A program made the translations under genes and the position numbers. From positions 331,128-395,127 of the IMG/VR virus record IMGVR_UViG_3300024252_000004: a stretch of DNA of 64,000 nucleotides, one strand, 5' to 3'. Within the stretch, counting starts at the first letter, position 1. Every line of letters starts with the position of its first letter. Positions 1 to 64,000 of this stretch are shown here, piece after piece. The notes under the pieces are model-generated. The model was not told where the DNA came from, ran no database searches, and saw nothing but the letters and a program-made list of their open reading frames with translations.

Positions 1-1
1 G

Positions 2-367
2 GAGAGGTACGGATTTGGCTTCTCAGAAGACTTGGCAGATAAGATTGCGGACCTGTATCTTCAAGTTGGAATAGCAGAGGATACTGCGGATTATGTTGGC
101 CCTCCAAAATATGCCATCATCAATTTATTCAATGCAACGAATCTCACCCCAGAGTATGATCCAGATTATTTAATCTTTTTTTCAGAGATCACTCCAGAAA
201 CCTTGAGTAAGGTTAAAGGTATTTATCTTAAAAGATTTCTAACATCATTTAAGACATTTTCGAGAATGTCATGCTTTAAAGATGAGTATATAGGTTTGTT
301 GCTATGTTGCGACATGGAAGAAATAAGTAAAGTAATCGAGAGGCGACTATATGAACAATCCGACTGA
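2..367 (+). CDS. hypothetical protein (probably 5'-truncated by window edge)
   Basis: Frame is open from position 2; ORF track starts at TTG 32; overlaps next gene. Confidence 0.55.
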   Translation, partial: ERYGFGFSEDLADKIADLYLQVGIAEDTADYVGPPKYAIINLFNATNLTPEYDPDYLIFFSEITPETLSKVKGIYLKRFLTSFKTFSRMSCFKDEYIGLLLCCDMEEISKVIERRLYEQSD

Positions 368-686
368 ACTAAGAAATTACATTTACTCTGTTGATGACGA
401 AGAAACATTGGTCACTCTCAATGGAATGTTTCGTGACGCTTTGACTATCATTGATGTAGAGAGGAAGCTTCAGGAGCTAAAAGACAGCCTGTTCGACGGA
501 GCCAGGATGGAGCACATGATGACATTAGCTCCATTTGAAGACGAAGAAGAGGTCATTCATATGGCGGTTACAGTCTTGAAGGGTAAGCTCAATGTGATTG
601 AGGAAAGAAAGAAGGAAGAAGTAGCCGCCGAGCCTGAGGAACAAAAGCCCGAAGCTGTTCAGGAGGACTCAAAAACCGAGGATTGA
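351..686 (+). CDS. hypothetical protein, acidic C-terminal tail
   Basis: 111-aa ORF with GAGG RBS, operon-like packing. Confidence 0.7.
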   Translation: MNNPTELRNYIYSVDDEETLVTLNGMFRDALTIIDVERKLQELKDSLFDGARMEHMMTLAPFEDEEEVIHMAVTVLKGKLNVIEERKKEEVAAEPEEQKPEAVQEDSKTED

Positions 687-694
687 TACTAATA
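687..694 (+). promoter_or_regulatory. TACTAATA putative late promoter element
   Basis: Recurrent motif directly after a stop codon, 49 nt before ATG 736. Confidence 0.55.
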
Positions 695-735
695 TCATGA
701 AGCTCATGTGAATACCCAAATCTGGAGACTATCAC

Positions 736-1686
736 ATGGATAGAAAGATTAGAAAATCCCTTTTAGAGGACTTGATCAAAGCTGCTCAAGAGACTGATGA
801 TGATGAAGATGTAAGCTCTTTCATGGGCGATTTCCTCCCTTATGATGAGGGTCAGTTCGGAAACCATGAAGTCTTTATGGAAGACTTCACCACAAGGTTT
901 AGGCCGAAAGATATCAATCAGGCAATCGCTATGTCTAATAATTCCAATTGGATCACGATTCCAGAGGTAGCAAGAAGAAAAGGTTTTCCTCACCTATATG
1001 TCCTTGACCCAGGAAAGGCAACTCCTTATGAAAGATACTTTGGAGTTAAGACTGAGTACGGGTATTTGGACACACCAGCTACAGCGGCGCTCAGAGCAGC
1101 AGTGTTCAACCCTGGTAAGGTGCATCGTTTTGAGGCTAACCAACCAATGCTTGAGATTCCACCAGATTACTCATCTTTACCATCTGGAACAAAGTTTATG
1201 ATATTGGATCCGCAGGCTGAGCAGTCTGTGATTGCGAATGCTTCAAGAATTATGGAAGGTGCGCAAGGGCGACCAGAACATATCAGAAGGGTTAAGATTG
1301 ACGAAACTGGCGCAGGAGAGTTTACCTCTACTCATGGCGGAGACAGACCTAAGTTAACGCCAGGAATGGCAGAGAATGATCCCGAACTTGATTCTAAGCT
1401 AAAGCATCTTGACACCGCAATCGATCGTTTCTATAAGGAAGATAAGGACGGTGGGATGCAACTTCGAAGGCTGCACTCTACAGTTGCAAGATTGAGACAA
1501 ATCCTCGATTCGAAAATTGATGGTTTGGTGTCAGAACAAAGGGATAAGAATAGGGCTTTGAGATTCGAATTCAAGAAAGAAGAGTATGATGATCTAATTA
1601 AGCAAGCGCTTCTAAGAATCATTATCGCAGAGCTTACAGGCGAAGGTTCGCCATTCGAGGGGACAGACCTCGGATTGCTTCAATGA
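736..1686 (+). CDS. hypothetical protein, candidate virion/internal head protein
   Basis: 316 aa, GGAG RBS, N-terminal LIKAAQ followed by acidic stretch, preceded by TACTAATA. Confidence 0.7.
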   Translation: MDRKIRKSLLEDLIKAAQETDDDEDVSSFMGDFLPYDEGQFGNHEVFMEDFTTRFRPKDINQAIAMSNNSNWITIPEVARRKGFPHLYVLDPGKATPYERYFGVKTEYGYLDTPATAALRAAVFNPGKVHRFEANQPMLEIPPDYSSLPSGTKFMILDPQAEQSVIANASRIMEGAQGRPEHIRRVKIDETGAGEFTSTHGGDRPKLTPGMAENDPELDSKLKHLDTAIDRFYKEDKDGGMQLRRLHSTVARLRQILDSKIDGLVSEQRDKNRALRFEFKKEEYDDLIKQALLRIIIAELTGEGSPFEGTDLGLLQ

Positions 1687-2027
1687 ACATAGAGTTTGAA
1701 AAAGATGAAATGATGATAGTGGATGGTCACAGTAAAACCGTTGATGGTTATGTTGTAAAGGACTTTCCAGTATTCGGAATAGCTAAATACAAGTTAAAAG
1801 ACTCGGGAGCCCAGCCTAATTGGCAATGGAGCATTATCCATATCCCGTCAGAAGATATCTTTTCGGATATCTTCAGAACCAAGAAGAGTGCGGAGGAATG
1901 GCTGGACATTTTCTTGGAGGAAACTCAAGGACCAAAACAAATTCTGCTTACGGTCCCTGGTGTAAGATTGATTAGAATTGATTTTGCAGAAGAGATTAGG
2001 ACAACATTCGCAGAATGGAATAGATAG
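1683..2027 (+). CDS. hypothetical protein
   Basis: ATGA overlap with upstream gene, 114 aa. Confidence 0.7.
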   Translation: MNIEFEKDEMMIVDGHSKTVDGYVVKDFPVFGIAKYKLKDSGAQPNWQWSIIHIPSEDIFSDIFRTKKSAEEWLDIFLEETQGPKQILLTVPGVRLIRIDFAEEIRTTFAEWNR

Positions 2028-2037
2028 GGACAAATAA

Positions 2038-2742
2038 ATGAAGAGAGTCGTCATATCCGACATTCACATTGGCAGCCAATATTTTAAGGCGGTTGAGCTT
2101 TTGCGTTTTTTAAGTGAAGTCGAATATGATGAGTTAATTTTAGCAGGGGACATTATTGATTTCATCAAGGTCCCTGAGTTTACTGACCGTGCTTTAGCAA
2201 TCGCACGCACAGTTGATTACTCAAAGACTATCATTTATGTTGTTGGAAATCACGATACCCCGCTCAGAGGGTTTATTGGCAAAGAATTCTTCGGCATCAA
2301 ATTTGTTGACAAATATGAATTTGAAGAAGGCGGAAGAAAGTTTAGGGTTGAGCATGGGGATGCCTACGATCATCCTATTCTTCAGAACAAAATATTTATG
2401 ACGCTACTGTCTATCGTTCACGATGCGATTGAAAAGATCACAGAGTTCGATATAACTACTTGGTGGTCAGATTACAAGATTAAAAAGAGAAAGCTACGAC
2501 GTATCTGGGATATTTTGAAAAAGAATAAAGACGTTGACGTATTTATAATGGGGCATTCGCACCATCCAGAGTTTGTAATTTGGGGACTTCCTGATAAGGA
2601 TGATATTTCTATCAAGACTTATGTAAACACTGGAGATTGGGTCTCGCATCAGACCTATGTTGAAATCATTGACGGAATTGTGAGGTTGAAAGATTATGGA
2701 GCAGGAAACACTGATATTGGATCGGACGAATTTACCGATTAA
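2038..2742 (+). CDS. calcineurin-like metallophosphoesterase (LpxH/YbbF-like)
   Basis: Motifs SDIHIG, GDIID, GNHD, HGD, GHSH, NTGDW. Confidence 0.9.
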   Translation: MKRVVISDIHIGSQYFKAVELLRFLSEVEYDELILAGDIIDFIKVPEFTDRALAIARTVDYSKTIIYVVGNHDTPLRGFIGKEFFGIKFVDKYEFEEGGRKFRVEHGDAYDHPILQNKIFMTLLSIVHDAIEKITEFDITTWWSDYKIKKRKLRRIWDILKKNKDVDVFIMGHSHHPEFVIWGLPDKDDISIKTYVNTGDWVSHQTYVEIIDGIVRLKDYGAGNTDIGSDEFTD

Positions 2743-3385
2743 CGAGTGGCTTAATTACATAGACAGTGAGGGCTGCGGATTAGATTTAGTCATTACCGAC
2801 CCTCCATATCCATTCGATAACAAAAATGGCTCAGGGAGACACTCCTATCATGAAGGTGCCGACCTCATGTATCATAGGATGGACTGGAAGGAACTTCAGA
2901 GTGTTTTTGTCAAGATTAAAGATTTAATGAATGATGGTGGAAGAATCTATGTTTTCTCCAATCGTGATGGATATGAAAAGACGAAACAGCTCATGCTCGA
3001 TGCAGGCTATCGTTACCTTAATACTATCGTTTGGGATAAAGAAAGGTTTGGTGGCGGGTATCACTGGAGGAATTCAGTCGAGTACATCCATTATTTCTGC
3101 AAGCCAAAGAAGCCAGCAGTCCTTGTCAAAGGTGCTCGCAATGTGTTTGAGTATAAGAAGCCTACAAAGAAGTGTGCTATTCCTGAGATTGGTTATGACC
3201 CAGCGTCCAATGACTCTCCGAAGCCTCACGAAATATGGAGAGACATCATATTGCATGGCGGAGCAGAGGGTGATGTAGTAGCAGACCCATTTGCCGGCTC
3301 TGACCCATTGTCAGCAGCACTACTTTTGAACGACGAACTTGCAGAGAAGGTAAGTAGAGCATATACAAATTCTTTTGATGTTTAA
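2696..3385 (+). CDS. N6/N4 DNA methyltransferase-like protein (beta class), deviant C-terminus
   Basis: TDPPY catalytic motif IV near N-terminus, KP motif, DPFAGS motif I near C-terminus. Confidence 0.8.
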   Translation: MEQETLILDRTNLPINEWLNYIDSEGCGLDLVITDPPYPFDNKNGSGRHSYHEGADLMYHRMDWKELQSVFVKIKDLMNDGGRIYVFSNRDGYEKTKQLMLDAGYRYLNTIVWDKERFGGGYHWRNSVEYIHYFCKPKKPAVLVKGARNVFEYKKPTKKCAIPEIGYDPASNDSPKPHEIWRDIILHGGAEGDVVADPFAGSDPLSAALLLNDELAEKVSRAYTNSFDV

Positions 3386-3451
3386 ATAGTTTTTAATCTA
3401 CCCGAAACGTAAAAATGGTTGGAACCTTTTATGTTCTATGGAGATTAAAAC

Positions 3452-5053
3452 ATGGGAAAAGTTGTAAAGATTGGACCTGAAGCAAGAAAAGAAATGCTTC
3501 AAGGTGTAGATATTTTAGCAAACGCCGTTAAGGCCACTCTTGGTCCGCGAGGAAGAAACGTTGCTATCGAAAGGGAATGGGGTCACCCGCTTATTACAAA
3601 AGATGGTGTGACTGTAGCTCGACAGATCAGATTGGATGATAGAATTCAGAACATGGGAGCACAGTTGGTGCGTTCGGTTGCAGCCGCAGCAAATAGCGCG
3701 GCAGGAGACGGGACAACAACTGCAACTGTTCTCGCTCAGGCAATCTACTCCAAAGGCTTAGTTCTTGTAGACGAAGAGGGACTCAACCCTGTTCTTCTTA
3801 GACGCGGCATTGACCTTGCTGTGACAAAACTTTCAAGTAGACTGAAGGGCTTATCTGCATCTGTAAGCGATGAAGCAAGCATGAGAAGTGTTGCTGTAAT
3901 CTCTGCAAATAATGATAAGGTTCTCGGTGCCAAAATCGCAGAAGCTATCGCGGCAGTTGGTCAGCACGGAGTCATTTCCGTTGAGGAAGCGACTGGAAGA
4001 TCAACTGAGGTGTTCTACTCGGAAGGTATCAAGCTCGATAAGGGATGGACCTCTGAGCATTTCGTGACAAATTCTGCAAGATTTACGGCAGAATTTGATG
4101 ATTGTCTTATATTTCCTTATGATGGGGCGATTTCCAGCATCACTGATGTAAGGGAAATTTTTGAGGAATTAGCCGAGCAATCCAAACCCGTTCTTTTGGT
4201 TGTAAAGCAGATCACAGATGAAGCTATTGCTCATCTTGTCTACAACAAGATTCAGGGAAATATTAGAATCGCGGTAGTTCGTTCTCCTGGGTTTGGTGAT
4301 TCGAGACGTGCATTCCTCGAAGACCTTGCCATTGTTTCTGGCGGAAAGATGTTCTGTGATAATGACGGAATCGGTCTTGACGGAGCAACAGTTGCTGATC
4401 TTGGGACCGCACGCAGGGTCATCGTAAGCCAGAACAGCACAACTATAATTGAAGGTGGGGCAGATCCCAAAGATGTTGAGGCGAGAGCCATTCAGATTAA
4501 AGAGCAGCTTACTGCTGGTGGTCAACATGATTATCAGCTTGAGATTCTAAAAAGCAGACTTGCAAGAATCACTGGCTCGGCAGCGATTTTTAAGGTCGGC
4601 GGAAAATCTGAAGCTGAAATGAGAGAGAGAAAGGACAGAGTGGAAGATGCTATCAACGCTGTACGTTCAGCGCTTGAAGAAGGTGTAGTTCCCGGTGGTG
4701 GCTCCGCACTAATTCATGCCCTTCCAGTCCTTGACGAGATTGAGACAGATGGCCTTCTTCCTGAAGAGGTGGCCGGCATTGGAATTATCAGAGAGGCAGT
4801 TAAGGCCCCATTTTATCAGATTCTTGATAACGCCGGAGTCACTGGTGCTGATGATTTTGTTGAGCAGATTTTGAATTCTGATGAGCCAAGCGGTTATGAT
4901 GCTCTTAATCTTGAGTTTGTAACTAACATGTTAGACAATGGGATTATGGATCCTTGTAAAGTTGTAAGAAGCTCTTTGGAGCATGCTGCATCAGCCAGTG
5001 GAACACTGCTGACGACAGAGGTTGCAATTTACGAAACTGAAACGGAGAGATAA
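3452..5053 (+). CDS. groEL: chaperonin GroEL-like, paralog 1
   Basis: [40 protein letters not shown]; lacks GGM tail. Confidence 0.97.
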   Translation: MGKVVKIGPEARKEMLQGVDILANAVKATLGPRGRNVAIEREWGHPLITKDGVTVARQIRLDDRIQNMGAQLVRSVAAAANSAAGDGTTTATVLAQAIYSKGLVLVDEEGLNPVLLRRGIDLAVTKLSSRLKGLSASVSDEASMRSVAVISANNDKVLGAKIAEAIAAVGQHGVISVEEATGRSTEVFYSEGIKLDKGWTSEHFVTNSARFTAEFDDCLIFPYDGAISSITDVREIFEELAEQSKPVLLVVKQITDEAIAHLVYNKIQGNIRIAVVRSPGFGDSRRAFLEDLAIVSGGKMFCDNDGIGLDGATVADLGTARRVIVSQNSTTIIEGGADPKDVEARAIQIKEQLTAGGQHDYQLEILKSRLARITGSAAIFKVGGKSEAEMRERKDRVEDAINAVRSALEEGVVPGGGSALIHALPVLDEIETDGLLPEEVAGIGIIREAVKAPFYQILDNAGVTGADDFVEQILNSDEPSGYDALNLEFVTNMLDNGIMDPCKVVRSSLEHAASASGTLLTTEVAIYETETER

Positions 5054-5337
5054 TGGATGATTTTTTGCTGGTCAATGCAGGACTCAATCTTCAGAAGTTC
5101 GAGAACAATAAGCATTTCTCATTGGAAGAGCACCCTGAGATTATGGAAGCACTTAATGTATTTCCAAATGGGGAGATTTGCGGAATTCGACTTGAAGCAA
5201 TCGAAGAGGTCTTAAACGACACAGAAGTTGACAACATTCGCAATGAACTCAAGGCAGCCCCAAAGCATGTAGAGATTAGATCAGCAAGAGATTTCTTAAA
5301 GGTCATAGCATACTACATTGATATTGAAGAATATTGA
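5053..5337 (+). CDS. hypothetical protein
   Basis: TAATG overlap with groEL, GGAG RBS, 94 aa. Confidence 0.7.
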   Translation: MDDFLLVNAGLNLQKFENNKHFSLEEHPEIMEALNVFPNGEICGIRLEAIEEVLNDTEVDNIRNELKAAPKHVEIRSARDFLKVIAYYIDIEEY

Positions 5338-5353
5338 CCTTAGCAAATAGTTC

Positions 5354-5387
5354 AAAAGCCTGATAGCAATTTAGCTGTCGGGCTTTT
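5354..5387 (+). terminator. rho-independent terminator hairpin
   Basis: AAAAGCCTGATAGC-loop-GCTGTCGGGCTTTT inverted repeat after gene end. Confidence 0.75.
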
Positions 5388-5426
5388 GTCATTTCTAATA
5401 ATATAGTTTGTTTGATTGAGGTGAAC

Positions 5427-6986
5427 GTGCGTAAGCTTGCAGACTTAGAAGTTACAGAGAAGACAGATCCTGCTACCGGAAATAAAATCCGTATTAGCAC
5501 GACTGCTCGTCTTGCGTTGAGAATTATGTTTCCAAAGTTTACTGAAGAAAGGAATGCGAGACTAAATGATCGAATGGCATTCATGTTCAGTAATTCAGCA
5601 GGCAACGTTGTTCACCGTTTCAAATTAGGGAACAAAGATACCGGAGCATGGCGCCCAGCGGAACCAGATTCTGGTGAACAGAATAATAGAGAAGTTGCTG
5701 AAATTAGGTCAGGCCCAGGCGGAGACTTTTTCTTCATTTCTGCTATTAGGCAGGGATACATTGATATCTTAACATTACAAGATAATTGGAAGCAGGGAAA
5801 GCCTAATCAAGGTGGATCAAAAGGTGCTGGCGCAGGAGCCGGTGATGGAGATGTATCTTTGGCGAGTCTGAATATCGACATGAGTATATTCGGAGCTACT
5901 AATAAAACGAATTTGGACAGAAACAGGAGACATAACATGTCAGCATTGCGCATTCTTGCAGATTTAGCAAACAAGTTGGACAGTTTTGGTGAGACCAAGG
6001 CTGCTGATGAAGTAACCAAGATGATAGAGAAGAGAGCTAGGTGGCCTTTTGGAAAGGCGGACGAAGAGGAAGAATTTCCTGCTGCCCCTCCAGTCCCTAA
6101 GCCTCCTGTGTCTCCACAGTCTTCTCCATTTTTAAGAGGAACAATTCCTCCTGCGCCGCCTATGAACCCTGTTGTTACGACCAGTCCGGAAGGTTTCAGC
6201 GATGCTCCAGTTGCTGAACCAGCAGAGTCAAGAGTAGTTGGAAAGCTTGGTCCGATTAGGCCAGACAAAGATCCTTACTCTTACGAATTCCTTCCTTCCG
6301 AAGGTGTCTTCAGAGTTTCCAGCTACACTTATGGGCCAGGAGCGGCCCCTAACCCAAGGGCAGAGAGAGCCGTTGGCGCACATATTACAAGAGAAAATGC
6401 AAGAGCTTGGGCTGTATTGTCCGAGTATGTTCCAGAAGGGGACAAGTCCCCTTCCGAAGGGAGACATCTTCTCACAGAGTCTACAGGTGATCCTGCAAGA
6501 GACTGGAAAGAAGCACAGCTTCAGTTTGCTGGCTGGGTTAACTCAGGACACTTTGGTACTGAACTTCAGAAGAAGTTTAGACTTGCAGACCCGGGTATGC
6601 CAATGCGTCAGCTTATGGATGCAGAGCTTTCTCCAGAGAGTGCGGGATTCCTTGTTGAAAGGTTTGAGGCAATGATTGCTGGAAATGTTCTTTCGGATCT
6701 AAAAGATCCTGAGACTCTCCTCAGATATGCTCTTGAGCTTCAGAACTATGCTCATCTTGCTAACAGGGCAAGGGCAGTAGGTCAGCAGTCAATGAGAGAA
6801 TCTGAGACGGTCATGTCTCCGGGTGGATACCCATCATCATACCCATCATCATCAGAGGCTGAAGATTTCACACTGGCATCTATGGACTCAATAGAGGATA
6901 TAAGAAAGAAGGCATCTGCTAACGTAGATAGGCTTGCAGCACTTTTCACAGTCCCAGGTGGAAGCGGTCCTTTCGGAAGGGACTGA
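5427..6986 (+). CDS. hypothetical Pro/Gly-rich protein, candidate virion protein; internal in-frame start at 5937
   Basis: GTG start after GAGG; upstream TTCTAATA (5393); long ORF; internal TACTAATA + AGGAG + ATG. Confidence 0.75.
   Translation: MRKLADLEVTEKTDPATGNKIRISTTARLALRIMFPKFTEERNARLNDRMAFMFSNSAGNVVHRFKLGNKDTGAWRPAEPDSGEQNNREVAEIRSGPGGDFFFISAIRQGYIDILTLQDNWKQGKPNQGGSKGAGAGAGDGDVSLASLNIDMSIFGATNKTNLDRNRRHNMSALRILADLANKLDSFGETKAADEVTKMIEKRARWPFGKADEEEEFPAAPPVPKPPVSPQSSPFLRGTIPPAPPMNPVVTTSPEGFSDAPVAEPAESRVVGKLGPIRPDKDPYSYEFLPSEGVFRVSSYTYGPGAAPNPRAERAVGAHITRENARAWAVLSEYVPEGDKSPSEGRHLLTESTGDPARDWKEAQLQFAGWVNSGHFGTELQKKFRLADPGMPMRQLMDAELSPESAGFLVERFEAMIAGNVLSDLKDPETLLRYALELQNYAHLANRARAVGQQSMRESETVMSPGGYPSSYPSSSEAEDFTLASMDSIEDIRKKASANVDRLAALFTVPGGSGPFGRD
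5897..5904 (+). promoter_or_regulatory. internal TACTAATA element upstream of nested start 5937
   Basis: Exact motif 40 nt before in-frame ATG with AGGAG RBS (5925-5929). Confidence 0.55.
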
Positions 6987-8563
6987 TGGAGAAAAAGACG
7001 CCGGGGTTTTCATTAGATGATTTAGTTCCATCTGAAGAAGCTGCGTCAGGCATGCACGTTCCTGTAGGGGAGATGATGTTTGCAATCCCGAATAAAGCAG
7101 ATGATGAAGAGATTGAGGAGGAAGGTATGGAAAAGGAAGCCTTAGGCTTGACCAGTATGCCTCAATCTTTATATGGCGGCGAAGTTCTTGACCTGCCAGG
7201 AAGTCCTCAGCCTTCTGGACTCAGCAGAGAACAGGGCGAGGATGAAGAGACTGAATTTTTTGGAGCTAAAGAGGAGGGCGTAGATCTTCCTCCAGAACAT
7301 TACAAAACTCAGAAGAAACAGGGAATCTCAGAAGATGATGAAACAGATGAAGAATTCTTTGACTTCTTATTTACTAACAAAAGTCACAACTTCCTGAGAG
7401 AGGAATCAAACATGAGACACTTAATTGAGAAATTAGCCGAAGGGTTAGATAAGGTTGGAGAAAAGGACGCAGCACTTGTTGCATTGGCACTTACCGACGA
7501 TAGAATAAACTATTCGGAGTCTGTAAAACCTCCTGCACCTGATAATTCTGCCCCTGATTCGAGAAAAGATGAAATCTATAAAAAATTAGTATATGATTTT
7601 GGGATGATTACAGATTGGCTTTATCGCCCAGACGGTGAATTTACACCCAACAAATTAGAGAAAATGTGGGAAATGCTCAAGCAGCGCAAGCCTGCGCTGA
7701 GTGATGACAGAAAAGCGGAATTTATGAGTCTTGCAAAAGAGTGGGGGATGCAAGATCGTTATGGGGAAAGTTCTGCGGAAGAAGTTTCGACCGGCGAAGG
7801 AGTGCTTGCAAAGCCAGCAGAGCAGCCGTCTGGCGGAGTAACTCCGGTAGCTAAGCCAAGATCCGGCTGGGAAGGTTACTTCGCAAATGGTGGACCAAAA
7901 GGCATGAAAGCCGCCTGGGAAGCATGGGTGGCAGCCAACCCTAATCAGGGATATGATGCGTCTTTCTTGTCATGGGTTAAGTGGTACAGGAAGCAGGTTA
8001 CAGATAGAACCATTCCGTCTGGAGGTAATGTAGATGCTGTTCTTAGACTATTAGGAGGGGCTGCTCCCGCAGCGCCAGCCGCAAAAACAGATGAGGCAGC
8101 TAAGCCTGCTGAGGATACTGAGCCACCTATTGCAGAAGAGGGTAAGCCTCCAAGAGAGGCAATGGAAGAATACTTCAGAGCTATTTCTTCTAAGACAAGA
8201 GAAGCGAGAATCGCAGGTCCGTTAAGACTAAGAAACGCAAGAGTCAGAAGAAGAATCAGAAGACTCGGAGATCCAGCAGCGGCAGTAGAAGCTGTTCTCT
8301 CTTTCAGAGGCGGAGGCGATGTTGAGAAGGGTCTTGCGCTTTATGATAGTTATGATCAGACACAGACACCTGAAGGAACAGAAGAGCGCGGTGGCAAAAC
8401 CGTATCAACCTACAAGATGTCTGAGTTCCAAAACAAGGCAGTCAGTGATATCCTTACTCTGAAAGTAAGGGATTATAGAGCTGGCAGAGGACGTACCAGA
8501 AGAAGCGTGGCTTTTGAGGACAGACAAGATCAGCTTCTAAAGATGGCAGCAGAAAATTCCTAA
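6986..8563 (+). CDS. hypothetical acidic protein, candidate virion protein; internal in-frame start at 7412
   Basis: 525-aa ORF, TGATG overlap; internal TACTAACA + GAGG + ATG. Confidence 0.75.
   Translation: MEKKTPGFSLDDLVPSEEAASGMHVPVGEMMFAIPNKADDEEIEEEGMEKEALGLTSMPQSLYGGEVLDLPGSPQPSGLSREQGEDEETEFFGAKEEGVDLPPEHYKTQKKQGISEDDETDEEFFDFLFTNKSHNFLREESNMRHLIEKLAEGLDKVGEKDAALVALALTDDRINYSESVKPPAPDNSAPDSRKDEIYKKLVYDFGMITDWLYRPDGEFTPNKLEKMWEMLKQRKPALSDDRKAEFMSLAKEWGMQDRYGESSAEEVSTGEGVLAKPAEQPSGGVTPVAKPRSGWEGYFANGGPKGMKAAWEAWVAANPNQGYDASFLSWVKWYRKQVTDRTIPSGGNVDAVLRLLGGAAPAAPAAKTDEAAKPAEDTEPPIAEEGKPPREAMEEYFRAISSKTREARIAGPLRLRNARVRRRIRRLGDPAAAVEAVLSFRGGGDVEKGLALYDSYDQTQTPEGTEERGGKTVSTYKMSEFQNKAVSDILTLKVRDYRAGRGRTRRSVAFEDRQDQLLKMAAENS
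7372..7379 (+). promoter_or_regulatory. internal TACTAACA variant element upstream of nested start 7412
   Basis: One mismatch to TACTAATA, 40 nt before in-frame ATG with GAGAGG RBS. Confidence 0.45.
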
Positions 8564-8583
8564 GCCAATTTAGAATGGAGCAG

Positions 8584-8612
8584 AAACAAGGAGGGCTTAG
8601 CCTTCCTTGTTT
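8584..8612 (+). terminator. rho-independent terminator hairpin
   Basis: AAACAAGGAGGG-CTTAG-CCTTCCTTGTTT. Confidence 0.75.
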
Positions 8613-8626
8613 GCGTTAGAGCATAT

Positions 8627-8656
8627 TTTTCCAAATTTCCCACAGGGTGGTATAAG
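8627..8656 (+). promoter_or_regulatory. putative promoter, TTTCYA-N17-TATAAG class
   Basis: TTTTCCAAATTTCCCACAGGGTGGTATAAG; near-copy at 22238, same-spacing variant at 13509. Confidence 0.6.
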
Positions 8657-8729
8657 GGAGCATGTCCGTAGCTCTTAGTAGTTGCCTTGTATTCGCTTCG
8701 GTACTATTATCGCTCATGGAGGAATTTAC

Positions 8730-9740
8730 ATGTTGTTATCCGCAGATGTTGTAGTGGGGCTCGCTTGGGGCGATGAAGCAAAAGGAAAGATCACCTCAGC
8801 CTTGGCAGCTACAGGGCAGTACGACGCCGTGGCTCGCTGGGCCGGAGGCAATAACGCAGGCCATACGGTCTACGTCAATGGCGAAAAATACAAAACACAC
8901 CTTGTTCCAAGCGGCGTATTCCACGGAATGCTTTCCATCGTTGGTCCCGGCTGTGTATTGCATCCAGAAGAATTTGAAAAAGAATTGGCTTACCTCGCAG
9001 GACACGGATTCGATACCTCTCTTGTGAAGGTATCTCCGAATTGCCACATTGTTCAAGACGAGCATATTGAGTTTGACAAGCAGAACCTTGCAAAGAAGCT
9101 TGGCACAACCTCAAAAGGTATTGCACCGAGTTACGCAGCTAAGGCGGCAAGAACAGGTCTTCTTGCCAAAGACTATTACGAAGGCAGTGACATCCTATGG
9201 GACGGTCAGCTTAGCGGTGTATTATTGTGTGAAGGAGCGCAGGGGGCTTGGTTAGATATTGATCACGGGAATTATCCCTATGTGACCTCAAGCATTACAC
9301 TTGCCTATGGAGCTTGCAGTATAGGCTTCGCACCACAGCTCATTAAGAGCATCTGGGGCGCTGCCAAAATTTATGACACAAGAAGCGGAGAAGATCCTAT
9401 TTTTCCTGCGTCACTACTTGATGACCCTATGCTGTCAAAGGTTGGGGAAATTGGGGCCGAATATGGTGTGACCACAGGGCGCAGAAGAAAGGTAAATTGG
9501 CTTGATGTTGATATGCTGATTAAGTCTATCAATTTGACTGGATGCACACACGTTGTTGTTAGCAAATGTGATGTATTGGAAGAGGCCGGAGTTTACAGGA
9601 TGTATTGTAGAGGGATTCAGAACGAGCTTTCTGAGTTCGAAAGCATTACCGATATGACCGGAGTGCTGGAGACTCTTCTTAGAAAGAATTGTTCCCTTCT
9701 CAAGAGAGTGATCTTTTCCTCTTCACCGGAGAATATATGA
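8730..9740 (+). CDS. purA: adenylosuccinate synthetase (short form)
   Basis: WGDEAKGK, GGNNAGHT, EGAQG, DHGNYPYVTSS, TTGRRR, KCD; ATG 8730 follows GGAGG. Confidence 0.95.
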   Translation: MLLSADVVVGLAWGDEAKGKITSALAATGQYDAVARWAGGNNAGHTVYVNGEKYKTHLVPSGVFHGMLSIVGPGCVLHPEEFEKELAYLAGHGFDTSLVKVSPNCHIVQDEHIEFDKQNLAKKLGTTSKGIAPSYAAKAARTGLLAKDYYEGSDILWDGQLSGVLLCEGAQGAWLDIDHGNYPYVTSSITLAYGACSIGFAPQLIKSIWGAAKIYDTRSGEDPIFPASLLDDPMLSKVGEIGAEYGVTTGRRRKVNWLDVDMLIKSINLTGCTHVVVSKCDVLEEAGVYRMYCRGIQNELSEFESITDMTGVLETLLRKNCSLLKRVIFSSSPENI

Positions 9741-10573
9741 GTAAAAGAAGTATGTTGATATATCATGCCAATTGCCCTGACGGCTTTGGCGCGGCATATG
9801 CATTTTGGAAAAAATACGGATATGGTATTGATTACTGTGCAGTAAAGCATGGTGATCCGATACCGGATGATATTGACGACAGAGATATCTGGATAGTAGA
9901 TTTCTGTTTTAAGTTTCCAGAAATGGATGAAGTGATTGAAAGAGCTAAGAGCGTGGTCGTTATCGATCACCACATTACGGCTATGGAATCGATGGAGGGC
10001 GTTACTCGTCCGAATCTTGAAACCATATTTAAAATGGATAACTCAGGCGCGGTGTTGGCATGGAAATACCTTTTCCCTGACGAAGACGTTCCAAAGATTC
10101 TTCAGTACATTGAAGATAGAGATATTCATAAGTGGGAGCTAGAGGGTGCCGAAGCACTTTTGGCTAATCTTGATTCTAATGAAAAGAATCTTGAAATCTG
10201 GGATGATTTTGCTCAAGACATTGAGACCTCAAGAGGTTTGATGAATCAGATTAAGGGCGGAAGAATTCTTCTTGATTACAAAAAGGAGATCAGTGATTCC
10301 ATTAAGAGAGGCATGTATTACATGACTATCCGAGGAATTGAGTTCCCTGTCATTAACACCGCAGTGATATTCCGTGGAGACATCCTTTCGGAGATTGCTG
10401 ATAGTACAGATTTTGGCGTAGCGGCTGCTTATAATTTTGACGGAAAGCATTATGTCTTCTCGTTAAGGTCGAGAGGCGAAGTCGATGTTGCTAAGATTGC
10501 GGAATCGTTCCCCGGTGGTGGCGGGCACAAAGGAGCCGCAGGGTTTTCGGTCCTTACTATGGAGGACCTTTAG
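9737..10573 (+). CDS. DHH/DHHA1 family phosphoesterase
   Basis: YHANCPDG, VDF, IDHH, SLRS, GGGHKGAAGF; ATGA overlap with purA. Confidence 0.9.
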   Translation: MSKRSMLIYHANCPDGFGAAYAFWKKYGYGIDYCAVKHGDPIPDDIDDRDIWIVDFCFKFPEMDEVIERAKSVVVIDHHITAMESMEGVTRPNLETIFKMDNSGAVLAWKYLFPDEDVPKILQYIEDRDIHKWELEGAEALLANLDSNEKNLEIWDDFAQDIETSRGLMNQIKGGRILLDYKKEISDSIKRGMYYMTIRGIEFPVINTAVIFRGDILSEIADSTDFGVAAAYNFDGKHYVFSLRSRGEVDVAKIAESFPGGGGHKGAAGFSVLTMEDL

Positions 10574-10607
10574 CTCTTCACAATACCCGGAGTGAAAAAT
10601 TTAATAT

Positions 10608-11354
10608 ATGGAGATAAACAAGAGAACACCTCAAAGTATTCTTGAAGAGTTAGCGAATTACAAAGATGCGACAATGTGGAATTTTATCAAATGCTTTTCT
10701 AAATTATCCCTTGGCAAAGAGGAGATAAGAAGTTGCTATACAACTTATTACCACATTGGCGGAGAAGAGAATAATTCGTTAAGTTTTCGAAAAATCATTG
10801 AGAAGATGGGGCCAGGGTCAGGAGGAAGTTTTATTAAACTTTGTTTCACAGTTTACCCTGAGTTATTAGACGAGGTTTTTAGCGACGATCTTGATGACGG
10901 AATTATTGGGGCATACGGAATTAATTGGATCCGACTGCTGCTCGCGCAAAGTGGTTATGTCAGAACGATAAATATATACGATAAGTTGACTGACAGTTCT
11001 GACCCATACCTTTATCTGTTCGCGTTGGAGGTATGTTCGATTGATAAATTAAAAGAACATAAAAGTCACGAGTCAAAGAAGGCACGAAAAATTGTGTTCA
11101 GTAGACTTGGTCCTGTGGAATGTTTGAACGATATGCTTCAGGACGGTACGAAAGATATACGGGCGCTCGGGGTCAGATTCGCCCCGATGCATTGCGAAAT
11201 GTTTAACGAAATGAGTGAGGAGGCGGCTTTACAAATTTGCAACAATTTGCTAAAAAAAGGTGATGACGAACTAATCGTCATGTTAATGGGAAACAAAAAC
11301 AACAAGAGCAATGCCTTTTCTGGTTTGCTTAATTTTAGAATAGAAGAGATGTAA
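10608..11354 (+). CDS. hypothetical protein
   Basis: 248-aa ORF. Confidence 0.7.
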   Translation: MEINKRTPQSILEELANYKDATMWNFIKCFSKLSLGKEEIRSCYTTYYHIGGEENNSLSFRKIIEKMGPGSGGSFIKLCFTVYPELLDEVFSDDLDDGIIGAYGINWIRLLLAQSGYVRTINIYDKLTDSSDPYLYLFALEVCSIDKLKEHKSHESKKARKIVFSRLGPVECLNDMLQDGTKDIRALGVRFAPMHCEMFNEMSEEAALQICNNLLKKGDDELIVMLMGNKNNKSNAFSGLLNFRIEEM

Positions 11355-11356
11355 TT

Positions 11357-11542
11357 ATGGCATACGACAAATCACATTACGGTCCGAAACTCAAAGTCAA
11401 AGTCACCAATAGTATTGGTGGCAGAGTAGATTATCACGAAGGTCTTACTAAATTTGATATTGATTGGATTAAATCTAATCCCAACCTCCAAGTAGAGGTT
11501 CTCGAAGTAAGAAATGGAAGACGTAGGCAGCTTAAGAGATGA
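11357..11542 (+). CDS. small hypothetical protein
   Basis: 61 aa, tight packing, ATGA overlap downstream. Confidence 0.6.
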   Translation: MAYDKSHYGPKLKVKVTNSIGGRVDYHEGLTKFDIDWIKSNPNLQVEVLEVRNGRRRQLKR

Positions 11543-12126
11543 ACAAAGGGAGAGTTATATTTGTGCTCTCCCTTCTTGTTACGTTTCTGGTGGGGTTCAA
11601 AACAATGACTCCAGCTTATAACAAACTATCAGATGTGTCGTTTACTGTTCACGATGTGTGGGCCAATACAAGTGTTCCATTGGGAACGAGGTACATATAT
11701 CATGGGCAGGATTCGGCGCTTTCTGATAAAGAAGTTGAGAGGGTGATTAAGAAGACGGAAATAGCTATCCAACATTACTCCAAAGAAAAGGGCTATCCAA
11801 TGGAGCAATGCAGAACAATCGACACCTTAGAGATTTATTATGTGAGGCAGGATGAGTTGAACAAAAGAGGAAGATTTCCTATTTTTATGAATGAAAACCT
11901 TAGCCCCAATGATGTTGTGTGGGGAGTTTACGATCCTGTAAGCCAAAGCCCTCATTACGCTGTTTTGATGATATCGAATCCAGGCGGAACCAAGACTGAA
12001 GAGACTCAAGCGCATGAGTTGTATCACTATTGGTATGACAGATTTTGTTGGGAGCGGCATCACCCTGGAGATCCAGAGTCTGCTGCCCTTGAATTTGAAA
12101 CCTTTTATGAATTAAACTATATGTGA
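11539..12126 (+). CDS. membrane-anchored/secreted protein with HExxH zincin-like motif
   Basis: N-terminal hydrophobic segment; AHELYH. Confidence 0.6.
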   Translation: MNKGRVIFVLSLLVTFLVGFKTMTPAYNKLSDVSFTVHDVWANTSVPLGTRYIYHGQDSALSDKEVERVIKKTEIAIQHYSKEKGYPMEQCRTIDTLEIYYVRQDELNKRGRFPIFMNENLSPNDVVWGVYDPVSQSPHYAVLMISNPGGTKTEETQAHELYHYWYDRFCWERHHPGDPESAALEFETFYELNYM

Positions 12127-12132
12127 GTTAAG

Positions 12133-13176
12133 ATGAAATTAAGAAGAGCTTTAGCATTTGATGACGTGCTTCTTGTTCCAAGAAAATCAGAGATACCTTC
12201 CAGGCTTGCCGTTGATCCTTCAGTAGACGTTGGTGGAATCAAATTAGGCATTCCCCTTATTTCCTCTCCAATGGATACTGTAACAGAAGGACTTATGGCA
12301 AAACAACTTGGGCTGCTTGGCGGTCTGGGGATAATTCATAGGTACTGTTCTGTTAGTGAACAAATTGCTCACTTAAGAATACCAATTGCTGCCGGAGTAT
12401 ATGGAGGCTTTGCAATCGGAGTTGGAGCAGAAGCGGAAGAAAGATTCTCCATGATTCTGGAAGAATATGGCAGCAGCCTTGATGTTGTATGCATTGACAT
12501 TGCGAATGGCCATAGCACGCTTATGGAGAGGACCATTAAGAAAGTTAGAGATATGGCTCCAGATATTTCAATCATGGCAGGAAATGTTGCTACCAGAGAC
12601 GGATACAGGTTTCTCGCAGATCTCGGAGTAAATTCTGTCAGGGTAGGTATCGGCGGAGGAAGCATCTGCAAAACGCGAATTCAGACAGGGTTCGGCGTTC
12701 CTACATTTTCTTCTCTTCTTTGGGCCGCAGACGCTAAAGAGTCTGGTAAATACGAGGCGTCCATCATTGCAGATGGAGGCATTAGGCACCCCGGAGATTT
12801 AGCTAAAAGCATTGCGGCCGGCGCAGATGCTGTTATCTGTGGTAGCATCTTTGCTGGGAGCAAAGAAGCCCCTGGTGATGTAATCACATGGACAGATGGC
12901 ATTGCCTATAAGAAATACAGGGGAATGGCATCGGAAGAGATTCAGGTAGAGAAGAGGGGCGGAATGAAGCCGGGAACCTGCGCAGAAGGAACGTCTACTC
13001 TTGTTAGATATGAAGGCTCCATGAAGAGAGTCACTGAGGAGTTTGAGGGCGGAATTAGGTCCGCCTTAACTTACAACGGTTCTTGGGATATTCCACATTT
13101 CCAGGTGACCGCAGAATTTATTGAGATTACAGATTCTGGATTAAGAGAGTCTCACTCTCACGGAACAAGGAAATAA
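12133..13176 (+). CDS. IMPDH/GMP reductase family oxidoreductase, no CBS domains (GMP-reductase-like flap)
   Basis: FDDVLLVP, SSPMDTVT, VGIGGGSICKTR, IADGGI, YRGMAS...AEG. Confidence 0.92.
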   Translation: MKLRRALAFDDVLLVPRKSEIPSRLAVDPSVDVGGIKLGIPLISSPMDTVTEGLMAKQLGLLGGLGIIHRYCSVSEQIAHLRIPIAAGVYGGFAIGVGAEAEERFSMILEEYGSSLDVVCIDIANGHSTLMERTIKKVRDMAPDISIMAGNVATRDGYRFLADLGVNSVRVGIGGGSICKTRIQTGFGVPTFSSLLWAADAKESGKYEASIIADGGIRHPGDLAKSIAAGADAVICGSIFAGSKEAPGDVITWTDGIAYKKYRGMASEEIQVEKRGGMKPGTCAEGTSTLVRYEGSMKRVTEEFEGGIRSALTYNGSWDIPHFQVTAEFIEITDSGLRESHSHGTRK

Positions 13177-13177
13177 T

Positions 13178-13507
13178 ATGAGCGAAGATAAAAAGTTACC
13201 ATCAGTAGAAGAGGTGCTGGAAGAGTTTAGAGTTCTTAAGGGAAGGATTGGAGGTATTCAGAAATATCTGGCAGGGCTCCATGCTGAGGAAGAAGGCAGG
13301 GCTGGCAGTGTCGAGTCAGAGGAGCCTGAGGAGACTTATATTACATATAGTAGAGCCGAAGAGGTGCTCCACATAACCCAAATGATTACAGAACAGTTAA
13401 AAATTATGCACAACTTCTCTGATCACGAAATACAAATGGATGTTTCAAAAACTTCCGCCCGAGTGATCAAGGTACACAGCCGAATCTTAGACCACCTAGA
13501 GAAATAA
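13178..13507 (+). CDS. hypothetical protein
   Basis: 109-aa ORF with AGGA RBS. Confidence 0.65.
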   Translation: MSEDKKLPSVEEVLEEFRVLKGRIGGIQKYLAGLHAEEEGRAGSVESEEPEETYITYSRAEEVLHITQMITEQLKIMHNFSDHEIQMDVSKTSARVIKVHSRILDHLEK

Positions 13508-13508
13508 T

Positions 13509-13538
13509 TTTTCTAAGCTACTCGTAGGAGGTTATAGG
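13509..13538 (+). promoter_or_regulatory. putative promoter, TTTCYA-N17-TATA class
   Basis: TTTTCTAAGCTACTCGTAGGAGGTTATAGG, same spacing as 8627 and 22238. Confidence 0.45.
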
Positions 13539-13594
13539 AGGTCGTGCAGGAAATGCGTCTTCATCCCCCTACTCACAAAGGAGTTATATAGCTT

Positions 13595-14668
13595 ATGGCA
13601 ACAATTAAAAGTACACTTGATTCATTACTATCTATGCCGAATGACCAGTCGATTCTGATTATCTCGCCGCACGGAATGGGCAAGTCAAGCTTAGTTAAAC
13701 AGGCATCTAAAATGTTAGGTGCTGAATTTCATGATGTTAGACTTTCTCAGTGTGAGGTTGGAGACATCAAAGGTCTGCCATTCCTAAATGAGGAAACACG
13801 GACTACGGAGTTCTTCAAACCACGTTGGTGGCCAAGAGATATGAGTAGCTCTGGCTACCTATTTTTCGATGAGCTTAACCGAGCTAACAATGAGGTGCAG
13901 CAGGCTGTTTTCGAGATCGTTCTTGATAGAAGGCTTGATGGAGATTATCTTCCTGACGGATGGAGAGTTGTTGTTGCAATCAACGGCGACGAAAGATATC
14001 AGGTCAGCGAGCTTGATCCAGCCCTTTTTGACAGATTCTATATCGTTGATTTCCATCCGGAAGTAAACGAGTGGCTTGACTGGGCAGAGGAAGCCGGCAT
14101 TCACGGCTCTATCCTACAGTTCATTCAGTCTAGCCCAGAGTATCTTGACCCTCCAAAGGATCTGAAGCAGGGTATGGTATATCCTTCTCGTAGAAGTTGG
14201 GATAAGTTTAATCAGGCTATGACTCATCTTGGTCTTTGGGAGTCAAAGGATCCTGGCAAAATCACAGAGTTGTGTCTTGGTTGGATTGGCAGAGCGGCAG
14301 GAATTAGATTTACCGAATTCTATCTCAAGGATTTCAAGCTTATCAGCGGTGATGACATTCTGAATAAATTTGATGAGATCAGAGAGGATCTTGACAGAAT
14401 GAAGGGTGACCCTTCGGCTATGGCGACAATTGCGAGAGGTCTTGGTAGAGCTATCTCTACTATGGACAAGGACATTCTGCCTGAGCAGTTGGAGAACCTG
14501 AAGAAGGCTCTGAGAATACTTCCGAGAGAGATTGCGTCATCCGTATGGATGGAAGCTGGTCGATCAAAGTCAATTAGAAAGCATCTTTCTCAGATGAGGA
14601 AAACCGATCCTGATTTCGTGAAATTTGTAACAAAGCTTTATGCGACCAACAGAAAAAAGGATGCGTAA
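13595..14668 (+). CDS. MoxR-like AAA+ ATPase
   Basis: Walker A PHGMGKS, DVRLSQ, Walker B FFDELNRA, LDPALFDRF, PSRRSW. Confidence 0.88.
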   Translation: MATIKSTLDSLLSMPNDQSILIISPHGMGKSSLVKQASKMLGAEFHDVRLSQCEVGDIKGLPFLNEETRTTEFFKPRWWPRDMSSSGYLFFDELNRANNEVQQAVFEIVLDRRLDGDYLPDGWRVVVAINGDERYQVSELDPALFDRFYIVDFHPEVNEWLDWAEEAGIHGSILQFIQSSPEYLDPPKDLKQGMVYPSRRSWDKFNQAMTHLGLWESKDPGKITELCLGWIGRAAGIRFTEFYLKDFKLISGDDILNKFDEIREDLDRMKGDPSAMATIARGLGRAISTMDKDILPEQLENLKKALRILPREIASSVWMEAGRSKSIRKHLSQMRKTDPDFVKFVTKLYATNRKKDA

Positions 14669-15943
14669 ATGAGTGAAATGGAAAAGACAGAGCTGGAAGA
14701 AAACGAAGAGAAGGTAAGGCTTCAAAAGGAGTTGCTTGCGGCAAGAAGGGTTATGTCCCGAGAGGGGCTTGAGAGACTTGAAATTGGAATCTCAAGATTA
14801 ACTTTATCTTTTCCACTCTTTTACATTCCCCTCATTAACCTTAGAAAGGTTGAGTCATGGAACATTCCAACGATGGGTGTTGGTCCGGTCAATAAGATTG
14901 AACTCGGACTATACTATAACCCCGAGTTTACGCTTAGTCTAAATCCTATTGAGTTGCGAGCAGTATTACAGCATGAAGCCATGCACATTCTGCTTCAGCA
15001 CCTTACCAGAGGTAGAGACTTCGGTTCCAATTTCAAGATGTATAACATTGCGGCTGATTTGACCATCAATCCCAAGCTCGAAGGTATTCCGAGTTGGGCT
15101 TATTTCCCCGAAAAGGAAGGTCTTCCTTCGAATGAATCGGCAGAACTTTACTACAAGCTCCTAAAAGAGCGACGTGAAGAGATGACGAAGAGAATGAAGA
15201 AGCAGATGGAGGGTATGACTGACGAACAAATCGCTGATGCATTCTTTAAGTCCCTTGAGGGAGAGGCACTTGACGACCACTCTATGTGGGAAGATATGAC
15301 TCAGACTCAGAAGGATATCATCAAAGAGAAGATTCGTAACTTATCAGAAGAGGCTATGAGGGCGCAGGATGCTGTCGGTTGGGGAAAGGTTCCGGGGAAT
15401 TTGCATGAAGAGATTATGGCGGCGAATAAGCCGTTAGTAAATTGGAAAAGAGAGCTTAAGTTCTTTATTGGGCAGGTTGTCTCATGCGGGAGGAAGAGTA
15501 CAAGGCTGCGTCCCAACAGGCGCTACAAGTATCTCCAGCCTGGAACGAAAAGGAGTTATACCAGTAAGCTTCTAATCGCATTGGATTGCTCCGGCTCAGT
15601 ATCTGATAAAGAGCTTCAGATGTTTATTGATGAAGTGACGGGAATGGTAGGTAAGGTTCAGGTTGATGTAATTCCATTCGATGCGGTATGTCATGGAGAA
15701 CCTCAGAAATTCACAAGGAAAAATGCCAGCATCAAAGTGCATGGCAGAGGCGGAACCGATTTCGGTCCCCCTATCAGAATGGCTGATGATCTTAAGTATG
15801 ATGGACTAATCGTAATGACAGATGGAGAGTGCAGTTTCCCTGTCGCTCCACGCTGTAGAATGATGTGGGTTCTGTCGCGCAATTCGTCATGGGCTGACCC
15901 GCCCCCTTACGGAAGGGTTATACAGCTTAATGAATTAGGTTGA
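14669..15943 (+). CDS. metallopeptidase-like + VWA domain protein (DUF2201-type)
   Basis: HEAMH, NIAADLTIN, MIDAS DCSGS, GRGGTDF, TDG. Confidence 0.88.
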   Translation: MSEMEKTELEENEEKVRLQKELLAARRVMSREGLERLEIGISRLTLSFPLFYIPLINLRKVESWNIPTMGVGPVNKIELGLYYNPEFTLSLNPIELRAVLQHEAMHILLQHLTRGRDFGSNFKMYNIAADLTINPKLEGIPSWAYFPEKEGLPSNESAELYYKLLKERREEMTKRMKKQMEGMTDEQIADAFFKSLEGEALDDHSMWEDMTQTQKDIIKEKIRNLSEEAMRAQDAVGWGKVPGNLHEEIMAANKPLVNWKRELKFFIGQVVSCGRKSTRLRPNRRYKYLQPGTKRSYTSKLLIALDCSGSVSDKELQMFIDEVTGMVGKVQVDVIPFDAVCHGEPQKFTRKNASIKVHGRGGTDFGPPIRMADDLKYDGLIVMTDGECSFPVAPRCRMMWVLSRNSSWADPPPYGRVIQLNELG

Positions 15944-15947
15944 GTAC

Positions 15948-15999
15948 AAAGGGGTAGAGACTTCCGGGTCTCTACCCCTTTCCCCGCTTGAGGGCGGGG
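15948..15999 (+). terminator. terminator-like double hairpin
   Basis: AAAGGGGTAGAGAC-loop-GTCTCTACCCCTTT followed by CCCCGC-loop-GCGGGG. Confidence 0.7.
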
Positions 16000-16028
16000 T
16001 GAAAAACAATACATTTACGGAGTGAAAA

Positions 16029-17225
16029 ATGTTGCAAATTTATGAAAAGGTTCCGAGTAAGATGGCTACCATCATGGTCACATTTGATGGTGGAGCAAGA
16101 GCAGAAGGGGATAAGTTTTCTCCTGGTTTAGCACACATGTTAGAGCACATGATGTTTAAAGGTACGGAGACGAGGACCAGTATTGAGATACCAAGAGAGA
16201 TTGCCCTTTTAGGCGGAAGCACTAATGCTTTTACCTCGAATGAGATGGTTAGTTACTTCATCACAGTGCCTTATGAGAACCTTGAGCAGGCCATGGCTAT
16301 CTTGTCCGACATCACCACCAACTCTACTTTCCCAGAGGATGAATTCTTGAAGGAAAGAGAGGTCGTTCTTGAGGAGGAAGCGGAGGGGCAGGCAAGTATT
16401 GACACTTTCCTTTGGGACTCCTTTGCTGGAGACTTCTTCACTGGCAGATTATCCTCTACAGTCATTGGAACTAAGGAGTCAATCGAAGGATTTACTCTTC
16501 CAGAGCTTAAGAAGTTCTACAAGAAATTCTACAGCAGAAGGAATGCTGTTGTTGCGATGAGTTCCTGCCTTGGCAAGAGAGAGGCCGGAAAGCTGATGAG
16601 AAAATACTTCGGAAGAAATTCGAAAAATGTAGCTCATAATGTTCCTGTTTACTCTCCGGAATATGGAGGGGCAAGGCAGATGAATCTCACAAGGCCATTG
16701 ATCGAGCACGCATATGTGTGGATGTGTTATCCTGGCAGAACCTATGGTACTGATAACGAGGCAGCAGACTCCGTTATGCTTTCAATCCTTGGAAGTGGAA
16801 TGGACAGCAGACTCTTTGAGAATATAAGAGAGAAGCATGGTCTATGCTATGGCATTCATGCAGGAGGTGTTGCGTTTAGAGATCAGGGATCTATCGTTAT
16901 CAATTCCTCAACAAGGGCGGAGAATGTCGATAAACTCGTTGGACTTGTGAATGACGAAGTTGAAAAGATGCAGAATGAATTAATCACCGAAGAGGAGCTT
17001 CTTCGTTCTCAAAATCAGTTTAGAGCACAGACATATTCTTTGGCAGAAAATAGCAAGAGTGCAGTTAGTTGGGCAACCAAGAGGGCCTTCTTTGGGCTCA
17101 GCGATATTGATGCAGTCTCAGAGGGCGTAGCTGCCTTAACCAGAGAGGACATCAGAGAGTCTGCTCAGAGATATTTTGATAGAGAGAAAGAACTCTTGAT
17201 GGTAGTTAGACCGGAGGAATCATGA
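16029..17225 (+). CDS. M16 (insulinase/pitrilysin) family zinc peptidase
   Basis: GLAHMLEHMMFKGT (HxxEH), NAFTS, EREVVLEE, SRLFENIREKHGLCY. Confidence 0.93.
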   Translation: MLQIYEKVPSKMATIMVTFDGGARAEGDKFSPGLAHMLEHMMFKGTETRTSIEIPREIALLGGSTNAFTSNEMVSYFITVPYENLEQAMAILSDITTNSTFPEDEFLKEREVVLEEEAEGQASIDTFLWDSFAGDFFTGRLSSTVIGTKESIEGFTLPELKKFYKKFYSRRNAVVAMSSCLGKREAGKLMRKYFGRNSKNVAHNVPVYSPEYGGARQMNLTRPLIEHAYVWMCYPGRTYGTDNEAADSVMLSILGSGMDSRLFENIREKHGLCYGIHAGGVAFRDQGSIVINSSTRAENVDKLVGLVNDEVEKMQNELITEEELLRSQNQFRAQTYSLAENSKSAVSWATKRAFFGLSDIDAVSEGVAALTREDIRESAQRYFDREKELLMVVRPEES

Positions 17226-18208
17226 AGTTAAAGGTAACAGGGGATGTTGATTTCATTGCTCACTCTGCATGGATATCAACCGTAAATGAGATGCGCGCAA
17301 ACGCACGCACGCATGAGGATAAGATTCGAGTTGTGCAGTTCCTTGTGGAACATCATCACACCTCTCCTTTAGAGGGAATAACTCTTACGTTCACTGACTT
17401 TGTAGATGCTGAGAATAGAGAGGTAGAAGATGTTTTTCTTGATTTCGCAGTAAACAAATTTGCGAAATTTACATTAGAAGATGATGACGCTATTGCAACA
17501 ATCGATCTTTTGAATTTCTGCAAGATGACCCTTACACCAAGAGAGGACGATGATGTTGATTTTGGAATACTTTGGGACGCTTTTGCAGAGCAACGCCCAG
17601 AACTTGCTCTGATTCTCACCAGCTTTGGTCCAATTGAGGAACACTTCGCAGAAGAGTTGGAGGCCGATCTTTTAGGCGAGCATAACATGTCCGTTCAGTT
17701 GGTACAGTTTCACGACGGTGGTTCCAGAGAACATAGTCGAGCATCATGGAGAGTGAAGTGTCCGCTGTCGATCTCAGTGCAGATCCTGCGCCACAGGAGC
17801 GGTTCATATAATCAGGTGAGCGGCAGGTACAAGACGATTAGGCAGGAATTGTTCGAGACGCCTGACGATTGTGCAGAGATCGCTGCACGTATGGGAGAAA
17901 ACCTCGATAAGTATATGGGTTCTGCTGAGGCATGTATCGCAAGATATCTACAATTTATGAGAAAAGCAAAGAAATCTCGTGATGATGAGGTAATATCTAA
18001 TGATGAGTATAAGAGGATGCGAGAGGTAGCCAGATTCATTCTTCCAGAAGGGCGGATGACGGAACTCTACATCACTTATTACTTAGATGACTTTTATGAT
18101 AATTATCTAAGACTAAGGGATTCTGAACATGCACAAACCGAACATATTTGGATTGCTCAAGAAATGCGTAAGACGCTTGAGCAACATAAAACAGAGGATC
18201 AAGAATGA
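17222..18208 (+). CDS. thyX: flavin-dependent thymidylate synthase-like protein, enlarged
   Basis: HTSPLE, QILRHRSGSYNQVSGRY (RHRx7S), REVARFILP, LRLR...HAQTE. Confidence 0.85.
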   Translation: MKLKVTGDVDFIAHSAWISTVNEMRANARTHEDKIRVVQFLVEHHHTSPLEGITLTFTDFVDAENREVEDVFLDFAVNKFAKFTLEDDDAIATIDLLNFCKMTLTPREDDDVDFGILWDAFAEQRPELALILTSFGPIEEHFAEELEADLLGEHNMSVQLVQFHDGGSREHSRASWRVKCPLSISVQILRHRSGSYNQVSGRYKTIRQELFETPDDCAEIAARMGENLDKYMGSAEACIARYLQFMRKAKKSRDDEVISNDEYKRMREVARFILPEGRMTELYITYYLDDFYDNYLRLRDSEHAQTEHIWIAQEMRKTLEQHKTEDQE

Positions 18209-18869
18209 CTTAACGTTTGATCTCAGTTTAGCGGAGGAAGATTTTGCGATTGATGCGATGGATTTCGCTGACGGCGTAGAGTCTCACGAGCTACCCGTTA
18301 ATTCGGTTAGCGGAGAGCAGTTAGCCAAATTGTTCTACGATAACTATCAACATTTGCTTCCGCAAACTAAAGAGCCTGGGCCGCCATGGGGAGAGATTTC
18401 TGAGGCTAACAGGCTTCATTTAGTTAGGACCAGCGAAAAAGTGTTGGAGCAGCTCTTTGATGTTAAGATTGATATAGATGAGAAGTATCCAGACGATTTA
18501 ATGATAGACCTCATTCCTGTTAAGAATTTTTTCGATGAATATGTCGGTGCGATAATTGCTGATTACTCAGCCTTCGCTGATGATGTTGAGGATCTCGCAG
18601 AGGACATTTGCCCTGCCGTGATCGATTCGACTTCTATTAAAGGTAACGCTTTATATATCAAGCTATCCGAAGTAAACGGAGGCTTTAAGGGTTATCTAAG
18701 ATTGGAACCTACAAGAGAAGGTGAGTTTGCCCAACGCTACTCAGAAGATGAAGAGATTTGGGCTTCAAGATATAGGATTTTATTGTACGGTGGCTCTGCC
18801 ATTGAATACCTAGATTCGAACCTTGAAGGTACGGCGTTATTTGTTGATAATCAAAAGGAAAACACATGA
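18205..18869 (+). CDS. hypothetical acidic protein; start uncertain (possible 1-nt frameshift just after ATG 18205, otherwise ATG 18258)
   Basis: Long open frame to 18869; RBS+ATGA-coupled ATG is out of frame by one base. Confidence 0.6.
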
Positions 18870-19189
18870 CATTTGTTAACCTAATATTGTTTATTCTTAT
18901 TGGCACAGGTATAACTAATGTTGTGGTTAACGCATCAATCCTTGACAGGGTTAGAGATATGTTGACAAGTAAGTCTGATTTTCTGTCCGGCTTATTGGGA
19001 TGCATGCTTTGCTCTGGTTTTTGGGTAGGAGCCTTACTATCACTTGGCTACACAGGCATTGGCTTAATTGCTGGTGGCGCAGTAGTTAGTTTACTGAGTT
19101 ATACATTTGGGAGTGTTATGGAATATCTCCATGCATCAATCACTGTAAAGGAAGCTCAGGTTGAATACATAGATGATGAGGAAGAATAA
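18866..19189 (+). CDS. small membrane protein (DUF1360-like)
   Basis: Hydrophobic helices with LLGCMLCSGFW (CxxCxxxW). Confidence 0.65.
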   Translation: MTFVNLILFILIGTGITNVVVNASILDRVRDMLTSKSDFLSGLLGCMLCSGFWVGALLSLGYTGIGLIAGGAVVSLLSYTFGSVMEYLHASITVKEAQVEYIDDEEE

Positions 19190-19680
19190 TGAGATATTCG
19201 GTTCCCGAAAAAGTAATGAGATTATTGTGGGAAGATGACAAATTTTTTAATGTGACCTGCAAGTCGGCCAGGGTTTCTGTAAATTGTTTTCCAAAGAATG
19301 ACCAGTGGGTTGATGAAAGAGGTTTTAATATGTCTTTTGCGCTTGCCGGATACGGTCCAAAAGACCTTTTGGTACAAATCGCATCGAGCACCTTGACTAT
19401 TTCCAGTAACGGAATTGCTGAGGTATCACCTGAGCAGCCAGTTATTAAAGAGAGCGATGATGCTATGGATGAATATACAAAAACTGCTAAGCAGGTTATT
19501 CAGAAGGGCGCCATTTCGAGAGGAATTGCTCGCAGAAGCTTCAAAGTTAGTCATGCTATTTCAGATGCATTTGATTGTTATAAAGCTATGGCCAGCATTG
19601 AGCATGGCTTGCTTCACATAGTAATCCCACCCAAAGAATCCATTGGGGTAAAAGTTGTGGATATCATGGAGAACGGATGA
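19189..19680 (+). CDS. small heat shock protein (Hsp20/IbpA-like)
   Basis: ALAGY...LTIS, RGIARRSF, ASIEHGLLHIVIP. Confidence 0.85.
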   Translation: MRYSVPEKVMRLLWEDDKFFNVTCKSARVSVNCFPKNDQWVDERGFNMSFALAGYGPKDLLVQIASSTLTISSNGIAEVSPEQPVIKESDDAMDEYTKTAKQVIQKGAISRGIARRSFKVSHAISDAFDCYKAMASIEHGLLHIVIPPKESIGVKVVDIMENG

Positions 19681-19931
19681 TGTTATCGATCAGAGAATTA
19701 GTCGAAGGTGTGGTGTCCTCAATTGTTGACAACACAGACACGGTAGAGATTGTCGAGGAAGAAACTGACAGTGGACTTCTGTTCACGATTACTGTAGGCA
19801 AAGACGATGTCGGTAAGCTTATAGGTAAGGAAGGTCGCGTGGCAAGCGCCCTCCGCACAGTTGTGAAGGCAGCGGGTGCAAAGAAGGGTCAGAGAGTCCT
19901 CGTTAACGTAAATAATAAACCGTTAGGGTAA
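19677..19931 (+). CDS. khpA: KH-domain RNA-binding protein KhpA (YlqC-like)
   Basis: ELVE..V..IVD, DDVGKLIGKEGRVASALRTVV (GxxG loop), ~83 aa. Confidence 0.88.
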   Translation: MMLSIRELVEGVVSSIVDNTDTVEIVEEETDSGLLFTITVGKDDVGKLIGKEGRVASALRTVVKAAGAKKGQRVLVNVNNKPLG

Positions 19932-19936
19932 GGATT

Positions 19937-20140
19937 ATGATGATGTCTGAAAGCAAACTCGATGTCTTGACGAAGAAGATCATCAAGATGTATAAGAACT
20001 ACGGTTTAGATGTATCGAATATGTCTGATGAAGAAATTTCTCGAATTCGCGAGAAGTATGAAAAGATGGGATCGAATATAGATAACGACTTGAAAAAGTC
20101 TGAAAAGTATTCAGGTAATTTTTCAGACCATATTCTATAA
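19937..20140 (+). CDS. small hypothetical protein
   Basis: 67 aa, AAGGA RBS. Confidence 0.6.
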   Translation: MMMSESKLDVLTKKIIKMYKNYGLDVSNMSDEEISRIREKYEKMGSNIDNDLKKSEKYSGNFSDHIL

Positions 20141-20175
20141 ATGTTTTATTGCCTGCTGTATTGGTTGTGTAAAAT

Positions 20176-20652
20176 ATGAAAGTTTGCAAAAAATGTGGCG
20201 AACCAAAGCCATTAGAAAATTATTACCGTTCTGGTAAAGGAAAAAGAAGAGGAACCTGTGTTGGTTGCTACAGAGATCATAGAAAGGTTTCTGACCATAA
20301 ACCCGAAAGTAGATTTAAAAAATACAAGAGGGACGCACGCCGCAGAAGTTTAGAGTTTAAACTTAGCAGAGAACAGTTCTTTTCCTTTCACGGTAAGTCT
20401 TGCCGATACTGCGGAGTAAGCGTTACTCCGATTAGTTTAGACAGAATAGACAACAACCAAGGCTACTTGATAGAAAATGTTGATGCGTGTTGTCATTGGT
20501 GCAATAGATTAAAGCACATTTTTGGCGAGACAGATTTTCTAACGCATATTGAAAAGATATGTAATTATCAAATAGGAAAAAATGATGATAAACAAGAAAG
20601 TCTTAGCCAAAAAGTTAGCGAAAAGCACACTCCTAACACAGAAAGAGGCTGA
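20176..20652 (+). CDS. HNH (His-Me finger) homing endonuclease-like protein
   Basis: CKKC..CVGC zinc finger; CRYCG, LDRIDNNQGY..ENV..CCHWCN. Confidence 0.8.
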   Translation: MKVCKKCGEPKPLENYYRSGKGKRRGTCVGCYRDHRKVSDHKPESRFKKYKRDARRRSLEFKLSREQFFSFHGKSCRYCGVSVTPISLDRIDNNQGYLIENVDACCHWCNRLKHIFGETDFLTHIEKICNYQIGKNDDKQESLSQKVSEKHTPNTERG

Positions 20653-20887
20653 TCAGGTAGTGGATAAACTCTTCAGCATTGTGCTTGAAGAACTGAAGAA
20701 GGGACAGGACATCTCAATCGTAGGATTTGGAAAGTTTTATTTGTACGAGCATAAGTCACGTCCTGTTCGAAATCCAAAAAATCAAGAAGAGATGATGCTT
20801 AAGCCTTATAAGTCAATGAGGTTTAAGACGAGCAACGTTGTGAAAAAACTACTAAAAGATCTGTCTTATAGTGAAGATTCAGAATAA
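20582..20887 (+). CDS. HU/IHF-like DNA-binding protein
   Basis: INKKVL, GFGKF, RPVRNPKNQEEM, FKTS. Confidence 0.9.
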   Translation: MMINKKVLAKKLAKSTLLTQKEADQVVDKLFSIVLEELKKGQDISIVGFGKFYLYEHKSRPVRNPKNQEEMMLKPYKSMRFKTSNVVKKLLKDLSYSEDSE

Positions 20888-20908
20888 GACTGAAGAGGTA
20901 GGATTACT

Positions 20909-22210
20909 ATGGCAACAGACAGCTCAACTAAATTGACAAAATTTGTAAGGTCACAGACCATCGTAACCGCAGACTTCGCCAACGCAATGTATGGCGGACT
21001 GTACGGCACGACGGAAGGTGATGCATTGGACGCAGATGATCCTCGCGTAGCAGGACACGTCCATGATGGGGAGAATGCCGATGGTCATTCTCAGAAAGTA
21101 CATCTTGTAAATCACGTTACCGACCAGTTAACGAATTCGAACTTAGCTGATGATGCGGTTACGAAAAGAAATGTTGCAAGTTTCACAGATGCCTCAGATG
21201 CCATTCCGGAATCGGAAGTCATCGATGGGACAACGTATTACTACCTTGACATCGATCAACCCATTGGTTATTCGACACTACAACTCTCGGCAGATGGAGG
21301 CTCGGTTTCAGGCGATGGTGCCGGAGACATTGAAGCAGATTCATCTGAAGATACGGTTAATATCAAAGCTGGTTCCGGAATTGATATTCTCACAGACTTA
21401 ACAAATGATTCGCTTACAATTAGCAGCACTGCACAGAGTTTTGGAATTGTGGCCATGGGAGCAACGTCCGGAGAGACGGGACAGTTTTCAGGAACAGGCC
21501 CTCTTGAGTCGGATCTTGCGAGAGATACCGTAACTCTTGAAGCTGGTTATGGTATGGACATCACTGGTGACGCATCAGGTGACATAGTTAAGTTTAGAGC
21601 ACAACACTCTATGACGTATCAGCTTCTTGGTCTTGACGCTTGGGTTAATGGTAATTCGCCGGCCGGATGGGGCACAGTACAGACAAGACATTATACAGAT
21701 GGTGGCGGCAGTGATTTGTCATATACCTATCAGATCGTTGCTGATGATGATTATGTTTATGCGACTGTACCTATTCCGGAGAATGCATTTGGAGATAGGC
21801 CAGATAAGGTTGTGTTTAAATCATACTTCATTGCAGCAGATCAGGGAACAGCTTATCTCGCAGCACTAAATCCTGATCCTACTTTTACAATCAGTTTGGA
21901 AATAGGTTCTAATGAGACCCAAGCAGACAACGTTGATAAAGGAACGATTGAAGATGACCAAGATATTACCGCTTCCGGTATGAATCTTTGGACAACAGGT
22001 ATCGCGGTGGCTTCCACTGCTGTAACAGGGCCTAACAGATATTACATTCTGACTTGGCCGGAGCAGACTTTAGGCAAAAGTGGTGTCGGACTTTTAAGTA
22101 TAAGAATGACTGGAACTACAGGTTTCTCATCTGGCATTGGTGACTTTGATAATGGTACTAACAGGGGTCGGGCTGAATTTATCAAAGCAGAACTAACCTG
22201 GTATTACTAA
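20909..22210 (+). CDS. putative virion structural / tail-fibre-like protein
   Basis: GHVHDG, repeated DTV.(I/L).AG.G(I/M)DI..D units, G/T/S/D-rich composition. Confidence 0.6.
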   Translation: MATDSSTKLTKFVRSQTIVTADFANAMYGGLYGTTEGDALDADDPRVAGHVHDGENADGHSQKVHLVNHVTDQLTNSNLADDAVTKRNVASFTDASDAIPESEVIDGTTYYYLDIDQPIGYSTLQLSADGGSVSGDGAGDIEADSSEDTVNIKAGSGIDILTDLTNDSLTISSTAQSFGIVAMGATSGETGQFSGTGPLESDLARDTVTLEAGYGMDITGDASGDIVKFRAQHSMTYQLLGLDAWVNGNSPAGWGTVQTRHYTDGGGSDLSYTYQIVADDDYVYATVPIPENAFGDRPDKVVFKSYFIAADQGTAYLAALNPDPTFTISLEIGSNETQADNVDKGTIEDDQDITASGMNLWTTGIAVASTAVTGPNRYYILTWPEQTLGKSGVGLLSIRMTGTTGFSSGIGDFDNGTNRGRAEFIKAELTWYY

Positions 22211-22237
22211 GATATCTTTGCCTACGAATGAGCGAAG

Positions 22238-22267
22238 TTTTCTAAATTTCCCACAAGGGGTTATAAG
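22238..22267 (+). promoter_or_regulatory. putative promoter, TTTCYA-N17-TATAAG class
   Basis: TTTTCTAAATTTCCCACAAGGGGTTATAAG, 26/30 identical to 8627-8656. Confidence 0.6.
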
Positions 22268-22311
22268 TATGCAGGTAAGGTTTTTCGCCCCTGCTGGCCA
22301 AGGGGAGCAAC

Positions 22312-22656
22312 GTGGAAAAATTAGAAGCATATTTGATCCTCGGATGCAATGGACACTGCGGAAAAGATGGGTTCATCAACTGTACGGGGATATCAAATGT
22401 CGTTATAGACCTTGAAGAGCTTGGCGACGGAACTTATGCTAGGCTATTACAATTCCTCGAAGGCCCATGTGAATTATTTGAAAAGGCCATGTATAATAGG
22501 AATAAGGTTGCTAATACATTAGCAATGATACATCGGGATTATGGTGCTATACCACAGAAGATGCTTTTCAACATACAGGGTTTTATGCAAATGCATAGAA
22601 AATGTGGGCACTACATGATTTTAATTATGAAAGAGGATTACACTAAACATGGCTGA
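22312..22656 (+). CDS. hypothetical Cys/His-containing protein
   Basis: GTG start with GGGGAG RBS; CNGHC, HRKCGH. Confidence 0.7.
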   Translation: MEKLEAYLILGCNGHCGKDGFINCTGISNVVIDLEELGDGTYARLLQFLEGPCELFEKAMYNRNKVANTLAMIHRDYGAIPQKMLFNIQGFMQMHRKCGHYMILIMKEDYTKHG

Positions 22657-23023
22657 AACACCAAGCTCCAAATATATGGAGTCAAAAAAAATTAGAGACG
22701 CCCAAACAGATATGCTGAGGGCGATTGATGAATACAAAGCTGTCCTTAAAGATAGCGTTCATCCAGACAATCAGAACGTAGCCTACAAGAAAAGAGAGCA
22801 ACACGCTCTTGATAAGATGATTAGAGGCGCAAGCGATTTGGATTCTCTGATGGATGAGCCGGGAGCAGGAATATTCGGGCTCATTAGTTTATTGTTCCGC
22901 TCAAATCTTTATCTCAAAAATGAGATCATAAAAGTGAGGAAGGAGCTTAAGCAGAATGAAGTAAAGCTTATGAAACTTCAGGCCAATGCTAAGGGTGCAA
23001 AGAAAAGAACGAAGGCAAAGTAA
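22649..23023 (+). CDS. hypothetical protein (coiled-coil, basic tail)
   Basis: 124-aa ORF, GAGG RBS. Confidence 0.7.
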   Translation: MAETPSSKYMESKKIRDAQTDMLRAIDEYKAVLKDSVHPDNQNVAYKKREQHALDKMIRGASDLDSLMDEPGAGIFGLISLLFRSNLYLKNEIIKVRKELKQNEVKLMKLQANAKGAKKRTKAK

Positions 23024-23253
23024 TGACCCTTAGTGAGTTCTATAGAATAACTGAGGCGCAACATAATCAGCAACAAGAGAAGATCAACGAATATGTCGCT
23101 CTTGCTAAAAATGCTGGTGTTGCGGAAGAAGAATACAAGAAGGACACTGTTTACATTGCGCTTGTTACCGAAGCTGAAAAATATAGATTTGCAAAGAATC
23201 TTATAATGCAGCACATTAAACCAAAGGATAAGAACACCTTTTTCAAACGTTAA
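23023..23253 (+). CDS. hypothetical protein
   Basis: TAATG overlap, 76 aa. Confidence 0.65.
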   Translation: MTLSEFYRITEAQHNQQQEKINEYVALAKNAGVAEEEYKKDTVYIALVTEAEKYRFAKNLIMQHIKPKDKNTFFKR

Positions 23254-23268
23254 AGGAGATGAAGACTC

Positions 23269-24327
23269 TTGAATTCTAAAGCTGTTGAATTTGAAAAATT
23301 GCTTGAGTTAGCCAAAATTAAAGTTGATAACATTACATTAGAAGAGACACCCTTCATCGACAAATACGAAGTCAGATTGATGGATGGAGTGAAGTATTCT
23401 AAGTTAGAAAAAGTCCTGCCGGAACTCGGCATGACATTAAAAGCCAAAGCTTGCCCAATCGGTTATCCGGTTATGGAACGAGGCATTTATCGCATTGAGG
23501 TGCAGAAGGTATCTTTAGCGTCCACTCCATATGCGGAGCTTAGGAGTATCAGAGGGGAAGGCTACGCGCCTGTCTCCTTGGGTGTAGATAATTGTGGCAT
23601 GCCTTTTGGTATCGACCTTCAGACTCTGCCGAACCTTTTAATAGGAGGCACTCCAGGCGCAGGCAAGAGCATGCTTTTGCACTCCATCATCCTGTCTCTA
23701 ATAGAGAAGAACTCCAAACTATACTTGGTAGATCCCAAGATGGTAGAGTTTAATATGTACGAGGATCTCAGAACCGTTTCGGGCATTGAGCATAGTGTTA
23801 AGGGTGTTTATGGCATTATTAATTCGGTTACGGAGATAATGAATAATAGGTTCGAGCGCCTCAGAGATAAAGGTTATCGAGATGTAATGTCATATAACTC
23901 GAACGCACGCACGCCTATGCGTCCTGTGGTCATAGTTGTAGATGAGTGGGCCGATATCATCTTACAGGATAAGAAGATTCAGAAGCCTCTCTGTGTCATC
24001 GCTCAGAAAGGTAGGGCTGCTGGGATCTCAGTTATCTTGGCTACTCAGAGGCCATCATCAGAAGTAATCCCAGGATTGATCAAAGCTAATTTCTCGGGTA
24101 GGATAGCCCTAAGGGTGGCGTCGTACAGGGATAGCATGATTATCCTTGACAAGAAAGGTGCAGAGAAGCTACGTGATGTGGGTACTGGTTTATATATGGA
24201 TCATCGCCGCGCCACCCCAATGTTATTTAGAAGTCCATATATCGGGAATTTGGCAGAAGCCAAAAAGGTTTCTTTAGATATCTACAAAGAAATTAATCCT
24301 TCGGTATGGAAAAGGTTATTTGGATGA
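23269..24327 (+). CDS. FtsK/SpoIIIE-family ATPase (motor domain only)
   Basis: LPNLLIGGTPGAGKS, DPKMVEF, VDEWAD, GRAAGI..ILATQRPS, GAEKL. Confidence 0.92.
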   Translation: MNSKAVEFEKLLELAKIKVDNITLEETPFIDKYEVRLMDGVKYSKLEKVLPELGMTLKAKACPIGYPVMERGIYRIEVQKVSLASTPYAELRSIRGEGYAPVSLGVDNCGMPFGIDLQTLPNLLIGGTPGAGKSMLLHSIILSLIEKNSKLYLVDPKMVEFNMYEDLRTVSGIEHSVKGVYGIINSVTEIMNNRFERLRDKGYRDVMSYNSNARTPMRPVVIVVDEWADIILQDKKIQKPLCVIAQKGRAAGISVILATQRPSSEVIPGLIKANFSGRIALRVASYRDSMIILDKKGAEKLRDVGTGLYMDHRRATPMLFRSPYIGNLAEAKKVSLDIYKEINPSVWKRLFG

Positions 24328-24860
24328 AGAAATTTGCGAGCAAACAAGACATCATAAAGACTGTTAGCATTGTTAAGCTCGCAGAAGAGGCCGGTCTCTC
24401 AATGGAAGACTGTGTATCTGGAAACTTTGACCTGAGATGTAAGTGTCCTGCAAAGGATCACAAGGGTGGCAACGAAAGGACAGCCTCTTTATACATCGAT
24501 AGCAACAATAACAACTTTTATTGCTACGGATGTGGCGCATCATCCAATGTCCTTGATTTTTATATGCTGGTAAACAATATAGAATTCGGAGAAGCCTTCA
24601 GAACTTTGAGAGAGAGGGCAATCCCCTCTGGTGAAAAAACCACCTTCATTGGGAAAGCTTCGAACTTCGTTGTATTGATGGAAATATCTGAATTTTTTAG
24701 AGTCCAAATGTTGAAAAACAGTAAGGATTTGAAGTGGATAAGCGGTATAATGAAGAAGACAGATAAGTATTTGGAAGGCATAGAATCCACTGATGTGGCG
24801 AAAACAAGAGCCCTTCTGATTTCACTCAAAAAGACATTTAAGAAGAGGTATTCTATATGA
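24324..24860 (+). CDS. stand-alone primase zinc-binding domain (zf-CHC2) protein
   Basis: CP..DH...ERTAS, FYCYGCGASSNVLDF...F.EA...L; no Toprim domain. Confidence 0.85.
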   Translation: MKKFASKQDIIKTVSIVKLAEEAGLSMEDCVSGNFDLRCKCPAKDHKGGNERTASLYIDSNNNNFYCYGCGASSNVLDFYMLVNNIEFGEAFRTLRERAIPSGEKTTFIGKASNFVVLMEISEFFRVQMLKNSKDLKWISGIMKKTDKYLEGIESTDVAKTRALLISLKKTFKKRYSI

Positions 24861-26044
24861 GAGTAGCAATCCTGGGGGATACTCACATCGGTGCTATTTT
24901 TGGATTAGGTAGCTCTAAGCCCGAAGGTGGAAACACAAGGGTCGATGACTACAAGGCAACACTTAATTATATTGTAGACTACTGCATTGATAGTGGTATT
25001 GATTTGTTCATACAAACTGGTGATGTATTTGAATCAAGAAATCCATCGCCAGAGCATATGTCAATCTTTAATGATGCGCTCAGGCGCCTATCCTTAGCTG
25101 GCGTAGCGGTTGCTGTAATCATGGGCAATCACGACTATCGTAGAAGTGGTAACACTTTCACAAGTGCGATCTCTTCTATGGCTGCTGTGTATTATCCGAA
25201 CGTTAAGATTGCACTTGAGCCGGAGATTCTTGAGTTAAAGAAGGGCGGAGAACACCTACAGGTTGTGCTCATCCCTTACAGAGATAGAAAAATGTACGAA
25301 GGATCCACAACGGAGGAAGACTCATTGCTGTATGAGCAAGAGGTTAAGGAACTGGTTTCAGCTTGTGATCCAGATAGTCCAATCATCGCCGTTGGTCATA
25401 ATTTTTTCAAAGAGAACTCCTACAATGATTATGGCGGTTTAGAAGTTTTGCCAAGCTTTAACGCTTTCGATGGTTGTGACATGGTGACGATGGGTCACTA
25501 TCATGGTTTCAAGATTCTGAGGAAAATAAAGCCTATTGCAATCTATGCAGGTTCGATGGAGAAGTCGAACTTCGGGGATGAAAAGGTTAAGAAGTATTTC
25601 GTAGAGTACGACACTGCGAAGAAGAAAGTGAAATTCATAAAAACTCCTGTTCGCGAACTGCTCAATGGCACTACTGATCTGTCAATGTATGACACCGAGC
25701 ACTTCTGGAAAGCACTGAAAGATGAATTTTCGAAAGTAGATTTCAAGGATAAGATTGTAAGATACAATATCGCCTTACAGGGCAAGATTCTTCCGACGAT
25801 TAAGAGGACAGACATCAGAGATATGCTCTATGATCTTGGTGCCTACTTCGTTTCGAAGGTGACGCTTGAGCCTATTTTTAATAGGATGGTCAGAGACAGT
25901 GCTGTCCTTGAGCATAAGGACGATATGTCAAGAACTCAGGCTTTTATTGATAGCCAGCCATACGATGACGAGCTAAAAGCAAAGCTCCTCAAAGAGGCAA
26001 AACTTATTGTAGGAACGAATGACTCCACTATTTCTGAAACTTGA
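24857..26044 (+). CDS. sbcD: SbcD/Mre11-like nuclease
   Basis: GDTHIG, TGDVFE, GNHD, GHYH, YAGS. Confidence 0.92.
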   Translation: MRVAILGDTHIGAIFGLGSSKPEGGNTRVDDYKATLNYIVDYCIDSGIDLFIQTGDVFESRNPSPEHMSIFNDALRRLSLAGVAVAVIMGNHDYRRSGNTFTSAISSMAAVYYPNVKIALEPEILELKKGGEHLQVVLIPYRDRKMYEGSTTEEDSLLYEQEVKELVSACDPDSPIIAVGHNFFKENSYNDYGGLEVLPSFNAFDGCDMVTMGHYHGFKILRKIKPIAIYAGSMEKSNFGDEKVKKYFVEYDTAKKKVKFIKTPVRELLNGTTDLSMYDTEHFWKALKDEFSKVDFKDKIVRYNIALQGKILPTIKRTDIRDMLYDLGAYFVSKVTLEPIFNRMVRDSAVLEHKDDMSRTQAFIDSQPYDDELKAKLLKEAKLIVGTNDSTISET

Positions 26045-28124
26045 AAACTTCTTCTCCCATAAGGAGAGCGAGATTGACTTTACACAGTTCAATTCTGCAC
26101 TTCTTATTGGTAACGTAGAGGGAGATTACGACGTATCGAATGGTTGCGGTAAAAGCGCCATCTTCGAAGGGTTGCTGTGGTGCCTTTTTAATAAGTCAAG
26201 AGCCGCAGCTATGAATGATATAATCATGTGGGGAGAGAATGAGTGCATGGTCACTATGACATTCTCTCATGATCTGGAGACTTACAGGATTCGTAGACTT
26301 AGAAGCCGAGTGTCCTCGACATCCACTGTTGCTTTCGACATTCAAGATGAATGTGGCGAATGGATGGATATATCTCGTTCTACTTCTAAGCTCACGAATG
26401 AAGAGATTATGAAGAGAATTAAATTCGACTATAAAACCTTCATCAACTCGGCCTATTTTAGACAGAATGATATCTCGGAATTTGCAGAGTCTGACCCAGG
26501 AAGGAGAAAGGAAATCCTTAAGTCGATTATCGACATTTCAAAATGGGACGAATATGAGGTAGAGACTAAGTCAAAGCTTAGAGTTGCAAAAGGTGAGGCG
26601 AAAGTCCTTGAGGCCCTTTGTAAAGATTATGATAAGCTCGTAGAGGACCTTGTTGAGTATGAGGAATTGTATGAAGAAGCGGCAGTTGCCGCTAAGCAAG
26701 ATTCTAAGGAACGTTCTGACGTAGAGAAGAAGGTTGATAAATTCGCTAAGGCTTACAGCAAGATGAAAGAGAACCTTGATACTGACCAATGGGATAAGGT
26801 ATCTGGAGATATCGATAGGCTTAAAAGGAAGCTTGCAGATAAAAATATTAAGGCAAAGGATCTCGCAAGAAAGGTTGCGAAGTTCGAACAGGAAGTTGCA
26901 GGTCTTGAAAGAAGAGAGTCTGATATTCAGCGGCAGGCTGACTCCATCATCCTTGTCGATAATGCAGAGAAGCTTCTTGAGGAGCTTAGAAAAGAAGTAA
27001 CGACTCATAAAGCTGAGTCGTCATCTGCAAGGGATAGGCTTTCTGATCTTAAAAATACTCATATCCTTGATGGAGAATGTCACGTTTGTGGCAGCGTCGT
27101 GGACGCAGACGTACACGCACGCCTTGTAAGTGAGCATGAAGATGCGGTCACGTTATATAGGCGCAAAAAGGTTTTTGCAGACAATAAGCTGAGGGAGTTA
27201 ACAGTCCGTTCAGAAACTTATGAAAAGTCCCTTCGTGACAAAAGAAAGAAGGACTCTCTGCTCAACACTATCAAGAACGTATTGATGCAGGGAAAGATTG
27301 CTAAAGAGCACCTTATTGCAATTTCCGAACAGCACGAAGAGGCTGTCGGCTCCGTTGAAAAAAATCGTGAATCAATTGTAACCAACGAACGCATCCTGGC
27401 ATCGTTAAGGAGCGACGACTTCAACAACCTGCGCAAGCAGATTGAGGAGCTAAGGATTCGCAAAACGGCCCTGGATGCCTCTCTTGCTAAGGTTAACATG
27501 AGCGTTGGCATTTATCAGGAAAAGGTAGCTACCTGCAAGGTTAAGATTAAAGAGATGGAAGAGTCAAAGGTTGAGCTTTCGATCAAAAGAGATAGAATTG
27601 ATGTTTTGACCAAACTCTATAAAATCTTTGGCAAAAACGGAATCCAGACCATCCTTCTGAATGCCGTTATTCGAGACCTTGAGAACACCTGTAATAAGAT
27701 TCTGAACTCGATATGTACAGATCATTTTGAAATCATCATTGAAACTCAGAGAGTTGGTTCTGATGGAGTTACTATGGTTGATACTTTAGATCTCAGAGTG
27801 AAAAAGGATGGCGTGGTCCAGCACTTCAAGTCGCTGAGCGGGGGTGAAAAATTTCGCGTATCCCTCGCCATCCGTATCGCATTAAGCGAAATATCGTCGA
27901 GACATGGAGGCTCTGCATTAGAATTTCTCCTTCTTGATGAGATTAATTCACCGCTTGACAGGCATGGTATCGAGACACTATTCATCAATGTCATTAAGTC
28001 ATTGGAGGATCGTTACAAAATCATGGTAATTACTCATGATGATACACTAAAGGAACGATTTGATAGTATTATCGATGTGACAAAATCAAGTGGCGAAAGT
28101 ACAGTTAATTTTATTACGAGGTAA
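26019..28124 (+). CDS. sbcC: SbcC/Rad50-like SMC ATPase
   Basis: LENFFSH, NGCGKS, coiled coils with CHVC zinc hook, LSGGEK, LLLDE, ITH. Confidence 0.93.
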   Translation: MTPLFLKLENFFSHKESEIDFTQFNSALLIGNVEGDYDVSNGCGKSAIFEGLLWCLFNKSRAAAMNDIIMWGENECMVTMTFSHDLETYRIRRLRSRVSSTSTVAFDIQDECGEWMDISRSTSKLTNEEIMKRIKFDYKTFINSAYFRQNDISEFAESDPGRRKEILKSIIDISKWDEYEVETKSKLRVAKGEAKVLEALCKDYDKLVEDLVEYEELYEEAAVAAKQDSKERSDVEKKVDKFAKAYSKMKENLDTDQWDKVSGDIDRLKRKLADKNIKAKDLARKVAKFEQEVAGLERRESDIQRQADSIILVDNAEKLLEELRKEVTTHKAESSSARDRLSDLKNTHILDGECHVCGSVVDADVHARLVSEHEDAVTLYRRKKVFADNKLRELTVRSETYEKSLRDKRKKDSLLNTIKNVLMQGKIAKEHLIAISEQHEEAVGSVEKNRESIVTNERILASLRSDDFNNLRKQIEELRIRKTALDASLAKVNMSVGIYQEKVATCKVKIKEMEESKVELSIKRDRIDVLTKLYKIFGKNGIQTILLNAVIRDLENTCNKILNSICTDHFEIIIETQRVGSDGVTMVDTLDLRVKKDGVVQHFKSLSGGEKFRVSLAIRIALSEISSRHGGSALEFLLLDEINSPLDRHGIETLFINVIKSLEDRYKIMVITHDDTLKERFDSIIDVTKSSGESTVNFITR

Positions 28125-28126
28125 TT

Positions 28127-28345
28127 ATGACAGTAAAAGAACTAATAGAAGAGTTGAAAGGGTTGGAGCAAGATAAGGTGCTTCTTGTTTCTGAAGAGAA
28201 TCAGACGGGATATGTCAGAATGGATATTGATTCGACACTTATGAACTTCAGAAAAGAAGAAACGTCTTGGGGTGGCGAATATTTCGCAGAAGATGAAGAT
28301 GGTGAGTTTGAAGCTTATTTTCTCTATATCAGAGATTTCATCTAA
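28127..28345 (+). CDS. small hypothetical phage protein
   Basis: MTVKELIEEL N-terminus, GAGG RBS. Confidence 0.7.
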   Translation: MTVKELIEELKGLEQDKVLLVSEENQTGYVRMDIDSTLMNFRKEETSWGGEYFAEDEDGEFEAYFLYIRDFI

Positions 28346-28348
28346 ATC

Positions 28349-28356
28349 TACTAATA
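28349..28356 (+). promoter_or_regulatory. TACTAATA putative late promoter element
   Basis: Exact motif, intergenic, 40 nt before ATG 28389. Confidence 0.55.
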
Positions 28357-28388
28357 AAAGTCGTTTCCTAGTTGAGGATCAATAAAAA

Positions 28389-29273
28389 ATGACTTTACTT
28401 CTTACAATGACAGAGAGTGATAGCTCAATTATATCTGGTGTACCAGAGTACGTTGAGTTTGAGACCAATGAACCGGCCACTGTTTTCTATACAGTGGACG
28501 GGACCGGACCAGATGCTGCGGATTTAATCGCGGTTGGCAAGGTATATCTTCCGACTCATGGTCAAGCATTCACTTTAAGTGCTGTGGCTATTTCTGGTTC
28601 AGAGGAATCTGATATCCTTGAGGAGGATTACTCAACGGATTCTTCGGCTTTGGCGAGGACGAGGAATGTAAGTGGTGAAGGTATCGTTATTCTTCCGGCA
28701 GGAGAGTATGACAATTTTGTTGATCACCTCTCTGAGGACACTAATGGTCAGGAGTCTCAAAGAACCACTATAGAGTTTTTAGATCTTATGATCATAACAA
28801 GCACTACCAATAGTCTTGGAGAGCCATTAGCCAGCGGTAGTTTGAGTACTGAAACGACTCATGATTTCATCAACATTCCAGATAGGAGTGGTGGCACGGA
28901 GATACCTGATATCTCTTCGGTTCATGACAGCGATTTTTTCCCTAATGCAAAGGTGATAGTTATCGATGGTTCGACTGAGGCTCTTTTAGATTCTCAAGCT
29001 GTTAGAATCATTAATAGGCCACACGGTACGATTGACCCATCGAGTAGTTTTTACAACGATCACATCATTGAGCGTCCATTGGTTTCTGGCAATTTTGTTA
29101 GAGCGATGTACAATCCGAAAACAGGGAAAGCGGTTTTTTATTATAGAGAGAGTCGAGACAATAGGTGGATTAAATCTGTTCAATCGGTTCAGCCAAAATG
29201 TATAAAAGCCGAGTCCAAACCGGGATTTGTTTTCAAGTGGATTGAGAGCAGATCGATGTCCAAGATTTATTGA
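28389..29273 (+). CDS. hypothetical protein with N-terminal Fn3-associated/chitobiase-like beta domain, candidate virion protein
   Basis: ATVFYTVDGTGP motif; follows TACTAATA. Confidence 0.6.
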   Translation: MTLLLTMTESDSSIISGVPEYVEFETNEPATVFYTVDGTGPDAADLIAVGKVYLPTHGQAFTLSAVAISGSEESDILEEDYSTDSSALARTRNVSGEGIVILPAGEYDNFVDHLSEDTNGQESQRTTIEFLDLMIITSTTNSLGEPLASGSLSTETTHDFINIPDRSGGTEIPDISSVHDSDFFPNAKVIVIDGSTEALLDSQAVRIINRPHGTIDPSSSFYNDHIIERPLVSGNFVRAMYNPKTGKAVFYYRESRDNRWIKSVQSVQPKCIKAESKPGFVFKWIESRSMSKIY

Positions 29274-29281
29274 GGAAAAAC

Positions 29282-30058
29282 ATGTTAAAGTTATCAGCAT
29301 CATCAATTGGGTGTTTTCAAAAATGCCCAAAGCAGTATCACTATAGATACATCGTTAAGCCAGACATTGAGGCAAAGGACTGGTCTTTCCTTGAGTTTGG
29401 TAAATGCGCTCACGAAGCGTTAGAAAATTTCCATAAGTATTTAATGGACAACGTTGTGGAACCTGAGAAGTACAAGTATCTCATGAGAGACTCTTTGAAG
29501 GCCGCAGTTAAGAATTACAATGCGCAGATTCTTAAGCCAGATTTTCCCGAACTTAAGCAAGTGCTTCAGAATTACCTGGACATGATTAAGAGAGAGGGGC
29601 TGCCACCTGTAGTTGATGTGGAGCGAAGTTTCAAATTTAAGCTCGACGGCAACCTATTAAGAGGATTCATCGATAGGACCGATGTGATCGAGCCGGGCTA
29701 CTACCATGTAGTTGACTATAAAACAAACAAAAACCCGAAATACCTAAAGCCTTTTCAGTTACTCTTATATGGCTTGGCATTGAAGGAACTCTACCCAGAT
29801 GTAGAACGGATAAGAGGTTCGTATTGCTTACTCAAGCACAACTCAAGATTGAAAACCTGGGAGTTCTCAGAGCGAGATCTTCAGAAGACTCGGGAGACGA
29901 TTGCCAAAGTCGGAACCGATATCACTCTTGGGGAGAATTGGGAAAAGAAACCAACCATCCTCTGCAACTGGTGCGATTACCAATCAATTTGCCAAGGCCC
30001 ATCCTTAGAGTTAGACACAGCAGGCCAAAATTGGGTAGGGGACAACATTTTCAAGTAG
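29282..30058 (+). CDS. PD-(D/E)XK nuclease (RecB/AddB/Cas4-like)
   Basis: LSASS...CP, G..AH, E, GFIDR.D, VDYKT, QLLLY, C.WC.Y...C. Confidence 0.9.
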   Translation: MLKLSASSIGCFQKCPKQYHYRYIVKPDIEAKDWSFLEFGKCAHEALENFHKYLMDNVVEPEKYKYLMRDSLKAAVKNYNAQILKPDFPELKQVLQNYLDMIKREGLPPVVDVERSFKFKLDGNLLRGFIDRTDVIEPGYYHVVDYKTNKNPKYLKPFQLLLYGLALKELYPDVERIRGSYCLLKHNSRLKTWEFSERDLQKTRETIAKVGTDITLGENWEKKPTILCNWCDYQSICQGPSLELDTAGQNWVGDNIFK

Positions 30059-30066
30059 GAGAATAA

Positions 30067-30834
30067 ATGGACGAGTTAACAGAAGAATTGAACGAAGAGC
30101 TGAATAAGATTGAGAACGAAATAGAGGTTGCTAAAGAAGGGAAGAAAGCTTCTTTCGAGGGCATAGTTAGAGTATATGACGAGACGTTCTATGTGAACAC
30201 CGAAACCGGTGTTGGTTTGGATAGCGTGCTAAAGAAGATTGAGCCGCTCTTGAATAAGATGTCTTCCAAGACATATATTGCTGGATATACCTTTGAGGAT
30301 ATCAAACAAGAATTAACCATTATGGCGATCCAGGGGGTCTGTTCTTACAACCCTGCACGAGGAACAAAGCTTAGTTCATTCCTTCAGACTCATCTTAAGA
30401 ATAAGCTTATCTCTAAGTTAAGAAGCGTTAATAAAATGTCCAATGATTCTTTTGCGCTATATGAGAAGAAGGGTTCTAATGTTGGTGGCGGTAAGATCAG
30501 AAAGGTAAGGGAAGAGATTCTGTTTAGTGCCTGTACCCCAGATAGTGTTGTAGACCCATCTATGATGTTCGAGAATACTGTCGCAGAGGAAGAGGGACTG
30601 TACGGAAAGACTGGACCATCGTTTGCTGATAAGGATTTTCAGCTTGCGCTTGAAAGTCTTGAGGGTGAAATTGATGAAGACACTATCACTATCATGAAGC
30701 TCATCTATTACGAAGATTACCCAATTAAAAAGGCAGCAGCAGTTGTAGGATTGACGGGATGGGCCGCAAGTATGCGACTCAAGAAGCTTACTGAGAACGA
30801 GTGCTTCATGGATGCCTTCGGAGATATGGTATAA
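30067..30834 (+). CDS. sigma-70 family RNA polymerase sigma factor
   Basis: Region 2: EDIKQEL...SYNPARGTKLSSFL; region 4-like C-terminus IMKLIYYEDYPIKKAAAVVGLT. Confidence 0.8.
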   Translation: MDELTEELNEELNKIENEIEVAKEGKKASFEGIVRVYDETFYVNTETGVGLDSVLKKIEPLLNKMSSKTYIAGYTFEDIKQELTIMAIQGVCSYNPARGTKLSSFLQTHLKNKLISKLRSVNKMSNDSFALYEKKGSNVGGGKIRKVREEILFSACTPDSVVDPSMMFENTVAEEEGLYGKTGPSFADKDFQLALESLEGEIDEDTITIMKLIYYEDYPIKKAAAVVGLTGWAASMRLKKLTENECFMDAFGDMV

Positions 30835-30840
30835 AAGTGA

Positions 30841-32235
30841 ATGGCCGTAGTAACAGACAACGACATCTTGAGGTACATAGATACTGAAAAAGATCTTTCC
30901 AGGTTCAATATAAAGACCCTAGAAAGGCTTAAGGATATCTCAGCCTCCAAGAGACGAATTCTCGAAATAGAAAGAGAGTTCGTTTCTCTTCCATTGGATC
31001 AATGGGAGTTTGAGGATGTCGCGGATGTTGCTGCGGCCATTTCTATTTATAGGTCTTCTCGTAGCCTTTTCTATAAAACCTATGGAGTGAAGAAGCCAAA
31101 AAGCCTTACCAAGAAAGAATTGGCAGAAAGGTTGAATATTAAAATTGACTTCATTCAAGATGCTGCCAACGAGTTCACAGGTAGAAAGGTTGAAGAGATT
31201 AATCTTGTTCAGGATGAGGAGCTTTTTTATGAACTCGGCAAGCACATGGCGCGACGGGGGAGAAAAAGGTTACAAACCGTTGTGAAGGAACTTGAGCCGC
31301 TTTCATTAGATGAGCTTAATAAGCTGGAACCAATAATGATCTCTAAAGATAGAGCAAGAAGACAAGCGACCCTATACTCCCTTGGTCTATACTTCAGAGA
31401 AGAACTGTCCAAAATTAAAATTGAAGCTTCGTTAACGAAGGAAAGTCTTATGTCGTGGATTGATAGATTGGATTCTATAATGGATAATGTTCCTGCCAAC
31501 CTTTTCAAAAACTATAACGTTTCTCTTGAAATGCTTCCGTCAGAATTTGATTCCGGAATGGGTCAGAATAGTTATTTTCGAAAGACTCATCGTCTAAGGA
31601 ACATTTTAGATTTTGATAATATGGTAAGAGACCTGTCGGATGCTCCTTCCTTATTTAACAATGGCGATTTCGACTTCGCAGAGCCTATGGTGGGCAGGCT
31701 CACTCCGGACGAGAAGAAGGTTATAGGTGCGGGCTTTTCAAAAGAGAAAAGAAGGAAATCAAAAACTAAAACCTTCGGAGTTATGCTGCCTATTCCGAGA
31801 TTAGGAAATGAGAAAATGAGCCTCATGCACGCACACATACGCGCGTGTGGACAAAATATAACCCCTCTTTTTGATGAATGTATTTCAAACATCAGGGTTT
31901 CGTATGAAGATGAGCAAGTCTATTTTAAAGCTTTAATGATGAAACCTTTATGGACAGTCTTGGATTCTTCTTCTAATAACGTAAGATATGGTATGGTACT
32001 GTCCAGACTTATCGGTTATGAGTTTCGGCATGTTGAAGAGTTTGATAAGGTAAAGGTCATCGATTTGGTTAATGAATGCAGAAGCGATTTTATGTCTCTT
32101 GACTTAGGCAGTGTAGCTTTTGTTCCAAAGACCAGATCCGAAGAAGATGCTTTTCATAAAATCAAACCATGGATCAATGAGATAGCCTCCCAGCTCAGGG
32201 ATGACTATTACACTACTACTAATGATAGTTGTTAG
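30841..32235 (+). CDS. hypothetical protein
   Basis: 464-aa ORF, no recognised motif. Confidence 0.75.
   Translation: MAVVTDNDILRYIDTEKDLSRFNIKTLERLKDISASKRRILEIEREFVSLPLDQWEFEDVADVAAAISIYRSSRSLFYKTYGVKKPKSLTKKELAERLNIKIDFIQDAANEFTGRKVEEINLVQDEELFYELGKHMARRGRKRLQTVVKELEPLSLDELNKLEPIMISKDRARRQATLYSLGLYFREELSKIKIEASLTKESLMSWIDRLDSIMDNVPANLFKNYNVSLEMLPSEFDSGMGQNSYFRKTHRLRNILDFDNMVRDLSDAPSLFNNGDFDFAEPMVGRLTPDEKKVIGAGFSKEKRRKSKTKTFGVMLPIPRLGNEKMSLMHAHIRACGQNITPLFDECISNIRVSYEDEQVYFKALMMKPLWTVLDSSSNNVRYGMVLSRLIGYEFRHVEEFDKVKVIDLVNECRSDFMSLDLGSVAFVPKTRSEEDAFHKIKPWINEIASQLRDDYYTTTNDSC
32217..32224 (+). promoter_or_regulatory. TACTAATG putative late promoter element
   Basis: At end of upstream gene, 55 nt before ATG 32272. 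Confidence 0.45.
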
Positions 32236-32271
32236 ATTGAATATTTTTATTCTGACATAAGGCGAATTAAT

Positions 32272-35200
32272 ATGCACAAAATTGCTAATGAAGTTACTTT
32301 TGCAAATCAGCAAATGGTTGAAAGAATCTTTTCTCGCATGAGAGACGGAGAGTACGCAGATACGGTAGCTACTCTTTCAGCCATTCATGACCTAATGTCG
32401 CAGCAAGCAGACCTTAGCGTCATTGATGCGACCAAGGAAGTTATTGGAGACAATAACTTCGTTCAGGGATTTGCACGATACATTACACATTATATTGGAG
32501 AAGGACAGTTCAGGGGAGTACCTTTTGAAAGTCTGTCAGAATCTCTATATGCATTCAGAGCACCTGCGGCTATCCCTGAAGGGGAACAGGTTCCGGAGGC
32601 GGCGACTACAGAGCCGGCAGAAGAAGAAGGCTTAAGCAAGCCTGACTTTGCAGAAGACCTTGAGAGAATCAAGACGCAAAAATACCCTGAAGCTGAGAGG
32701 GAAAGGGTTATGATGTCCTTTAAGAACCTCGGCCTTCATTTAAAGAAGCTTCACGAAGCTACAGAAGAAGGTGATGTTGAGCTTTATGCTGAGCAAATCA
32801 GGGGAACTATTGAGTTCTTAGATTCTTTAGTTAAGTATGCCCCTCTTGACAAGAAGGATGAATCGGATCCGGATAGCAAGAAGAAAGGGCCTAGCAAAAA
32901 AAGGGGATCAAAAGTTGTTAAAGCTGGAGAGACGAATCTTTCAGAAGAAGATGTCGCAAACAGAATGGACACAAGGGTTCGTGTACAAGAGATTCCTGCA
33001 ACGTTGAGCATGGAGACTTTGGGGTCTCATGCAATTGTAAGGGGAATCGAAATTGTTTCCGAGACAGGTTTGACCACGGAAACCATCCGCCAGACAGAGG
33101 AGTCTCTTGTTCAGGTTATGAACAATGCAAAGAAAGCTTTTGTTCATTTTGAACAACTTACTTCTGGAATGATTGAACGGCATCGACAGACCAGAACAAA
33201 AGGTAAGGGCTCAGACAAAGCTGATTCAAAGGTTAGTAATAGCGTACTTATCGATTTTAACAATTTGATTTACGCAATCAAGGGTGTTGATCTTTTTGTT
33301 AAGAAAGCAATTAGGGCAGCAATTATGGATCCAGAGAATTCAATTTCTGGAGTGGAACTTGCTGGACTTAGAGATAAATTGCTTGTGCCACAATTTGTTG
33401 CGGATAAGGCGTTCTTCAGTGAGACAATTGTGCTTGGATTATCGTACCTTGCAGTTAGAGATGTAGGTCTGCTATACGCCGGTATAAAAACATGGGGAGA
33501 CTTCGAAGGCGACACATACTCTTCAGTTGTTGAGGACTATGGAAAGGATCTTCATGGCGGACGAAGCTTAGAAGATGATACTACTGAATACATTTTTAAA
33601 CTTATGTGGTCAAAGTTCAGAAGGATGCTCTCTGCGACATCAACAGATCAGGCAGTAAACGATTCAGATCCGATGAAGAACTTCATTAGTAATGTTTTAT
33701 TCCAGAAAGGCTTTGTTGCGCAAAACCTTAGAAGAGATCTTCGTTCATCTGAAAGCAGCAAGGTTAACATTGCTAAATGCCCCACATGTACTCGTCCAAT
33801 TAAATGGTCCGGCAAACCCCTTAAGGATTTGGATCTAATCCAGTCTAGAGGCGCATACCTTCCTATGTATTCTTTTGTAGGAAAGCGCTTAAAAGATGAT
33901 GGCCGAAAAACATCATTTATCATAACTGAGAGACACTTAGAGGAGGGAGGTCCTTATCCTGCTCCGGATTCTTCAAAAATTGGAAACGCTTCTCAGATGA
34001 ATGAGACTAAAGCTGATGGCTCTTTGACGAACAAAGCTAAGCTCCTAAAGAGGACTCGTTCTGTCATTGATAGCTACGAAGGTTCCAAAACATGGTCAGA
34101 AATCCTTGAGTTACTTTATTCCAATGAGCCTGCCGAGCATGAAGAAGGACTTCAGAGAAGAGCCGGAGCATTAGCTCATCTTGGCGCGGTACGGTTACGG
34201 CACAAAAGAAAGGGAGGCGCAGGCGTCCCAGTCATGACGGACATTAGTACGATCATGTATGCTTGCCCATTCCAGAAGGAAGAGGCAGAAACGGGATTTT
34301 CGAAAAGCGACATATTCAGTCCAAAAGATGAGATTACAAAAATTAAAACAGAGCTTCAGTATCCTGACGATCCAGAGACTCAAGCCGCTGTTGGTGCAAT
34401 TTTTGACAAAATTGATGAACTTAATCTGTCATTTGCAGAAGCTGTGATGAACGATCCGGATATCGAGGCTCTCATTCGTGGAGAACTCGAAGAAGCATTC
34501 GATCAGGCTTATGATCTTGCAGGCGTAGTTAGGGGCGAAGATGAAGCAGAAGAAGAGGGAGAGGTTGGTCCTGCATTTTCTCCATCTGGCTGTGGCTTGA
34601 AGTTGTCGCCTTACGAAGATGATCCGTCAAAGATGACTTATGGTTCCAATTCTAATCCAAATGTGTTACAGTATACATGGAACCCTCGTGAATTTGATGA
34701 AACACAAGAAGCTGCGGCACAGAAGAGCCTGTCTGGAGGATACAAGTTCTCTAAGACGATCTTTAGGTGTCCGGCAAGAATCGTTGATCCATCATCCACA
34801 GATCTTATAAAATATAAAAACGTTGCAATTCCGAAGTCTGGACCGTCTGGCATTGGGAGTGGAGCCTATGTTCCGCCTACAAACGCATCAGGATATGCGG
34901 CTTATGATGAGATCGAAAATGGGACTTTCTCTTACCTTGTATGTGGCGCCTCAACTTCCCTCTCCGCTTTTGATAAAACTTCTGGAGGAGAAGGCTCTAT
35001 CTATACCATTTTAAGAAACCTTCTTAATGTAATTAAGGGTTCCAGCGCAACAGGGGAGAGTGTTACTAACTCCCAGAAGAATGCAGCAAAAAACATAATC
35101 GACTTCCTTATTCTTGAAGGAATTGACTACATGGACCTCATCAAAGCATTAGAGGTTGCAGACGCTCCAGAGCCAGAACTTGCTACAACCGCCCGTTTGA

Positions 35201-38200
35201 AGAAATGCAGAATAAAAAAGATAGAAAAAATGCTCGTTACAGCAGCAAGACAGCTTCCGTCTCAGTTCTCTGAGATTGAAGAGCTTGTTCTTGTGTGTCC
35301 TCACGGTCATAGGTTTTCACTTAAGCAGTCTGTAGGGTTCAGCGAGACCCACGTTTCTGTAAGAATGTCGGGCGCCAATAAAGGATATGCTGCGGCCAAA
35401 GAACTTTATGCTTTGACCGGAATTGAAAGCCTTGAGGCTGCAAAAAGGATTGGAGTTATTGTTAGAGCTGTTGACGAAGAAGAGTTGAAGACTTTTGAGG
35501 ATATTGGTAGCGAGAATCACAGTGTTGAAGAGTTAGCATTTGTAATCCCTGATGAGTTGGGGAACCCAGTCAGATGGAAGTTTTCACCCCGTATTACTGA
35601 TCTTATCAAGAAGAATGCATTCTCTGAGTACCCTGGTGCTGGACAGGAAGATATTCCTTCATCAATCGAGTATTCAAAAGTGAAATTTGGTGGGCAATTT
35701 TTGGCGGACCTTATCAAGGAGGGGGCTGGTTCAGGGAGTGAGGAAGAAATCGCTGCTGGAAAACAAGCTGCTGCGGATTATCGCAGAGATGAAGATGCCG
35801 GAAGCGAAACTCTTTCCAGAGCAATCGAGGGCATTGACTCTAAGGACCTCGCGAGCAACATTGAGGCTTTGGCAAGATCCCTTAGGGGCGCTCTTAAGAT
35901 TGTAATCACTTGGAATAATAGAGCTATTGAGCCTGAGTTTTTCAACAAAGTTGTTGCAAACTCGGATTTCTCAATCGAAGGAGTACCCGAAGAAATTCTT
36001 AGTATCGATGGATTATTCTACACTGAAGATGACGGTTTGGACTCAGCAGCACTGAGCGCCGTATTAACAGCTTTCGCCCCAAGGCTCAAGACCTATATCG
36101 TAGCGACAAATGCTTTCCAAGGAGAGGACTACGTTGGTTCAGCAACAGCTTTAGCTACAGCGGCATTGGTTGATGCTGTAGTTCAAGTTGCAAATGATAC
36201 GGAACACGATATCGAATTCGATCTCGATCTCGACTCTGACAATACAGAATTTGAGTTTGTCTATGCAAAACTTGCTTCATTCTTTGAAGATTATAGAGCA
36301 GATTTTCAGAAGCTAATTCCTTACATCACTCATAGTGATGAAAGATATGTGGCTAAAGCGCAAGAGATTGCCTCTAAGACACCAGTTCTTTCAATTTTTT
36401 ACACGATTGCATCTTACCGCACCGAGAAAAAAGGTCAGGAGAGAACAAGACTTCGTGAAGCATACGGAAAGAAAATATTCTTGGTCGCATACGCAAGATA
36501 TCTTGCAAATGCAATCGCAGTTGTTTATAATGAATGCATGGCGCCAGGAAGATGTATTCCAGGGGCATACATCGGATATAACATTGGAGTAGATCTGTCT
36601 ACAACTGACAAAGTATTAGCTTTGACTAGTGGTGATCTCAGAATAATTGAAGATAACCCGAATCTTCGGGGTGCAAATCACGGGATTGTTCTCAGAAATG
36701 TTGTAGCAGCATATAATGGTATTATCGCAAGAATGTCTATTGCAAGAAATATGGCAATTTCTCCAATTGGTTTGGCCGAAGCTAAGAAAGAACTTCTTAG
36801 GCAGTCCGGAACATCTGGTGACCCGTTGGCTCATGCAGTTTTCTCTTCTGCTTTCCCAATGCAAACTGTTGATTTCGGAATGGAGAACCTTACTTATGGT
36901 TCAGGGAATATTCCAAATGCATTCGGCATTAGGGCTGGCAAAGGAAGAGCTTTACCTTCTGAGCTTCATGAGTCAGAAGAAGAAGGTGTTGAACCGGCAG
37001 TATTGCCGCCAGCAATGCTACCGGTAACAAGGAGGGACGGCTCCCCTGTTCTTGACAGAGCGGGGCAGCAGAAAGTCATTCCAGCATATCTTCATCCAGA
37101 TTCAGGTTTCGATAGTTCGAAATTCCAGATTGGCATGTGTATGGGTAAGACAGGCAAATCCCTTACTTGGCCTCTCGATCATGCAAGTGATTTCGTAGGG
37201 TTCCCGCTTCCATTCAACAGAGATAAAACTGCCACAGTAACAAGAGCGGCAGATGCTGCCGTTTATGATTTCAGATTCGTAATCGATATCGAAGGGGTAC
37301 CTCAAGATATTTCTTTCCTCTTTAGAAGAGGAAGAATGACAAAGGAGGAAGATGGGGAAAGAAAAAATAAGTATCTCCCAATTTTGCGAGAACTTTATTC
37401 TAAACTTGATACTTTTGAAGATCAAAGAGGTGATGCACTTGAGGATGCTAAGAATAGCGAAGAAGAGGATGCAATCAATAATCATTTTGATGACGCTATT
37501 AGAGAAACTCAGTCTGCTCTAAAGCAGATTCCTCTATTCATAAAAGCAGGAAAGTCTTATGTGAGAAATAAAGCTTCCCTCGGTTCTTCTGAGCCAAAAT
37601 GGATTTCCGAAGCTCATCCGACAGCACTTCTTGTAGCTCCGAATGAGGCTCTCAACCTTATCAAAAATGTTGAGAGATTCGCTGGCATGCTTTCTGTTGC
37701 TCCAAACCAAGAACTATTAGAAAGGTTTGTAATTCAGGTGTATGGACTTGGGGTTGTTAGGGATATTGTTCAAGAAGCACAGAACAAGTACACAGACGAA
37801 ATTGCCGAAATTAGGGCTGAAGATATTTTCGACACTCACATCGATGGAAACACTTCCTCTGGGAAAAAGATGCTTTCGCATATCAATAGTAGCCTTTCAA
37901 AGGTTTACTCTGAGCATCTTGGGCAGTACTATGATCTCATTCCTTCTGGCGCAGACGGAACCGGTTCTAACTTGGTATTGCTCGAAGCGTCTGTACCTTC
38001 GTTTAAGGAGAATAGAAGATCCGAATCCGGATTTGAAGTCGTCCCTGATGAAGGATTAGGAACACCACCTTCTATTGGCAAACTGGCATCAAGAATGAAT
38101 AAGAATAATTCAATCTCAGATTTCTTTGGACGTGGCGCTGAAGGTGATGTTGGCATGACTTATTTGCAGAAGGCTCAAGAGTCTATGATCGAATACGTTA

Positions 38201-38355
38201 AGGGGCATGCATCCGGGGAGCTTGGCTCCCACACAACGGAGGCGTCATTGAAGACCGAATATTTGAAGAAGATCGCTAAGAGGCGCAAGTCTTGGGAGCG
38301 TATGATGTTAACGATGGGTGAGGCCGACATAGAGGTCGATGACCTCGTCGGCTGA
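32272..38355 (+). CDS. giant hypothetical protein (2027 aa) with dispersed Cys knuckles
   Basis: Uninterrupted 6.1-kb ORF; CPTC, ACPF, GCG, RCPA, VCGA, CPHGH. Confidence 0.85.
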   Translation: MHKIANEVTFANQQMVERIFSRMRDGEYADTVATLSAIHDLMSQQADLSVIDATKEVIGDNNFVQGFARYITHYIGEGQFRGVPFESLSESLYAFRAPAAIPEGEQVPEAATTEPAEEEGLSKPDFAEDLERIKTQKYPEAERERVMMSFKNLGLHLKKLHEATEEGDVELYAEQIRGTIEFLDSLVKYAPLDKKDESDPDSKKKGPSKKRGSKVVKAGETNLSEEDVANRMDTRVRVQEIPATLSMETLGSHAIVRGIEIVSETGLTTETIRQTEESLVQVMNNAKKAFVHFEQLTSGMIERHRQTRTKGKGSDKADSKVSNSVLIDFNNLIYAIKGVDLFVKKAIRAAIMDPENSISGVELAGLRDKLLVPQFVADKAFFSETIVLGLSYLAVRDVGLLYAGIKTWGDFEGDTYSSVVEDYGKDLHGGRSLEDDTTEYIFKLMWSKFRRMLSATSTDQAVNDSDPMKNFISNVLFQKGFVAQNLRRDLRSSESSKVNIAKCPTCTRPIKWSGKPLKDLDLIQSRGAYLPMYSFVGKRLKDDGRKTSFIITERHLEEGGPYPAPDSSKIGNASQMNETKADGSLTNKAKLLKRTRSVIDSYEGSKTWSEILELLYSNEPAEHEEGLQRRAGALAHLGAVRLRHKRKGGAGVPVMTDISTIMYACPFQKEEAETGFSKSDIFSPKDEITKIKTELQYPDDPETQAAVGAIFDKIDELNLSFAEAVMNDPDIEALIRGELEEAFDQAYDLAGVVRGEDEAEEEGEVGPAFSPSGCGLKLSPYEDDPSKMTYGSNSNPNVLQYTWNPREFDETQEAAAQKSLSGGYKFSKTIFRCPARIVDPSSTDLIKYKNVAIPKSGPSGIGSGAYVPPTNASGYAAYDEIENGTFSYLVCGASTSLSAFDKTSGGEGSIYTILRNLLNVIKGSSATGESVTNSQKNAAKNIIDFLILEGIDYMDLIKALEVADAPEPELATTARLKKCRIKKIEKMLVTAARQLPSQFSEIEELVLVCPHGHRFSLKQSVGFSETHVSVRMSGANKGYAAAKELYALTGIESLEAAKRIGVIVRAVDEEELKTFEDIGSENHSVEELAFVIPDELGNPVRWKFSPRITDLIKKNAFSEYPGAGQEDIPSSIEYSKVKFGGQFLADLIKEGAGSGSEEEIAAGKQAAADYRRDEDAGSETLSRAIEGIDSKDLASNIEALARSLRGALKIVITWNNRAIEPEFFNKVVANSDFSIEGVPEEILSIDGLFYTEDDGLDSAALSAVLTAFAPRLKTYIVATNAFQGEDYVGSATALATAALVDAVVQVANDTEHDIEFDLDLDSDNTEFEFVYAKLASFFEDYRADFQKLIPYITHSDERYVAKAQEIASKTPVLSIFYTIASYRTEKKGQERTRLREAYGKKIFLVAYARYLANAIAVVYNECMAPGRCIPGAYIGYNIGVDLSTTDKVLALTSGDLRIIEDNPNLRGANHGIVLRNVVAAYNGIIARMSIARNMAISPIGLAEAKKELLRQSGTSGDPLAHAVFSSAFPMQTVDFGMENLTYGSGNIPNAFGIRAGKGRALPSELHESEEEGVEPAVLPPAMLPVTRRDGSPVLDRAGQQKVIPAYLHPDSGFDSSKFQIGMCMGKTGKSLTWPLDHASDFVGFPLPFNRDKTATVTRAADAAVYDFRFVIDIEGVPQDISFLFRRGRMTKEEDGERKNKYLPILRELYSKLDTFEDQRGDALEDAKNSEEEDAINNHFDDAIRETQSALKQIPLFIKAGKSYVRNKASLGSSEPKWISEAHPTALLVAPNEALNLIKNVERFAGMLSVAPNQELLERFVIQVYGLGVVRDIVQEAQNKYTDEIAEIRAEDIFDTHIDGNTSSGKKMLSHINSSLSKVYSEHLGQYYDLIPSGADGTGSNLVLLEASVPSFKENRRSESGFEVVPDEGLGTPPSIGKLASRMNKNNSISDFFGRGAEGDVGMTYLQKAQESMIEYVKGHASGELGSHTTEASLKTEYLKKIAKRRKSWERMMLTMGEADIEVDDLVG

Positions 38356-38395
38356 TTCTCAGCAAGCTGAAAAACAATTGAAATAGGAACTGAAA

Positions 38396-38812
38396 ATGAC
38401 TGAAGGAACACTTGATGAGGTACTCGTTGATCTGTCTGAGAAGAAGGAGATTACTCCGGAAGCAATTCGCAGATTTTACAAAGAACTTGGAGAAGTAACG
38501 GAGACGATAAAGGCTGCTCGTGATGCCTTAAAAGAAGCGGTAAGTGACAACGAAGAGATCACCGGGATTGATGAAGAGATTGCGACCCTTAAGGAGCGCA
38601 GAAAAGAGATCATTGAGACAAATCCCGTACTCGTCGGGTACAAGGGCGAGCTTGACGATGCCACTGGTGACCGCAAGGATTTAGTGGCTGACGCTAAGCG
38701 CGACGGAATCCCCAGGAAGGAGATCACCACGGCAGAAAAAATGCTCAAGGGCGACATCGATCCTGAGGTCACCACCGAGGTATATCTCAACATTGCCGAC
38801 TTGGTTGGCTAA
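38396..38812 (+). CDS. putative DNA-binding protein (GapR/DUF2312 or T4 DsbA-like)
   Basis: Coiled-coil then DRKDLVADAKRDGIPRKEI resembling the KD...EAK..G.D.K motif. Confidence 0.5.
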   Translation: MTEGTLDEVLVDLSEKKEITPEAIRRFYKELGEVTETIKAARDALKEAVSDNEEITGIDEEIATLKERRKEIIETNPVLVGYKGELDDATGDRKDLVADAKRDGIPRKEITTAEKMLKGDIDPEVTTEVYLNIADLVG

Positions 38813-38832
38813 ATCAATTTTCGGAGAAACAA

Positions 38833-39207
38833 ATGAATGATTTCTTTTTGACTCGTTACGTGATCTGTGATTTATTTACCGAGGAAGATGTCGTATTTTT
38901 TTCTGATTCAGATTATCATTGGGATTCAGGAGTTGCTTACGATGAGTTTGATGAATCTGCCCTTTTCAAAACTGAAGAGGAAGCAGATGAGGCGCTTAGA
39001 AAAATTCAAGATGATTTCATTAATAGCGGGACTCCGTCTAGCGAGTTAGATTTCACAATCCTTGAAATCAATCTTCTGCATGGTATTGCAGCAGAAATTA
39101 GAAAAGAAATGGTTTCTATTTACGGTTCATCCTTAACGGAATATTCTGCTGACGTAGATATGGCTATTGCTATTGTGAAGTTGTTAAGAAAAAAGAAGAT
39201 ATTATGA
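38833..39207 (+). CDS. hypothetical acidic protein
   Basis: 124 aa, GGAG RBS. Confidence 0.7.
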   Translation: MNDFFLTRYVICDLFTEEDVVFFSDSDYHWDSGVAYDEFDESALFKTEEEADEALRKIQDDFINSGTPSSELDFTILEINLLHGIAAEIRKEMVSIYGSSLTEYSADVDMAIAIVKLLRKKKIL

Positions 39208-39749
39208 GTTGGTGCCAAACATATACCGGCCAAATATCATACCCATTGGAGCCGGAGCGTGAGCAGGTTATATCCTTAGAAGATATAGCTCATGCTCTGG
39301 CGCACCAATGTAGGTATAATGGACACTGCAAAAGCTTCTATTCTGTTGCTGAGCATTCAGTTTATGTTGCAGAAGAGATATATCGCAAGACGAGCAGCTA
39401 CGAAGACGCCATGAAGGGCTTGTTACATGATGCGACGGAAGCATACCTTGGCGATATGCCGAGACCGATCAAGGCTTTGATCCCTCAGTTTCAGGAAATT
39501 GAGGCAGAGTGGCATAAGAAAATCTTTGCTCATTTCAAATTAAGTGAAGAGATGCCGTCGATTGTAAAAGAGGTTGACATTCAGTTGCTTTACACTGAAG
39601 CTCAACAGATCATGGTTTGGCCACCGCCACAATCATGGTATTTTCCAGATAACATACAAGGAATTGACGTACAAATTGAGTGCGTAAGTCCCGAAAGGGC
39701 AGAGAGAATGTTCTTAAATCACTTCTCTCGATACAATAAAAATCTCTAA
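39204..39749 (+). CDS. HD-domain phosphohydrolase (YfbR/YfdR-like 5'-deoxynucleotidase)
   Basis: EDIAHALAHQCRYNGH, YSVAEHS, LLHDATEAYLGD..RPIK. Confidence 0.9.
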   Translation: MSWCQTYTGQISYPLEPEREQVISLEDIAHALAHQCRYNGHCKSFYSVAEHSVYVAEEIYRKTSSYEDAMKGLLHDATEAYLGDMPRPIKALIPQFQEIEAEWHKKIFAHFKLSEEMPSIVKEVDIQLLYTEAQQIMVWPPPQSWYFPDNIQGIDVQIECVSPERAERMFLNHFSRYNKNL

Positions 39750-39785
39750 ATTGATAGAGTACACGAAAACTAAGGAAGTTTAACC

Positions 39786-42700
39786 ATGGGTTCTTCAGGC
39801 AAAGCAGCGCCGTTCGTGTCATTACATAACCATACTGAATTGGGTTCCCCATTAGACGGGATGAATGACACCCACGATTTATTCGTGAGGGCAAAAGAAA
39901 TCGATCATGCAGCAGTGGCTGTCACTGATCACGGTACTATGACCGCAATATTCGATGCATGGGAAGCGTCAAAGAAAACGGGTGTACAGTTAATCCCAGG
40001 TATGGAAGCGTATTTCGCTAACGATTTATCAGTAAGGAAGAGTAACCATATGGTCTTCCTTGCCAAGAATGAAATAGGATACAAAAACCTCTTGAGGCTT
40101 AGCTATGAGTCCTTCAAGAATCAGGTAAACAGCTACATGGGCAAAAAGGTTCCGAGAGTATCTTGGAAACACATTGAGAAGTGGAATGAAGGTGTCATTT
40201 GCCTTACTGCTTGCTCCAATGGACTTATCGCCAAAACATTGATTACAGAAGAAGATGAGGCCAAAGCTATTTGCCATATGAATAGGCTTAACAATATCTT
40301 CAAAGATAATTTTTATCTTGAAATCCAGCCGCACTCCCTATATCACACGAATAAAAATGGAAGTGTTATTGATCAAGGCGCTTTGAATTCTGCAATGGTT
40401 CGCCTATCTCACGATATGGGGATTCCATACGTCGTCACTTGCGATGCTCATTACAGAGATGCAGAGCACGCTAAGTATCATGATTTCATGCTTGCTGTGA
40501 AAGATAAAGCGGCTGTAGATGATCCTGACAGATTCCGTTACGGAGTTCAGGACATGTATCTTAAGACTCACGAAGAGATTGTCTCTCACTTTGGTCCTGC
40601 TATCGCACAGAAAGGAATGGATAATTCGATGAAGATCCTTGCCGAGTGTGAGAATCCAACATATCTTGAGCCAAAAGGACCGATCCTTCCAAAGTTTCCT
40701 GTTAGAGATGAGCCTGACTATAAGGCATTCTCTGGTTGGAGAGAAAAGAAGGCTGCTCATGTCGAAGAGGATAAAGCGTATCTTCGTTACAAGTGCATGG
40801 AAGGGTTCAAAAACATATTCCCAATGTTGCCACTTGAGCAAAAAAGAGAATATTGGGACAGAGTTAAAAAGGAGCTTGTCATCCTTGAAGATAAGGATTT
40901 CTCTTCTTACATGCTCATTGTTGCAGACTACACAAATTGGGCAAAAGAGCATATGCCTGTCGGACCAGCGAGAGGCTGTTTAGTTGGAAAAACTCATGTT
41001 ATTATGAAAAATGAAGTCAAAAGGCTTGATCATATAGAAGTAGGTGACGAGCTATTTTCTCATAGCGGAAAGATTCGAAAAGTTACAGATACTATGAAGT
41101 ATGAGGTAGACGAAAACCTTTTAGAAATAGAGACATACTACGGAGATTCAGACCCCCTTGTATTAACAAAAGATCATAAGGTTTTTGCCCAAAAGGCTTT
41201 GCGTCCTGATAATTACAATAATTGGGCTGATTCCACTAAAAAAGCGAGAGCTTCTTGGAAGAAGCCGACTTCGGATATTGAAGAGATTAGCGCAGAAGAC
41301 TTAAGGGTTGGGGACTGGATATTTTACCCAAATTTGGATTTTAAAGGTGAAAACAACCTGACTTGGAATATTAAAAAAAATACAGAACTCATTTCTGTAA
41401 ATTCAGAGTTTGATTATTCTATAAGAGATCTCAGCAAGAAGGCCGGACTTAGCAGGAGCTTTTTAACAAAAGTTGCTAATAGGCTTCCTCTAAATTTGAA
41501 AAATCAGAAAACTAAAGATTGTTTAATTAAGTTATCTGATTCAATAAGAGGATCTTTTGAAAACATAGAAAGCTGGATTTCTTACTGGAAGATAAATAGC
41601 TTCAGAAAGTACCATATAAATAAAGAAATAAAGTTAGATCAAGATTTAGCTTGGTTATTTGGAAAGTGGATTGCGGACGGATGGATGTCTAAAAGTGGAA
41701 AATGGGGAGTATGTTTTCATTCTGATGAAATCGAACAAATGAAAAGGGTTAAGTTTGTGTTGGAAGGCTTGGGGGTTAATTATATTAAAACTTATGAGCA
41801 CAAAACGAAAAAGCTTGTTCAGTTCGAAACCTCAAATAAGCCACTTTTAATATGGTGGAAATCAATTTTTTCAGAATATGAATTTAGTTCGAAAACTAAA
41901 TATATCCCTAAAGACTTAATGAGCGTTTCCAGACCTTTGCTGAGATATCTTATTGCCGGCATTATTGATGGTGATGGTCATATAATGGAAAGCAGAGTTA
42001 ATGTAACTACTGTTTCTAGAAAACTTGCAGAACAGTTAAAATATTGCTATTTAAGATTTTCACTGCCTTCTTCGATTTCTATTAACAAAAGAATTCATAC
42101 ACACCTTGGGCATACAGAGGAAAGCATATCTTATGCTGTAGAGGCTCCAAAAGATTCTAATAAAAATAGATATGTTTGGCACAAAACAGACAAAGGTTTC
42201 TTTGTAAAAATAAACAAAATATCAGAAAGGAAAGATGTAGATTTTGTTTATGACATAACAGTTGATGAGGATCATTCTTATTTGACCACAAATGGTGCAG
42301 TCCATAATTCAGCCGCAGGAAGCTTGGTCGCATTCTTAATTGGATGTACGACCATCAATCCTATGGATTATGGTCTTATCTTTGAGAGATTCCATAATGC
42401 ACAGAAGACCAGTTTTCCAGATATCGATACAGATTTCGCTGAACCCGGAAAGGTTAAGGAATATCTAAAAGCTAAATACGGAGAAGATAAGGTTGCATCA
42501 ATCTCTAACCTATCAACTATGTCTCCGAAGGTCGCGCTTAAAGATGCGGCTCGTTCATTGAGACTTGGCGGGGATAAGAGTTCTGCATTCAAAATCGCCA
42601 ACCATTTAACATCAATTATGCCTGACGCGAATTCTATCGAAGAAGCGATTGCTGCAAGCATGGCGACTGACCAACAGGATTTCGCAAGGGAAATGAGGCG

Positions 42701-44561
42701 TTACCCTGAGCTTTACGAGTACGCTACAAAGCTCCAAGGTTTGACCAGAAACTGGGGTATGCATGCGGCTGGAGTTGTAATTTCTGATGTACCTCTTTAC
42801 GAACTTGTTCCTCTTAGGATTGATCAGGTTGACCCGAAGAATCCAGACACTTGGATTACTGCAACTCAGTGGGAAAAGAAGCGTTGTGAGAAGTTCGGTC
42901 TTGTAAAGATGGATTGTCTTGGTTTGAAAACATTGGTTGTTATCGATGATGCTGTAAAAATCATTCAGGATAGAACCGGTGAGGTTCTTGATATGGAGCA
43001 AGTAGCATTAGACGATTCAAGCACCTATGATATGATTGGAAGAGGCGAAACTGCTGGCGTATTTCAGTTGGAATCTTCAATGACCCCATACTGTATCAAG
43101 ATTAAGCCAAGAGATATCGAAGGAATCTCAGCTATTAATGCACTTGGAAGACCTTCTTGCACTAAGGAAGTTAGAAAAGAATACATTGATAGAGTTCTTG
43201 GACATGAGCCAGTCAAATTTGATCACCCCAAACTCGAAAGATCTTTGGGTGGCACTGCTGGTATTCTTCTGTACGAAGAGTCTGCGATGTATGTTGCGGC
43301 TGACGTTGCAGGATGGGACTTCAACCAAGCAGATGGGTTGAGAAAGCTTTCAAAGTATAAGGGAAGCGATCCTGAGCTTGCATTAAAACTTGAGGCTTCT
43401 TTCGTGAATGACTCTGTTGAACATGGAGGACTGAAGTATAAGGAAGGCATGCATATCTGGAAGAAATTCATTGAGCCTATGAGCGGTTACTCGTTCAACA
43501 AAAGTCACTCAATATCTTACTCCAAAATTTCATATTGGACTGCATGGCTCAGGTGTCACTTCCCAACGGAATTCATGTGCGCTTTGATGAACTCGGAAAA
43601 CCCGAATTCTGATAAGACTCAAGAATACTTGAATGAGTGTCGTAAGATGAAAATCGAAATTACACCTCCAAACGTAGCTAAAAGTGGAGGTAACTACGTC
43701 GTAACAGATGATAGTAAAATCGCCACAGGCTTGTCCGCTGTCAAGGGCGTTGGAGACTCTGCCATTATAGAAATCATCTCTGCGGCTCCTGAGTCACTTG
43801 TTGAATTCTTTGCTAAAACAGCAGGTAGGAAAGTTAACAAGAGGGTAATGGAGGCTTTAGCAAAAGCTGGAGCGTTTGATTGTTTCGGGATTACCCGTAA
43901 AGACATCTATGAGAACTATGCTAAATACAGAACAAAGGTGAACGCTGCCATCAAGAAGGTCAAGGATCGTAAGATCAGGAACCTTATGGAGAGGGAAAAC
44001 ACTCTTGAAATCTTTAAAGCTCTAAAGGCTAAAGAGAAGAAGGAAATGAAGGCTGGTTACGAGGAGATGATTTGCATCTCAGATGAGGAGCTTGACTCTA
44101 TCCTTGAGCCAATTTCTTTCGACCAGACTTTTGAAGAGTGGGATCGCAAGACTCTTCTTATGAATGAAATGGAAGTTCTTGGGAGAACCATCAGCGGCCA
44201 GCTTCATGAAGTATTTGGTTCATTCTTCCGCAGAGGTAGTTCAATTGTGACTCCGTTATCTAAGGTTCCATCACTTGAAGTGAAAGAGAAAGTTAAGATT
44301 GAGGTAATTGTGAAAGCCTTGATTAAGGAATTCAAGATTAAAAACGGTAAGAATGTTGGAAGAAGGTTTGCTAAGTATTTGGTCGAAGACATTCATGGTG
44401 ACACTATTGGAATGACCGTTTGGGCTGACGATTATGAAAGGTACCGAACAATCCTTAAAGACGGCGTTCCCTTGAAAGCTATTTGTCGAGTGAATGAATT
44501 CATGGGTAAAAAAGATTTGGCATTGGCCGTTCTTGAAAACGTCGCGGGCAAAAGGGTATGA
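39786..44561 (+). CDS. dnaE: DNA polymerase III alpha subunit, intein-containing
   Basis: PHP domain (LHNH, TDHG, DAHY), GPARG/SAAGS, FPDIDTDF, HAAG, KMDCLGL, GVFQLES, YSFNKSHS, OB fold. Confidence 0.97.
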   Translation: MGSSGKAAPFVSLHNHTELGSPLDGMNDTHDLFVRAKEIDHAAVAVTDHGTMTAIFDAWEASKKTGVQLIPGMEAYFANDLSVRKSNHMVFLAKNEIGYKNLLRLSYESFKNQVNSYMGKKVPRVSWKHIEKWNEGVICLTACSNGLIAKTLITEEDEAKAICHMNRLNNIFKDNFYLEIQPHSLYHTNKNGSVIDQGALNSAMVRLSHDMGIPYVVTCDAHYRDAEHAKYHDFMLAVKDKAAVDDPDRFRYGVQDMYLKTHEEIVSHFGPAIAQKGMDNSMKILAECENPTYLEPKGPILPKFPVRDEPDYKAFSGWREKKAAHVEEDKAYLRYKCMEGFKNIFPMLPLEQKREYWDRVKKELVILEDKDFSSYMLIVADYTNWAKEHMPVGPARGCLVGKTHVIMKNEVKRLDHIEVGDELFSHSGKIRKVTDTMKYEVDENLLEIETYYGDSDPLVLTKDHKVFAQKALRPDNYNNWADSTKKARASWKKPTSDIEEISAEDLRVGDWIFYPNLDFKGENNLTWNIKKNTELISVNSEFDYSIRDLSKKAGLSRSFLTKVANRLPLNLKNQKTKDCLIKLSDSIRGSFENIESWISYWKINSFRKYHINKEIKLDQDLAWLFGKWIADGWMSKSGKWGVCFHSDEIEQMKRVKFVLEGLGVNYIKTYEHKTKKLVQFETSNKPLLIWWKSIFSEYEFSSKTKYIPKDLMSVSRPLLRYLIAGIIDGDGHIMESRVNVTTVSRKLAEQLKYCYLRFSLPSSISINKRIHTHLGHTEESISYAVEAPKDSNKNRYVWHKTDKGFFVKINKISERKDVDFVYDITVDEDHSYLTTNGAVHNSAAGSLVAFLIGCTTINPMDYGLIFERFHNAQKTSFPDIDTDFAEPGKVKEYLKAKYGEDKVASISNLSTMSPKVALKDAARSLRLGGDKSSAFKIANHLTSIMPDANSIEEAIAASMATDQQDFAREMRRYPELYEYATKLQGLTRNWGMHAAGVVISDVPLYELVPLRIDQVDPKNPDTWITATQWEKKRCEKFGLVKMDCLGLKTLVVIDDAVKIIQDRTGEVLDMEQVALDDSSTYDMIGRGETAGVFQLESSMTPYCIKIKPRDIEGISAINALGRPSCTKEVRKEYIDRVLGHEPVKFDHPKLERSLGGTAGILLYEESAMYVAADVAGWDFNQADGLRKLSKYKGSDPELALKLEASFVNDSVEHGGLKYKEGMHIWKKFIEPMSGYSFNKSHSISYSKISYWTAWLRCHFPTEFMCALMNSENPNSDKTQEYLNECRKMKIEITPPNVAKSGGNYVVTDDSKIATGLSAVKGVGDSAIIEIISAAPESLVEFFAKTAGRKVNKRVMEALAKAGAFDCFGITRKDIYENYAKYRTKVNAAIKKVKDRKIRNLMERENTLEIFKALKAKEKKEMKAGYEEMICISDEELDSILEPISFDQTFEEWDRKTLLMNEMEVLGRTISGQLHEVFGSFFRRGSSIVTPLSKVPSLEVKEKVKIEVIVKALIKEFKIKNGKNVGRRFAKYLVEDIHGDTIGMTVWADDYERYRTILKDGVPLKAICRVNEFMGKKDLALAVLENVAGKRV
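40977..42308 (+). mobile_element. intein (444 aa) with LAGLIDADG homing endonuclease in DnaE
   Basis: Begins CLVGKT after GPARG, ends VYDITV...AVHN before SAAGS; LFGKWIADG and LIAGIIDGDG blocks; AT-rich relative to flanks. Confidence 0.95.
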
Positions 44562-44746
44562 GAAACATCAAAGCAAAACGAAACAGGGTCTTCCATAGAT
44601 CCTGCGGAAGAAAGAAGAAGTTTTCGTCAAAAGACGAAGTAGCGGAAGCTGCCGACAAAATCTATCTTGATAGAAAAGTCGTTTTGTCTTGGTATCTCTG
44701 CACCTTCTGCTTTGGATGGCACTTAACGAAAAGAGAGGGAAACTAA
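44558..44746 (+). CDS. small zinc-finger phage protein
   Basis: C..KKKF.S...A...Y.C.FC.GWHLT. Confidence 0.7.
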   Translation: MRNIKAKRNRVFHRSCGRKKKFSSKDEVAEAADKIYLDRKVVLSWYLCTFCFGWHLTKREGN

Positions 44747-45244
44747 ATGAATTGTGGAAAATGTAAATTTGCAGTAAATCAGGACATGAAGTTTGCTCTA
44801 ATGAAGAATATTTGTCCAGCCTGTGGCTCTCAACTATTCTCTGACAATGAGATGCGCGACATATCTTTGTTAAGGAATCGTCTAGGGAAGCAGAGCTTTT
44901 CAATAGATTTCTCTGAGGAACTCGCATTCGATATTGCACTGTTTGTAATGAATGAGATTAAGAATGGTATTGGGCAGAAGTATTTCCAGAAGATGATGAC
45001 AAACTCAGGACCGCCTATATCGGCAGAAGAGGGTGAGGAAGAAACTGATGCGGAAGCTAAGGCTCGTATGAGGGCGCAAGTAGCTCGTGAATACGAGGAG
45101 CTTCAGGAAATGCCCGAAGAAACGATAACCGTCAGAACGAGGGCTGAAAGCGCAAATGAAAAAGCTAAGCGTCTAAGAGATATTGCCAGAAAAGCCGGCG
45201 TTGGAAGTAAGTCAGGAGCGATGGTAAGAAGGGCAGGCTCATGA
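44747..45244 (+). CDS. hypothetical protein with N-terminal zinc ribbon
   Basis: CGKC...CPACG; GAGGG RBS. Confidence 0.7.
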   Translation: MNCGKCKFAVNQDMKFALMKNICPACGSQLFSDNEMRDISLLRNRLGKQSFSIDFSEELAFDIALFVMNEIKNGIGQKYFQKMMTNSGPPISAEEGEEETDAEAKARMRAQVAREYEELQEMPEETITVRTRAESANEKAKRLRDIARKAGVGSKSGAMVRRAGS

Positions 45245-45540
45245 TTAGGACCGTCGCTGGGCGCATAGTTGATATGACGAATGCTGAATATGAGTACTGC
45301 GAAGAACTCATGAAGGTTTTTGGAAAATCTGTTTTCGCTGACACATTCCAGTCTGATGACGAGGGTAGGATATTATCAGTCACCCCGTCCACGACGGACC
45401 CGACCTCGATGGCCATCATCTTTTTTCTGCTAAACTTAACAATGAATCAAAGGTTAAGAGCGGTTGATTCAAAATTGAACAAACTGGAATTTCTGGAAAA
45501 CAGAGTTTCGGAGCTTGAAAAGAGGTTGAATGATGAGTAG
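45241..45540 (+). CDS. hypothetical protein
   Basis: ATGA overlap, C-terminal coiled coil. Confidence 0.7.
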   Translation: MIRTVAGRIVDMTNAEYEYCEELMKVFGKSVFADTFQSDDEGRILSVTPSTTDPTSMAIIFFLLNLTMNQRLRAVDSKLNKLEFLENRVSELEKRLNDE

Positions 45541-46111
45541 TTTTCTTAAAGTTGCAGATCTAAGCTATTTTACGATAGCTGCTTTGGATACTTCAGAGAT
45601 TGATAAAATCGCTGCATGGTTTCCGAAGGGCGGAGTGGTTGACGTAAACATTGCTGAACGTGGAATGATTTATTCTCTTCATGGGCAGAATGTATGTCAG
45701 GAGCATATTGCCAAGATTGATATTTGGATCGGATATAAAGAGTCTGAAAAGAACAGAGCGTGGTTTGGCGCAATTGGTAGAGCGAAGGCAGCAGGATATA
45801 AAACGGTTAAAGATAAAGAGTGGTTTGGAAACGCTGACGATGAGTACATTGATGCGCTTAATGAGCTAACTTTGGCGAAGGCTGCTAAGAAATATTTTGA
45901 GAATAAAGCCGGCAATTTTTCAAGCTGGCACTATGCTTTCAAGACTTTCCTTAATAGAGATTATTCTCTCGAACGGCTTGGAAATGTCCAGTCGAACGGG
46001 TATAATATAGGGAGAGACTTAGGGTCGGAATTACACTCCACCGACCCAGAATCAACAGAAGTTGATGAAAAAAACTGGGGTGATACTGAAGACGATACGA
46101 TGTGGAAATAG
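45530..46111 (+). CDS. hypothetical helical protein, possible UvsY-like recombination mediator
   Basis: KEWFGNADDEYIDALNEL resemblance and position just before SSB; function weakly supported. Confidence 0.55.
   Translation: MMSSFLKVADLSYFTIAALDTSEIDKIAAWFPKGGVVDVNIAERGMIYSLHGQNVCQEHIAKIDIWIGYKESEKNRAWFGAIGRAKAAGYKTVKDKEWFGNADDEYIDALNELTLAKAAKKYFENKAGNFSSWHYAFKTFLNRDYSLERLGNVQSNGYNIGRDLGSELHSTDPESTEVDEKNWGDTEDDTMWK
45978..46006 (+). promoter_or_regulatory. sigma70-like promoter upstream of SSB gene
   Basis: TTGGAA-17 nt-TATAAT. Confidence 0.45.
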
Positions 46112-46176
46112 TCCCATTTGCTATAACTTTTTAGCAAGGACTCACGATAAAACAAAGTCAATAAGGAGAAACTTAA

Positions 46177-46824
46177 ATGGCAGATTTAACATTTGGTGAA
46201 GTAGATTGGAATGATCCTGAGGTAGATTCAGGTGGCCGTGGACCGCGCACAGAGTTCATGAGATTAGAGCAGGGTTCGAGCGTAGTTCGTGTCATGGGCC
46301 AGCCAATCAAATTCTATGTAAACTGGGTAGATACCACTGAGGGCAAGCGCAGAAAGGTAAACACCCCAATCGAGGATGCCGGCCTTGTCGATAAGCTTGA
46401 GGAAGCTGGATTTAAGCGTTCAACCCGTTGGTTGCTTAAGGTTCTGGATCGTTCCGACGACACTTTCAAGCTTCTTGAGGTTGGCCCCCAGATTTTCAAG
46501 GGCATCCGCGATCTCGTTCAGAACCCGAAGTGGGGCAAGGTTACTTCTTATGATGTAACTATCAACAGAGGACCCAAGGGTCAACAGCCTCTCTACAATG
46601 TGTATCCTGATCCTAAGGAAGCATTGGCCGCAGAACTCCAGGGAACCTGGAAGGACTTCAATGAGAGCCTCAACATTGAGAGACTCATTACTCCATCCGA
46701 TCCTGCTCATGTATATGAGCTTCTTGGTTGGGCACCTCCAGGCGCTGCGTCTGAGTCCGCTTCGGCCGAGACTGAGACTCCAGCCGAGGGTGGCGAAAGC
46801 TTTGAATTCGAATTTGATGGTTGA
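46177..46824 (+). CDS. single-stranded DNA-binding protein (phage gp32-like)
   Basis: FMRL..G...VRV, LLEVGPQIF, YDVTINR..KG..PLY.V, acidic aromatic tail ESFEFEFDG; strong AAGGAG RBS. Confidence 0.75.
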   Translation: MADLTFGEVDWNDPEVDSGGRGPRTEFMRLEQGSSVVRVMGQPIKFYVNWVDTTEGKRRKVNTPIEDAGLVDKLEEAGFKRSTRWLLKVLDRSDDTFKLLEVGPQIFKGIRDLVQNPKWGKVTSYDVTINRGPKGQQPLYNVYPDPKEALAAELQGTWKDFNESLNIERLITPSDPAHVYELLGWAPPGAASESASAETETPAEGGESFEFEFDG

Positions 46825-46850
46825 TCCTCAAAATTGAATATCTGAAATTC

Positions 46851-46898
46851 ACAAAGAACCCCCGTACATTTCAGCAGACGTGTACGGGGGTTCTTTGT
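46851..46898. terminator. bidirectional terminator between convergent genes
   Basis: Perfect 18-bp inverted repeat ACAAAGAACCCCCGTACA / TGTACGGGGGTTCTTTGT. Confidence 0.85.
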
Positions 46899-46926
46899 TT
46901 GGAGAAAAGTGACCATGAAAGAAGTT

Positions 46927-47469
46927 TTAGATGAGTTGCTCTTTAGATAAAAAATAAGCAACACCAATGACAATGCTGTCAGCTTCATCTTCGCACTCTT
47001 TTTTAACGTTCCCAATCTTGTTAAGATGCGTTTTGTAATTTAAAAACTCTTTGGCGAAAATGATTGAATCTTCCTTCTCTTTTATCTCAAAATCATAAGA
47101 GTTCTTGATTAACTTTCTTGCAGTATTTACATTTATTGCGATTATTTTAGATATCCCATTTTGATATGCACATAGCCTAACTGTTTCATTGAATACACTT
47201 AAGATTCTAATTGTATTTGCAGAGCTTTTACCTTTCGGAAATTTTAAAGCATAATCTTCCACCGCAAATATGTCCGGCTGATGTTCTTCAATAAGTTCTT
47301 TTATTGCCTTGCAGGCATCATCAAGTCTTAGATGAAGAAGTCCGGCAGCCTTTTTTTTAGTAAGAGGCTTTATATGGCCATATTTATGCAAGCTGATCAA
47401 ATTGCTTTCTATAATAAAAGTTGACCAACCAATGGTAGCACTAGATATATCTAGTGATAAAATTTTCAT
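46927..47469 (-). CDS. RuvC-like Holliday junction resolvase
   Basis: ILSLDISSATIGW, AVED, DEADSIVIG; GGAG RBS on minus strand. Confidence 0.85.
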   Translation of the reverse strand: MKILSLDISSATIGWSTFIIESNLISLHKYGHIKPLTKKKAAGLLHLRLDDACKAIKELIEEHQPDIFAVEDYALKFPKGKSSANTIRILSVFNETVRLCAYQNGISKIIAINVNTARKLIKNSYDFEIKEKEDSIIFAKEFLNYKTHLNKIGNVKKECEDEADSIVIGVAYFLSKEQLI

Positions 47470-47533
47470 AAGAACTCCTTGTATGACTTCAGTTTTTGTA
47501 GTATAACTAACTTATACCAAAACTGAGGTCATA

Positions 47534-49922
<2,389 letters not shown>

Positions 49923-49923
49923 G

Positions 49924-50394
49924 ATGATTTGTTCTAAATGCGGAAAGAATAAAGATTTAGACCATTTTCATTTCAGGAAAGAAAGTGGAAAGTATCGAAA
50001 ACAGTGCAGGGATTGCTTTAATCAAAAGTGTTCAGAATATAGAAAGAAGAATTCTGAAACAATTAAGGCAAGGAACTACAAATACAGCAGAACAGTTGAT
50101 GGCAGATTTGCGAGCTTTAAGGCATTAGCCAAAACTAAAGGCATTGAGCAAAAATTAACAAAAGAGGACTTTGAGGAATTACAAACTAACCAATGCAACT
50201 ACTGTGGAGATAATTTCGATAGAGGTACCGGATATGGGATTGATAGAGTTGATTCTAATATTGGGTATTACAAAGAAAACTCCGTAGCATGTTGTAGCAA
50301 ATGTAATTTCGCGAAACACGAATTAGAATATAACGAATTTGTTCAGCATATTTTGAAAATGGCAAAACACATTGGGCTAAATCACAAATACTAA
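49924..50394 (+). CDS. HNH homing endonuclease-like protein
   Basis: CSKC..CRDC; CNYCG, GIDRVDSNIGY..ENSVACCSKCNFAK; same family as 20176. Confidence 0.82.
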   Translation: MICSKCGKNKDLDHFHFRKESGKYRKQCRDCFNQKCSEYRKKNSETIKARNYKYSRTVDGRFASFKALAKTKGIEQKLTKEDFEELQTNQCNYCGDNFDRGTGYGIDRVDSNIGYYKENSVACCSKCNFAKHELEYNEFVQHILKMAKHIGLNHKY

Positions 50395-50404
50395 GGAGAC
50401 ATAA

Positions 50405-51577
50405 ATGTCAGAAAAACTATCACCTGGGAAAGCATATTCCCAGGTCGCCAGCATGTTCGGCGAAGAAAACATCTTTTTGAACCCAAGAGATATCCCACCT
50501 GTAGAGACTACACCATCCGGCTCACCGGCTCTTGATAGAGCATTGGGAGTTGGAGGCTACCCTCTTGGAAGAATTATGCAGGTGGCAGGAACGCCCTCTG
50601 CTGGTAAGACGCAGCTAACACTTATTGCCGCAGCAGAATGGATGGCATTGGACCCAGGAAATTGTGCATGCTTTATTGATGCAGAGTATACTTATGATCC
50701 AGATTGGGCTGAGCTACTCGGAGTTGATAATGACAGAATGATGCTCATTAAGACAAACGCTGCTGAAAAGATTTTCACAGGCTTGGTTGGCAAAACCACA
50801 AAGACTGCGAAGACTGTAAAGCATGTGGACGGATTGCTCGATATGATTGAGAACGGTCAAACTATCCAGGGAAAGAATGCAAGGGACGAGACTAGAACAT
50901 TCGACCTTGGCAAAATGCGAGTCATAATCGTAGATTCTGTAGCTTCTATGAACACTCCTACGGAAGAGGCTTCCATAGTTGGTAAGCAGAATGTTGCATC
51001 TATGGCGAGATTCTTAACTACAGAGCTTAAAAAGTTGACCCCAGCGGTCGCTAAGGCTAACGTAGCACTGTTCGGCATCAACCATGTCAAGACAGCTATT
51101 GGAGTTATGTATGGCGATCCTACAACTACTCCTGGCGGAAGGGCATGGCACCACGCTTGCTCTGTGCAGATTATGGTAGCGACCATCAACAAGAAGGAAG
51201 CTAAGATTTTCAACCATAATGACGAGCAGATTGGGCACAAGGTTCGTGCCAAGATTACAAAGAACAAATGTGCTCCACCTTTCAAGAAGGCAGAGTACAG
51301 CATTGAGTATGTGGTCGGAATGGTCAAACAGGAAGAGGAATTGTTCGAGGCAGGTCTTCTTGAAAACTTATTCGAACGCCCCAATAACAGAACTTATATC
51401 TATAGGGGAGAGACGATTGTTGGTAAAGACAAATTCATTGCTCACATTGGGACCCGACTTGAGCAGGTAGAAACCGATCTTAGAGCATCTTATCTTGATA
51501 ACGAGATATCCGAAACGCCCGATCCTGGCGTAGAGGTAGAAACATTTACGGCGGAGACTGTTGACGAATTATTCTAA
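50405..51577 (+). CDS. recA: recombinase RecA
   Basis: SGSPALDRALGVGGYPLGRI, GTPSAGKT, FIDAE, VDSVA, TTPGGRA, KNKCAPPFK. Confidence 0.96.
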   Translation: MSEKLSPGKAYSQVASMFGEENIFLNPRDIPPVETTPSGSPALDRALGVGGYPLGRIMQVAGTPSAGKTQLTLIAAAEWMALDPGNCACFIDAEYTYDPDWAELLGVDNDRMMLIKTNAAEKIFTGLVGKTTKTAKTVKHVDGLLDMIENGQTIQGKNARDETRTFDLGKMRVIIVDSVASMNTPTEEASIVGKQNVASMARFLTTELKKLTPAVAKANVALFGINHVKTAIGVMYGDPTTTPGGRAWHHACSVQIMVATINKKEAKIFNHNDEQIGHKVRAKITKNKCAPPFKKAEYSIEYVVGMVKQEEELFEAGLLENLFERPNNRTYIYRGETIVGKDKFIAHIGTRLEQVETDLRASYLDNEISETPDPGVEVETFTAETVDELF

Positions 51578-51590
51578 GAAACTTTTGAGC

Positions 51591-51620
51591 AACGGCACCG
51601 ACTATTCTGTCGGTGCCGTT
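51591..51620 (+). terminator. terminator hairpin after recA
   Basis: AACGGCACCGAC-TATTCT-GTCGGTGCCGTT perfect 12-bp stem. Confidence 0.75.
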
Positions 51621-51649
51621 TGACTTTGTACTGAGGAAACCGGTAATTC

Positions 51650-51657
51650 TACTAATG
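51650..51657 (+). promoter_or_regulatory. TACTAATG putative promoter element
   Basis: Intergenic, 21 nt before ATG 51671. Confidence 0.45.
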
Positions 51658-51670
51658 TAGGGAGCTGAAG

Positions 51671-52018
51671 ATGTTATTACGCTGCAACCCTGGTTGTAAA
51701 TTGAGTGATGGAACTACGGAGGGGTCTTTAGATCCTGATACAGATGAGGTCATCTGCAAAAACTGTGGTCTTGAACTAATGAATGTTGCCTCGTTCACCA
51801 AGAGGTCTATGAAAAGCAGTGGAGATGTAATTAAGAAGGACGGCAAAGCGTTCATTTTTGATTGCAAAACTTGTAAGAAAAAAGTTGAAACTTCCGTTGT
51901 TGATGGTGACCTTAAAGGCTTAGGCTGCGAGAAAGATTGTAAGTTCAATGTATCTCGTTTTATGATAAACTCGATGGAAAATGTTGGAACAAATGATGAT
52001 GAATCGAGAGAAGCGTAA
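51671..52018 (+). CDS. Cys-rich zinc-binding protein
   Basis: CNPGC, CKNC, CKTC, CEKDC; GGAG RBS. Confidence 0.72.
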   Translation: MLLRCNPGCKLSDGTTEGSLDPDTDEVICKNCGLELMNVASFTKRSMKSSGDVIKKDGKAFIFDCKTCKKKVETSVVDGDLKGLGCEKDCKFNVSRFMINSMENVGTNDDESREA

Positions 52019-52805
52019 ATACGCTTTGGATACCGGAATGATTAAAGACTTAGAAACCTTAATAAAGATTTGTCAAACGAATCTTAAGAACTCTCCAGAA
52101 TGCTTAGCATACTTGAGAGACACTAGAGGTATGTCTGAAGCCGCTATCGAAAACCACAAGATTGGCTACTTTCCACAGAGCATTAACATGCTTACAAAGT
52201 ACGTGTCTCGTGCAACCTTAGAAAAATTGAATATCATAGATTACTCCGGAAACTCAAAGTTTGCGGATTTTTACTATCTGGTATTCCCCATTTACAATGA
52301 ATACGGAGAGCCTGTCGGCATTAATGGCAGAACTCTCATTTCCGATACCCAAAGAGAAATGCTTGGAATAGCTAAATATGAAAATAGCTCATTCAAGAAA
52401 AGCACCACACTCTTTGGGTTTAATCGTGCGAGGGGTTCTATCCTTGCCAAGGGAGAAGTATTCGTCTGCGAAGGTAACTTCGACGCAATTCAACTGCAAG
52501 AGAATGGAATTAAAAACTCCGTTGCCATTTGCGGAACAGGATTCTCGAAAGATCATTTCGTTAGATTGGCAAGGTACGCACATACATTCACTTTTGTTCT
52601 CGATAGTGATGACGGAGGGAGGAAGGCCATTTCTCGTATTAACAAGAAATTTATGAACAAGGGTATAAAGCTCAGGTTCCTGTCTCTTCCCGACAAATAT
52701 AAAGATGTAGATGATTTTTTTAGAGCTGGTTATTCCCGAAGAGACTTTTTCGACACACTCACAGAGTGTAGTCCCGAATTAGAAAACATGGAGTGGAAAA
52801 ACTAA
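51993..52805 (+). CDS. dnaG: DnaG-type primase catalytic core (Toprim) lacking zinc-binding domain
   Basis: AYL..RG, IGY, FPI...G..VGINGR, KYENS, VCEGNFD, LDSDDGG, KDVDD. Confidence 0.88.
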   Translation: MMMNREKRKYALDTGMIKDLETLIKICQTNLKNSPECLAYLRDTRGMSEAAIENHKIGYFPQSINMLTKYVSRATLEKLNIIDYSGNSKFADFYYLVFPIYNEYGEPVGINGRTLISDTQREMLGIAKYENSSFKKSTTLFGFNRARGSILAKGEVFVCEGNFDAIQLQENGIKNSVAICGTGFSKDHFVRLARYAHTFTFVLDSDDGGRKAISRINKKFMNKGIKLRFLSLPDKYKDVDDFFRAGYSRRDFFDTLTECSPELENMEWKN

Positions 52806-53266
52806 TGAATAAATCAAAACTTTACCAACACAAGATTGTGGAGATCTCTTTTGATCAGGGCAAACTAAATAACTTCCCTGAGAGCAGAGGCATCGGAAAT
52901 ATGCTTTCCGACAATGAGTCCAACGAACAGATCCAAGACCTGAGAGAGGAGCTATTAGAAGAGATTTATGACATCATTCATGGCGATTCTTTAACCGATC
53001 ATCAGAAAAAGATCCTAATGATGCGCCTTGTTGGAAAAACTCAGAACGAAATTGCTGAACATCTCGGTATCACACAATCTGCCGTGCATAAGGCTTTACA
53101 TGGTAATATTGACTATAAAAATGACAAGAAAAGATATGGCGGAATTATTAAGAAGCTGAAGAAGATTTGTGGCAACAATTCTAACATTCAACGAATATTG
53201 AGACAAATAGAGGAAGCTAAAAATAGTGATCAAATCGCTGATGAGCTTTCTATTAATAAACAGTAG
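52805..53266 (+). CDS. sigma70 region-4-like HTH DNA-binding protein
   Basis: LTDHQKKIL..RLVGKTQNEIAEHLGITQSAVHK. Confidence 0.8.
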   Translation: MNKSKLYQHKIVEISFDQGKLNNFPESRGIGNMLSDNESNEQIQDLREELLEEIYDIIHGDSLTDHQKKILMMRLVGKTQNEIAEHLGITQSAVHKALHGNIDYKNDKKRYGGIIKKLKKICGNNSNIQRILRQIEEAKNSDQIADELSINKQ

Positions 53267-53289
53267 ATTCTACGAAGAGGGAACAGTCC

Positions 53290-53799
53290 ATGACCACAAG
53301 AGAAAAGTATCTTGCAAATATTGACAGAGTGCTTATGAAAACTTTAGCCAAGCAATCAAAGTCTTTGGCCGATAAGAACGCCATTAAGTACGATGATAGT
53401 CTTGTATCGCAAGGTCACATTAGAAAAATTGCATTTGACGTGTATAAAGTTGACAATGATCCTTACAGGGATCTTTGGATTCTTCAGGATGTTGACGGAG
53501 TCCCTCATTTAGTTAGAGCTTCGAACCCACAGTCCGAAGAGACGGTTGTTGGAGAGTGGTCTGCGACATCAGATTATGATAAGAGGAATATCACTTTGGC
53601 ATACAAGAGTAAGCCAATTGCAAGATTTTCTTCTGACACATATGGATTTACCCCTGAAGACGTATTAACATTTAAGGAAGCCCTGCTTGACAAGATTGGT
53701 GCTGATGATGGTTTCCTTAAGGAAGTATTCGCAGAGCAGCCAGAAGCTAAAAAAAGATCCCTCCTTTCAAGCTTCCCTGAGCTTGGCAAATACATTTAA
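53290..53799 (+). CDS. hypothetical protein, candidate virion/morphogenesis protein
   Basis: 169 aa; TATTAATA variant 39 nt upstream; IRKIAFD. Confidence 0.72.
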   Translation: MTTREKYLANIDRVLMKTLAKQSKSLADKNAIKYDDSLVSQGHIRKIAFDVYKVDNDPYRDLWILQDVDGVPHLVRASNPQSEETVVGEWSATSDYDKRNITLAYKSKPIARFSSDTYGFTPEDVLTFKEALLDKIGADDGFLKEVFAEQPEAKKRSLLSSFPELGKYI

Positions 53800-53809
53800 G
53801 GAACAGAAT

Positions 53810-55384
53810 ATGCAGAAGGAAATTTTCGATATAATCAAAGAAGCCCAAAAGGCACTGGAGCAGCTTGAGAATGGCAAGCTCTATACATCTGCATATGTTT
53901 GTGAGAGGTTCGTAAAATCTGCGGAAGAAAACCCGCATGATCTTCTCATCAACAATATGAGGAATGTAGTTCTGAGCAGGCTTCAGACACAACAGTTCGT
54001 TTCTCAGGCAGAGCTTACCGGCATCTATGACCAAATGATTGGCTTGGGTGGCGGACATTCTGCGTTCAGAAATGAGCTTGGAGACTTACTCACTGAGAAG
54101 CGCCAGTATGTAGAGCCAACCAAAACAGCTTCAGCACTTAGAGCCGACCGTGAAGGTGGACTAAGCATTGCTCCTGTAAATCAGGAACTCTCCGATGCAT
54201 TCTCAACTGCATTCGGATTCGGAAAAGACAACTCTTTTGGAACATATGCACCTCAGCAGGGCAACATGGTCAATAAAGTTGTTATCGCAGGATTAACCGC
54301 AGAAGGACAGACTCCTTCCGCAGTTGAAATAGTTTCTGAGAATGAGCACTTCGTATTAGTGGCAGCACTTTACAATGACGGCTTCAACAAAGTAGCAGTT
54401 CATGTTCCTGTCCAGATCAGTGGCGGGATTGTGCAGCCTCCAACAGCACTTGTTCAGGGAGAGGGTACAGTCCCACTCACCAAAGACAGTCTTTGGCTTG
54501 CCATCAAGGAAGCAAGAGACGAAAAAAGGCATGTTGCTCAGCAGAAATTCGCATCCCAGAGAACATTCGGCGAATCTGTTAAGGTAGCTAAGCAGGTTGT
54601 ACCTGCAAGTCTTGAGAAATTTGCACAGTTTGAAACTACATTAGTTTCGGCCTCAACAATGCACTCCGCTAAGTCAGTAGCAGAAGCAGTCACTATGGTG
54701 TCTGATGAGCTTAAGTCATTCGGAGCGTTTAATCCACAGGTAAAAATAGTAACGGCATCTGATAGAGAAATCGTATTCGATGCACATGTCCCTACAGAAA
54801 AGGGTATGGCAGTCGTTAAGGTTCCCGTCGAGATTCACAATGATCATCCAAACCTGCCGAACAGATTTGCAGCCGCAACTTCTGATGTAGAGCAGGTTTA
54901 TGATTTCAGCCAAGCAGGATATGCAAGGTTCCTTTCCGATGTGAAGGGTAACAGCAGAACTGTTAAGGTTGCGAGACATACCGGAAACCTATCGACAGCG
55001 TCTTACCACGAGCTTAACGACATGATGCTAAAAGGAATTTCGACTAAGGATTACACGCTTGCAGAGAATGCACTTTCGGTCATTCAGAACCGCTTCGACT
55101 CTTCACAGTTCAAAGCAGCATTTGATAAGTTCACTCAGTTATTAAAGCATTCCTCTACCGATCAGGACTCTGAAAGAGCCAAGCACATTGAGGCTGCGGT
55201 TCAGAGAGGAGACCTTATCAAGCACTCTACGACTGTTGAGCTTTACTGTCCTAAACTTGCTCTTCCATTGAGCAAAATTGCATTCGATAGCCAGGGTCGT
55301 CCGGTACCGGCAAGAACACATCGGGCTCAGAACGCAAATGAGGAAGAAGTTTTTATTTCCTCTTATGATATTAAGTTCAGCTAA
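53810..55384 (+). CDS. hypothetical protein, candidate virion/morphogenesis protein
   Basis: ATG 53810 after AAGGA; many K-x-A motifs; internally repeated V.VPV(Q/E)I unit. Confidence 0.75.
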   Translation: MQKEIFDIIKEAQKALEQLENGKLYTSAYVCERFVKSAEENPHDLLINNMRNVVLSRLQTQQFVSQAELTGIYDQMIGLGGGHSAFRNELGDLLTEKRQYVEPTKTASALRADREGGLSIAPVNQELSDAFSTAFGFGKDNSFGTYAPQQGNMVNKVVIAGLTAEGQTPSAVEIVSENEHFVLVAALYNDGFNKVAVHVPVQISGGIVQPPTALVQGEGTVPLTKDSLWLAIKEARDEKRHVAQQKFASQRTFGESVKVAKQVVPASLEKFAQFETTLVSASTMHSAKSVAEAVTMVSDELKSFGAFNPQVKIVTASDREIVFDAHVPTEKGMAVVKVPVEIHNDHPNLPNRFAAATSDVEQVYDFSQAGYARFLSDVKGNSRTVKVARHTGNLSTASYHELNDMMLKGISTKDYTLAENALSVIQNRFDSSQFKAAFDKFTQLLKHSSTDQDSERAKHIEAAVQRGDLIKHSTTVELYCPKLALPLSKIAFDSQGRPVPARTHRAQNANEEEVFISSYDIKFS

Positions 55385-55393
55385 GGAGTGGCT

Positions 55394-56326
55394 ATGACAA
55401 GATTAGAATTCATTCTTAGGCAGGCGGGTACAAATCGCAAACTGAGAAGCGCACTTAGAGGTGCTTATGCCGAAGAGTTAGAGAAAGTTGCTCAGCAAGG
55501 TATCCTTCAGGATTATCAGGGCGAAAAAACTAACTACGGCACAAGAGAGCAATTGCTCACCGAGAGAGGAACTTCTGATAAGGCGGACCAGCTTTACGGC
55601 GTAAACCCCGCAGAATACGGTACGCCTGAAATTGCAGACAGACCATTAAGTGAGTCTCTTTCTACAAGGTATGTCCCAGGTAAGCCTGGGGTATCTGCCG
55701 AAAGGGTTCGCGGAACAAATGGCGGCGTTTACAAAGATCCAAACACTAACAAGATTTATGATTGGAATGAGGGCTTTACTGACGAACAGGGCCAGAAGTA
55801 TCAGGGTAGCAGCGTACAAGGACAGACCGAAATGTTCTCTTATTCTGAGATTTGTGATCCTGACAAGTTAGTCAAAACAGCATCTGAGGATTACGACATT
55901 GCAACTTTCGGAACAGAAGCTCCTTTTGTAAAGATTAGTGTTTATGAAGATGATGATGAATATGAAGGTATGATTGCTTACTACAAAACCGCAGAAGATA
56001 TTGAGGCCAATAAGCTTTATGCGACAGGAAGCTACTTGTATGATAAAGATGGCAGTGAGGATCCTGTTGCTGGCAGAATATACGCAGAGACTTTGACAAT
56101 TCACAGCGAGCCGGGTATTGACTTTGTTCTTTCTGATAGGATAACTCCGGATGAGTTCCTGAGACTTATGCATGAAAACTTTACAGTAGTTTCCCTTACT
56201 GGAGCCTCTTACAGTCCTCCGATTAGTGATGAGGGATTCGATGCTCAGTTTGATGATTTCGAAGCAAAAAGGGATTGGGATGAAGGTAGAGACGAATACG
56301 CTGGATTCAAAATCTCCTCGGAATAA
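55394..56326 (+). CDS. hypothetical protein, candidate virion protein
   Basis: ATG after AAGGAG; EKVAQ, VKTAS motifs. Confidence 0.72.
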   Translation: MTRLEFILRQAGTNRKLRSALRGAYAEELEKVAQQGILQDYQGEKTNYGTREQLLTERGTSDKADQLYGVNPAEYGTPEIADRPLSESLSTRYVPGKPGVSAERVRGTNGGVYKDPNTNKIYDWNEGFTDEQGQKYQGSSVQGQTEMFSYSEICDPDKLVKTASEDYDIATFGTEAPFVKISVYEDDDEYEGMIAYYKTAEDIEANKLYATGSYLYDKDGSEDPVAGRIYAETLTIHSEPGIDFVLSDRITPDEFLRLMHENFTVVSLTGASYSPPISDEGFDAQFDDFEAKRDWDEGRDEYAGFKISSE

Positions 56327-56341
56327 AAACAAAGCACAAAA

Positions 56342-56389
56342 ACAAAAGTAGAGCCTGCCCGGTACAAATAAGGCAGGCTTTACTTTTGT
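56342..56389 (+). terminator. terminator hairpin
   Basis: ACAAAAGTAGAGCCTGCC-loop-GGCAGGCTTTACTTTTGT. Confidence 0.75.
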
Positions 56390-56403
56390 AGAAGGAGTTA
56401 TTT

Positions 56404-57111
56404 ATGGGCAGCAAAGTATTACGACATCCAGAGAAAGAAGAGATTATCTCCAAGCTATTGCAGGGAGAGTCTGTTAAGCAGGTCGAAAATTGGCTAAAGA
56501 AGAAACATCCAAAAACAAAGCGTCTCCACATCACATCCATGACTTTGCAGAAGTTCAGGAAGGAGTACCTTAATCTTGAAGGCGAAGCCCTGGAACAGAT
56601 TAAGGCTGCCAGAAAGAATTTTACAAAGGACTCTAAGGCTCTTGAAAAGCAGGCTATGGTTATGGCATCGAATTCTTACCAGGAAAAGCTCGCGGAGATT
56701 ATTGATGAGGAGATTGATGTCACTAGAAAGATGCTTGAAATGGAAAAGATTATCTCTTCCAGAATCGAGTATTACTTTAATTCTCTCAACAGTGGAGCTA
56801 ACCTTAGAGAGGAGCGAGTTTTCATTGAACTTTTGACTCAGCAAAGAGAGCTTCTTAGAGATTGGAAGAAATATGTTGAACGGGTTCCTGACCAGACAAT
56901 CGACCACAATATTAATATCAATGTAGTTAATGAGCAACTCACTGTTCTTAAGAGTATCGTTTTCGAAGTTCTTAAGGAACTTGACCCGACTTTGATTCCG
57001 GTTTTCGTTGAGAAGCTAAATTCTAAAATGGTAGATACACAGTACAACAATCAAAGATATTTGGACTATGTAGAGCCAGAGGTTAAAATTATCGATGTCA
57101 GTAACGATTAA
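56404..57111 (+). CDS. N-terminal HTH + coiled-coil protein, possible terminase small subunit
   Basis: SKVLRHPEKEEIISKLLQGESVKQVENWL HTH-like start; helical body; upstream of terL; function is inference. Confidence 0.55.
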   Translation: MGSKVLRHPEKEEIISKLLQGESVKQVENWLKKKHPKTKRLHITSMTLQKFRKEYLNLEGEALEQIKAARKNFTKDSKALEKQAMVMASNSYQEKLAEIIDEEIDVTRKMLEMEKIISSRIEYYFNSLNSGANLREERVFIELLTQQRELLRDWKKYVERVPDQTIDHNININVVNEQLTVLKSIVFEVLKELDPTLIPVFVEKLNSKMVDTQYNNQRYLDYVEPEVKIIDVSND

Positions 57112-57361
57112 TACAACGGAAAATCAGGAAAGGTATGCGGATCTCACACTCAGGGATATTGAAAGTGCTGCTGCATTCTCATCTTGGCTGTCTCAACACT
57201 TAGTTACTTATGCTACTGGAACAGTAAGTAAAGAGCACTTGTTAATATTCCTTACATATATACAGGATCGTATTGACGAGACAGATTCGGCTGATGGCCT
57301 TATGTGGAAAAAAGCAATAGTCGATCTGAAAAGTAGATTAGGAGACGACAGTGGACTTTAA
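57095..57361 (+). CDS. hypothetical protein
   Basis: 88-aa ORF overlapping neighbours. Confidence 0.6.
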   Translation: MSVTINTTENQERYADLTLRDIESAAAFSSWLSQHLVTYATGTVSKEHLLIFLTYIQDRIDETDSADGLMWKKAIVDLKSRLGDDSGL

Positions 57362-58856
57362 GAAGGAACTTATAGCGCTAAAGACAGAGCTTCCAAACCT
57401 CGGAATCCCCGAAGGTAAGGAGGCTATTGCTGTTAGTGTCTATAACATCTACAAACATCACGGTGTCTCTCCAACTGAGGAGATCATCCGTTTTGCAATG
57501 GACGTAAAGCTTCCTCCAAAGAATCACAACGATTACTACTATTTAGCCACAGTCGCTTATCTCAGAAATAATGGAATTAAAAAAGTCGCATATCCGTTAG
57601 GACATGGGGCTTTGAGCGAAGATTTAGAAGAAGAGTTTGATCTGGAGAAATGGTCAGGACTCGTACATAAAATTTACGAAGCAGTTCAAAGCGGAGATAT
57701 GTCTTATAGTTTTGCACTGGATTACTACTCTGGAGAACTCGATACTTCTCGACAAGAAGGCCATAAGTTTAAGGAGTGGGTTAAGTACTATAAGAATGGT
57801 GAGCATCTTAAGTATGACATTAGAGCAAGCAGGAGCAACGAAATGGAAAAAAAAGCAGATTTCCAATTTCCATTAAGCGGTTCAGGATTCTATCCGGCAG
57901 AGACCAAGCAGGTCTCTAAAGAGCGCGTGGAAGTTGATAACAAGAAAGGCGATTTCGAAGAGTGGAAAAGCAAACTCTACGTTGCTATCAGAAGACTTGA
58001 TAAGCTAATCAGACAGGGCGATCCACATATGAATTCAGATATTCATGCGGACCTCGCAGACCTTCTGCATGCTTTTGATATGGAAGTTAGAAAGGTAAGG
58101 CTTGCCTCTACTGCATCTGACCTTACCAAAAGAGCTGCTTTGGCTTTCAAAACTAAAGGTCTCAACGAACATGCAGATACTCTATATGCGTTAGCACAAG
58201 AGACTCCGCTTCCGCCAGAGATTGATGCAGCCCCAGATGATATTCTTGGAGACGAGCCACTTGGTGGCGGTTTGACCGAGGAGCCTGAGGTTCCTGGCGC
58301 AGAGGGTGAAATCCCTGGCGCAGCGCCAGAAAGTATTGGGGCAGGTACACCCGTTGGAACAGCGCTGAAAGGAGGAACGGGACCTAAGCCTGGAGAGTAC
58401 GAAGCTCTTAGCGGAGACATCACTCTCGATCAGGCATCTCGAAAGCTTGAAGAGATTGCAGGAAGACTTGCGGACAGACGAGTTATCCGTTTGCTTGCGG
58501 AGTTCGATATCATGCTTGATCAGCTTGGCGTGGCTCCAATGTTTCCCGAGCTTCCGGAAGCCCAGAGCAAGCTCATTGATAGTTACTCTTATGCATTAAC
58601 TCGTGTCACCAAGATGCTTGGTATGCTTTCTTCAGGGAAAAGTCTTTCGGAAATTGCTGACGCAAAAGAAACTGAGATTCAGAAGGGCGTAGACAAGGAC
58701 ACTGCGAAGACATTCAATGCTGGCGCAGAAGAGGACGCACCAAAGGGAACTGAGGCTATTGCTGACGAATTTGGCGCTACAACAGAACTTCCGCCGGAGC
58801 CAGGACAGGACGCTCCACAGCCGGCAGAAGCACCTCCTATTGACGAAGAGGTATAA
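57351..58856 (+). CDS. hypothetical protein, candidate virion/head assembly protein
   Basis: GTG start after AGGAG; KKVAY, KKAD, ALAQ motifs; Pro/Glu-rich linkers. Confidence 0.75.
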   Translation: MDFKKELIALKTELPNLGIPEGKEAIAVSVYNIYKHHGVSPTEEIIRFAMDVKLPPKNHNDYYYLATVAYLRNNGIKKVAYPLGHGALSEDLEEEFDLEKWSGLVHKIYEAVQSGDMSYSFALDYYSGELDTSRQEGHKFKEWVKYYKNGEHLKYDIRASRSNEMEKKADFQFPLSGSGFYPAETKQVSKERVEVDNKKGDFEEWKSKLYVAIRRLDKLIRQGDPHMNSDIHADLADLLHAFDMEVRKVRLASTASDLTKRAALAFKTKGLNEHADTLYALAQETPLPPEIDAAPDDILGDEPLGGGLTEEPEVPGAEGEIPGAAPESIGAGTPVGTALKGGTGPKPGEYEALSGDITLDQASRKLEEIAGRLADRRVIRLLAEFDIMLDQLGVAPMFPELPEAQSKLIDSYSYALTRVTKMLGMLSSGKSLSEIADAKETEIQKGVDKDTAKTFNAGAEEDAPKGTEAIADEFGATTELPPEPGQDAPQPAEAPPIDEEV

Positions 58857-58860
58857 GTAA

Positions 58861-59625
58861 ATGAACTTGGGAGAAACCCTATCATTAGTTGCACAGATTG
58901 CCGAAAGGTATTTGGTCGATAAGCCCTACATTGTTGGTGGCTTACCAAGAGACGTGTATCTGAAAAAGGAGATCAAGACAACTGATGTTGATTTGACAAC
59001 TAATTCTCCCGATGTCTTAAGGCTCGGCATCCTCGTGGCTAACGAAATGAATGCCACTTTCGAGCTATCAGATGATGGGCATTTGACCGCATTCACAGAT
59101 TCTTTTGATCTTGATTTCTCAAGTAACTTTATCTCTGAAGGCGTAGTTGAATACCTTGGTGATAAGCATCAAGAATATCACGAAGCATACAGTAGAGACT
59201 TCACGATCAATACCCTGCATCAGGATCTATTGACCAGAGAAATTGTAGATCCGACAGGGCAAGGTTTTGAAGACATCAAAAATAAGATCATCAGAACTCC
59301 TGTACCTCCACACATCACACTGGAAGATGATCCGAGGAGGATCTATCGTGCAGTGAATCTTGCTGCAAGATATGGATACAGAATTGATCCTACGATTGTT
59401 GAGTTCGTTCTTGAAAACCCAGAAATCTTTTCTTCAGAGAATGTAAAAGACAAGTACATCTCTGTTAAAATTGCGAAGGCACTCAAAGAAGATGCTGAGC
59501 TAACCCTTCACTTGTTAAGGGAGCTTGATCTTTTGAAGAATGTACCATTAAGTGGCTACTTCAAAGATGTGCTTATCTCTAAAAAACTTCTTGTTGAATA
59601 CTTGGGCGAGGAAAAAGATGATTAA
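58861..59625 (+). CDS. class II tRNA nucleotidyltransferase (CCA-adding / poly(A) polymerase family), short form
   Basis: YIVGGLPRD, DVD, RDFTIN, DPTG.G..DI, DDPRRIYRA. Confidence 0.9.
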   Translation: MNLGETLSLVAQIAERYLVDKPYIVGGLPRDVYLKKEIKTTDVDLTTNSPDVLRLGILVANEMNATFELSDDGHLTAFTDSFDLDFSSNFISEGVVEYLGDKHQEYHEAYSRDFTINTLHQDLLTREIVDPTGQGFEDIKNKIIRTPVPPHITLEDDPRRIYRAVNLAARYGYRIDPTIVEFVLENPEIFSSENVKDKYISVKIAKALKEDAELTLHLLRELDLLKNVPLSGYFKDVLISKKLLVEYLGEEKDD

Positions 59626-60529
59626 GAACGCAGGATATCTTGCCTCTTCTTGGGAAGAATATTCCGAACAAGGCCCGGCATTTAAAGAGATTGAGGTTTG
59701 GTGGAAAAATAATTGGCAGAAAGTTCCTGGCAGTCAAGGTCCGGATTACAATAGCTGGACAGACTGGTATGTAACGAAGTATTATGGAGAGTGGGGAGGA
59801 ATACACCGTGGGCCCGAAGAAGCCTTAAAGGTTATGCAGGGGGAGCAGGGAGCGCCTAAAGCTGGGATTACTCCGGGCTCCGTATCTCAAAGAGGCAGAG
59901 GAATTGGTGAGCGCCTCAAAGGCGTAAAACAAATGTTTAACGGCAAATTACCAAGAGGGCAATTCCCTGGCAAAAACAACGGAATTAACTTCGGAGATTT
60001 AAGCGACGAAACTCAGGAATTTCTCAAAACAATTACCGAAGTTGCGAAAGAGCTTGGCGTTCAGAAACCATTCGTTACAAGCGGATACAGAAGTCCATCT
60101 GCTCAAGCAAGAGTTATGGCAAATAACTGGAAAAAGAAAGGCGGGTCCGCGCCTCTTTCACCGAGAGAGCTTGAGCTTCTTGGTGCTTCATTATCTCAGA
60201 AGCTTTCAGCAGGATTGGATGGAAGGCCGATCACAAAAGGCGCAGTTTACCTTTACAATCTATATCAAATAAAGCCTTTTGCATTATTTGTTAACAACAC
60301 CCTACATGATTACGGTGTGAACAGAGAAAGTAAAGGCATAGTTGCAGACTGGATTCAGGCAAATGTTCCATTGCGTTCGCATATGGGGCAGCCTGCTACT
60401 TCTGTTGACCTAAGGTTAACACAAGATATTAAAAAAGTTCTCGATGTCGTAACACAGTCTGGGGAATTTACTTTGGGAGTCCTATTCGAGGGCGATCATT
60501 ATCACGTAAGAGTCAAGGAAATGGCTTAA
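59618..60529 (+). CDS. peptidase M15-like (LAS) peptidoglycan hydrolase with Trp-rich N-terminal domain
   Basis: VTSGYRS...Q, SH......SVD, EGDHYHV. Confidence 0.7.
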   Translation: MIKNAGYLASSWEEYSEQGPAFKEIEVWWKNNWQKVPGSQGPDYNSWTDWYVTKYYGEWGGIHRGPEEALKVMQGEQGAPKAGITPGSVSQRGRGIGERLKGVKQMFNGKLPRGQFPGKNNGINFGDLSDETQEFLKTITEVAKELGVQKPFVTSGYRSPSAQARVMANNWKKKGGSAPLSPRELELLGASLSQKLSAGLDGRPITKGAVYLYNLYQIKPFALFVNNTLHDYGVNRESKGIVADWIQANVPLRSHMGQPATSVDLRLTQDIKKVLDVVTQSGEFTLGVLFEGDHYHVRVKEMA

Positions 60530-60532
60530 ACA

Positions 60533-60540
60533 TACTAATA
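60533..60540 (+). promoter_or_regulatory. TACTAATA putative late promoter element
   Basis: Exact motif, intergenic, 33 nt before ATG 60566. Confidence 0.55.
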
Positions 60541-60565
60541 TTCATTGCTTTTTTTGGAACAATCG

Positions 60566-60838
60566 ATGAAAGAAACTATTATAAACAAATTAGATGACGA
60601 ACCGGTGACTATAGATCTTGAGGAAGAAGATGAAGAAGAAGAGCTTGATGTCAAAACTCAAGCTGAGGAATCTTCTAATATTCCTATAGATGGTAGTCCA
60701 GTGTATCCGCACATATATGTTGGCAATTCAGGTATTCCTGACATGGTCGATTATGATGAGAGCGGATACAGGGGAGATAATTATATGATTTGGCATGATA
60801 TTTTTCCAGATATTTCTGCCGGCAGCATTCATGGGTAA
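60566..60838 (+). CDS. small acidic hypothetical protein
   Basis: ORF after TACTAATA. Confidence 0.6.
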   Translation: MKETIINKLDDEPVTIDLEEEDEEEELDVKTQAEESSNIPIDGSPVYPHIYVGNSGIPDMVDYDESGYRGDNYMIWHDIFPDISAGSIHG

Positions 60839-60851
60839 GGAGTTTTACACA

Positions 60852-61859
60852 ATGTCAAAAAACGTAGTCACAGAATACACAGAAGATACAGAGTTTTTCA
60901 AGTCTTCCCAATGGGCAGGAGACTTGGTTGAGTTTTCTGAAGAAACAAGTGTAGAGGATGGCATGACACCTCCAGATAATGGTGTCGCACAATTCGAAAC
61001 AATAGTGGAATTTGATGAGGAAGAAGCTGATCTCCTTGAAGATATGGAGTCTTCTTTGTCTCAGTCTGTAGAGGGCAATGAAGTTGGCGAGCCAACAGTT
61101 GTTGAATTCTCAGAGGAACTTCCAGGCGCAGTAGAAGAGATGGAAGAAGAGGAAGTATCCTCAGCAGCAGACGCAGTTAGAATGCTTCCAGGCTCAAGCA
61201 TCAGTCTCGCAGATGACGAGGAAGATAAAGTAGAGGAGGTAGATGATACCCCTGGTACTTGGAGAGATGACGGAGATGTCAGAGATTTCTCAAATTATCT
61301 TCAGGATGCCTACAACAGTCCTCCGCAGCACCAGGGCGAAATGCTTGGATGCGAAAGAGTGATCAATTACTACAAGGGCCTCGACAAAGAAATCTCCAAG
61401 GCCCTATCTCTTGATAAGGATCATATCTTAGATGTTGGTGAGCTTGATGGAGTTAGGGTTAACATGATGAATGATATGTTAACTTTGAAGCAGCACATTA
61501 AGAAGCTTCAGAGAGGCATCAGAGAGCAGCACGGAAAGAAAGCTGCTGATGGCACTACTATGAAGATCGCAGGAAGCGATGTGGAATTATCAAAAGAAGC
61601 CACAGTTGCAAGACCGCAGCTTATGATGACTGCTTTTGAAAGAGCAATTACCGGAATGGTTGTTAACGCAGTTGTATCTTCTGGAAAATCTTTTGAAGAT
61701 GTGTATGACATTCTTAAGAATAAGTATGCATTTACAGACAGAGAGGAACTTGCATTAATGCAGTTGTTCGCTGATATGGGATATCAGGTTTTCAAAGATA
61801 GGGGTTCTTATGGAAAAGAATCTTCTGAAGTTGATTTCATGAGAAGCTATTTCGCATAA
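60852..61859 (+). CDS. acidic hypothetical protein, candidate head/scaffold-type protein
   Basis: ATG after AAGGAG; very acidic N-half; KKAA, KIAG, KEAT. Confidence 0.75.
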   Translation: MSKNVVTEYTEDTEFFKSSQWAGDLVEFSEETSVEDGMTPPDNGVAQFETIVEFDEEEADLLEDMESSLSQSVEGNEVGEPTVVEFSEELPGAVEEMEEEEVSSAADAVRMLPGSSISLADDEEDKVEEVDDTPGTWRDDGDVRDFSNYLQDAYNSPPQHQGEMLGCERVINYYKGLDKEISKALSLDKDHILDVGELDGVRVNMMNDMLTLKQHIKKLQRGIREQHGKKAADGTTMKIAGSDVELSKEATVARPQLMMTAFERAITGMVVNAVVSSGKSFEDVYDILKNKYAFTDREELALMQLFADMGYQVFKDRGSYGKESSEVDFMRSYFA

Positions 61860-61869
61860 GGAGAATGGA

Positions 61870-62478
61870 ATGAGTAAAATTACAAGACAAGATGGAGTCA
61901 CCGAGCAATACGGTGTCATGCAGGACTGGCTAGTTCTCTTTGCTCATGAGCTTGAGAAGAAGGGTTATTTAGAAAACCTAAAGCCTATTTCTCGCAGAAA
62001 GCATTTTCACTCAATTGAAGAAAAGATGGCGGACATCAAGGAAAGAATTGGCTTTGATGTCGTCAGCAAGCTTACGGAAGAACTCGAAGACATCAGCAAA
62101 GAAGCTCAGACAAAAACCGCATGTGGATGCGGTGGCTCTTGCTGCGAAGTCAAAACAGCAAATTATGAACATCCTGAAAGGGATGTGAAAAGGATGCGCA
62201 ATATTCTTAGCTACATCAATGATATGGCTAAATCAGAATCTCACTTAAGTGCTACCGCAATTCTGTCAAAATGTAGAGACGCGGAAGGACTTGGGTTCAA
62301 TAGTCTTCGCATTGATGAAGGAAAGCTTAAGGGCTATGTTGACGACTTACTTTCAAAGTATAGCGATGATTTGGATGAGGACATTAGGTATGAGAAGAGA
62401 GAGATAGAGCCAGTATCTTCTAACACTGGTCTCGATCAGGCAGATTACTACAGTCATGCGCGTCCAGATTCCTTTTAA
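61870..62478 (+). CDS. hypothetical protein
   Basis: AGGAG RBS; KEAQ, KTACGCGG, KTAN. Confidence 0.75.
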   Translation: MSKITRQDGVTEQYGVMQDWLVLFAHELEKKGYLENLKPISRRKHFHSIEEKMADIKERIGFDVVSKLTEELEDISKEAQTKTACGCGGSCCEVKTANYEHPERDVKRMRNILSYINDMAKSESHLSATAILSKCRDAEGLGFNSLRIDEGKLKGYVDDLLSKYSDDLDEDIRYEKREIEPVSSNTGLDQADYYSHARPDSF

Positions 62479-62487
62479 GGAGGGCGG

Positions 62488-64000
62488 ATGAAAAAATCTA
62501 ATCAAGACGCGAACAAACAACTTGAGGACCTATTCTTTGACGTAAAGAACAGCTTCTTGGATTATGATCCCGCGTACTTTATTCAAAACAATTTAACACT
62601 CGATGGTGAGCCATTCTCCGTATTGGATAATGGCTGGAAGTTTATGTCGGATATCTATAGGTATATCGCATTGCAAGCCACCAGAGAGTCTGGTAAGCCC
62701 GTTGTAATTTGCAAAGGGCGACAGGTCGGTGCTACTGTCATGGCAGGAGCATTGGATTTATACTTTACGAACAGCGGCCTCTTTACGTCGCCTCCGGTTA
62801 AGGTAGCACACCTCTTTCCGGCTATTGCACTTGTAAAGAGATTCTCTCAGGATAAACTTGAGAATATGATTCGTTCTGCCAAGGATGACTTCATTAACAA
62901 AAACAAGCTTATCCACACAGAGCCTAACGCTGTAGACAACATTACAATGAAGCAGTTCAACACAGGGACACTTTGGATCGAAAGCATCGGTGCAGATGGT
63001 GACCGTGTTCGTGGTATGTCACTTGATGTGGCGTTCTTTGACGAAGTCCAAGATATGCCGGGAACCGCTATTGGTAACGTTACTAAGACACTCACTGCTT
63101 CTAAGTACGGACAGGTCGGTAAGGGCGTACAGATTTACTTTGGAACGCCAAAAGAAAGAGGCTCTTATTTCAATCAAATTTGGGAGCAGTCCGACAAAAG
63201 ATACTATCAGCTTGGATGCTCCAACTGTAAAGAGAATTATTTCTTTTACCATTCTGATGCACCTGATCTGTGGAGAGATATCTGGGTTGACGATCATAAT
63301 GTGAAATGCCCGGAATGTGGACATAAGGAACATAAGATTGATGCAATTGAAAATGGAAGATGGGTAGCTACAAGAGATCCTAAGACTGCAAAGTATACAG
63401 GTTTTCATATCAATCAGCTTTACATTCCATATTTTAAAAAGCAAAACATCTTAGATCTAATGCCAGAGTTCAATCCAACTCAGTCAGAAAGAATTTGGAA
63501 TAATGAGGTTATCGGAGAGTTCTACTCTGGCTCCGGCATGCCTTTAACCAGACAGGACATTATTGATAACTGTATCGATATGGACAGAAGCTTCTCAAGA
63601 AGGGTTTCTGCTCGCGACAAAACAACATATCTTGGGGTTGACTGGGGTGGCAAGGTAGATATGGACAACGTTGATCGTGGTCAATCATACTCTTGTGTCG
63701 CAGTTCTTTCTGCAACGCCTGATGGAACGCTTTATGTAGAACATGCTCATAAGCTTAGAAGCCAATCTTTTAATTACAAAAAAGAAACCATCATTGAGTG
63801 CTATAGAAGATTCGGAATTACAAGGGGAGTTAGCGATTGGTTCTTTGGACAGGACGTAGTTCATGATCTTCAGATGATCTATAGAGATAGGTTCCTTGGA
63901 GCCCAGGGTTCTGGCGCTTTGATTAAGCCTATTAAGTATAGAGAAGATGAGCTTATCATATCTTATAACAAGGATTTGCTTATTGAGGAATTGTTTGATA
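62488..64000 (+). CDS. terL: terminase large subunit (GpA-like), 3'-truncated by window edge
   Basis: Hand translation from ATG 62488 (AGGAGG RBS): KGRQVGAT (Walker A), RVRG, FFDEVQD (Walker B), FGTP, CSNC/CPEC zinc motif, GRWVA, GFHINQL, LGVDWG nuclease motif. Confidence 0.92.
   Translation, partial: MKKSNQDANKQLEDLFFDVKNSFLDYDPAYFIQNNLTLDGEPFSVLDNGWKFMSDIYRYIALQATRESGKPVVICKGRQVGATVMAGALDLYFTNSGLFTSPPVKVAHLFPAIALVKRFSQDKLENMIRSAKDDFINKNKLIHTEPNAVDNITMKQFNTGTLWIESIGADGDRVRGMSLDVAFFDEVQDMPGTAIGNVTKTLTASKYGQVGKGVQIYFGTPKERGSYFNQIWEQSDKRYYQLGCSNCKENYFFYHSDAPDLWRDIWVDDHNVKCPECGHKEHKIDAIENGRWVATRDPKTAKYTGFHINQLYIPYFKKQNILDLMPEFNPTQSERIWNNEVIGEFYSGSGMPLTRQDIIDNCIDMDRSFSRRVSARDKTTYLGVDWGGKVDMDNVDRGQSYSCVAVLSATPDGTLYVEHAHKLRSQSFNYKKETIIECYRRFGITRGVSDWFFGQDVVHDLQMIYRDRFLGAQGSGALIKPIKYREDELIISYNKDLLIEELFD

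Follow-up and report, generated by a model that had tools for sequence, protein, structure and literature searches.

The tripeptide pattern K-x-A occurs about twice as often as expected by chance in proteins encoded next to the DNA-packaging and head genes of a giant marine phage and of its relatives, among them the cultured Bacillus phage G. This pattern probably serves the protease family encoded in the head module as its P3-x-P1 cleavage motif, and we hold the full reading, in which K-x-A is the recognition motif of the phage's own prohead (head-maturation) protease, to be reasonably likely. We infer that the motif is cleaved, with the cut after Ala, and that the ORFs concerned in the window (the whole 64,000-nt stretch of DNA analysed) encode packaged head proteins. 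The excess is genuine, yet it covers less than the sequence-only reading claimed, which had proposed a maturation code ending in Ala from K-x-A or R/hydrophobic-x-A motifs in 11 ORFs.

Genes were called with a simple purpose-made caller. Every example peptide listed by the sequence-only reading was found in its named ORF, and the 11 cited ORFs together contained 60 K-x-A versus 34.4 in within-protein shuffles (z = 5), a pooled excess driven by a subset of ORFs that had been picked for motif presence. The proposed enrichment stood for ORFs 53810, 60852, 61870, 6986 and 5427 and was absent from 736, 32272, 57351 and 59618 (Table 1). Between 53290 and 62478, in the ORFs directly 5' of the large terminase gene, we counted 38 K-x-A for 15.9 expected (p = 1.7e-6), ranking first among the 400 residue pairs at i/i+2, and the remainder of the contig (452 genes, ~330 kb) was flat (390 versus 385). 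The limits of this block were set post hoc; over the last 16 kb of the window, K-x-A again ranked first of 400 a-x-b pairs (53 versus 27.1, p = 6.6e-6), with no enrichment of KA, KxxA or KxxxA (gap 4: 34 versus 26.9). Neither R-x-A (1.14x) nor [LIVMF]-x-A (0.77x) was enriched, and the proposed extension of the motif is not supported. The signal lies at the protein level, since K-x-A codon usage equals background and the excess is confined to the coding frame. With an excess of 1.6-3x, many single K-x-A are chance occurrences.

Table 1. Features of the window, with K-x-A counts given as observed versus expected
Feature	Position	Strand	K-x-A	K-x-A in orthologs	Remarks
Cited ORF	736..1686	+	2 vs 1.5	G001: 0 vs 2.5	Not enriched
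ORF pair (519 aa, 525 aa), Pro/Glu-rich and of low complexity	5427..8563	+	5427: 6 vs 2.7; 6986: 8 vs about 3.7-3.8		Moderate excess
2027-aa cited ORF	32272..38355	+	11 vs 12.4		Not enriched
Sigma-70 region-4-like protein	52805..53266	+		58 orthologs: 4 vs 41.6 (0.1x), depleted	Just 5' of enriched block; weak Sigma70_r4_2 matches on orthologs
169-aa ORF	53290..53799	+	3 vs 1.3	60 orthologs: 152 vs 54.9 (2.8x), rank 2/400 pairs	First gene past sigma-like gene; candidate protease substrate
524-aa conserved protein	53810..55384	+	12 vs 3.5	66 orthologs: 752 vs 236, rank 1/400	Strongest K-x-A carrier; candidate head-core/internal protein
310-aa ORF	55394..56326	+	3 vs 1.1	Four relatives and G001: each at least at expectation	Weak candidate substrate
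235-aa ORF	56404..57111	+	3 vs 0.9	60 orthologs: 62 vs 58.5	Module member; enrichment not conserved
501-aa ORF	57351..58856	+	4 vs 4.1	Family 1.39x, rank 34	Cited; at expectation
Nucleotidyltransferase (PolyA_pol / tRNA nucleotidyltransferase head domain)	58861..59625	+	1 vs 0.8	Family 1.55x	PF01743 E = 5.8e-13; phrog_2244 E = 1.9e-21
303-aa ORF	59618..60529	+	2 vs 1.5		Cited; not enriched
TACTAAT box, intergenic	60533..60539	+			Others at 687, 28349, 32217, 51650
335-aa ORF	60852..61859	+	5 vs 1.2 (p = 0.004)	47 orthologs: 138 vs 71.9, rank 12	Acidic N-terminus; K-x-A cluster at residues 229-250; candidate substrate
202-aa ORF	61870..62478	+	4 vs 1.0	44 orthologs: 138 vs 60.6, rank 2	Directly 5' of large terminase; candidate substrate
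Large terminase subunit	62488..64000	+		39 orthologs: 24 vs 101 (0.24x), depleted, rank 389/400	phrog_675 E = 2e-54, PF05876; 504/599 codons, truncated by contig end

Searches against Pfam and PHROG found no recognisable structural domain in the products of 53290-62478, one of which is the nucleotidyltransferase, and no match at all for ORF 53290. ORFs 5427 and 6986 had no Pfam match, and a search of a complete relative (G001, ~40% identity) for their orthologs returned no full-length one: 5427 had just a 125-aa match there and 6986 had none. The sequence-only reading had grouped the K-x-A carriers as ORFans of a TACTAAT class, a grouping that is not supported: the box does not mark out K-x-A-rich ORFs. 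With 13 of its 26 plus-strand copies in the intergenic 12% of the contig, mostly 21-60 nt before starts, it is plausibly a promoter-like element that is not specific to these ORFs.

The K-x-A signal recurs in syntenic relatives (35-45% identity) with turnover of individual sites. In G001, the block identified by homology (78.5-106 kb) contained 97 K-x-A versus 58.5 (rank 1/400), and the genome remainder 346 versus 360. In phage G, for which we used fixed 20-kb bins, the first bin (terminase to scaffold) was the only enriched one among 25 (57 versus 31.6, rank 1/400). Enrichment is confined, in the window phage, G001 and phage G, to the genes around terminase, portal, protease and capsid. Within the 53810 family, all 38 aligned homologs exceeded expectation (451 versus 135 in total, treating family members as phylogenetically independent, as do all our family counts) and the site columns differed between them.

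The sequence-only reading had suggested looking for the head protease elsewhere in the genome. The contig itself, which yielded no match to Pfam Peptidase_S77, holds no protease gene; it breaks within the terminase gene, where the terminase alignment to relatives also ends, so that a ~19-kb stretch with the head module is absent from it. A sister contig supplied this module, with the full terminase (599 aa), then the portal gene and, ~5 kb beyond the gene that ends the window, the gene of a 1141-aa protease-scaffold fusion. Adding the recovered module to that of the window gave 97 K-x-A versus 54.7 (p = 1.5e-7), gaps 1 and 3 being flat. Pfam-A gave no match to the orthologous protease domains of a marine relative and phage G. 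An AF2 model of the protease domain (pLDDT 83) shows the herpesvirus-assemblin/T4 gp21 fold, with Z = 10.0 to T4 gp21 (5jbl, VIA-align) and Z = 8-9.9 to the VZV, PRV and HSV-2 proteases, and His134 and Ser185 are invariant.

The fusion of the window phage carries 19 K-x-A for 9.8 expected, its 25 orthologs 507 for 223 (rank 1), and all 130 diverse fusions exceed expectation (2669 versus 1638 in total). In 121 of these 130 lineages a K-x-A(S) lies within the last ~60 residues, Ser being the commonest next residue after the C-terminal K-x-A (90 sites); in the window phage the sequence reads KTA-SDLG at residue 1104, about 37 residues before the C-terminus. Preference for Ser at P1' was seen only at the scaffold C-terminus and in phage G, where gp19, the protease, is the most enriched protein in the genome (8 versus 2.45) and gp21, which can be aligned with the fusion's C-terminal portion, also carries an excess (7 versus 2.8). 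K-x-A is limited to the first ~70 residues of the capsid proteins and found at 17 and 58 in the portal, and two small head-module proteins are depleted (0.2-0.27x). We regard chance combined with selection bias, with ORFs picked for a common tripeptide pattern, as having a negligible probability. The pattern is indeed common, no excess is seen in four of the 11 ORFs cited and the block limits in the window genome were chosen post hoc, but in each of three genomes, with proteins at most 35-50% identical between them, K-x-A ranks first among the 400 pairs, with the block set by homology in one and by a fixed bin in another. We rejected this explanation on the contig-wide counts, the 53810 homologs (38/38), G001 and phage G, and the fusions (130/130).

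As a positive control, an identical scan of T4 gp20/67/68/21/22/23/24 ranked I-x-E first and L-x-E third, with scaffold gp22 (16 versus 5.7) and protease gp21 (7 versus 2.55) as top carriers of the gp21 motif and flat tail and helicase controls. That the protease and its scaffold are the most enriched proteins here, as in T4 for its proven motif, supports cleavage, as do the depletion in likely non-substrates (terminase, sigma-like protein, the two small head-module proteins) and the fold, whose known members read P3-x-P1; the terminal positions in the fusion, capsid and portal fit processing. Alternatively, helical, Lys- and Ala-rich scaffold-like proteins might place Lys two before Ala as a structural by-product with no reader, and in keeping with this many carriers are predicted to be helical, scaffold regions are rich in K/A/E/R, and some conserved K-x-A (K67, K119) sit inside the folded protease domain. 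We consider this rather improbable: periodicity or composition would also lift KA, KxxA, KxxxA and A-x-K, none of which is raised in the window phage, G001, phage G or the 130 fusions, helical proteins elsewhere in the three genomes show no excess, and sites turn over among orthologs with their count kept.

Under the cleavage reading, the protease would be the N-terminal assemblin/T4-gp21-fold domain of the fusion, cutting after Ala and often ahead of Ser. Inside the prohead it may trim itself, with K43-x-A45 at the N-terminal fold edge and the C-terminal K-x-A-S, ~37 residues from the end and placed like the herpesvirus M-site, as candidate sites, degrade the scaffold part of its own fusion, clip the capsid and portal proteins within their N-terminal arms, and cut a group of core or internal proteins assembled along with it, which would comprise the products of window ORFs 53290, 53810, 60852, 61870 and probably 55394. 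The claim of a K-x-A code with Ala at P1 is partly supported, by several independent but indirect lines (motif location, carriers, fold and terminal sites).

Several observations speak against cleavage. Twelve cuts would shred the 53810 protein, whose fold is well conserved (its AF2 model, pLDDT 71, shows two repeated alpha/beta domains with no match in the PDB), and the family's sites lie mainly in well-folded regions, with 3.5 K-x-A per 100 residues in confidently predicted helices versus 1.0 in coil. The conserved K-x-A within the folded protease domain point the same way, as do the flat flanking residues in the window phage, where no preference around K-x-A was seen, the DnaG-like primase family, enriched 2.2x though no head protein, and the composition of the module, which includes a nucleotidyltransferase and products lacking a recognisable structural domain. 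The helix location suits binding over cutting, and K-x-A could instead be an uncleaved short linear motif for another reader in head assembly, such as a docking partner for scaffold or capsid targeting, a lysine-modifying enzyme or one of the phage's two chaperonins (Cpn60 genes lie at 3452 and 48252 in the window). Enrichment, specificity and restriction to the module mark a selected protein-level motif, whatever its reader. We nevertheless find this unlikely: no known reader can be named, the protease and its scaffold carry K-x-A most strongly, the sites near the scaffold C-terminus and in the N-terminal arms of capsid and portal are placed where processing is known to occur, and the spacing is that of P3-x-P1, which to our knowledge is shared by all characterised assemblin-fold proteases, with the proven T4 motif behaving identically.

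The T4 prohead protease gp21 cleaves at (L/I)-x-E. The system described here resembles it in protease fold (Z = 10.0 to 5jbl), in P3-x-P1 motif spacing, in the ~2x over-representation of the motif in head-core proteins, highest in scaffold and protease, and in the position of the protease gene between the portal and capsid genes. It differs in the inferred P1 Ala and P3 Lys, against Glu and Leu/Ile in T4, and in the fusion of the protease to a scaffold of ~800 residues, gp21 being a separate 212-aa protein. Herpesvirus assemblin is made as a protease-scaffold precursor and cuts at its M and R sites, between the Ala of (V/L)-x-A and a following Ser. Shared with it are the fold (Z = 8-9.9), the in-frame fusion of protease and scaffold, the inferred P1 Ala, often with Ser at P1', and a conserved site a few dozen residues ahead of the scaffold C-terminus; P3 is Lys here and Val/Leu in herpesviruses, sequence identity is just 10-16%, and our virus is bacterial, with far more candidate sites per protein.

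The proteases phiKZ gp175 and SPN3US gp245 recognise (S/A/G)-x-E and cleave themselves near their own C-terminus (PMC5694885, PMC10052503, PMC9026906). Those are likewise giant phages in which many head proteins, internal or ejected ones included, carry multiple motif copies, but they are unrelated to ours, whose capsid protein belongs to the type found in phage G (50% identity), and their motif ends in Glu, as set by mass spectrometry, against the inferred Ala here. The closest cultured relative is phage G (Donellivirus), whose head module runs from gp14 portal to gp27 capsid protein. There, the protease (300 aa) and the putative scaffold gp21 are encoded separately, and the N-terminal extension of ~45 residues is missing from the capsid protein; no homolog of 53810 was found in the whole phage G record, nor of the other 53290-62478 proteins in its first 32 kb. 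The capsid proteins are 50% and the proteases (gp19) 33% identical, a portion of gp21 can be aligned with the C-terminal region of the fusion, and the matching module shows the same excess of K-x-A.

Genes were predicted with a simple caller based on codon bias, and we set the number of K-x-A tripeptides (Lys, any residue, Ala) against the within-protein expectation, ranking it among the 400 pairs of the form a-x-b. Values are given below as observed vs expected, and ORFs are named by their start in the window. All peptides quoted by the sequence-only reading, which had proposed K-x-A as a prohead-protease cleavage code, were present. K-x-A was over-represented in the block between the sigma-like gene and the large terminase gene taken as a whole (see table); of the ORFs from which the peptides were quoted, 736, 32272, 57351 and 59618 showed no excess. 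For the two disordered proteins 5427 and 6986, a full-length ortholog was not found. In the last 16 kb of the window the other spacings were flat (KA 20 vs 27, KxxA 26 vs 27, KxxxA 34 vs 27). The variants A-x-K, R-x-A, K-x-S and K-x-G were without enrichment. A proposed extension of the motif to hydrophobic-x-A and R-x-A was not borne out, and [LIVMF]-x-A fell below expectation in the head module (142 vs 185). A motif acting at the DNA level was rejected, as codon usage inside K-x-A equalled the background and the excess was confined to the coding frame; local K/A-rich composition or helical periodicity was rejected as well, with gaps 1, 3 and 4 and A-x-K all flat.

The contig measures 395,127 bp (IMG/VR phage), the window being its final 64 kb, and nearly all genes lie on the + strand. 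Identities of the right-hand genes were taken from homology to syntenic relatives and from Pfam. The contig break falls inside the large terminase gene (62488-64000), where three sister contigs also end within ~700 bp of the same point; aligned to its relatives, the terminase stops matching precisely where the contig does, and the contig has no counterpart of the final ~94 residues of those relatives. We therefore discarded circular closure through the terminase ORF, the apparent end-to-start read-through being accidental. The same phage is represented by a sister contig that continues for another 692 bp, completing a 599-aa terminase followed by a portal gene; the gap itself is spanned by a second sister contig, with 99.9% identity across 6 kb. 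This yielded ~19,050 bp of missing sequence carrying the head module, in the order portal (588 aa), a 290-aa protein, a 605-aa DUF192-type protein, a 1141-aa protease-scaffold fusion, proteins of 214, 230, 312, 931 and 210 aa, and the major capsid protein (339 aa). With some 19 kb of portal, protease-scaffold and capsid genes missing from the contig, the genome is ~414 kb and the CheckV call of "100% complete" is wrong.

The head protease, which the sequence-only reading had expected elsewhere in the genome, was thus found on a sister contig as part of the 1141-aa fusion; Pfam Peptidase_S77/S78 had given no match in the contig, which is without the head module. The fusion contains 19 K-x-A vs 9.8, one of them in KTA-SDLG, 37 residues short of the C-terminus, and 25 of its orthologs together contain 507 vs 223 (rank 1). 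The DUF192-type protein encoded just upstream, between the portal and protease genes, is among the richest in K-x-A, with 10 vs 3.7 on the sister contig and 12 vs 3.6 in G001, and its ratio in the ortholog counts is 2.6x (rank 1). In the same counts two small proteins of the head module fall to 0.2-0.27x. For the head module set including the recovered genes we counted 97 vs 54.7 (rank 1), and for the rest of the contig, leaving out only the window block 53290-62478, 504 vs 474. The pentapeptide KTACG, common to ORF 61870 and the protease linker, was dismissed as a coincidence because it is not conserved in the 61870 family.

Features and K-x-A counts. Positions refer to the window unless stated; family rows count orthologs from ~80 related loci.
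Feature	Position	K-x-A observed vs expected	Ratio	Rank of 400	Basis or remark
452 genes outside window		390 vs 385			no excess
Window, left part	1-48 kb	99 vs 78			half of excess from two disordered proteins, 5427 and 6986
Window, right part	last 16 kb	53 vs 27.1		1	p = 6.6e-6
Cpn60/GroEL-type chaperonin, second copy	3452-5053				PF00118 E = 1.5e-62
DNA polymerase III alpha	39786				Pfam / syntenic homology
Cpn60/GroEL-type chaperonin; GroEL family	48252-49922	211 vs 158.8	1.33x	41	orthologs annotated Cpn60_TCP1
RecA; family	50405	91 vs 125.7	0.72x	208	
DnaG-type primase; family	51993-52805	128 vs 58	2.2x	9	
Sigma-70 region-4-like protein; family	52805-53266	4 vs 41.6	0.1x	172	
Block of ten ORFs	53290-62478	38 vs 15.9		1	nine without annotation
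53290 family	53290	152 vs 54.9	2.8x	2	
53810 family	53810	752 vs 236	3.2x	1	
56404 family	56404	62 vs 58.5	1.06x	84	
57351 family	57351	309 vs 222.7	1.39x	34	
Nucleotidyltransferase	58861				tenth ORF of block
60852 family	60852	138 vs 71.9	1.9x	12	
61870 family	61870	138 vs 60.6	2.3x	2	
Large terminase; family	62488 to contig end	24 vs 101	0.24x	389	39 orthologs
DUF192-type protein, 605-620 aa	3339-5156, sister contig L241 (reverse strand); G001 95210-97072				PF02643 E = 3e-20 (G001 ortholog)
Seven tandem ~190-aa paralogs, ~21% Ala	G001 (L112) 25-2837, 19334-20511	0 vs ~15.6			
Terminase 957 aa, portal 1286 aa	G001 87366-94109 (L116)				599 and 588 aa in the window's phage

Counting across orthologs, we found the strongest excess in the family of the 53810 protein (524 aa), for which we retrieved 47 homologs of 34-92% identity and near-constant length. 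All 38 aligned sequences carry 5-17 K-x-A vs ~3.5 expected (451 vs 135 in total). Because these sites occupy about 69 different columns of the alignment, individual sites turn over and their number is kept. The segment that starts with the 53290 ortholog and ends with the terminase was enriched 2-2.8x in four relatives, and still ~2x after removal of the 53810 family; the upstream replication genes of these relatives, which the sequence-only reading had named as a control, were without enrichment. The strong depletion of the terminase and sigma-like families would be expected if exposed non-substrates avoid K-x-A. The primase, which is not a head protein, is enriched as a family; this may reflect conserved positions or be a real exception. 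In the AF2 model of the 53810 protein, a unit made up of a helix, 4-5 strands and a long helix is duplicated (residues 148-249 and 287-377). As PDB and ESM Atlas searches gave no match to indicate a fold or function for the 53810 family, the protein, which all relatives conserve, may define a new family of folds; ORF 57351 likewise had no match.

We repeated the counts in two other genomes. The relative G001, whose 335-kb genome is complete and has terminal repeats, has a K-x-A excess only at 70-110 kb, a span that covers in order the genes for RecA and primase, the sigma-like protein, the terminase and portal, and the protease-scaffold and capsid proteins; its block at 78.5-106 kb contains 97 vs 58.5 (rank 1), and the remaining genome 346 vs 360. 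The seven tandem Ala-rich paralogs of G001 have no homolog in the window's contig. The insert in the G001 portal matches families that often carry inteins, making inteins likely. Among cultured phages the nearest relative is Bacillus phage G (497 kb), to our knowledge the largest cultured phage, whose capsid protein is 50% and protease gp19 33% identical. One of its 25 20-kb bins was enriched, namely the first, from the terminase to the putative scaffold gp21 (57 vs 31.6, rank 1). Genome-wide, the top protein is gp19 (8 vs 2.45, annotated ORF), with gp7 (14 vs 7.3) and gp21 (7 vs 2.8) likewise among the top four, and the capsid protein and terminase contain zero K-x-A. At phage G sites the preferred residue is Thr for P2 and either Ser or Ala for P1'. 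In capsid proteins that do carry K-x-A, it is confined to the first ~70 residues, partly in an N-terminal extension absent from phage G.

To characterize the protease, we modelled the N-terminal 330 residues of the fusion with AF2 (pLDDT 83, pTM 0.71). The top Foldseek matches of this model were herpesvirus proteases (probability up to 0.97) and T4 gp21, and VIA-align gave Z = 10.0 to T4 gp21 (5jbl) and 8-9.9 to herpesvirus proteases (9.9 to 1vzv), with unrelated MCE-domain matches at Z ~6.5. The modelled domain thus has an assemblin/T4 gp21-type fold. Across 50 sequences D133-H134 and S185 do not vary, and H134 and S185 are candidates for the catalytic His and Ser. Pfam, including its Peptidase_S77/S78 profiles, had no match in phage G gp19 or in the protease domain from a marine relative, and the sole profile match was to the PHROG "head maturation protease" (phrog_18299, E = 5e-13). 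In the window's phage, G001 and phage G, the protease gene follows the portal gene and precedes the major capsid gene. A search of 1.84 billion representatives retrieved 1400 relatives of the fusion, and this assemblin-fold protease-scaffold family, widespread in megaphages, comprises >1000 clusters at 50% identity, including marine relatives of 330-415 kb and cultured phage G. Among the 130 full-length sequences in the best 150, all 130 exceed expectation (2669 vs 1638; gaps 1 and 3 flat). A K-x-A occurs in the last 60 residues of 121 of them, with Ser as the next residue at 90 sites, by far the commonest in this sequence pattern.

K-x-A is best read as the P3-x-P1 motif of the assemblin-fold protease, with Lys at P3 and Ala at P1, and the enriched ORFs of the window would be its co-assembled substrates. 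We found no structural annotation for the window ORFs of the block; it is their gene position, between the sigma-like gene and the terminase and portal genes, that suggests that they may lie inside the prohead. Counting against cleavage, the 53810 sites are mainly helical, some conserved K-x-A lie inside the protease fold, and the primase family is enriched too. K-x-A could instead be recognized by something other than the protease, or its excess could be a structural by-product; both explanations are made less likely by a signal that is strict in spacing and direction and by sites that sit at terminal positions. Retaining cleavage as the preferred explanation, we propose, with slightly less than even confidence, that this megaphage protease-scaffold family uses a Lys-x-Ala code before Ser and not the x-x-Glu of T4 and phiKZ, that it is the first phage group to share the P1-Ala/P1'-Ser specificity of herpesvirus assemblins, and that the conserved, unannotated genes of 53290-62478 specify a previously unrecognized set of proteins, from the prohead core or interior, on which the protease acts.

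The K-x-A-rich ORFs had also been described as late ORFans of a TACTAAT class; most of them (53290-59618, 61870) have no such box in front of them. Intergenic + strand boxes occur in the window only at 687, 28349, 32217, 51650 and 60533, with eight further boxes elsewhere in the contig, and TACTAAT(A) lies mostly 21-60 nt upstream of start codons. Given that 13 of 26 + strand copies are intergenic and the intergenic share of the contig is 12%, TACTAAT is probably a genuine promoter-like box resembling a -10-type element.

If K-x-A is a cleavage code, sequence alone would flag probable head-internal proteins across a large and almost unannotated clade of marine megaphages and in phage G, where existing virion spectra of a cultured system would allow the prediction to be checked at once. 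It would also mean that the Ala/Ser specificity of herpesviruses has a counterpart in phages, and bear on the evolution of specificity in a protease family common to tailed phages and herpesviruses. No phage K-x-A cleavage motif was described in the literature searched, the phage G mass-spectrometry paper lying outside that search.

Maturation-protease motifs are established as L/I-x-E for T4 gp21 and V/L-x-A for herpesviruses. As a control, we ran the 400-pair scan blind on T4 gp20, 67, 68, 21, 22, 23 and 24, where I-x-E ranked first and L-x-E third. Enrichment was highest in gp22, the scaffold (16 vs 5.7), and in the protease (7 vs 2.55); T4 tail and helicase proteins gave nothing. The scan thus recovers the T4 motif without prior knowledge and offers a simple, general guess of protease specificity from uncultivated phage genomes. 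As T4 behaves alike, the K-x-A pattern has the sequence appearance of a prohead-protease motif: as in T4, proteins of the head module have an excess of it that the remaining proteome lacks, and the protease and scaffold carry many copies. In phiKZ and SPN3US the motif is S/A/G-x-E (PMC5694885, PMC10052503), and all of these systems share with K-x-A the P3-x-P1 form. This kind of system is well known, and what would be new, judged from the literature searched, is a Lys-x-Ala specificity. The candidate motif resembles the herpesvirus maturational site in the pattern of Ala at P1 and Ser at P1' near the scaffold C-terminus and differs from it at P3, which would be Lys here and is hydrophobic Val/Leu there.

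Follow-up and report, generated by a model that had tools for sequence, protein, structure and literature searches.

A previously undescribed helix-turn-helix leader of ~30 residues marks a wide range of otherwise unrelated proteins. The carriers that were traced come from uncultured large marine phages, and the portable module is probably a docking ('address') tag borne by diverse proteins of marine jumbo phages. Its core is a short motif, A-x2-[LF]-x3-G-x4-A-[DL]. A preliminary description of a 64,000-nucleotide stretch (the window) of one such phage genome had noticed this motif in three proteins, here called Pr1, Pr2 and Pr3, and had taken it for a possible capsid-targeting signal. That the motif is part of a portable module residing on unrelated proteins is well supported by profile comparisons.

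Sequence and distribution of the module

The consensus of the module is MIKELIKLANHLDSKGLxKEADYLDSIIKK. Copies were searched with profile A6, made from 23 N-terminal modules of proteins other than Pr1, Pr2 and Pr3. At E<=1e-3, A6 matches 1,963 representative protein clusters (1.84 billion searched), and the majority of the matches fall at residues 1-32 of the target proteins. Nine matches reside in this genome, 7 of them sequences used to build the profile. Related jumbo-phage records of 316 and 232 kb contain ~10 matches each, two incomplete related records 1 and 0. Further members of the family, which the preliminary description had proposed to seek with a profile, thus exist within and beyond the genome, and the spread of A6 bears out the notion of a portable module. 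The related records feature arrays of 7-8 neighbouring small genes, within ~10 kb, each with the module at its start.

Among the best 150 proteins, the module starts at residue 1-3 in 135/198 copies, and is internal or C-terminal in the remaining 63. A single copy is found in 108 of the 150 proteins; many others have 2-3, often one at each end. Since C-terminal and tandem copies exist, N-terminal placement is not essential. Conservation is near-total in these proteins at module residues L5, L12, D13, G16, E20, A21 and D25. It drops abruptly past position ~32, and the sequence beyond is hypervariable. Where paired codons specify the same residue, they differ synonymously in 48% of the cases, and the DNA upstream shows 33% identity only; hence selection acts on the peptide, not on the DNA. 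The reality of the module, its portability, its N-terminal bias and selection at the protein level are established.

Carriers are mostly small, acidic and fast-evolving proteins, otherwise unrelated, the majority of which lack a Pfam domain. Domains could be assigned in a LysM plus phage-lysozyme protein, in kinase-like proteins, and for a SOD C-terminal domain. Stretches similar to LysM and to a cell-wall peptidase, and a lipoprotein-like segment, were read by eye. No entry covering the module was found in Pfam, PHROGs v4 or PDB sequences, and phrog_25811, of unknown function, gives only faint matches to it (best E 9e-4). Relatives of this phage were not detected among GenBank phages. Residing on ~2,000 otherwise unrelated protein clusters, the module has the appearance of a tag for address or docking.

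Pr1 and Pr2

The three strings reported in the preliminary description are all present in the window, at the positions given there, within the reading frames of Pr1, Pr2 and Pr3 (Table 1). As had been claimed, no similarity is detectable among the three proteins beyond the motif. Positions 5937 and 7412, from which the first two segments had been reckoned, are in-frame ATG codons, corresponding to M176 in Pr1 and M143 in Pr2.

Pr1 is made of a conserved N-domain, the module, a Pro-rich linker, and a conserved C-domain with GPFGRD at the end. It has no match in Pfam and PHROG. The motif is strongly conserved in the family (MSAL.ILA.LAN.LD....KAAD), and M176 is invariant. Larger homologues carry an HEMGH (metalloprotease-like) insert, found in the long form only and absent from Pr1 of this window. 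The gene order Cpn60, a 94-aa protein, Pr1, Pr2, adenylosuccinate synthetase is kept in relatives.

Pr2 consists of an acidic N-domain, the module, a variable middle and a conserved C-terminal region, and matches no Pfam or PHROG family at significance. The motif is conserved in part only in this family (M...L..L...L.K[IV]), the Gly and A-[DL] positions being unconserved. M143 is invariant, and is paired by hhalign with Met1 of the module.

Table 1. Features of the window discussed in the text.
Feature	Positions	Strand	Remarks
Pr1 long ORF, 524 aa	5412-6986	+	gene call P0001 begins 5 codons later
TACTAATAA box in Pr1	5897-5905	+	codons GCT ACT AAT AAA (A162-K165)
AGGAG Shine-Dalgarno (SD)-like site in Pr1	5925-5929	+	8-12 nt upstream of ATG 5937
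Module copy in Pr1, MSALRILADLANKLDSFGETKAADEVTKMIEKRA	5937-6038	+	hhalign E 3.2e-5, probability 72%, aa 180-209
Putative Pr1-S, nested in-frame short isoform, 349 aa	5937-6986	+	M176-D524; box, SD and ATG conserved
Motif ANKLDSFGETKAAD	5967-6008		Pr1 aa 186-199; ORF 5412-6986
Pr2 long ORF, 525 aa	6986-8563	+	N-domain acidic, conserved
TACTAACAA in Pr2	7372-7380	+	differs from the box at one position; 40 nt before internal ATG
GAGAGGA SD-like site in Pr2	7398-7404	+	upstream of ATG 7412
Module copy in Pr2, MRHLIEKLAEGLDKVGEKDAALVALALTD	7412-7498	+	hhalign E 1.3e-3; weakest of the three copies
Putative Pr2-S, nested short isoform, 383 aa	7412-8563	+	M143-S525; M143 invariant, hhalign
Motif AEGLDKVGEKDAAL	7436-7477		Pr2 aa 151-164; ORF 6986-8563
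312-aa protein	55388-56326	+	clear module in orthologues after '...FPGGxAALQSxM'; degenerate in this genome
Pr3, 501-aa core protein of the phage clade	57351-58856	+	260 homologues
Module-like hairpin in Pr3	58104-58199	+	aa 252-283; hhalign with A6, E 1.8e-4
Motif ALAFKTKGLNEHAD	58131-58200 (segment first reported)		Pr3 aa 263-276; ORF 57351-58856
Possible weak N-terminal copy, MQDWLVLFAHELEKKGYLEN	61918-61980	+	pattern match; low confidence
Large terminase subunit	62488-64000	+	cut by record end; PF05876 2e-15, phrog_675 2e-54

Start signals within Pr1 and Pr2

The 8-mer most enriched upstream of starts in the genome is TACTAATA. Exact copies of TACTAATAA number 8: seven precede ORF starts by 27-45 nt, and the eighth is inside Pr1, 40 nt before ATG 5937. 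Five of the 8 copies precede module starts. The box is a putative promoter element in this phage. It is found at -40 also in the 3/3 Pr1 homologues for which DNA was examined. The four codons of the Pr1 box do not vary among the 4 orthologues, whereas identical codons are kept in just 21% of the 141 amino-acid columns that are invariant. The AGGAG site is also kept in 4/4 orthologues, and so is AGG as the codon for R172. Among Pr2 homologues, exact TACTAATAA is found at -49 in 3/5, and the box is absent in 2/5. Conservation of box, SD site and ATG in Pr1 and Pr2 orthologues, extending to synonymous sites, is established.

As the motif of Pr1 and Pr2 sits at a conserved internal ATG preceded by SD-like site and box, it probably heads nested short isoforms (Pr1-S and Pr2-S), and is more likely the N-terminus of these predicted products than an internal segment of the long proteins. 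The public gene call P0006 coincides exactly with the 383-aa product starting at M143, and in-frame continuity is borne out by independent metagenome contigs. The conserved internal signals suggest that nested products have been missed by automatic annotation of these genomes.

Pr3 and its neighbourhood

Pr3 has no match in Pfam, PHROG, PDB and BFVD. It comprises a folded all-helical N-domain (residues 1-285), a disordered Pro/Glu linker (296-342) and a helical C-domain (349-455). The motif is strongly conserved in the family, G270 and Q283 each being found in 120/120 sequences. The AF2 model of the site (pLDDT ~95) is a hairpin made of helix 252-268, a K-G-L turn and helix 272-283, and a conserved A-Q-E follows directly. 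Met, SD site and box are all absent here. By superposition, residues ~186-293 form a single up-down bundle of four helices, the last two of which are the hairpin; as modelled, the Pr3 motif makes up half of this folded bundle and is not a detachable peptide.

The large terminase gene, ~3.6 kb downstream, is a landmark which places Pr3 in the packaging neighbourhood. In relatives, module-bearing or module-like proteins cluster around the two genes. Orthologues of the 312-aa protein in related phages carry a clear module copy. The weak MQDWLVLFAHELEKKGYLEN copy presupposes that the 202-aa ORF at 61870-62478, just upstream of the terminase gene, starts at M17, and is not among the top matches of A6.

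Possible roles of the module

The module consists of two helices, the first of them amphipathic, joined by a Gly turn, and the isolated hairpin would expose a hydrophobic face. We infer that it docks, its binding completing a helical bundle together with either a conserved receptor encoded by the phage or a second module copy, and that diverse cargo would be gathered in this way at one place. Pr1 and Pr2 each probably give, beside the long form, a short form headed by the tag, from the conserved in-frame internal starts, whereas in Pr3 a version of the hairpin is built in and not detachable. The capsid interior, implying packaging and later injection as for the capsid targeting sequence of T4, is the leading candidate destination.

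Targeting to the capsid followed by clipping, as envisaged in the preliminary description, is plausible by analogy, if somewhat unlikely. The module would be a propeptide, docking cargo on the prohead core or scaffold and later cut off by the prohead protease; the small tagged proteins would be injected effectors, like the T4 internal proteins. In-frame nested genes are typical of head-assembly genes. A head-maturation-protease-like S49 gene is present at genome positions 321332-322330, and proteins with modules or module-like segments flank Pr3 and the terminase. The TACTAATAA box is also found ahead of a 1,516-aa gene of the tail region and of a 765-aa gene, and a version differing at one position stands ahead of a gene giving a weak, sub-threshold tail-sheath match. 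The combination of constant leader and hypervariable cargo in tandem arrays mirrors the T4 internal-protein loci (PMC3012670). Against clipping, the x-x-A site followed by a Pro/acidic linker, noticed in the preliminary description, is visible in Pr1 and Pr3, but is not conserved across the wider family: position-wise frequencies in the best 150 proteins reveal no conserved residue or cleavage motif after the module. The T4-type protease (PF03420, Peptidase_S77) and gp23 (PF07068) were not found in the 395-kb genome. The many internal and C-terminal copies fit poorly with an obligatory N-terminal propeptide, and the hairpin of Pr3 appears integral to a folded bundle. The cargo moreover includes a SOD-like domain and the endolysin-like LysM-lysozyme protein, which could simply be the endolysin, not expected inside capsids.

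Self-association is doubtful, although some data favour it. Hairpins would pair with hairpins into four-helix bundles, linking tagged proteins to one another or closing proteins with two copies. Many proteins have indeed 2-3 copies, often one per end; P0137, a natural two-copy protein, is modelled as a compact four-helix unit (pTM 0.64), and the Pr3 hairpin is modelled as packed on two other helices. The nearly invariant polar residues D13, K19, E20, D22 and D25 point to a conserved and specific partner more than to generic hydrophobic pairing. Most of the best 150 proteins are single-copy.

It is improbable that the three sites in the window are look-alikes, that is, common Gly-capped helix-helix hairpins of which only that in Pr1, or none, is truly related to the module. 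Amphipathic helix-Gly-helix hairpins, being short, can converge, and the three segments taken alone are weak evidence. The short motif, used as a regular expression, has 4 matches in the proteome of the entire 395-kb genome (123,277 aa) vs 0.75 expected from shuffles, and at least 4 were reached in 3/500 shuffles, figures which overstate the case since the expression was composed after seeing the matches. The fourth match (genome 280757-281437) is probably due to chance. Compared directly with one another, the three families give no significant match (E 0.12), and human melanoregulin gives a similar-looking chance match (E 0.036). By plain hmmsearch with A6, Pr1 scores 8.6 bits only, vs a maximum of 8.2 across 30 shuffled proteomes, and Pr2, in whose family Gly and A-[DL] are not conserved, is missed together with Pr3; both are linked to the module at the profile-profile level only. 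At that level, however, the best hhalign match of A6, an independent profile, falls exactly on the reported site in each of the families of Pr1, Pr2 and Pr3, at E values (Table 1) better than every control. The best of 30 block-shuffled alignments gave 0.063, 0.0093 and 0.012, and reversed alignments 0.58, 0.12 and 0.0054, respectively. When block profiles are made from the families of Pr2 and Pr3, their best non-self matches are true N-terminal module copies, for Pr2 elsewhere in the genome. The alignment of the invariant Met of Pr2 with Met1 of the module, and the arrangement of box, SD site and ATG, which Pr1 and Pr2 share with bona fide module genes, also argue against resemblance by chance.

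A nucleic-acid-binding hairpin of the HeH/SAP type, suggested as a lead only by the succession helix, G-[LF], second helix, or an envelope- or export-related tag, suggested by several cell-wall cargoes (LysM plus lysozyme, others by eye only), is very unlikely. No SAP, HeH, LEM or Rho_N Pfam match was found with 10 module segments at E<=10, nor with 10 consensus-like proteins at E<=1. The charge of the consensus is close to neutral, not basic. The module, which is hydrophilic, does not constitute a Sec, Tat or SAR signal, and the majority of the cargo has no envelope signature.

We retain the docking tag as the preferred reading. In a wider and tentative form, which is rather unlikely as a whole, the module would be the common tag of a large clade of marine jumbo phages, and one conserved receptor would recruit its carriers, with the tag at either end, into the procapsid or another phage-built compartment. 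If so, the tagged, hypervariable cargo encoded in tandem arrays would represent an injected, rapidly evolving arsenal for host takeover or anti-defence. Internal promoters in Pr1 and Pr2 would yield tagged short isoforms beside long forms with untagged N-termini, and Pr3, next to the terminase and with a hairpin of its own, would belong to the receiving scaffold. To our knowledge, the choice that jumbo phages make among their hundreds of proteins, for the virion or for another common destination, is understood mainly from T4 and the phiKZ group. The 30-residue tag, single and easily recognised, would be a sequence handle for listing candidate cargo of a whole uncultured clade from metagenomes, and a simple reagent, in reporter fusions and pull-downs, for finding the receptor. 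It could also be used in engineering as a portable packaging or docking element.

Comparison with known systems

SAP/HeH motifs have similar length and the same layout of helix, G-[LF] and helix; the module differs in the shorter loop, the lack of a basic surface and of a Pfam match.

The cleavage motif of phiKZ/SPN3US-type propeptides is S/A/G-x-E. N-terminal propeptides are shed by head and ejection proteins of jumbo phages (PMC5694885, PMC10052503). The conserved A-Q-E right behind the Pr3 hairpin resembles this motif, but is not conserved after N-terminal module copies, and this phage has no detectable relationship to phiKZ-like phages (no matches among GenBank phages).

The scaffolding protein of P22 binds coat through a C-terminal helix-loop-helix, which can bring foreign cargo into procapsids. 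As in this element of gp8, two short helices are joined by a tight turn in the AF2 models of Pr3 and of P0137 (H2-14, turn, H18-...). The P22 element sits at the C-terminus and has a strongly basic character, whereas the module is mostly N-terminal and roughly charge-balanced, and no sequence match to the module was found in PDB chains.

C/Nu3 of lambda and UL26/UL26.5 of herpesviruses are in-frame nested genes. Pr1 and Pr2 are similarly organized, with an internal in-frame start, putative expression signals of its own and predicted short and long products sharing the C-terminus. They have no homology to these genes, and their isoforms are predicted from box, SD site and ATG only.

The capsid targeting sequence of T4 measures ~10 residues, and is cut off by the gp21 protease after L/I-x-E. 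The module is longer (~30 residues), is a helical hairpin of unrelated sequence, resides also internally and at C-termini, and is not followed by a conserved L/I-x-E site; in this genome, the S49-type gene is found instead of the two T4 Pfam families searched. T4 internal proteins are diverse, and have the capsid targeting sequence alone in common (PMC3012670). As in IPI-III, Alt and others of these T4 proteins, a short constant N-terminal leader is the sole part shared by fast-evolving proteins encoded at variable loci (PMC3012670).

Three motif segments and a wider module family

The three segments singled out in a preliminary description are confirmed, and they point to a far larger and so far undescribed family of modules, ~30-residue helix-turn-helix leaders centered on the motif A-x2-[LF]-x3-G-x4-A-[DL]. 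The remainder of any protein carrying a module is called here cargo. The segments are found, as described, at aa 186-199 of Pr1 (ORF 5412-6986), aa 151-164 of Pr2 (ORF 6986-8563) and aa 263-276 of Pr3 (ORF 57351-58856). No similarity among the proteins is detectable directly: BLASTP and hhalign comparisons between the three families are not significant. None of the proteins has a family in Pfam or PHROGs. The motif, used as a pattern, matches the whole proteome 4 times (0.75 expected; at least 4 matches in 3 of 500 shuffles), a count which alone is weak evidence, because the pattern was written after the matches were seen. The fourth match (genome positions 280757-281437), having no profile support, was taken as chance.

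Homologues of Pr1 (5), Pr2 (7) and Pr3 (more than 260) are all metagenomic, and many reside on contigs of 350-420 kb. In family alignments the motif block is among the best-conserved parts of Pr1, is conserved in part only in Pr2, and is very well conserved in Pr3 (TASDL..R.A..FKK.GF..G.D.L.K.AQE, with G270 and Q283 invariant). The link among the three families is visible only via the wider module family. A second short motif (hhalign E 0.005) is common to the Pr2 and Pr3 families.

The best non-self matches of the Pr2- and Pr3-family block profiles fell, for both, at the very N-terminus of two further proteins encoded in the genome. Starting from these, N-terminal copies were collected that feature Met exactly 15 residues before Gly. 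Two related jumbo-phage records each yielded ~10 more copies to a seven-copy profile, mostly in runs of 7-8 adjacent small genes spanning ~10 kb, with the module at the start of each gene. The consensus of N-terminal copies is MIKELIKLANHLDSKGLxKEADYLDSIIKK. Profile A6, made of 23 N-terminal copies, none from Pr1, Pr2 or Pr3, was searched against 1.84 billion proteins, and matched 1,963 representative proteins at E<=1e-3, 60 at E<=1e-10. Their cargo is unrelated, in support of the earlier view of a portable module.

The best 150 A6 proteins have a median length of 159 aa. Their 198 module copies are N-terminal (135), internal (48) or C-terminal (15); in 42 of the proteins the module occurs two or three times, in some cases once at either terminus. 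The module itself is almost fully conserved, and conservation is gone past position ~32; the polar residues D13, K19, E20, D22 and D25 are 94-100% conserved over unrelated cargo. No entry of Pfam, PHROG or PDB matches the module, and Pfam and PHROGs gave nothing usable with 45-aa module segments and consensus-like module proteins. Melanoregulin, the sole PDB sequence match of the module profile, was discarded as chance level (E 0.036). Searches of 185,579 bacterial and archaeal genomes did not find the module, which is present on IMG/VR contigs, many also carrying Pr3 homologues. Literature searches for the motif strings returned spurious matches only.

Shared 5' ends could also reflect a repeat at the DNA level or a mobile regulatory cassette. 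This is ruled out. Copies within one genome share amino acids, not codons, as 48% of identical-residue codon pairs differ synonymously, and the DNA upstream is 33% identical and unrelated. Selection therefore acts on the peptide and not on a DNA repeat.

Features of the window and of the whole genome (G000); positions are those of the window unless otherwise stated
Feature	Position	Evidence or remark
Pr1 module match	Pr1 aa 180-209	hhalign E 3.2e-5; best of 30 block-shuffles 0.063; reversed alignment 0.58
Pr2 module match	Pr2 aa 143-162	Met1 on M143; hhalign E 1.3e-3; best of 30 block-shuffles 0.0093; reversed alignment 0.12
Pr3 module match	Pr3 aa 261-285	hhalign E 1.8e-4; best of 30 block-shuffles 0.012; reversed alignment 0.0054
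F..WV.[WY]Y....HL motif	Pr2 aa 321-349 (~7946-8032); Pr3 aa 134-163 (~57750-57839)	
TACTAATAA box	5897-5905	upstream of ATG 5937, inside Pr1
AGGAG, Shine-Dalgarno-like	5925-5929	upstream of ATG 5937
TACTAACAA, one mismatch to box, with GAGAGGA	7372-7380 (box)	upstream of ATG 7412, inside Pr2
TACTAATAA copy	28349-28357	40 nt upstream of ORF 28389
One-mismatch box copy	upstream of 56404	
Cpn60/GroEL-like chaperonin genes (two)	3452-5053; 48252-49922	
Large terminase gene	end of window	
TubZ/PhuZ-like tubulin gene	G000 94843-96342	outside window; PF00091 1e-12, TubZ-like_C 1e-6
Peptidase_S49 protein	G000 321332-322330	~9 kb upstream of window start; PF01343 4e-37; phrog_53 'head maturation protease' 2e-39
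Module-led protein	G000 119536-120222	outside window; LysM plus phage lysozyme
Module-led protein	G000 198701-199855	outside window; kinase-like
Module-led protein	G000 137319-138029	outside window; Fe/Mn-SOD C-terminal domain

Assignment of Pr1, Pr2 and Pr3

When A6 was aligned to each family by hhalign, the single best match fell exactly on the described site in all three. By hmmsearch, A6 found Pr1 at 8.6 bits, just over the highest score reached in 30 shuffled proteomes (8.2), and did not find Pr2 and Pr3. On these sequence comparisons Pr1 is a member of the module family and Pr3 a probable relative; Pr2 is a weak member, supported by context.

In the AlphaFold2 model of Pr3 (84 homologues) the N-domain (1-285) is confident and all-helical, a disordered Pro/Glu linker spans 296-342, and the C-domain is helical. 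The motif segment folds as a helix (252-268), a K-G-L turn and a second helix (272-283). Residues ~186-293 align as one up-down four-helix bundle, of which the hairpin makes the last two helices. Met, Shine-Dalgarno-like (SD) site and upstream box are all missing at the Pr3 hairpin. As modeled, the motif in Pr3 is an integral part of the fold rather than a peptide that could be detached. VIA-align matches of Pr3 were set aside as generic four-helix bundles (Z up to 10.5, under the meaningful level for helical bundles). With the Pr3 model as query, Foldseek searches of PDB and BFVD gave no specific match, and neither did an ESM Atlas shape search or Foldseek of the model of P0137, a natural protein with two module copies; an ESM Atlas feature search of protein P0165 gave no usable match.

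Probable nested starts in Pr1 and Pr2

At positions 5937 and 7412, after which the Pr1 and Pr2 segments had been placed, the codon is ATG, and neither Met varies within its family. Each ATG is preceded by an SD-like site and by a box. No upstream 8-mer in the genome is more enriched at starts than TACTAATA (10 of 15 copies at -70 to -12 of ORF starts, 19-fold). Of the eight exact copies of TACTAATAA, all but the one inside Pr1 are located 27-45 nt ahead of a called start, and five of the eight precede module-coding starts. By our own arithmetic the chance of such placement is ~1e-12, ~1.3% of positions qualifying by chance. The word TACTAATA(A) is found 27-45 nt ahead of module genes, a 1,516-aa tail-region gene and a 765-aa gene, and a one-mismatch box precedes a gene whose tail-sheath match is weak and below threshold. 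TACTAATA(A) is a candidate promoter element, possibly late.

The arrangement is conserved. Box at the same -40 distance, SD and ATG are found in all three Pr1 homologues with available DNA, and an exact box at -49 in 3 of 5 Pr2 homologues. The box codons GCT ACT AAT AAA and the SD codon AGG do not differ among the four Pr1 orthologues, in which identical codons are found in only 21% of 141 invariant amino-acid columns. A public 383-aa gene call begins exactly at Pr2 M143. Contigs from four seawater metagenomes match 5400-8600 with no indel, showing that the in-frame continuity of Pr1 and Pr2 is real; the region is identical across the four samples, except for a G>C variant at 6657 in one. Pr1 and Pr2 would each yield a long product and a short, module-led one (Pr1-S, 5937-6986; Pr2-S, 7412-8563). 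Larger Pr1 homologues (P0003, P0004, P0005; L121:10001-11956) feature a ~130-aa insert with a HEMGH zinc-protease-like motif, absent from Pr1 of this window. As the insert lies just upstream of the internal start, it is present in the long form only.

Cargo and genome setting

A Pfam census of the best 150 module proteins identified only one HEAT and one LysM protein. In this genome and relatives, cargo with Pfam or PHROG matches includes kinase-like proteins and a protein combining LysM with phage lysozyme; Pfam also matches a SOD C-terminal domain. Three other parts of the cargo, read by eye only, are a stretch similar to LysM, another similar to a cell-wall peptidase, and a lipoprotein-like segment. 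The module copy of a 312-aa protein (window 55388-56326) is degenerate; orthologues in related phages have a clear copy, which follows a conserved '...RYSPDRVG...FPGG' domain and is internal or C-terminal. A 325-aa protein (window 59552-60529) contains a 'TSGYRSPSAQARVM' stretch similar, in our view, to the signature of a cell-wall peptidase; Pfam has no match there. The protein has no module, and by eye resembles the cargo domain of L090, a module-led protein of the related record G001.

The genome (G+C 43.8%) is a single-contig virus record of 395,127 bp, with the window at its end. In searches of sequencing runs, nearly all DNA metagenomes with its sequence were marine or from seawater; a single run from lake water held ~1/10 of sampled words. 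Megablast and tblastn identified no relative among GenBank phages at DNA or protein level. The first Cpn60 gene immediately precedes Pr1 and Pr2, a synteny that is conserved. The genome also encodes PhoH. Three module-led genes (204, 524 and 271/278 aa; G000 85800-92285) adjoin the tubulin gene. The S49 protein is the only prohead-protease candidate seen in the genome.

Possible role of the module

On its own, an amphipathic hairpin of 30 residues cannot form a stable domain. Most economically, the module would be a docking tag; together with another module copy or a conserved partner it would complete a helical bundle. Bundle-type packing is supported by the predicted structures of Pr3 and of P0137, which models as a compact four-helix unit (pTM 0.64). 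The predicted complex of two module copies scored 0.18 (mark 0.42), and counts neither way on self-association.

The preliminary description viewed the module as a propeptide targeting the capsid, then clipped off. By analogy this is a reasonable hypothesis, but no conserved cleavage site follows the module (per-position frequencies, best 150 proteins), copies are also internal and C-terminal, T4-type protease and gp23 families are absent from the 395-kb genome, and an endolysin-like protein is among the cargo.

For a docking tag, the capsid is the leading candidate destination, because the TACTAATAA box is common to tail-region genes and, with one mismatch, to the gene with the weak tail-sheath match, because module-bearing orthologues sit around Pr3 and the terminase, and because arrays of constant leader and hypervariable cargo parallel the internal proteins of T4, which are diverse and have only a capsid targeting sequence in common (PMC3012670).

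What the first reader, a model, noticed from the sequence alone, without database searches (positions are those of the whole stretch)
5897..7500. Nested in-frame genes: internal promoter motif + RBS + ATG inside two consecutive long ORFs, each exposing the same N-terminal motif
Seen: in ORF 5427-6986, TACTAATA (5897) lies exactly 40 nt before an in-frame ATG (5937) with an AGGAG RBS. In ORF 6986-8563, TACTAACA (7372) lies exactly 40 nt before an in-frame ATG (7412) with a GAGAGG RBS. The same 40-nt spacing occurs at the ordinary intergenic site 28349->28389. Both junction peptides read like translated intergenic DNA (GATNKTNLDRNRRHN-M; LFTNKSHNFLREESN-M). Both short products begin with the same helical motif (MSALRILADLANKLDSFGETKAADEV; MRHLIEKLAEGLDKVGEKDAALV). 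Inference: each locus makes a long N-extended and a short isoform, possibly a modular way to load cargo into virions. A weaker third case is AGGAG+ATG 57843 in ORF 57351.
Basis: partly seen in the sequence, partly recalled or inferred. Interest (0 to 1): 0.8.

Follow-up and report, generated by a model that had tools for sequence, protein, structure and literature searches.

The report
Nested in-frame genes in jumbo phage
Two neighbouring genes of an uncultured marine jumbo phage each carry, inside their reading frame, a conserved promoter-like DNA word, a ribosome-binding site and a start codon, so each probably makes a long and a short protein, which is a well-supported but not unprecedented way of encoding two proteins in one gene.

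Summary
TACTAATA (5897), AGGAG and ATG 5937 lie in frame in ORF 5427-6986. TACTAACA (7372), GAGG and ATG 7412 lie in frame in ORF 6986-8563.

Independent assemblies show no stop or frameshift at either junction. Relatives 39-59% identical keep the ORFs uninterrupted.

The signals are conserved as DNA, not as peptide:
- GCTACTAATAAAA is the longest invariant nucleotide run in the ORF1 codon alignment.
- AGGAG survives an Arg-to-Ser change.
- The internal Met is present in every homologue examined.

TACTAATA also sits in conserved noncoding positions 30-55 nt upstream of other genes, including the only minus-strand gene and directly after terminators. It therefore behaves as a promoter element.

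More distant relatives encode the same modules as separate genes. One has a stop at the junction. One has a free-standing short-form gene behind TACTAATA.

Best reading: nested 3'-coterminal transcripts give long and short isoforms. This is inferred; no RNA or protein data were available.

Not supported:
- the "exact 40 nt" rule;
- virion cargo loading;
- the third case at 57843.

Protein function is unknown. This is a new member of a known kind.

The parts
5353..5388 (+). Hairpin terminator after the GroES-like gene. It is the upstream boundary of the ORF1-ORF2 unit.
   Evidence: 15-bp stem followed by a T run. (dG -24 kcal/mol; positionally conserved hairpins in L007, L008, L009, L016, L017 and L021).
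5393..5400 (+). TTCTAATA, a one-mismatch variant of the promoter-like word, 34 nt before the GTG start of the long ORF1.
   Evidence: The same variant lies directly after the terminator in L007 and L017. L008 has the consensus TACTAATA at this place.
5427..6986 (+). ORF1 long form, 519 aa: N-terminal alpha/beta domain A (about 5427-5800), a Gly-rich linker, the junction, a helical hairpin, a Pro-rich linker, domain C and a conserved C-terminal GPFGRD.
   Evidence: Domain boundaries come from the AlphaFold model of orthologue P0003.
5895..5907 (+). Internal promoter-like word GCTACTAATAAAA (core TACTAATA at 5897-5904), read as Ala-Thr-Asn-Lys.
   Evidence: It is the longest invariant nucleotide run in the 4-way codon alignment. 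It is present in 8 of 10 lineages examined.
5925..5929 (+). Shine-Dalgarno AGGAG, 7 nt before ATG 5937.
   Evidence: AGG AGA is kept in four orthologues. L009 and L021 have AGG AGT, so the residue changes from Arg to Ser while AGGAG is kept.
5937..6986 (+). ORF1 short form, 349 aa, beginning with the helical motif MSALRILADLANKLD.
   Evidence: Met171 is invariant. A Met is present at this place in all 17 family members examined. Free-standing homologues P0089 and P0148 start here.
6986..8563 (+). ORF2 long form, 525 aa. Its start overlaps the ORF1 stop (TGATG). The N-terminal 142 aa are an acidic region that is conserved in sequence but predicted disordered.
7372..7379 (+). Internal promoter-like word TACTAACA, read as (Phe)-Thr-Asn-Lys.
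   Evidence: TACTAATA is at the same place in L008, L009, L016, L018 and L023. It is shifted about 36 nt upstream in L017 and absent in L007 and L021.
7398..7404 (+). Shine-Dalgarno-like GAGAGGA, 7-8 nt before ATG 7412.
7412..8563 (+). ORF2 short form, 383 aa, beginning MRHLIEKLAEGLDKVGE.
   Evidence: Met143 is invariant in 7 of 7 homologues.
8584..8612 (+). Hairpin terminator after ORF2. It is the downstream boundary of the unit.
   Evidence: dG -21.7 kcal/mol; comparable hairpins follow ORF2 in L007, L008 and L017.
687..694 (+). Intergenic TACTAATA, 49 nt before ATG 736.
   Evidence: It is conserved at the orthologous noncoding place in L007, L008, L009 and L016.
28349..28356 (+). Intergenic TACTAATA, 40 nt before ATG 28389.
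60533..60540 (+). Intergenic TACTAATA between ORFs 59552-60529 and 60545-60838.

Best explanation
ORF1 and ORF2 form one transcription unit bounded by hairpin terminators. Each is a real, uninterrupted gene that also contains a second in-frame gene. In the disordered linker between the N-terminal module and the shared core lie a phage promoter-like word (TACTAATAW), a Shine-Dalgarno sequence and an ATG. All three are written in codons and kept by selection on the DNA.

The likely outcome is three nested transcripts with a common 3' end:
- One starts at the weaker variant word at 5393. It gives long ORF1 (GTG start) and, by coupling across the TGATG overlap, long ORF2.
- One starts just downstream of 5904. 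It gives short ORF1 plus long ORF2.
- One starts just downstream of 7379. It gives short ORF2.
The internal SD-ATG could also be used on the longer transcripts.

Long and short forms share the helical hairpin and the C-terminal domain. They therefore probably assemble together, with the N-terminal module (domain A, or the acidic tail of ORF2) present in a minority of subunits.

Shown: ORF continuity, conservation of the word, the SD and the Met at nucleotide level, the word's position upstream of other genes, and split or free-standing versions in relatives. Inferred: that the word is a promoter, that both isoforms are made, their ratio, co-assembly, and any biochemical function.
For: - ORF continuity: four independent assemblies show no indel. 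All close orthologues are single ORFs.
- DNA-level selection: the 13-nt GCTACTAATAAAA is the longest invariant run. Identical codons occur in 9 of 12 junction columns against 6 of 78 elsewhere, p = 1.3e-6. AGGAG is kept through an Arg-to-Ser change in L009 and L021.
- The word is kept when the peptide changes: L023 keeps TACTAATA by an extra Thr codon although its Ala codon is GCA. L017 ORF2 has the word moved about 36 nt.
- Linker length between the word and the ATG is constant at 40 nt in six ORF1 lineages, while other linkers vary freely.
- The internal Met is invariant.
- Promoter-like behaviour: TACTAATA is conserved in noncoding DNA upstream of the 316-aa gene, upstream of the only minus-strand gene in five relatives, directly after terminators, and upstream of the free-standing short-form gene in L020. 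In 198 kb there are 12 intergenic hits and 4 antisense coding hits, and 10 of the 13 sense coding hits are these two junctions.
- Terminators bound the unit on both sides.
- The junction is a predicted disordered linker between confident domains.
- Relatives encode the modules separately: L019, L020, L021, and many standalone A-domain and B-helix-C proteins.
Against: - No transcript 5' ends, ribosome profiling or peptides exist for this uncultured phage, and no RNA run was listed.
- The word does not resemble a sigma-70 -10/-35 pair, and the polymerase that would read it is unknown.
- One ORF1 orthologue (L016) and two ORF2 orthologues (L007, L021) lack the word while keeping the Met. The promoter is therefore dispensable in some lineages.
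- The 383-aa 'short' protein found in public data (P0006) is only a product of contigs that begin 27 nt upstream of the ATG. It is not evidence for the isoform.
Confidence: 0.75

Rival explanations
1. The word is not a promoter but an RNA-level leader element, such as a translational operator, a binding site for a phage regulator or a processing site. It marks the 5' region of cistrons. Short isoforms would still arise, but by internal initiation or processing of the long mRNA rather than from their own transcripts.
For: The word is always in sense orientation 30-55 nt before start codons. That fits a leader element as well as a promoter. No -35-like partner is conserved upstream.
Against: In the window, L007, L008 and L017 the word or its variant begins within about 5-10 nt of a strong terminator hairpin. 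No room is left there for another promoter. The divergent minus-strand gene needs a promoter in just this place.
Confidence: 0.13
2. The internal words are promoters that serve only the downstream genes, as operon-internal boosters. The internal Met and SD-like codons would be kept for protein reasons, and no short isoform would matter.
For: Internal promoters that feed downstream genes are common. ORF2 and later genes do lie downstream. Conserved TSSs inside genes are known in bacteria (PMC4161247, abstract).
Against: AGGAG is kept across a residue change, and its spacing to the ATG is fixed at 7 nt. The Met is invariant in all family members. Homologues exist as separate genes starting at exactly this Met. 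A terminator follows ORF2, so the second internal promoter could feed only ORF2's own 3' part.
Confidence: 0.07
3. The conservation is at protein level. ATNK / FTNK would be a cleavage or docking motif, and the long proteins would be cut there, for example by the HExxH domain present in relatives.
For: The peptide A-T-N is conserved widely. In relatives a HExxH domain lies directly upstream of it.
Against: Synonymous positions are invariant although pairwise same-codon fractions elsewhere are only 0.37-0.52. The same 8-mer is conserved in noncoding DNA. L023 and L017 keep the DNA word while changing the peptide or its position. The window protein lacks the HExxH domain.
Confidence: 0.03
4. Artefact or chance: a lost stop codon in the assembly, or a fortuitous 8-mer plus ATG.
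For: The window-only count of the 8-mer is weakly significant (6 against 2.7 expected; 7 of 100 shuffles reach 6).
Against: Independent assemblies agree. Uninterrupted orthologues and nucleotide-level conservation across 8-10 lineages are documented.
Confidence: 0.02

Closest known systems
Tn5 transposase / inhibitor (Tnp/Inh): two in-frame proteins from one ORF, the shorter from its own promoter and start codon inside the coding region (from my own knowledge, not checked here)
   Same: One ORF gives two products that share a C-terminus. The short one lacks the N-terminal module and appears to have its own promoter-like element and start inside the gene. Long and short forms are expected to interact.
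   Different: Here the setting is a phage with two consecutive genes. The promoter word is a phage-clade-specific 8-9-mer that is also used in intergenic regions. The proteins are unrelated and of unknown function. No expression data exist.
Phage nested in-frame genes made by internal translation initiation: lambda C/Nu3 and P2 gpO (protease-scaffold), T7 gene 4A/4B, phiX174 A/A*, T4 gene 49 (from my own knowledge)
   Same: There is an N-terminally extended form and a core form of one protein. The internal SD and ATG lie at a domain boundary. In relatives the extension carries a HExxH (protease-like) domain, which recalls C/Nu3.
   Different: The genes are not in a head-morphogenesis module but between GroEL/GroES and a PurA-like gene. 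No similarity to any known scaffold or protease family was found. A conserved promoter-like word accompanies the internal start. The window's own protein has lost the HExxH domain.
Genome-wide in-frame internal starts in bacteria (retapamulin Ribo-seq, Meydan et al., bioRxiv 10.1101/520783, abstract) and conserved intragenic TSSs (PMC4161247, abstract)
   Same: The general phenomenon is the same: alternative N-terminal proteoforms and transcription starts inside genes.
   Different: Those cases were found by experiment. This one is inferred from conservation alone, but with unusually clear nucleotide-level constraint on three separate signals.
T4-type late promoter TATAAATA: a single 8-bp A/T-rich -10-like element without a -35 (from my own knowledge)
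   Same: It is an 8-9 bp A/T-rich word with no conserved upstream partner. Its distance to the start codon would suit a short leader.
   Different: The sequence differs at two positions. TATAAATA itself is not placed upstream of genes in these genomes. No gp55-like factor was looked for or found in the 64 kb.

Membership tests
In-frame nested genes (N-terminal proteoforms from an internal start) | One uninterrupted ORF spans both products | tested here: met
   Four independent assemblies show no indels. Orthologues are uninterrupted.
In-frame nested genes (N-terminal proteoforms from an internal start) | An internal in-frame start codon with a ribosome-binding site, conserved among orthologues | tested here: met
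   Met171 and Met143 are invariant. AGGAG and GAGG lie at 5-8 nt, and AGGAG is kept through an Arg-to-Ser change.
In-frame nested genes (N-terminal proteoforms from an internal start) | Both protein products are detected | not testable with these tools
   The phage is uncultured. No RNA run was listed and no proteomics data are available.
In-frame nested genes with their own internal promoter (Tn5 Tnp/Inh type) | A transcription start inside the coding region upstream of the internal start codon | tested here: inconclusive
   A promoter-like word is conserved there. The same word stands upstream of other genes, after terminators and before the divergent gene. No 5'-end data exist.
Lambda C/Nu3-type protease-scaffold nested pair | An N-terminal protease domain in the long form | tested here: not met
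   The window's ORF1 has no HExxH domain. Relatives have HEMGH but no significant match to any protease family or fold.
Lambda C/Nu3-type protease-scaffold nested pair | Location in the head-morphogenesis module (portal - protease/scaffold - capsid) | tested here: not met
   The neighbours are GroEL, GroES-like, PurA-like, DHH, IMPDH-like, AAA_5 and peptidase M16.
Sigma-70 promoter | TTGACA / TATAAT hexamers at 16-18 bp spacing | tested here: not met
   There are no sigma-70-like sites at 5860-5935 or 7335-7410, and the scan shows no excess over shuffles. No conserved -35 region was seen in 30 aligned sites.
T4-type late promoter | TATAAATA upstream of late genes | tested here: not met
   The word here is TACTAATAW. 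TATAAATA occurrences all lie inside genes, not upstream of starts.
ParE/RelE-like fold (domain A) | Significant structural similarity to ParE/RelE toxins | tested here: inconclusive
   The best Foldseek PDB hits are ParE chains, but at E = 0.3-1.8 and TM 0.46-0.55 on about 100 columns. The profile search against PDB sequences was negative and Pfam was negative.

The most novel reading that the evidence does not exclude
A whole clade of uncultured marine jumbo phages uses a private promoter word, TACTAATAW. In two adjacent genes this word, with its leader and start site, has been kept inside the reading frame after once-separate genes were fused. The former intergenic spacer is now translated as a disordered linker. 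This lets the phage set the ratio, and perhaps the timing, of a core protein and its N-terminally 'armed' version. Related genomes show every stage of the series: separate gene with promoter, adjacent split genes, and fused with live internal signals.
Probability: 0.45. Interest if true: 0.6.

Novelty: new member of a known kind. Interest (0 to 1): 0.45.

Why it matters
- It gives a concrete, testable promoter word (TACTAATAW) for a lineage of 400-kb marine phages that has no cultured member and no known transcription signals.
- It shows that standard gene calling misses two proteins here. It also offers a clean natural series of gene fusion and fission with the expression signals retained.
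- For annotation, it argues for screening phage ORFs for conserved internal promoter + SD + ATG triplets at domain linkers.
- It does not by itself reveal a new mechanism: in-frame nested genes, some with internal promoters, are long known.

Tried and rejected
- DNA and protein searches of the isolate-phage collection found nothing for the two ORFs. The DnaE-like polymerase finds only distant hits, so no cultured relative can be used.
- Scans of IMG/VR and JGI metagenomes with the proteins or the profile returned only the same phage, plus one distant TARA locus. In that locus only domain A is recognisable, as a standalone 155-aa ORF.
- Pfam, PHROGs and NCBIfam gave no family for either ORF or for their domains.
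- AlphaFold models searched against PDB and BFVD gave no significant fold match. The ESM Atlas gave nothing useful. The ORF2 model has low confidence.
- No RNA sequencing run was listed, so TSS mapping could not be done.
- A literature search for the 8-mer found nothing relevant.
- P0006, a 383-aa protein identical to the ORF2 short form, looked like independent support. It comes from contigs that begin 27 nt upstream of the ATG, so it is an artefact.
- I considered a T4-like late promoter and rejected it.
- I rejected the third candidate at 57843.
Full report
**What is in the sequence.**
- The window is the last 64 kb of a 395-kb viral contig from seawater metagenomes. Almost all genes are on the + strand.
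- ORF1 (5427-6986, GTG start, 519 aa) and ORF2 (6986-8563, 525 aa, start overlapping the ORF1 stop) follow GroEL (3452-5053) and a GroES-sized gene. They precede a PurA-like gene and a DHH phosphoesterase.
TACTAATA is at 5897, AGGAG at 5925 and ATG at 5937. TACTAACA is at 7372, GAGG at 7400 and ATG at 7412. Both starts are in frame. The intergenic pair 28349 to 28389 has the same 40-nt spacing.

**No assembly error.**
- Three IMG/VR contigs and one JGI contig carry identical genes.
- Contigs from four further public runs cover 5300-8700 with no insertion or deletion. They show only four substitutions, at 6120, 6165, 6203 and 6657, none near a junction.
- Orthologues 39-59% identical are also single ORFs.

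**The signals are conserved as DNA.** I fetched the DNA of orthologues from other metagenomes: L007, L008, L009, L016, L017, L018, L021, L022 and L023.
- In ORF1 the codons for Ala-Thr-Asn-Lys are GCT ACT AAT AAA in all four sequences of the first comparison. The resulting 13-nt GCTACTAATAAAA is the longest invariant nucleotide run in the whole codon alignment. The next longest runs sit at and just after the internal ATG.
- In a five-way alignment, 9 of 12 invariant degenerate codon columns between 5895 and 5972 are identical in all five sequences. Elsewhere the count is 6 of 78 (Fisher p = 1.3e-6). Pairwise same-codon fractions elsewhere are only 0.37-0.52, and GCT, ACT and AGG are not dominant codons.
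- The Shine-Dalgarno sequence is AGG AGA in most orthologues. In L009 and L021 it is AGG AGT, so the residue changes from Arg to Ser while AGGAG and its 7-nt distance to the ATG are kept.
- In L023 the Ala codon is GCA, yet an extra ACT codon restores TACTAATA.
- In ORF2 the word lies at the same place in the window, L008, L009, L016, L018 and L023. It is shifted about 36 nt upstream in L017 and missing in L007 and L021.
- The internal Met is invariant in both families.
- The peptide between the word and the Met varies in sequence. In ORF1 its length is fixed, at 40 nt in six lineages, although other linkers of the protein vary freely in length.

**The word behaves as a promoter element.**
- TACTAATA is conserved in noncoding DNA at orthologous places. 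One is upstream of the 316-aa gene (window 687; also L007, L008, L009, L016). Another is upstream of the only minus-strand gene of the region in L007, L008, L009, L016 and L023. It also lies upstream of an extra gene in L008 and upstream of a free-standing short-form homologue in L020.
- In 198 kb of these genomes there are 12 intergenic hits, in about 8% of the sequence. There are 13 hits in the sense strand of coding sequence, of which 10 are the two junctions. Only 4 are antisense.
- Distances to the start codon are 30-55 nt. The base after the 8-mer is always A or T, and no -35-like partner is conserved.
- It is neither a sigma-70 pair nor the T4 late word.
- Directly after the terminator that follows the GroES-like gene stands a one-mismatch variant, TTCTAATA at 5393, 34 nt before the ORF1 start. 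The same is true in L007 and L017, and L008 has the consensus word there. With the hairpin at 8584-8612 this defines a unit with one upstream and two internal promoter-like sites.
- One-mismatch variants also precede other genes at similar distances: 20850, 32217, 53251 and 56363.

**A modular family with movable gene borders.**
- A profile search of 1.8 billion representative proteins found 167 relatives. Many are standalone A domains of 110-150 aa. Many others begin with a second domain (B) that carries HEMGH and continue through the helix and the C domain. A few begin exactly at the helix (P0089, P0148).
- In L021, A is a separate gene. The B-helix-C gene still carries the internal TACTAATA, AGGAG and ATG.
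- In L019 a stop codon and a 27-nt spacer with its own SD stand at the junction. This gives a 301-aa gene and a 309-aa gene.
- In L020 the helix-C gene stands alone, 55 nt behind TACTAATA.
- The window and L007 have lost domain B.
- In the distant TARA locus only domain A is recognisable, as a separate 155-aa ORF.

**The proteins.**
- The AlphaFold model of orthologue P0003 has confident domains: A (5-115), B (148-295), a helical hairpin (307-345) and C (420-610). The junction (300-305) and a Pro-rich segment (350-404) are disordered.
- The ORF2 model is poor. Its N-terminal 138 residues are predicted disordered although they are the best-conserved part of the sequence.
- No family or fold was identified. 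ParE-like hits for domain A are not significant.
- The two short products begin with similar helices (LxxLAxxLDKxG). A profile-profile comparison gives P = 2e-4 and probability 47%, which is suggestive rather than proven.

**Third case.**
- ORF 57351-58856 belongs to a large family found in huge-phage contigs.
- The Met at 57843 is present in about 15 of 24 homologues and is mostly Ile in the others. No TACTAATA precedes it. I do not count it.

**Mechanism and rivals.**
- Best reading (about 0.75): nested transcripts with a common 3' end, plus internal initiation, give a long and a short isoform of each protein. The two share the helical hairpin and the C domain and so probably co-assemble. 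The weaker start signals of the long forms suggest that the short forms are the more abundant. Those signals are the variant word and a GTG start (TTG in L007).
- Rivals: the word is an RNA leader element rather than a promoter (0.13). The word is a promoter serving only downstream genes (0.07). The conservation is a peptide motif or cleavage site (0.03). The finding is an artefact or chance (0.02).
- Virion cargo loading is not supported by gene context or by any similarity.

**Comparison with known systems.**
- In-frame nested genes are classical: Tn5 Tnp/Inh with an internal promoter, lambda C/Nu3, T7 4A/4B and phiX174 A/A* (my own knowledge). Internal in-frame starts are now known to be common (10.1101/520783).
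- This case works like those systems. It is a new member of that kind, in unknown proteins of an uncultured phage clade, with an uncharacterised promoter word written into codons.

**Limits.**
- No expression data of any kind were available.
- The identity of the polymerase or sigma factor, the host, and the biochemical function of both proteins remain unknown.

Noticed in passing
window 3452-5053, 5053-5337 and 48252-49922: The 64-kb window holds two GroEL-type chaperonin genes (Pfam Cpn60_TCP1, PHROG 5725). A 94-aa GroES-sized gene follows the first one. The GroEL-GroES-ORF1-ORF2-PurA order is conserved in all relatives fetched.
   Followed up: partly
window 8682-9740 and 9689-10573: A short (352 aa) adenylosuccinate-synthetase-like gene. 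PHROGs labels it as the PurZ-type family, but it scores far below the NCBIfam PurZ cut-off (91.6 against 300 bits) and closer to PurA. A DHH/DHHA1 phosphoesterase follows it. Whether this phage modifies its adenine is open.
   Followed up: partly
window 5800-5896, compared with P0003, P0004, P0005, P0013 and P0014: Relatives carry a domain of about 150 aa with HEMGH...NPFPGGE (zincin-like) between domain A and the junction. The window phage and L007 have lost it and keep only a Gly-rich linker.
   Followed up: partly
L019 4068-5930: In the split version, the upstream gene ends with a helix resembling the motif that also begins the downstream gene. The helix therefore seems to be present twice, once on each side of the stop.
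   Followed up: no
window 5393, 20850, 32217, 53251, 56363: One-mismatch variants of TACTAATA stand 34-59 nt before the starts of ORF1, ORF 20909, the 2027-aa ORF 32272, ORF 53290 and ORF 56404. The true consensus may therefore be looser, about TAYWAATA.
   Followed up: partly
window 32272-38355 and 39786-44561: A 2027-aa ORF has no PHROG match at all. A 1591-aa ORF has a DnaE-like (Pol III alpha) C-terminal half, with further domains fused at its N-terminus.
   Followed up: no
window 57351-58856: This 501-aa protein of unknown function has more than 260 homologues of similar length, many on contigs of 200-420 kb. It is a widely conserved huge-phage gene.
   Followed up: partly
P0068 and other hits: Domain A occurs as a free-standing small protein in dozens of 50%-identity clusters. 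It also occurs as tandem A-A proteins, or at the C-terminus of other proteins. It has no Pfam family.
   Followed up: partly
L141 and L142 (about window 7385): Two contigs from different data sets both begin 27 nt upstream of ATG 7412, just after the internal word. Other assemblies break nearby, between 7147 and 7449. This may reflect strain microdiversity around the junction.
   Followed up: no
window 1-64000: GC skew is positive in every 2-kb bin (0.05-0.23), with nearly all genes on one strand. No tRNA genes are present in this 64 kb.
   Followed up: no
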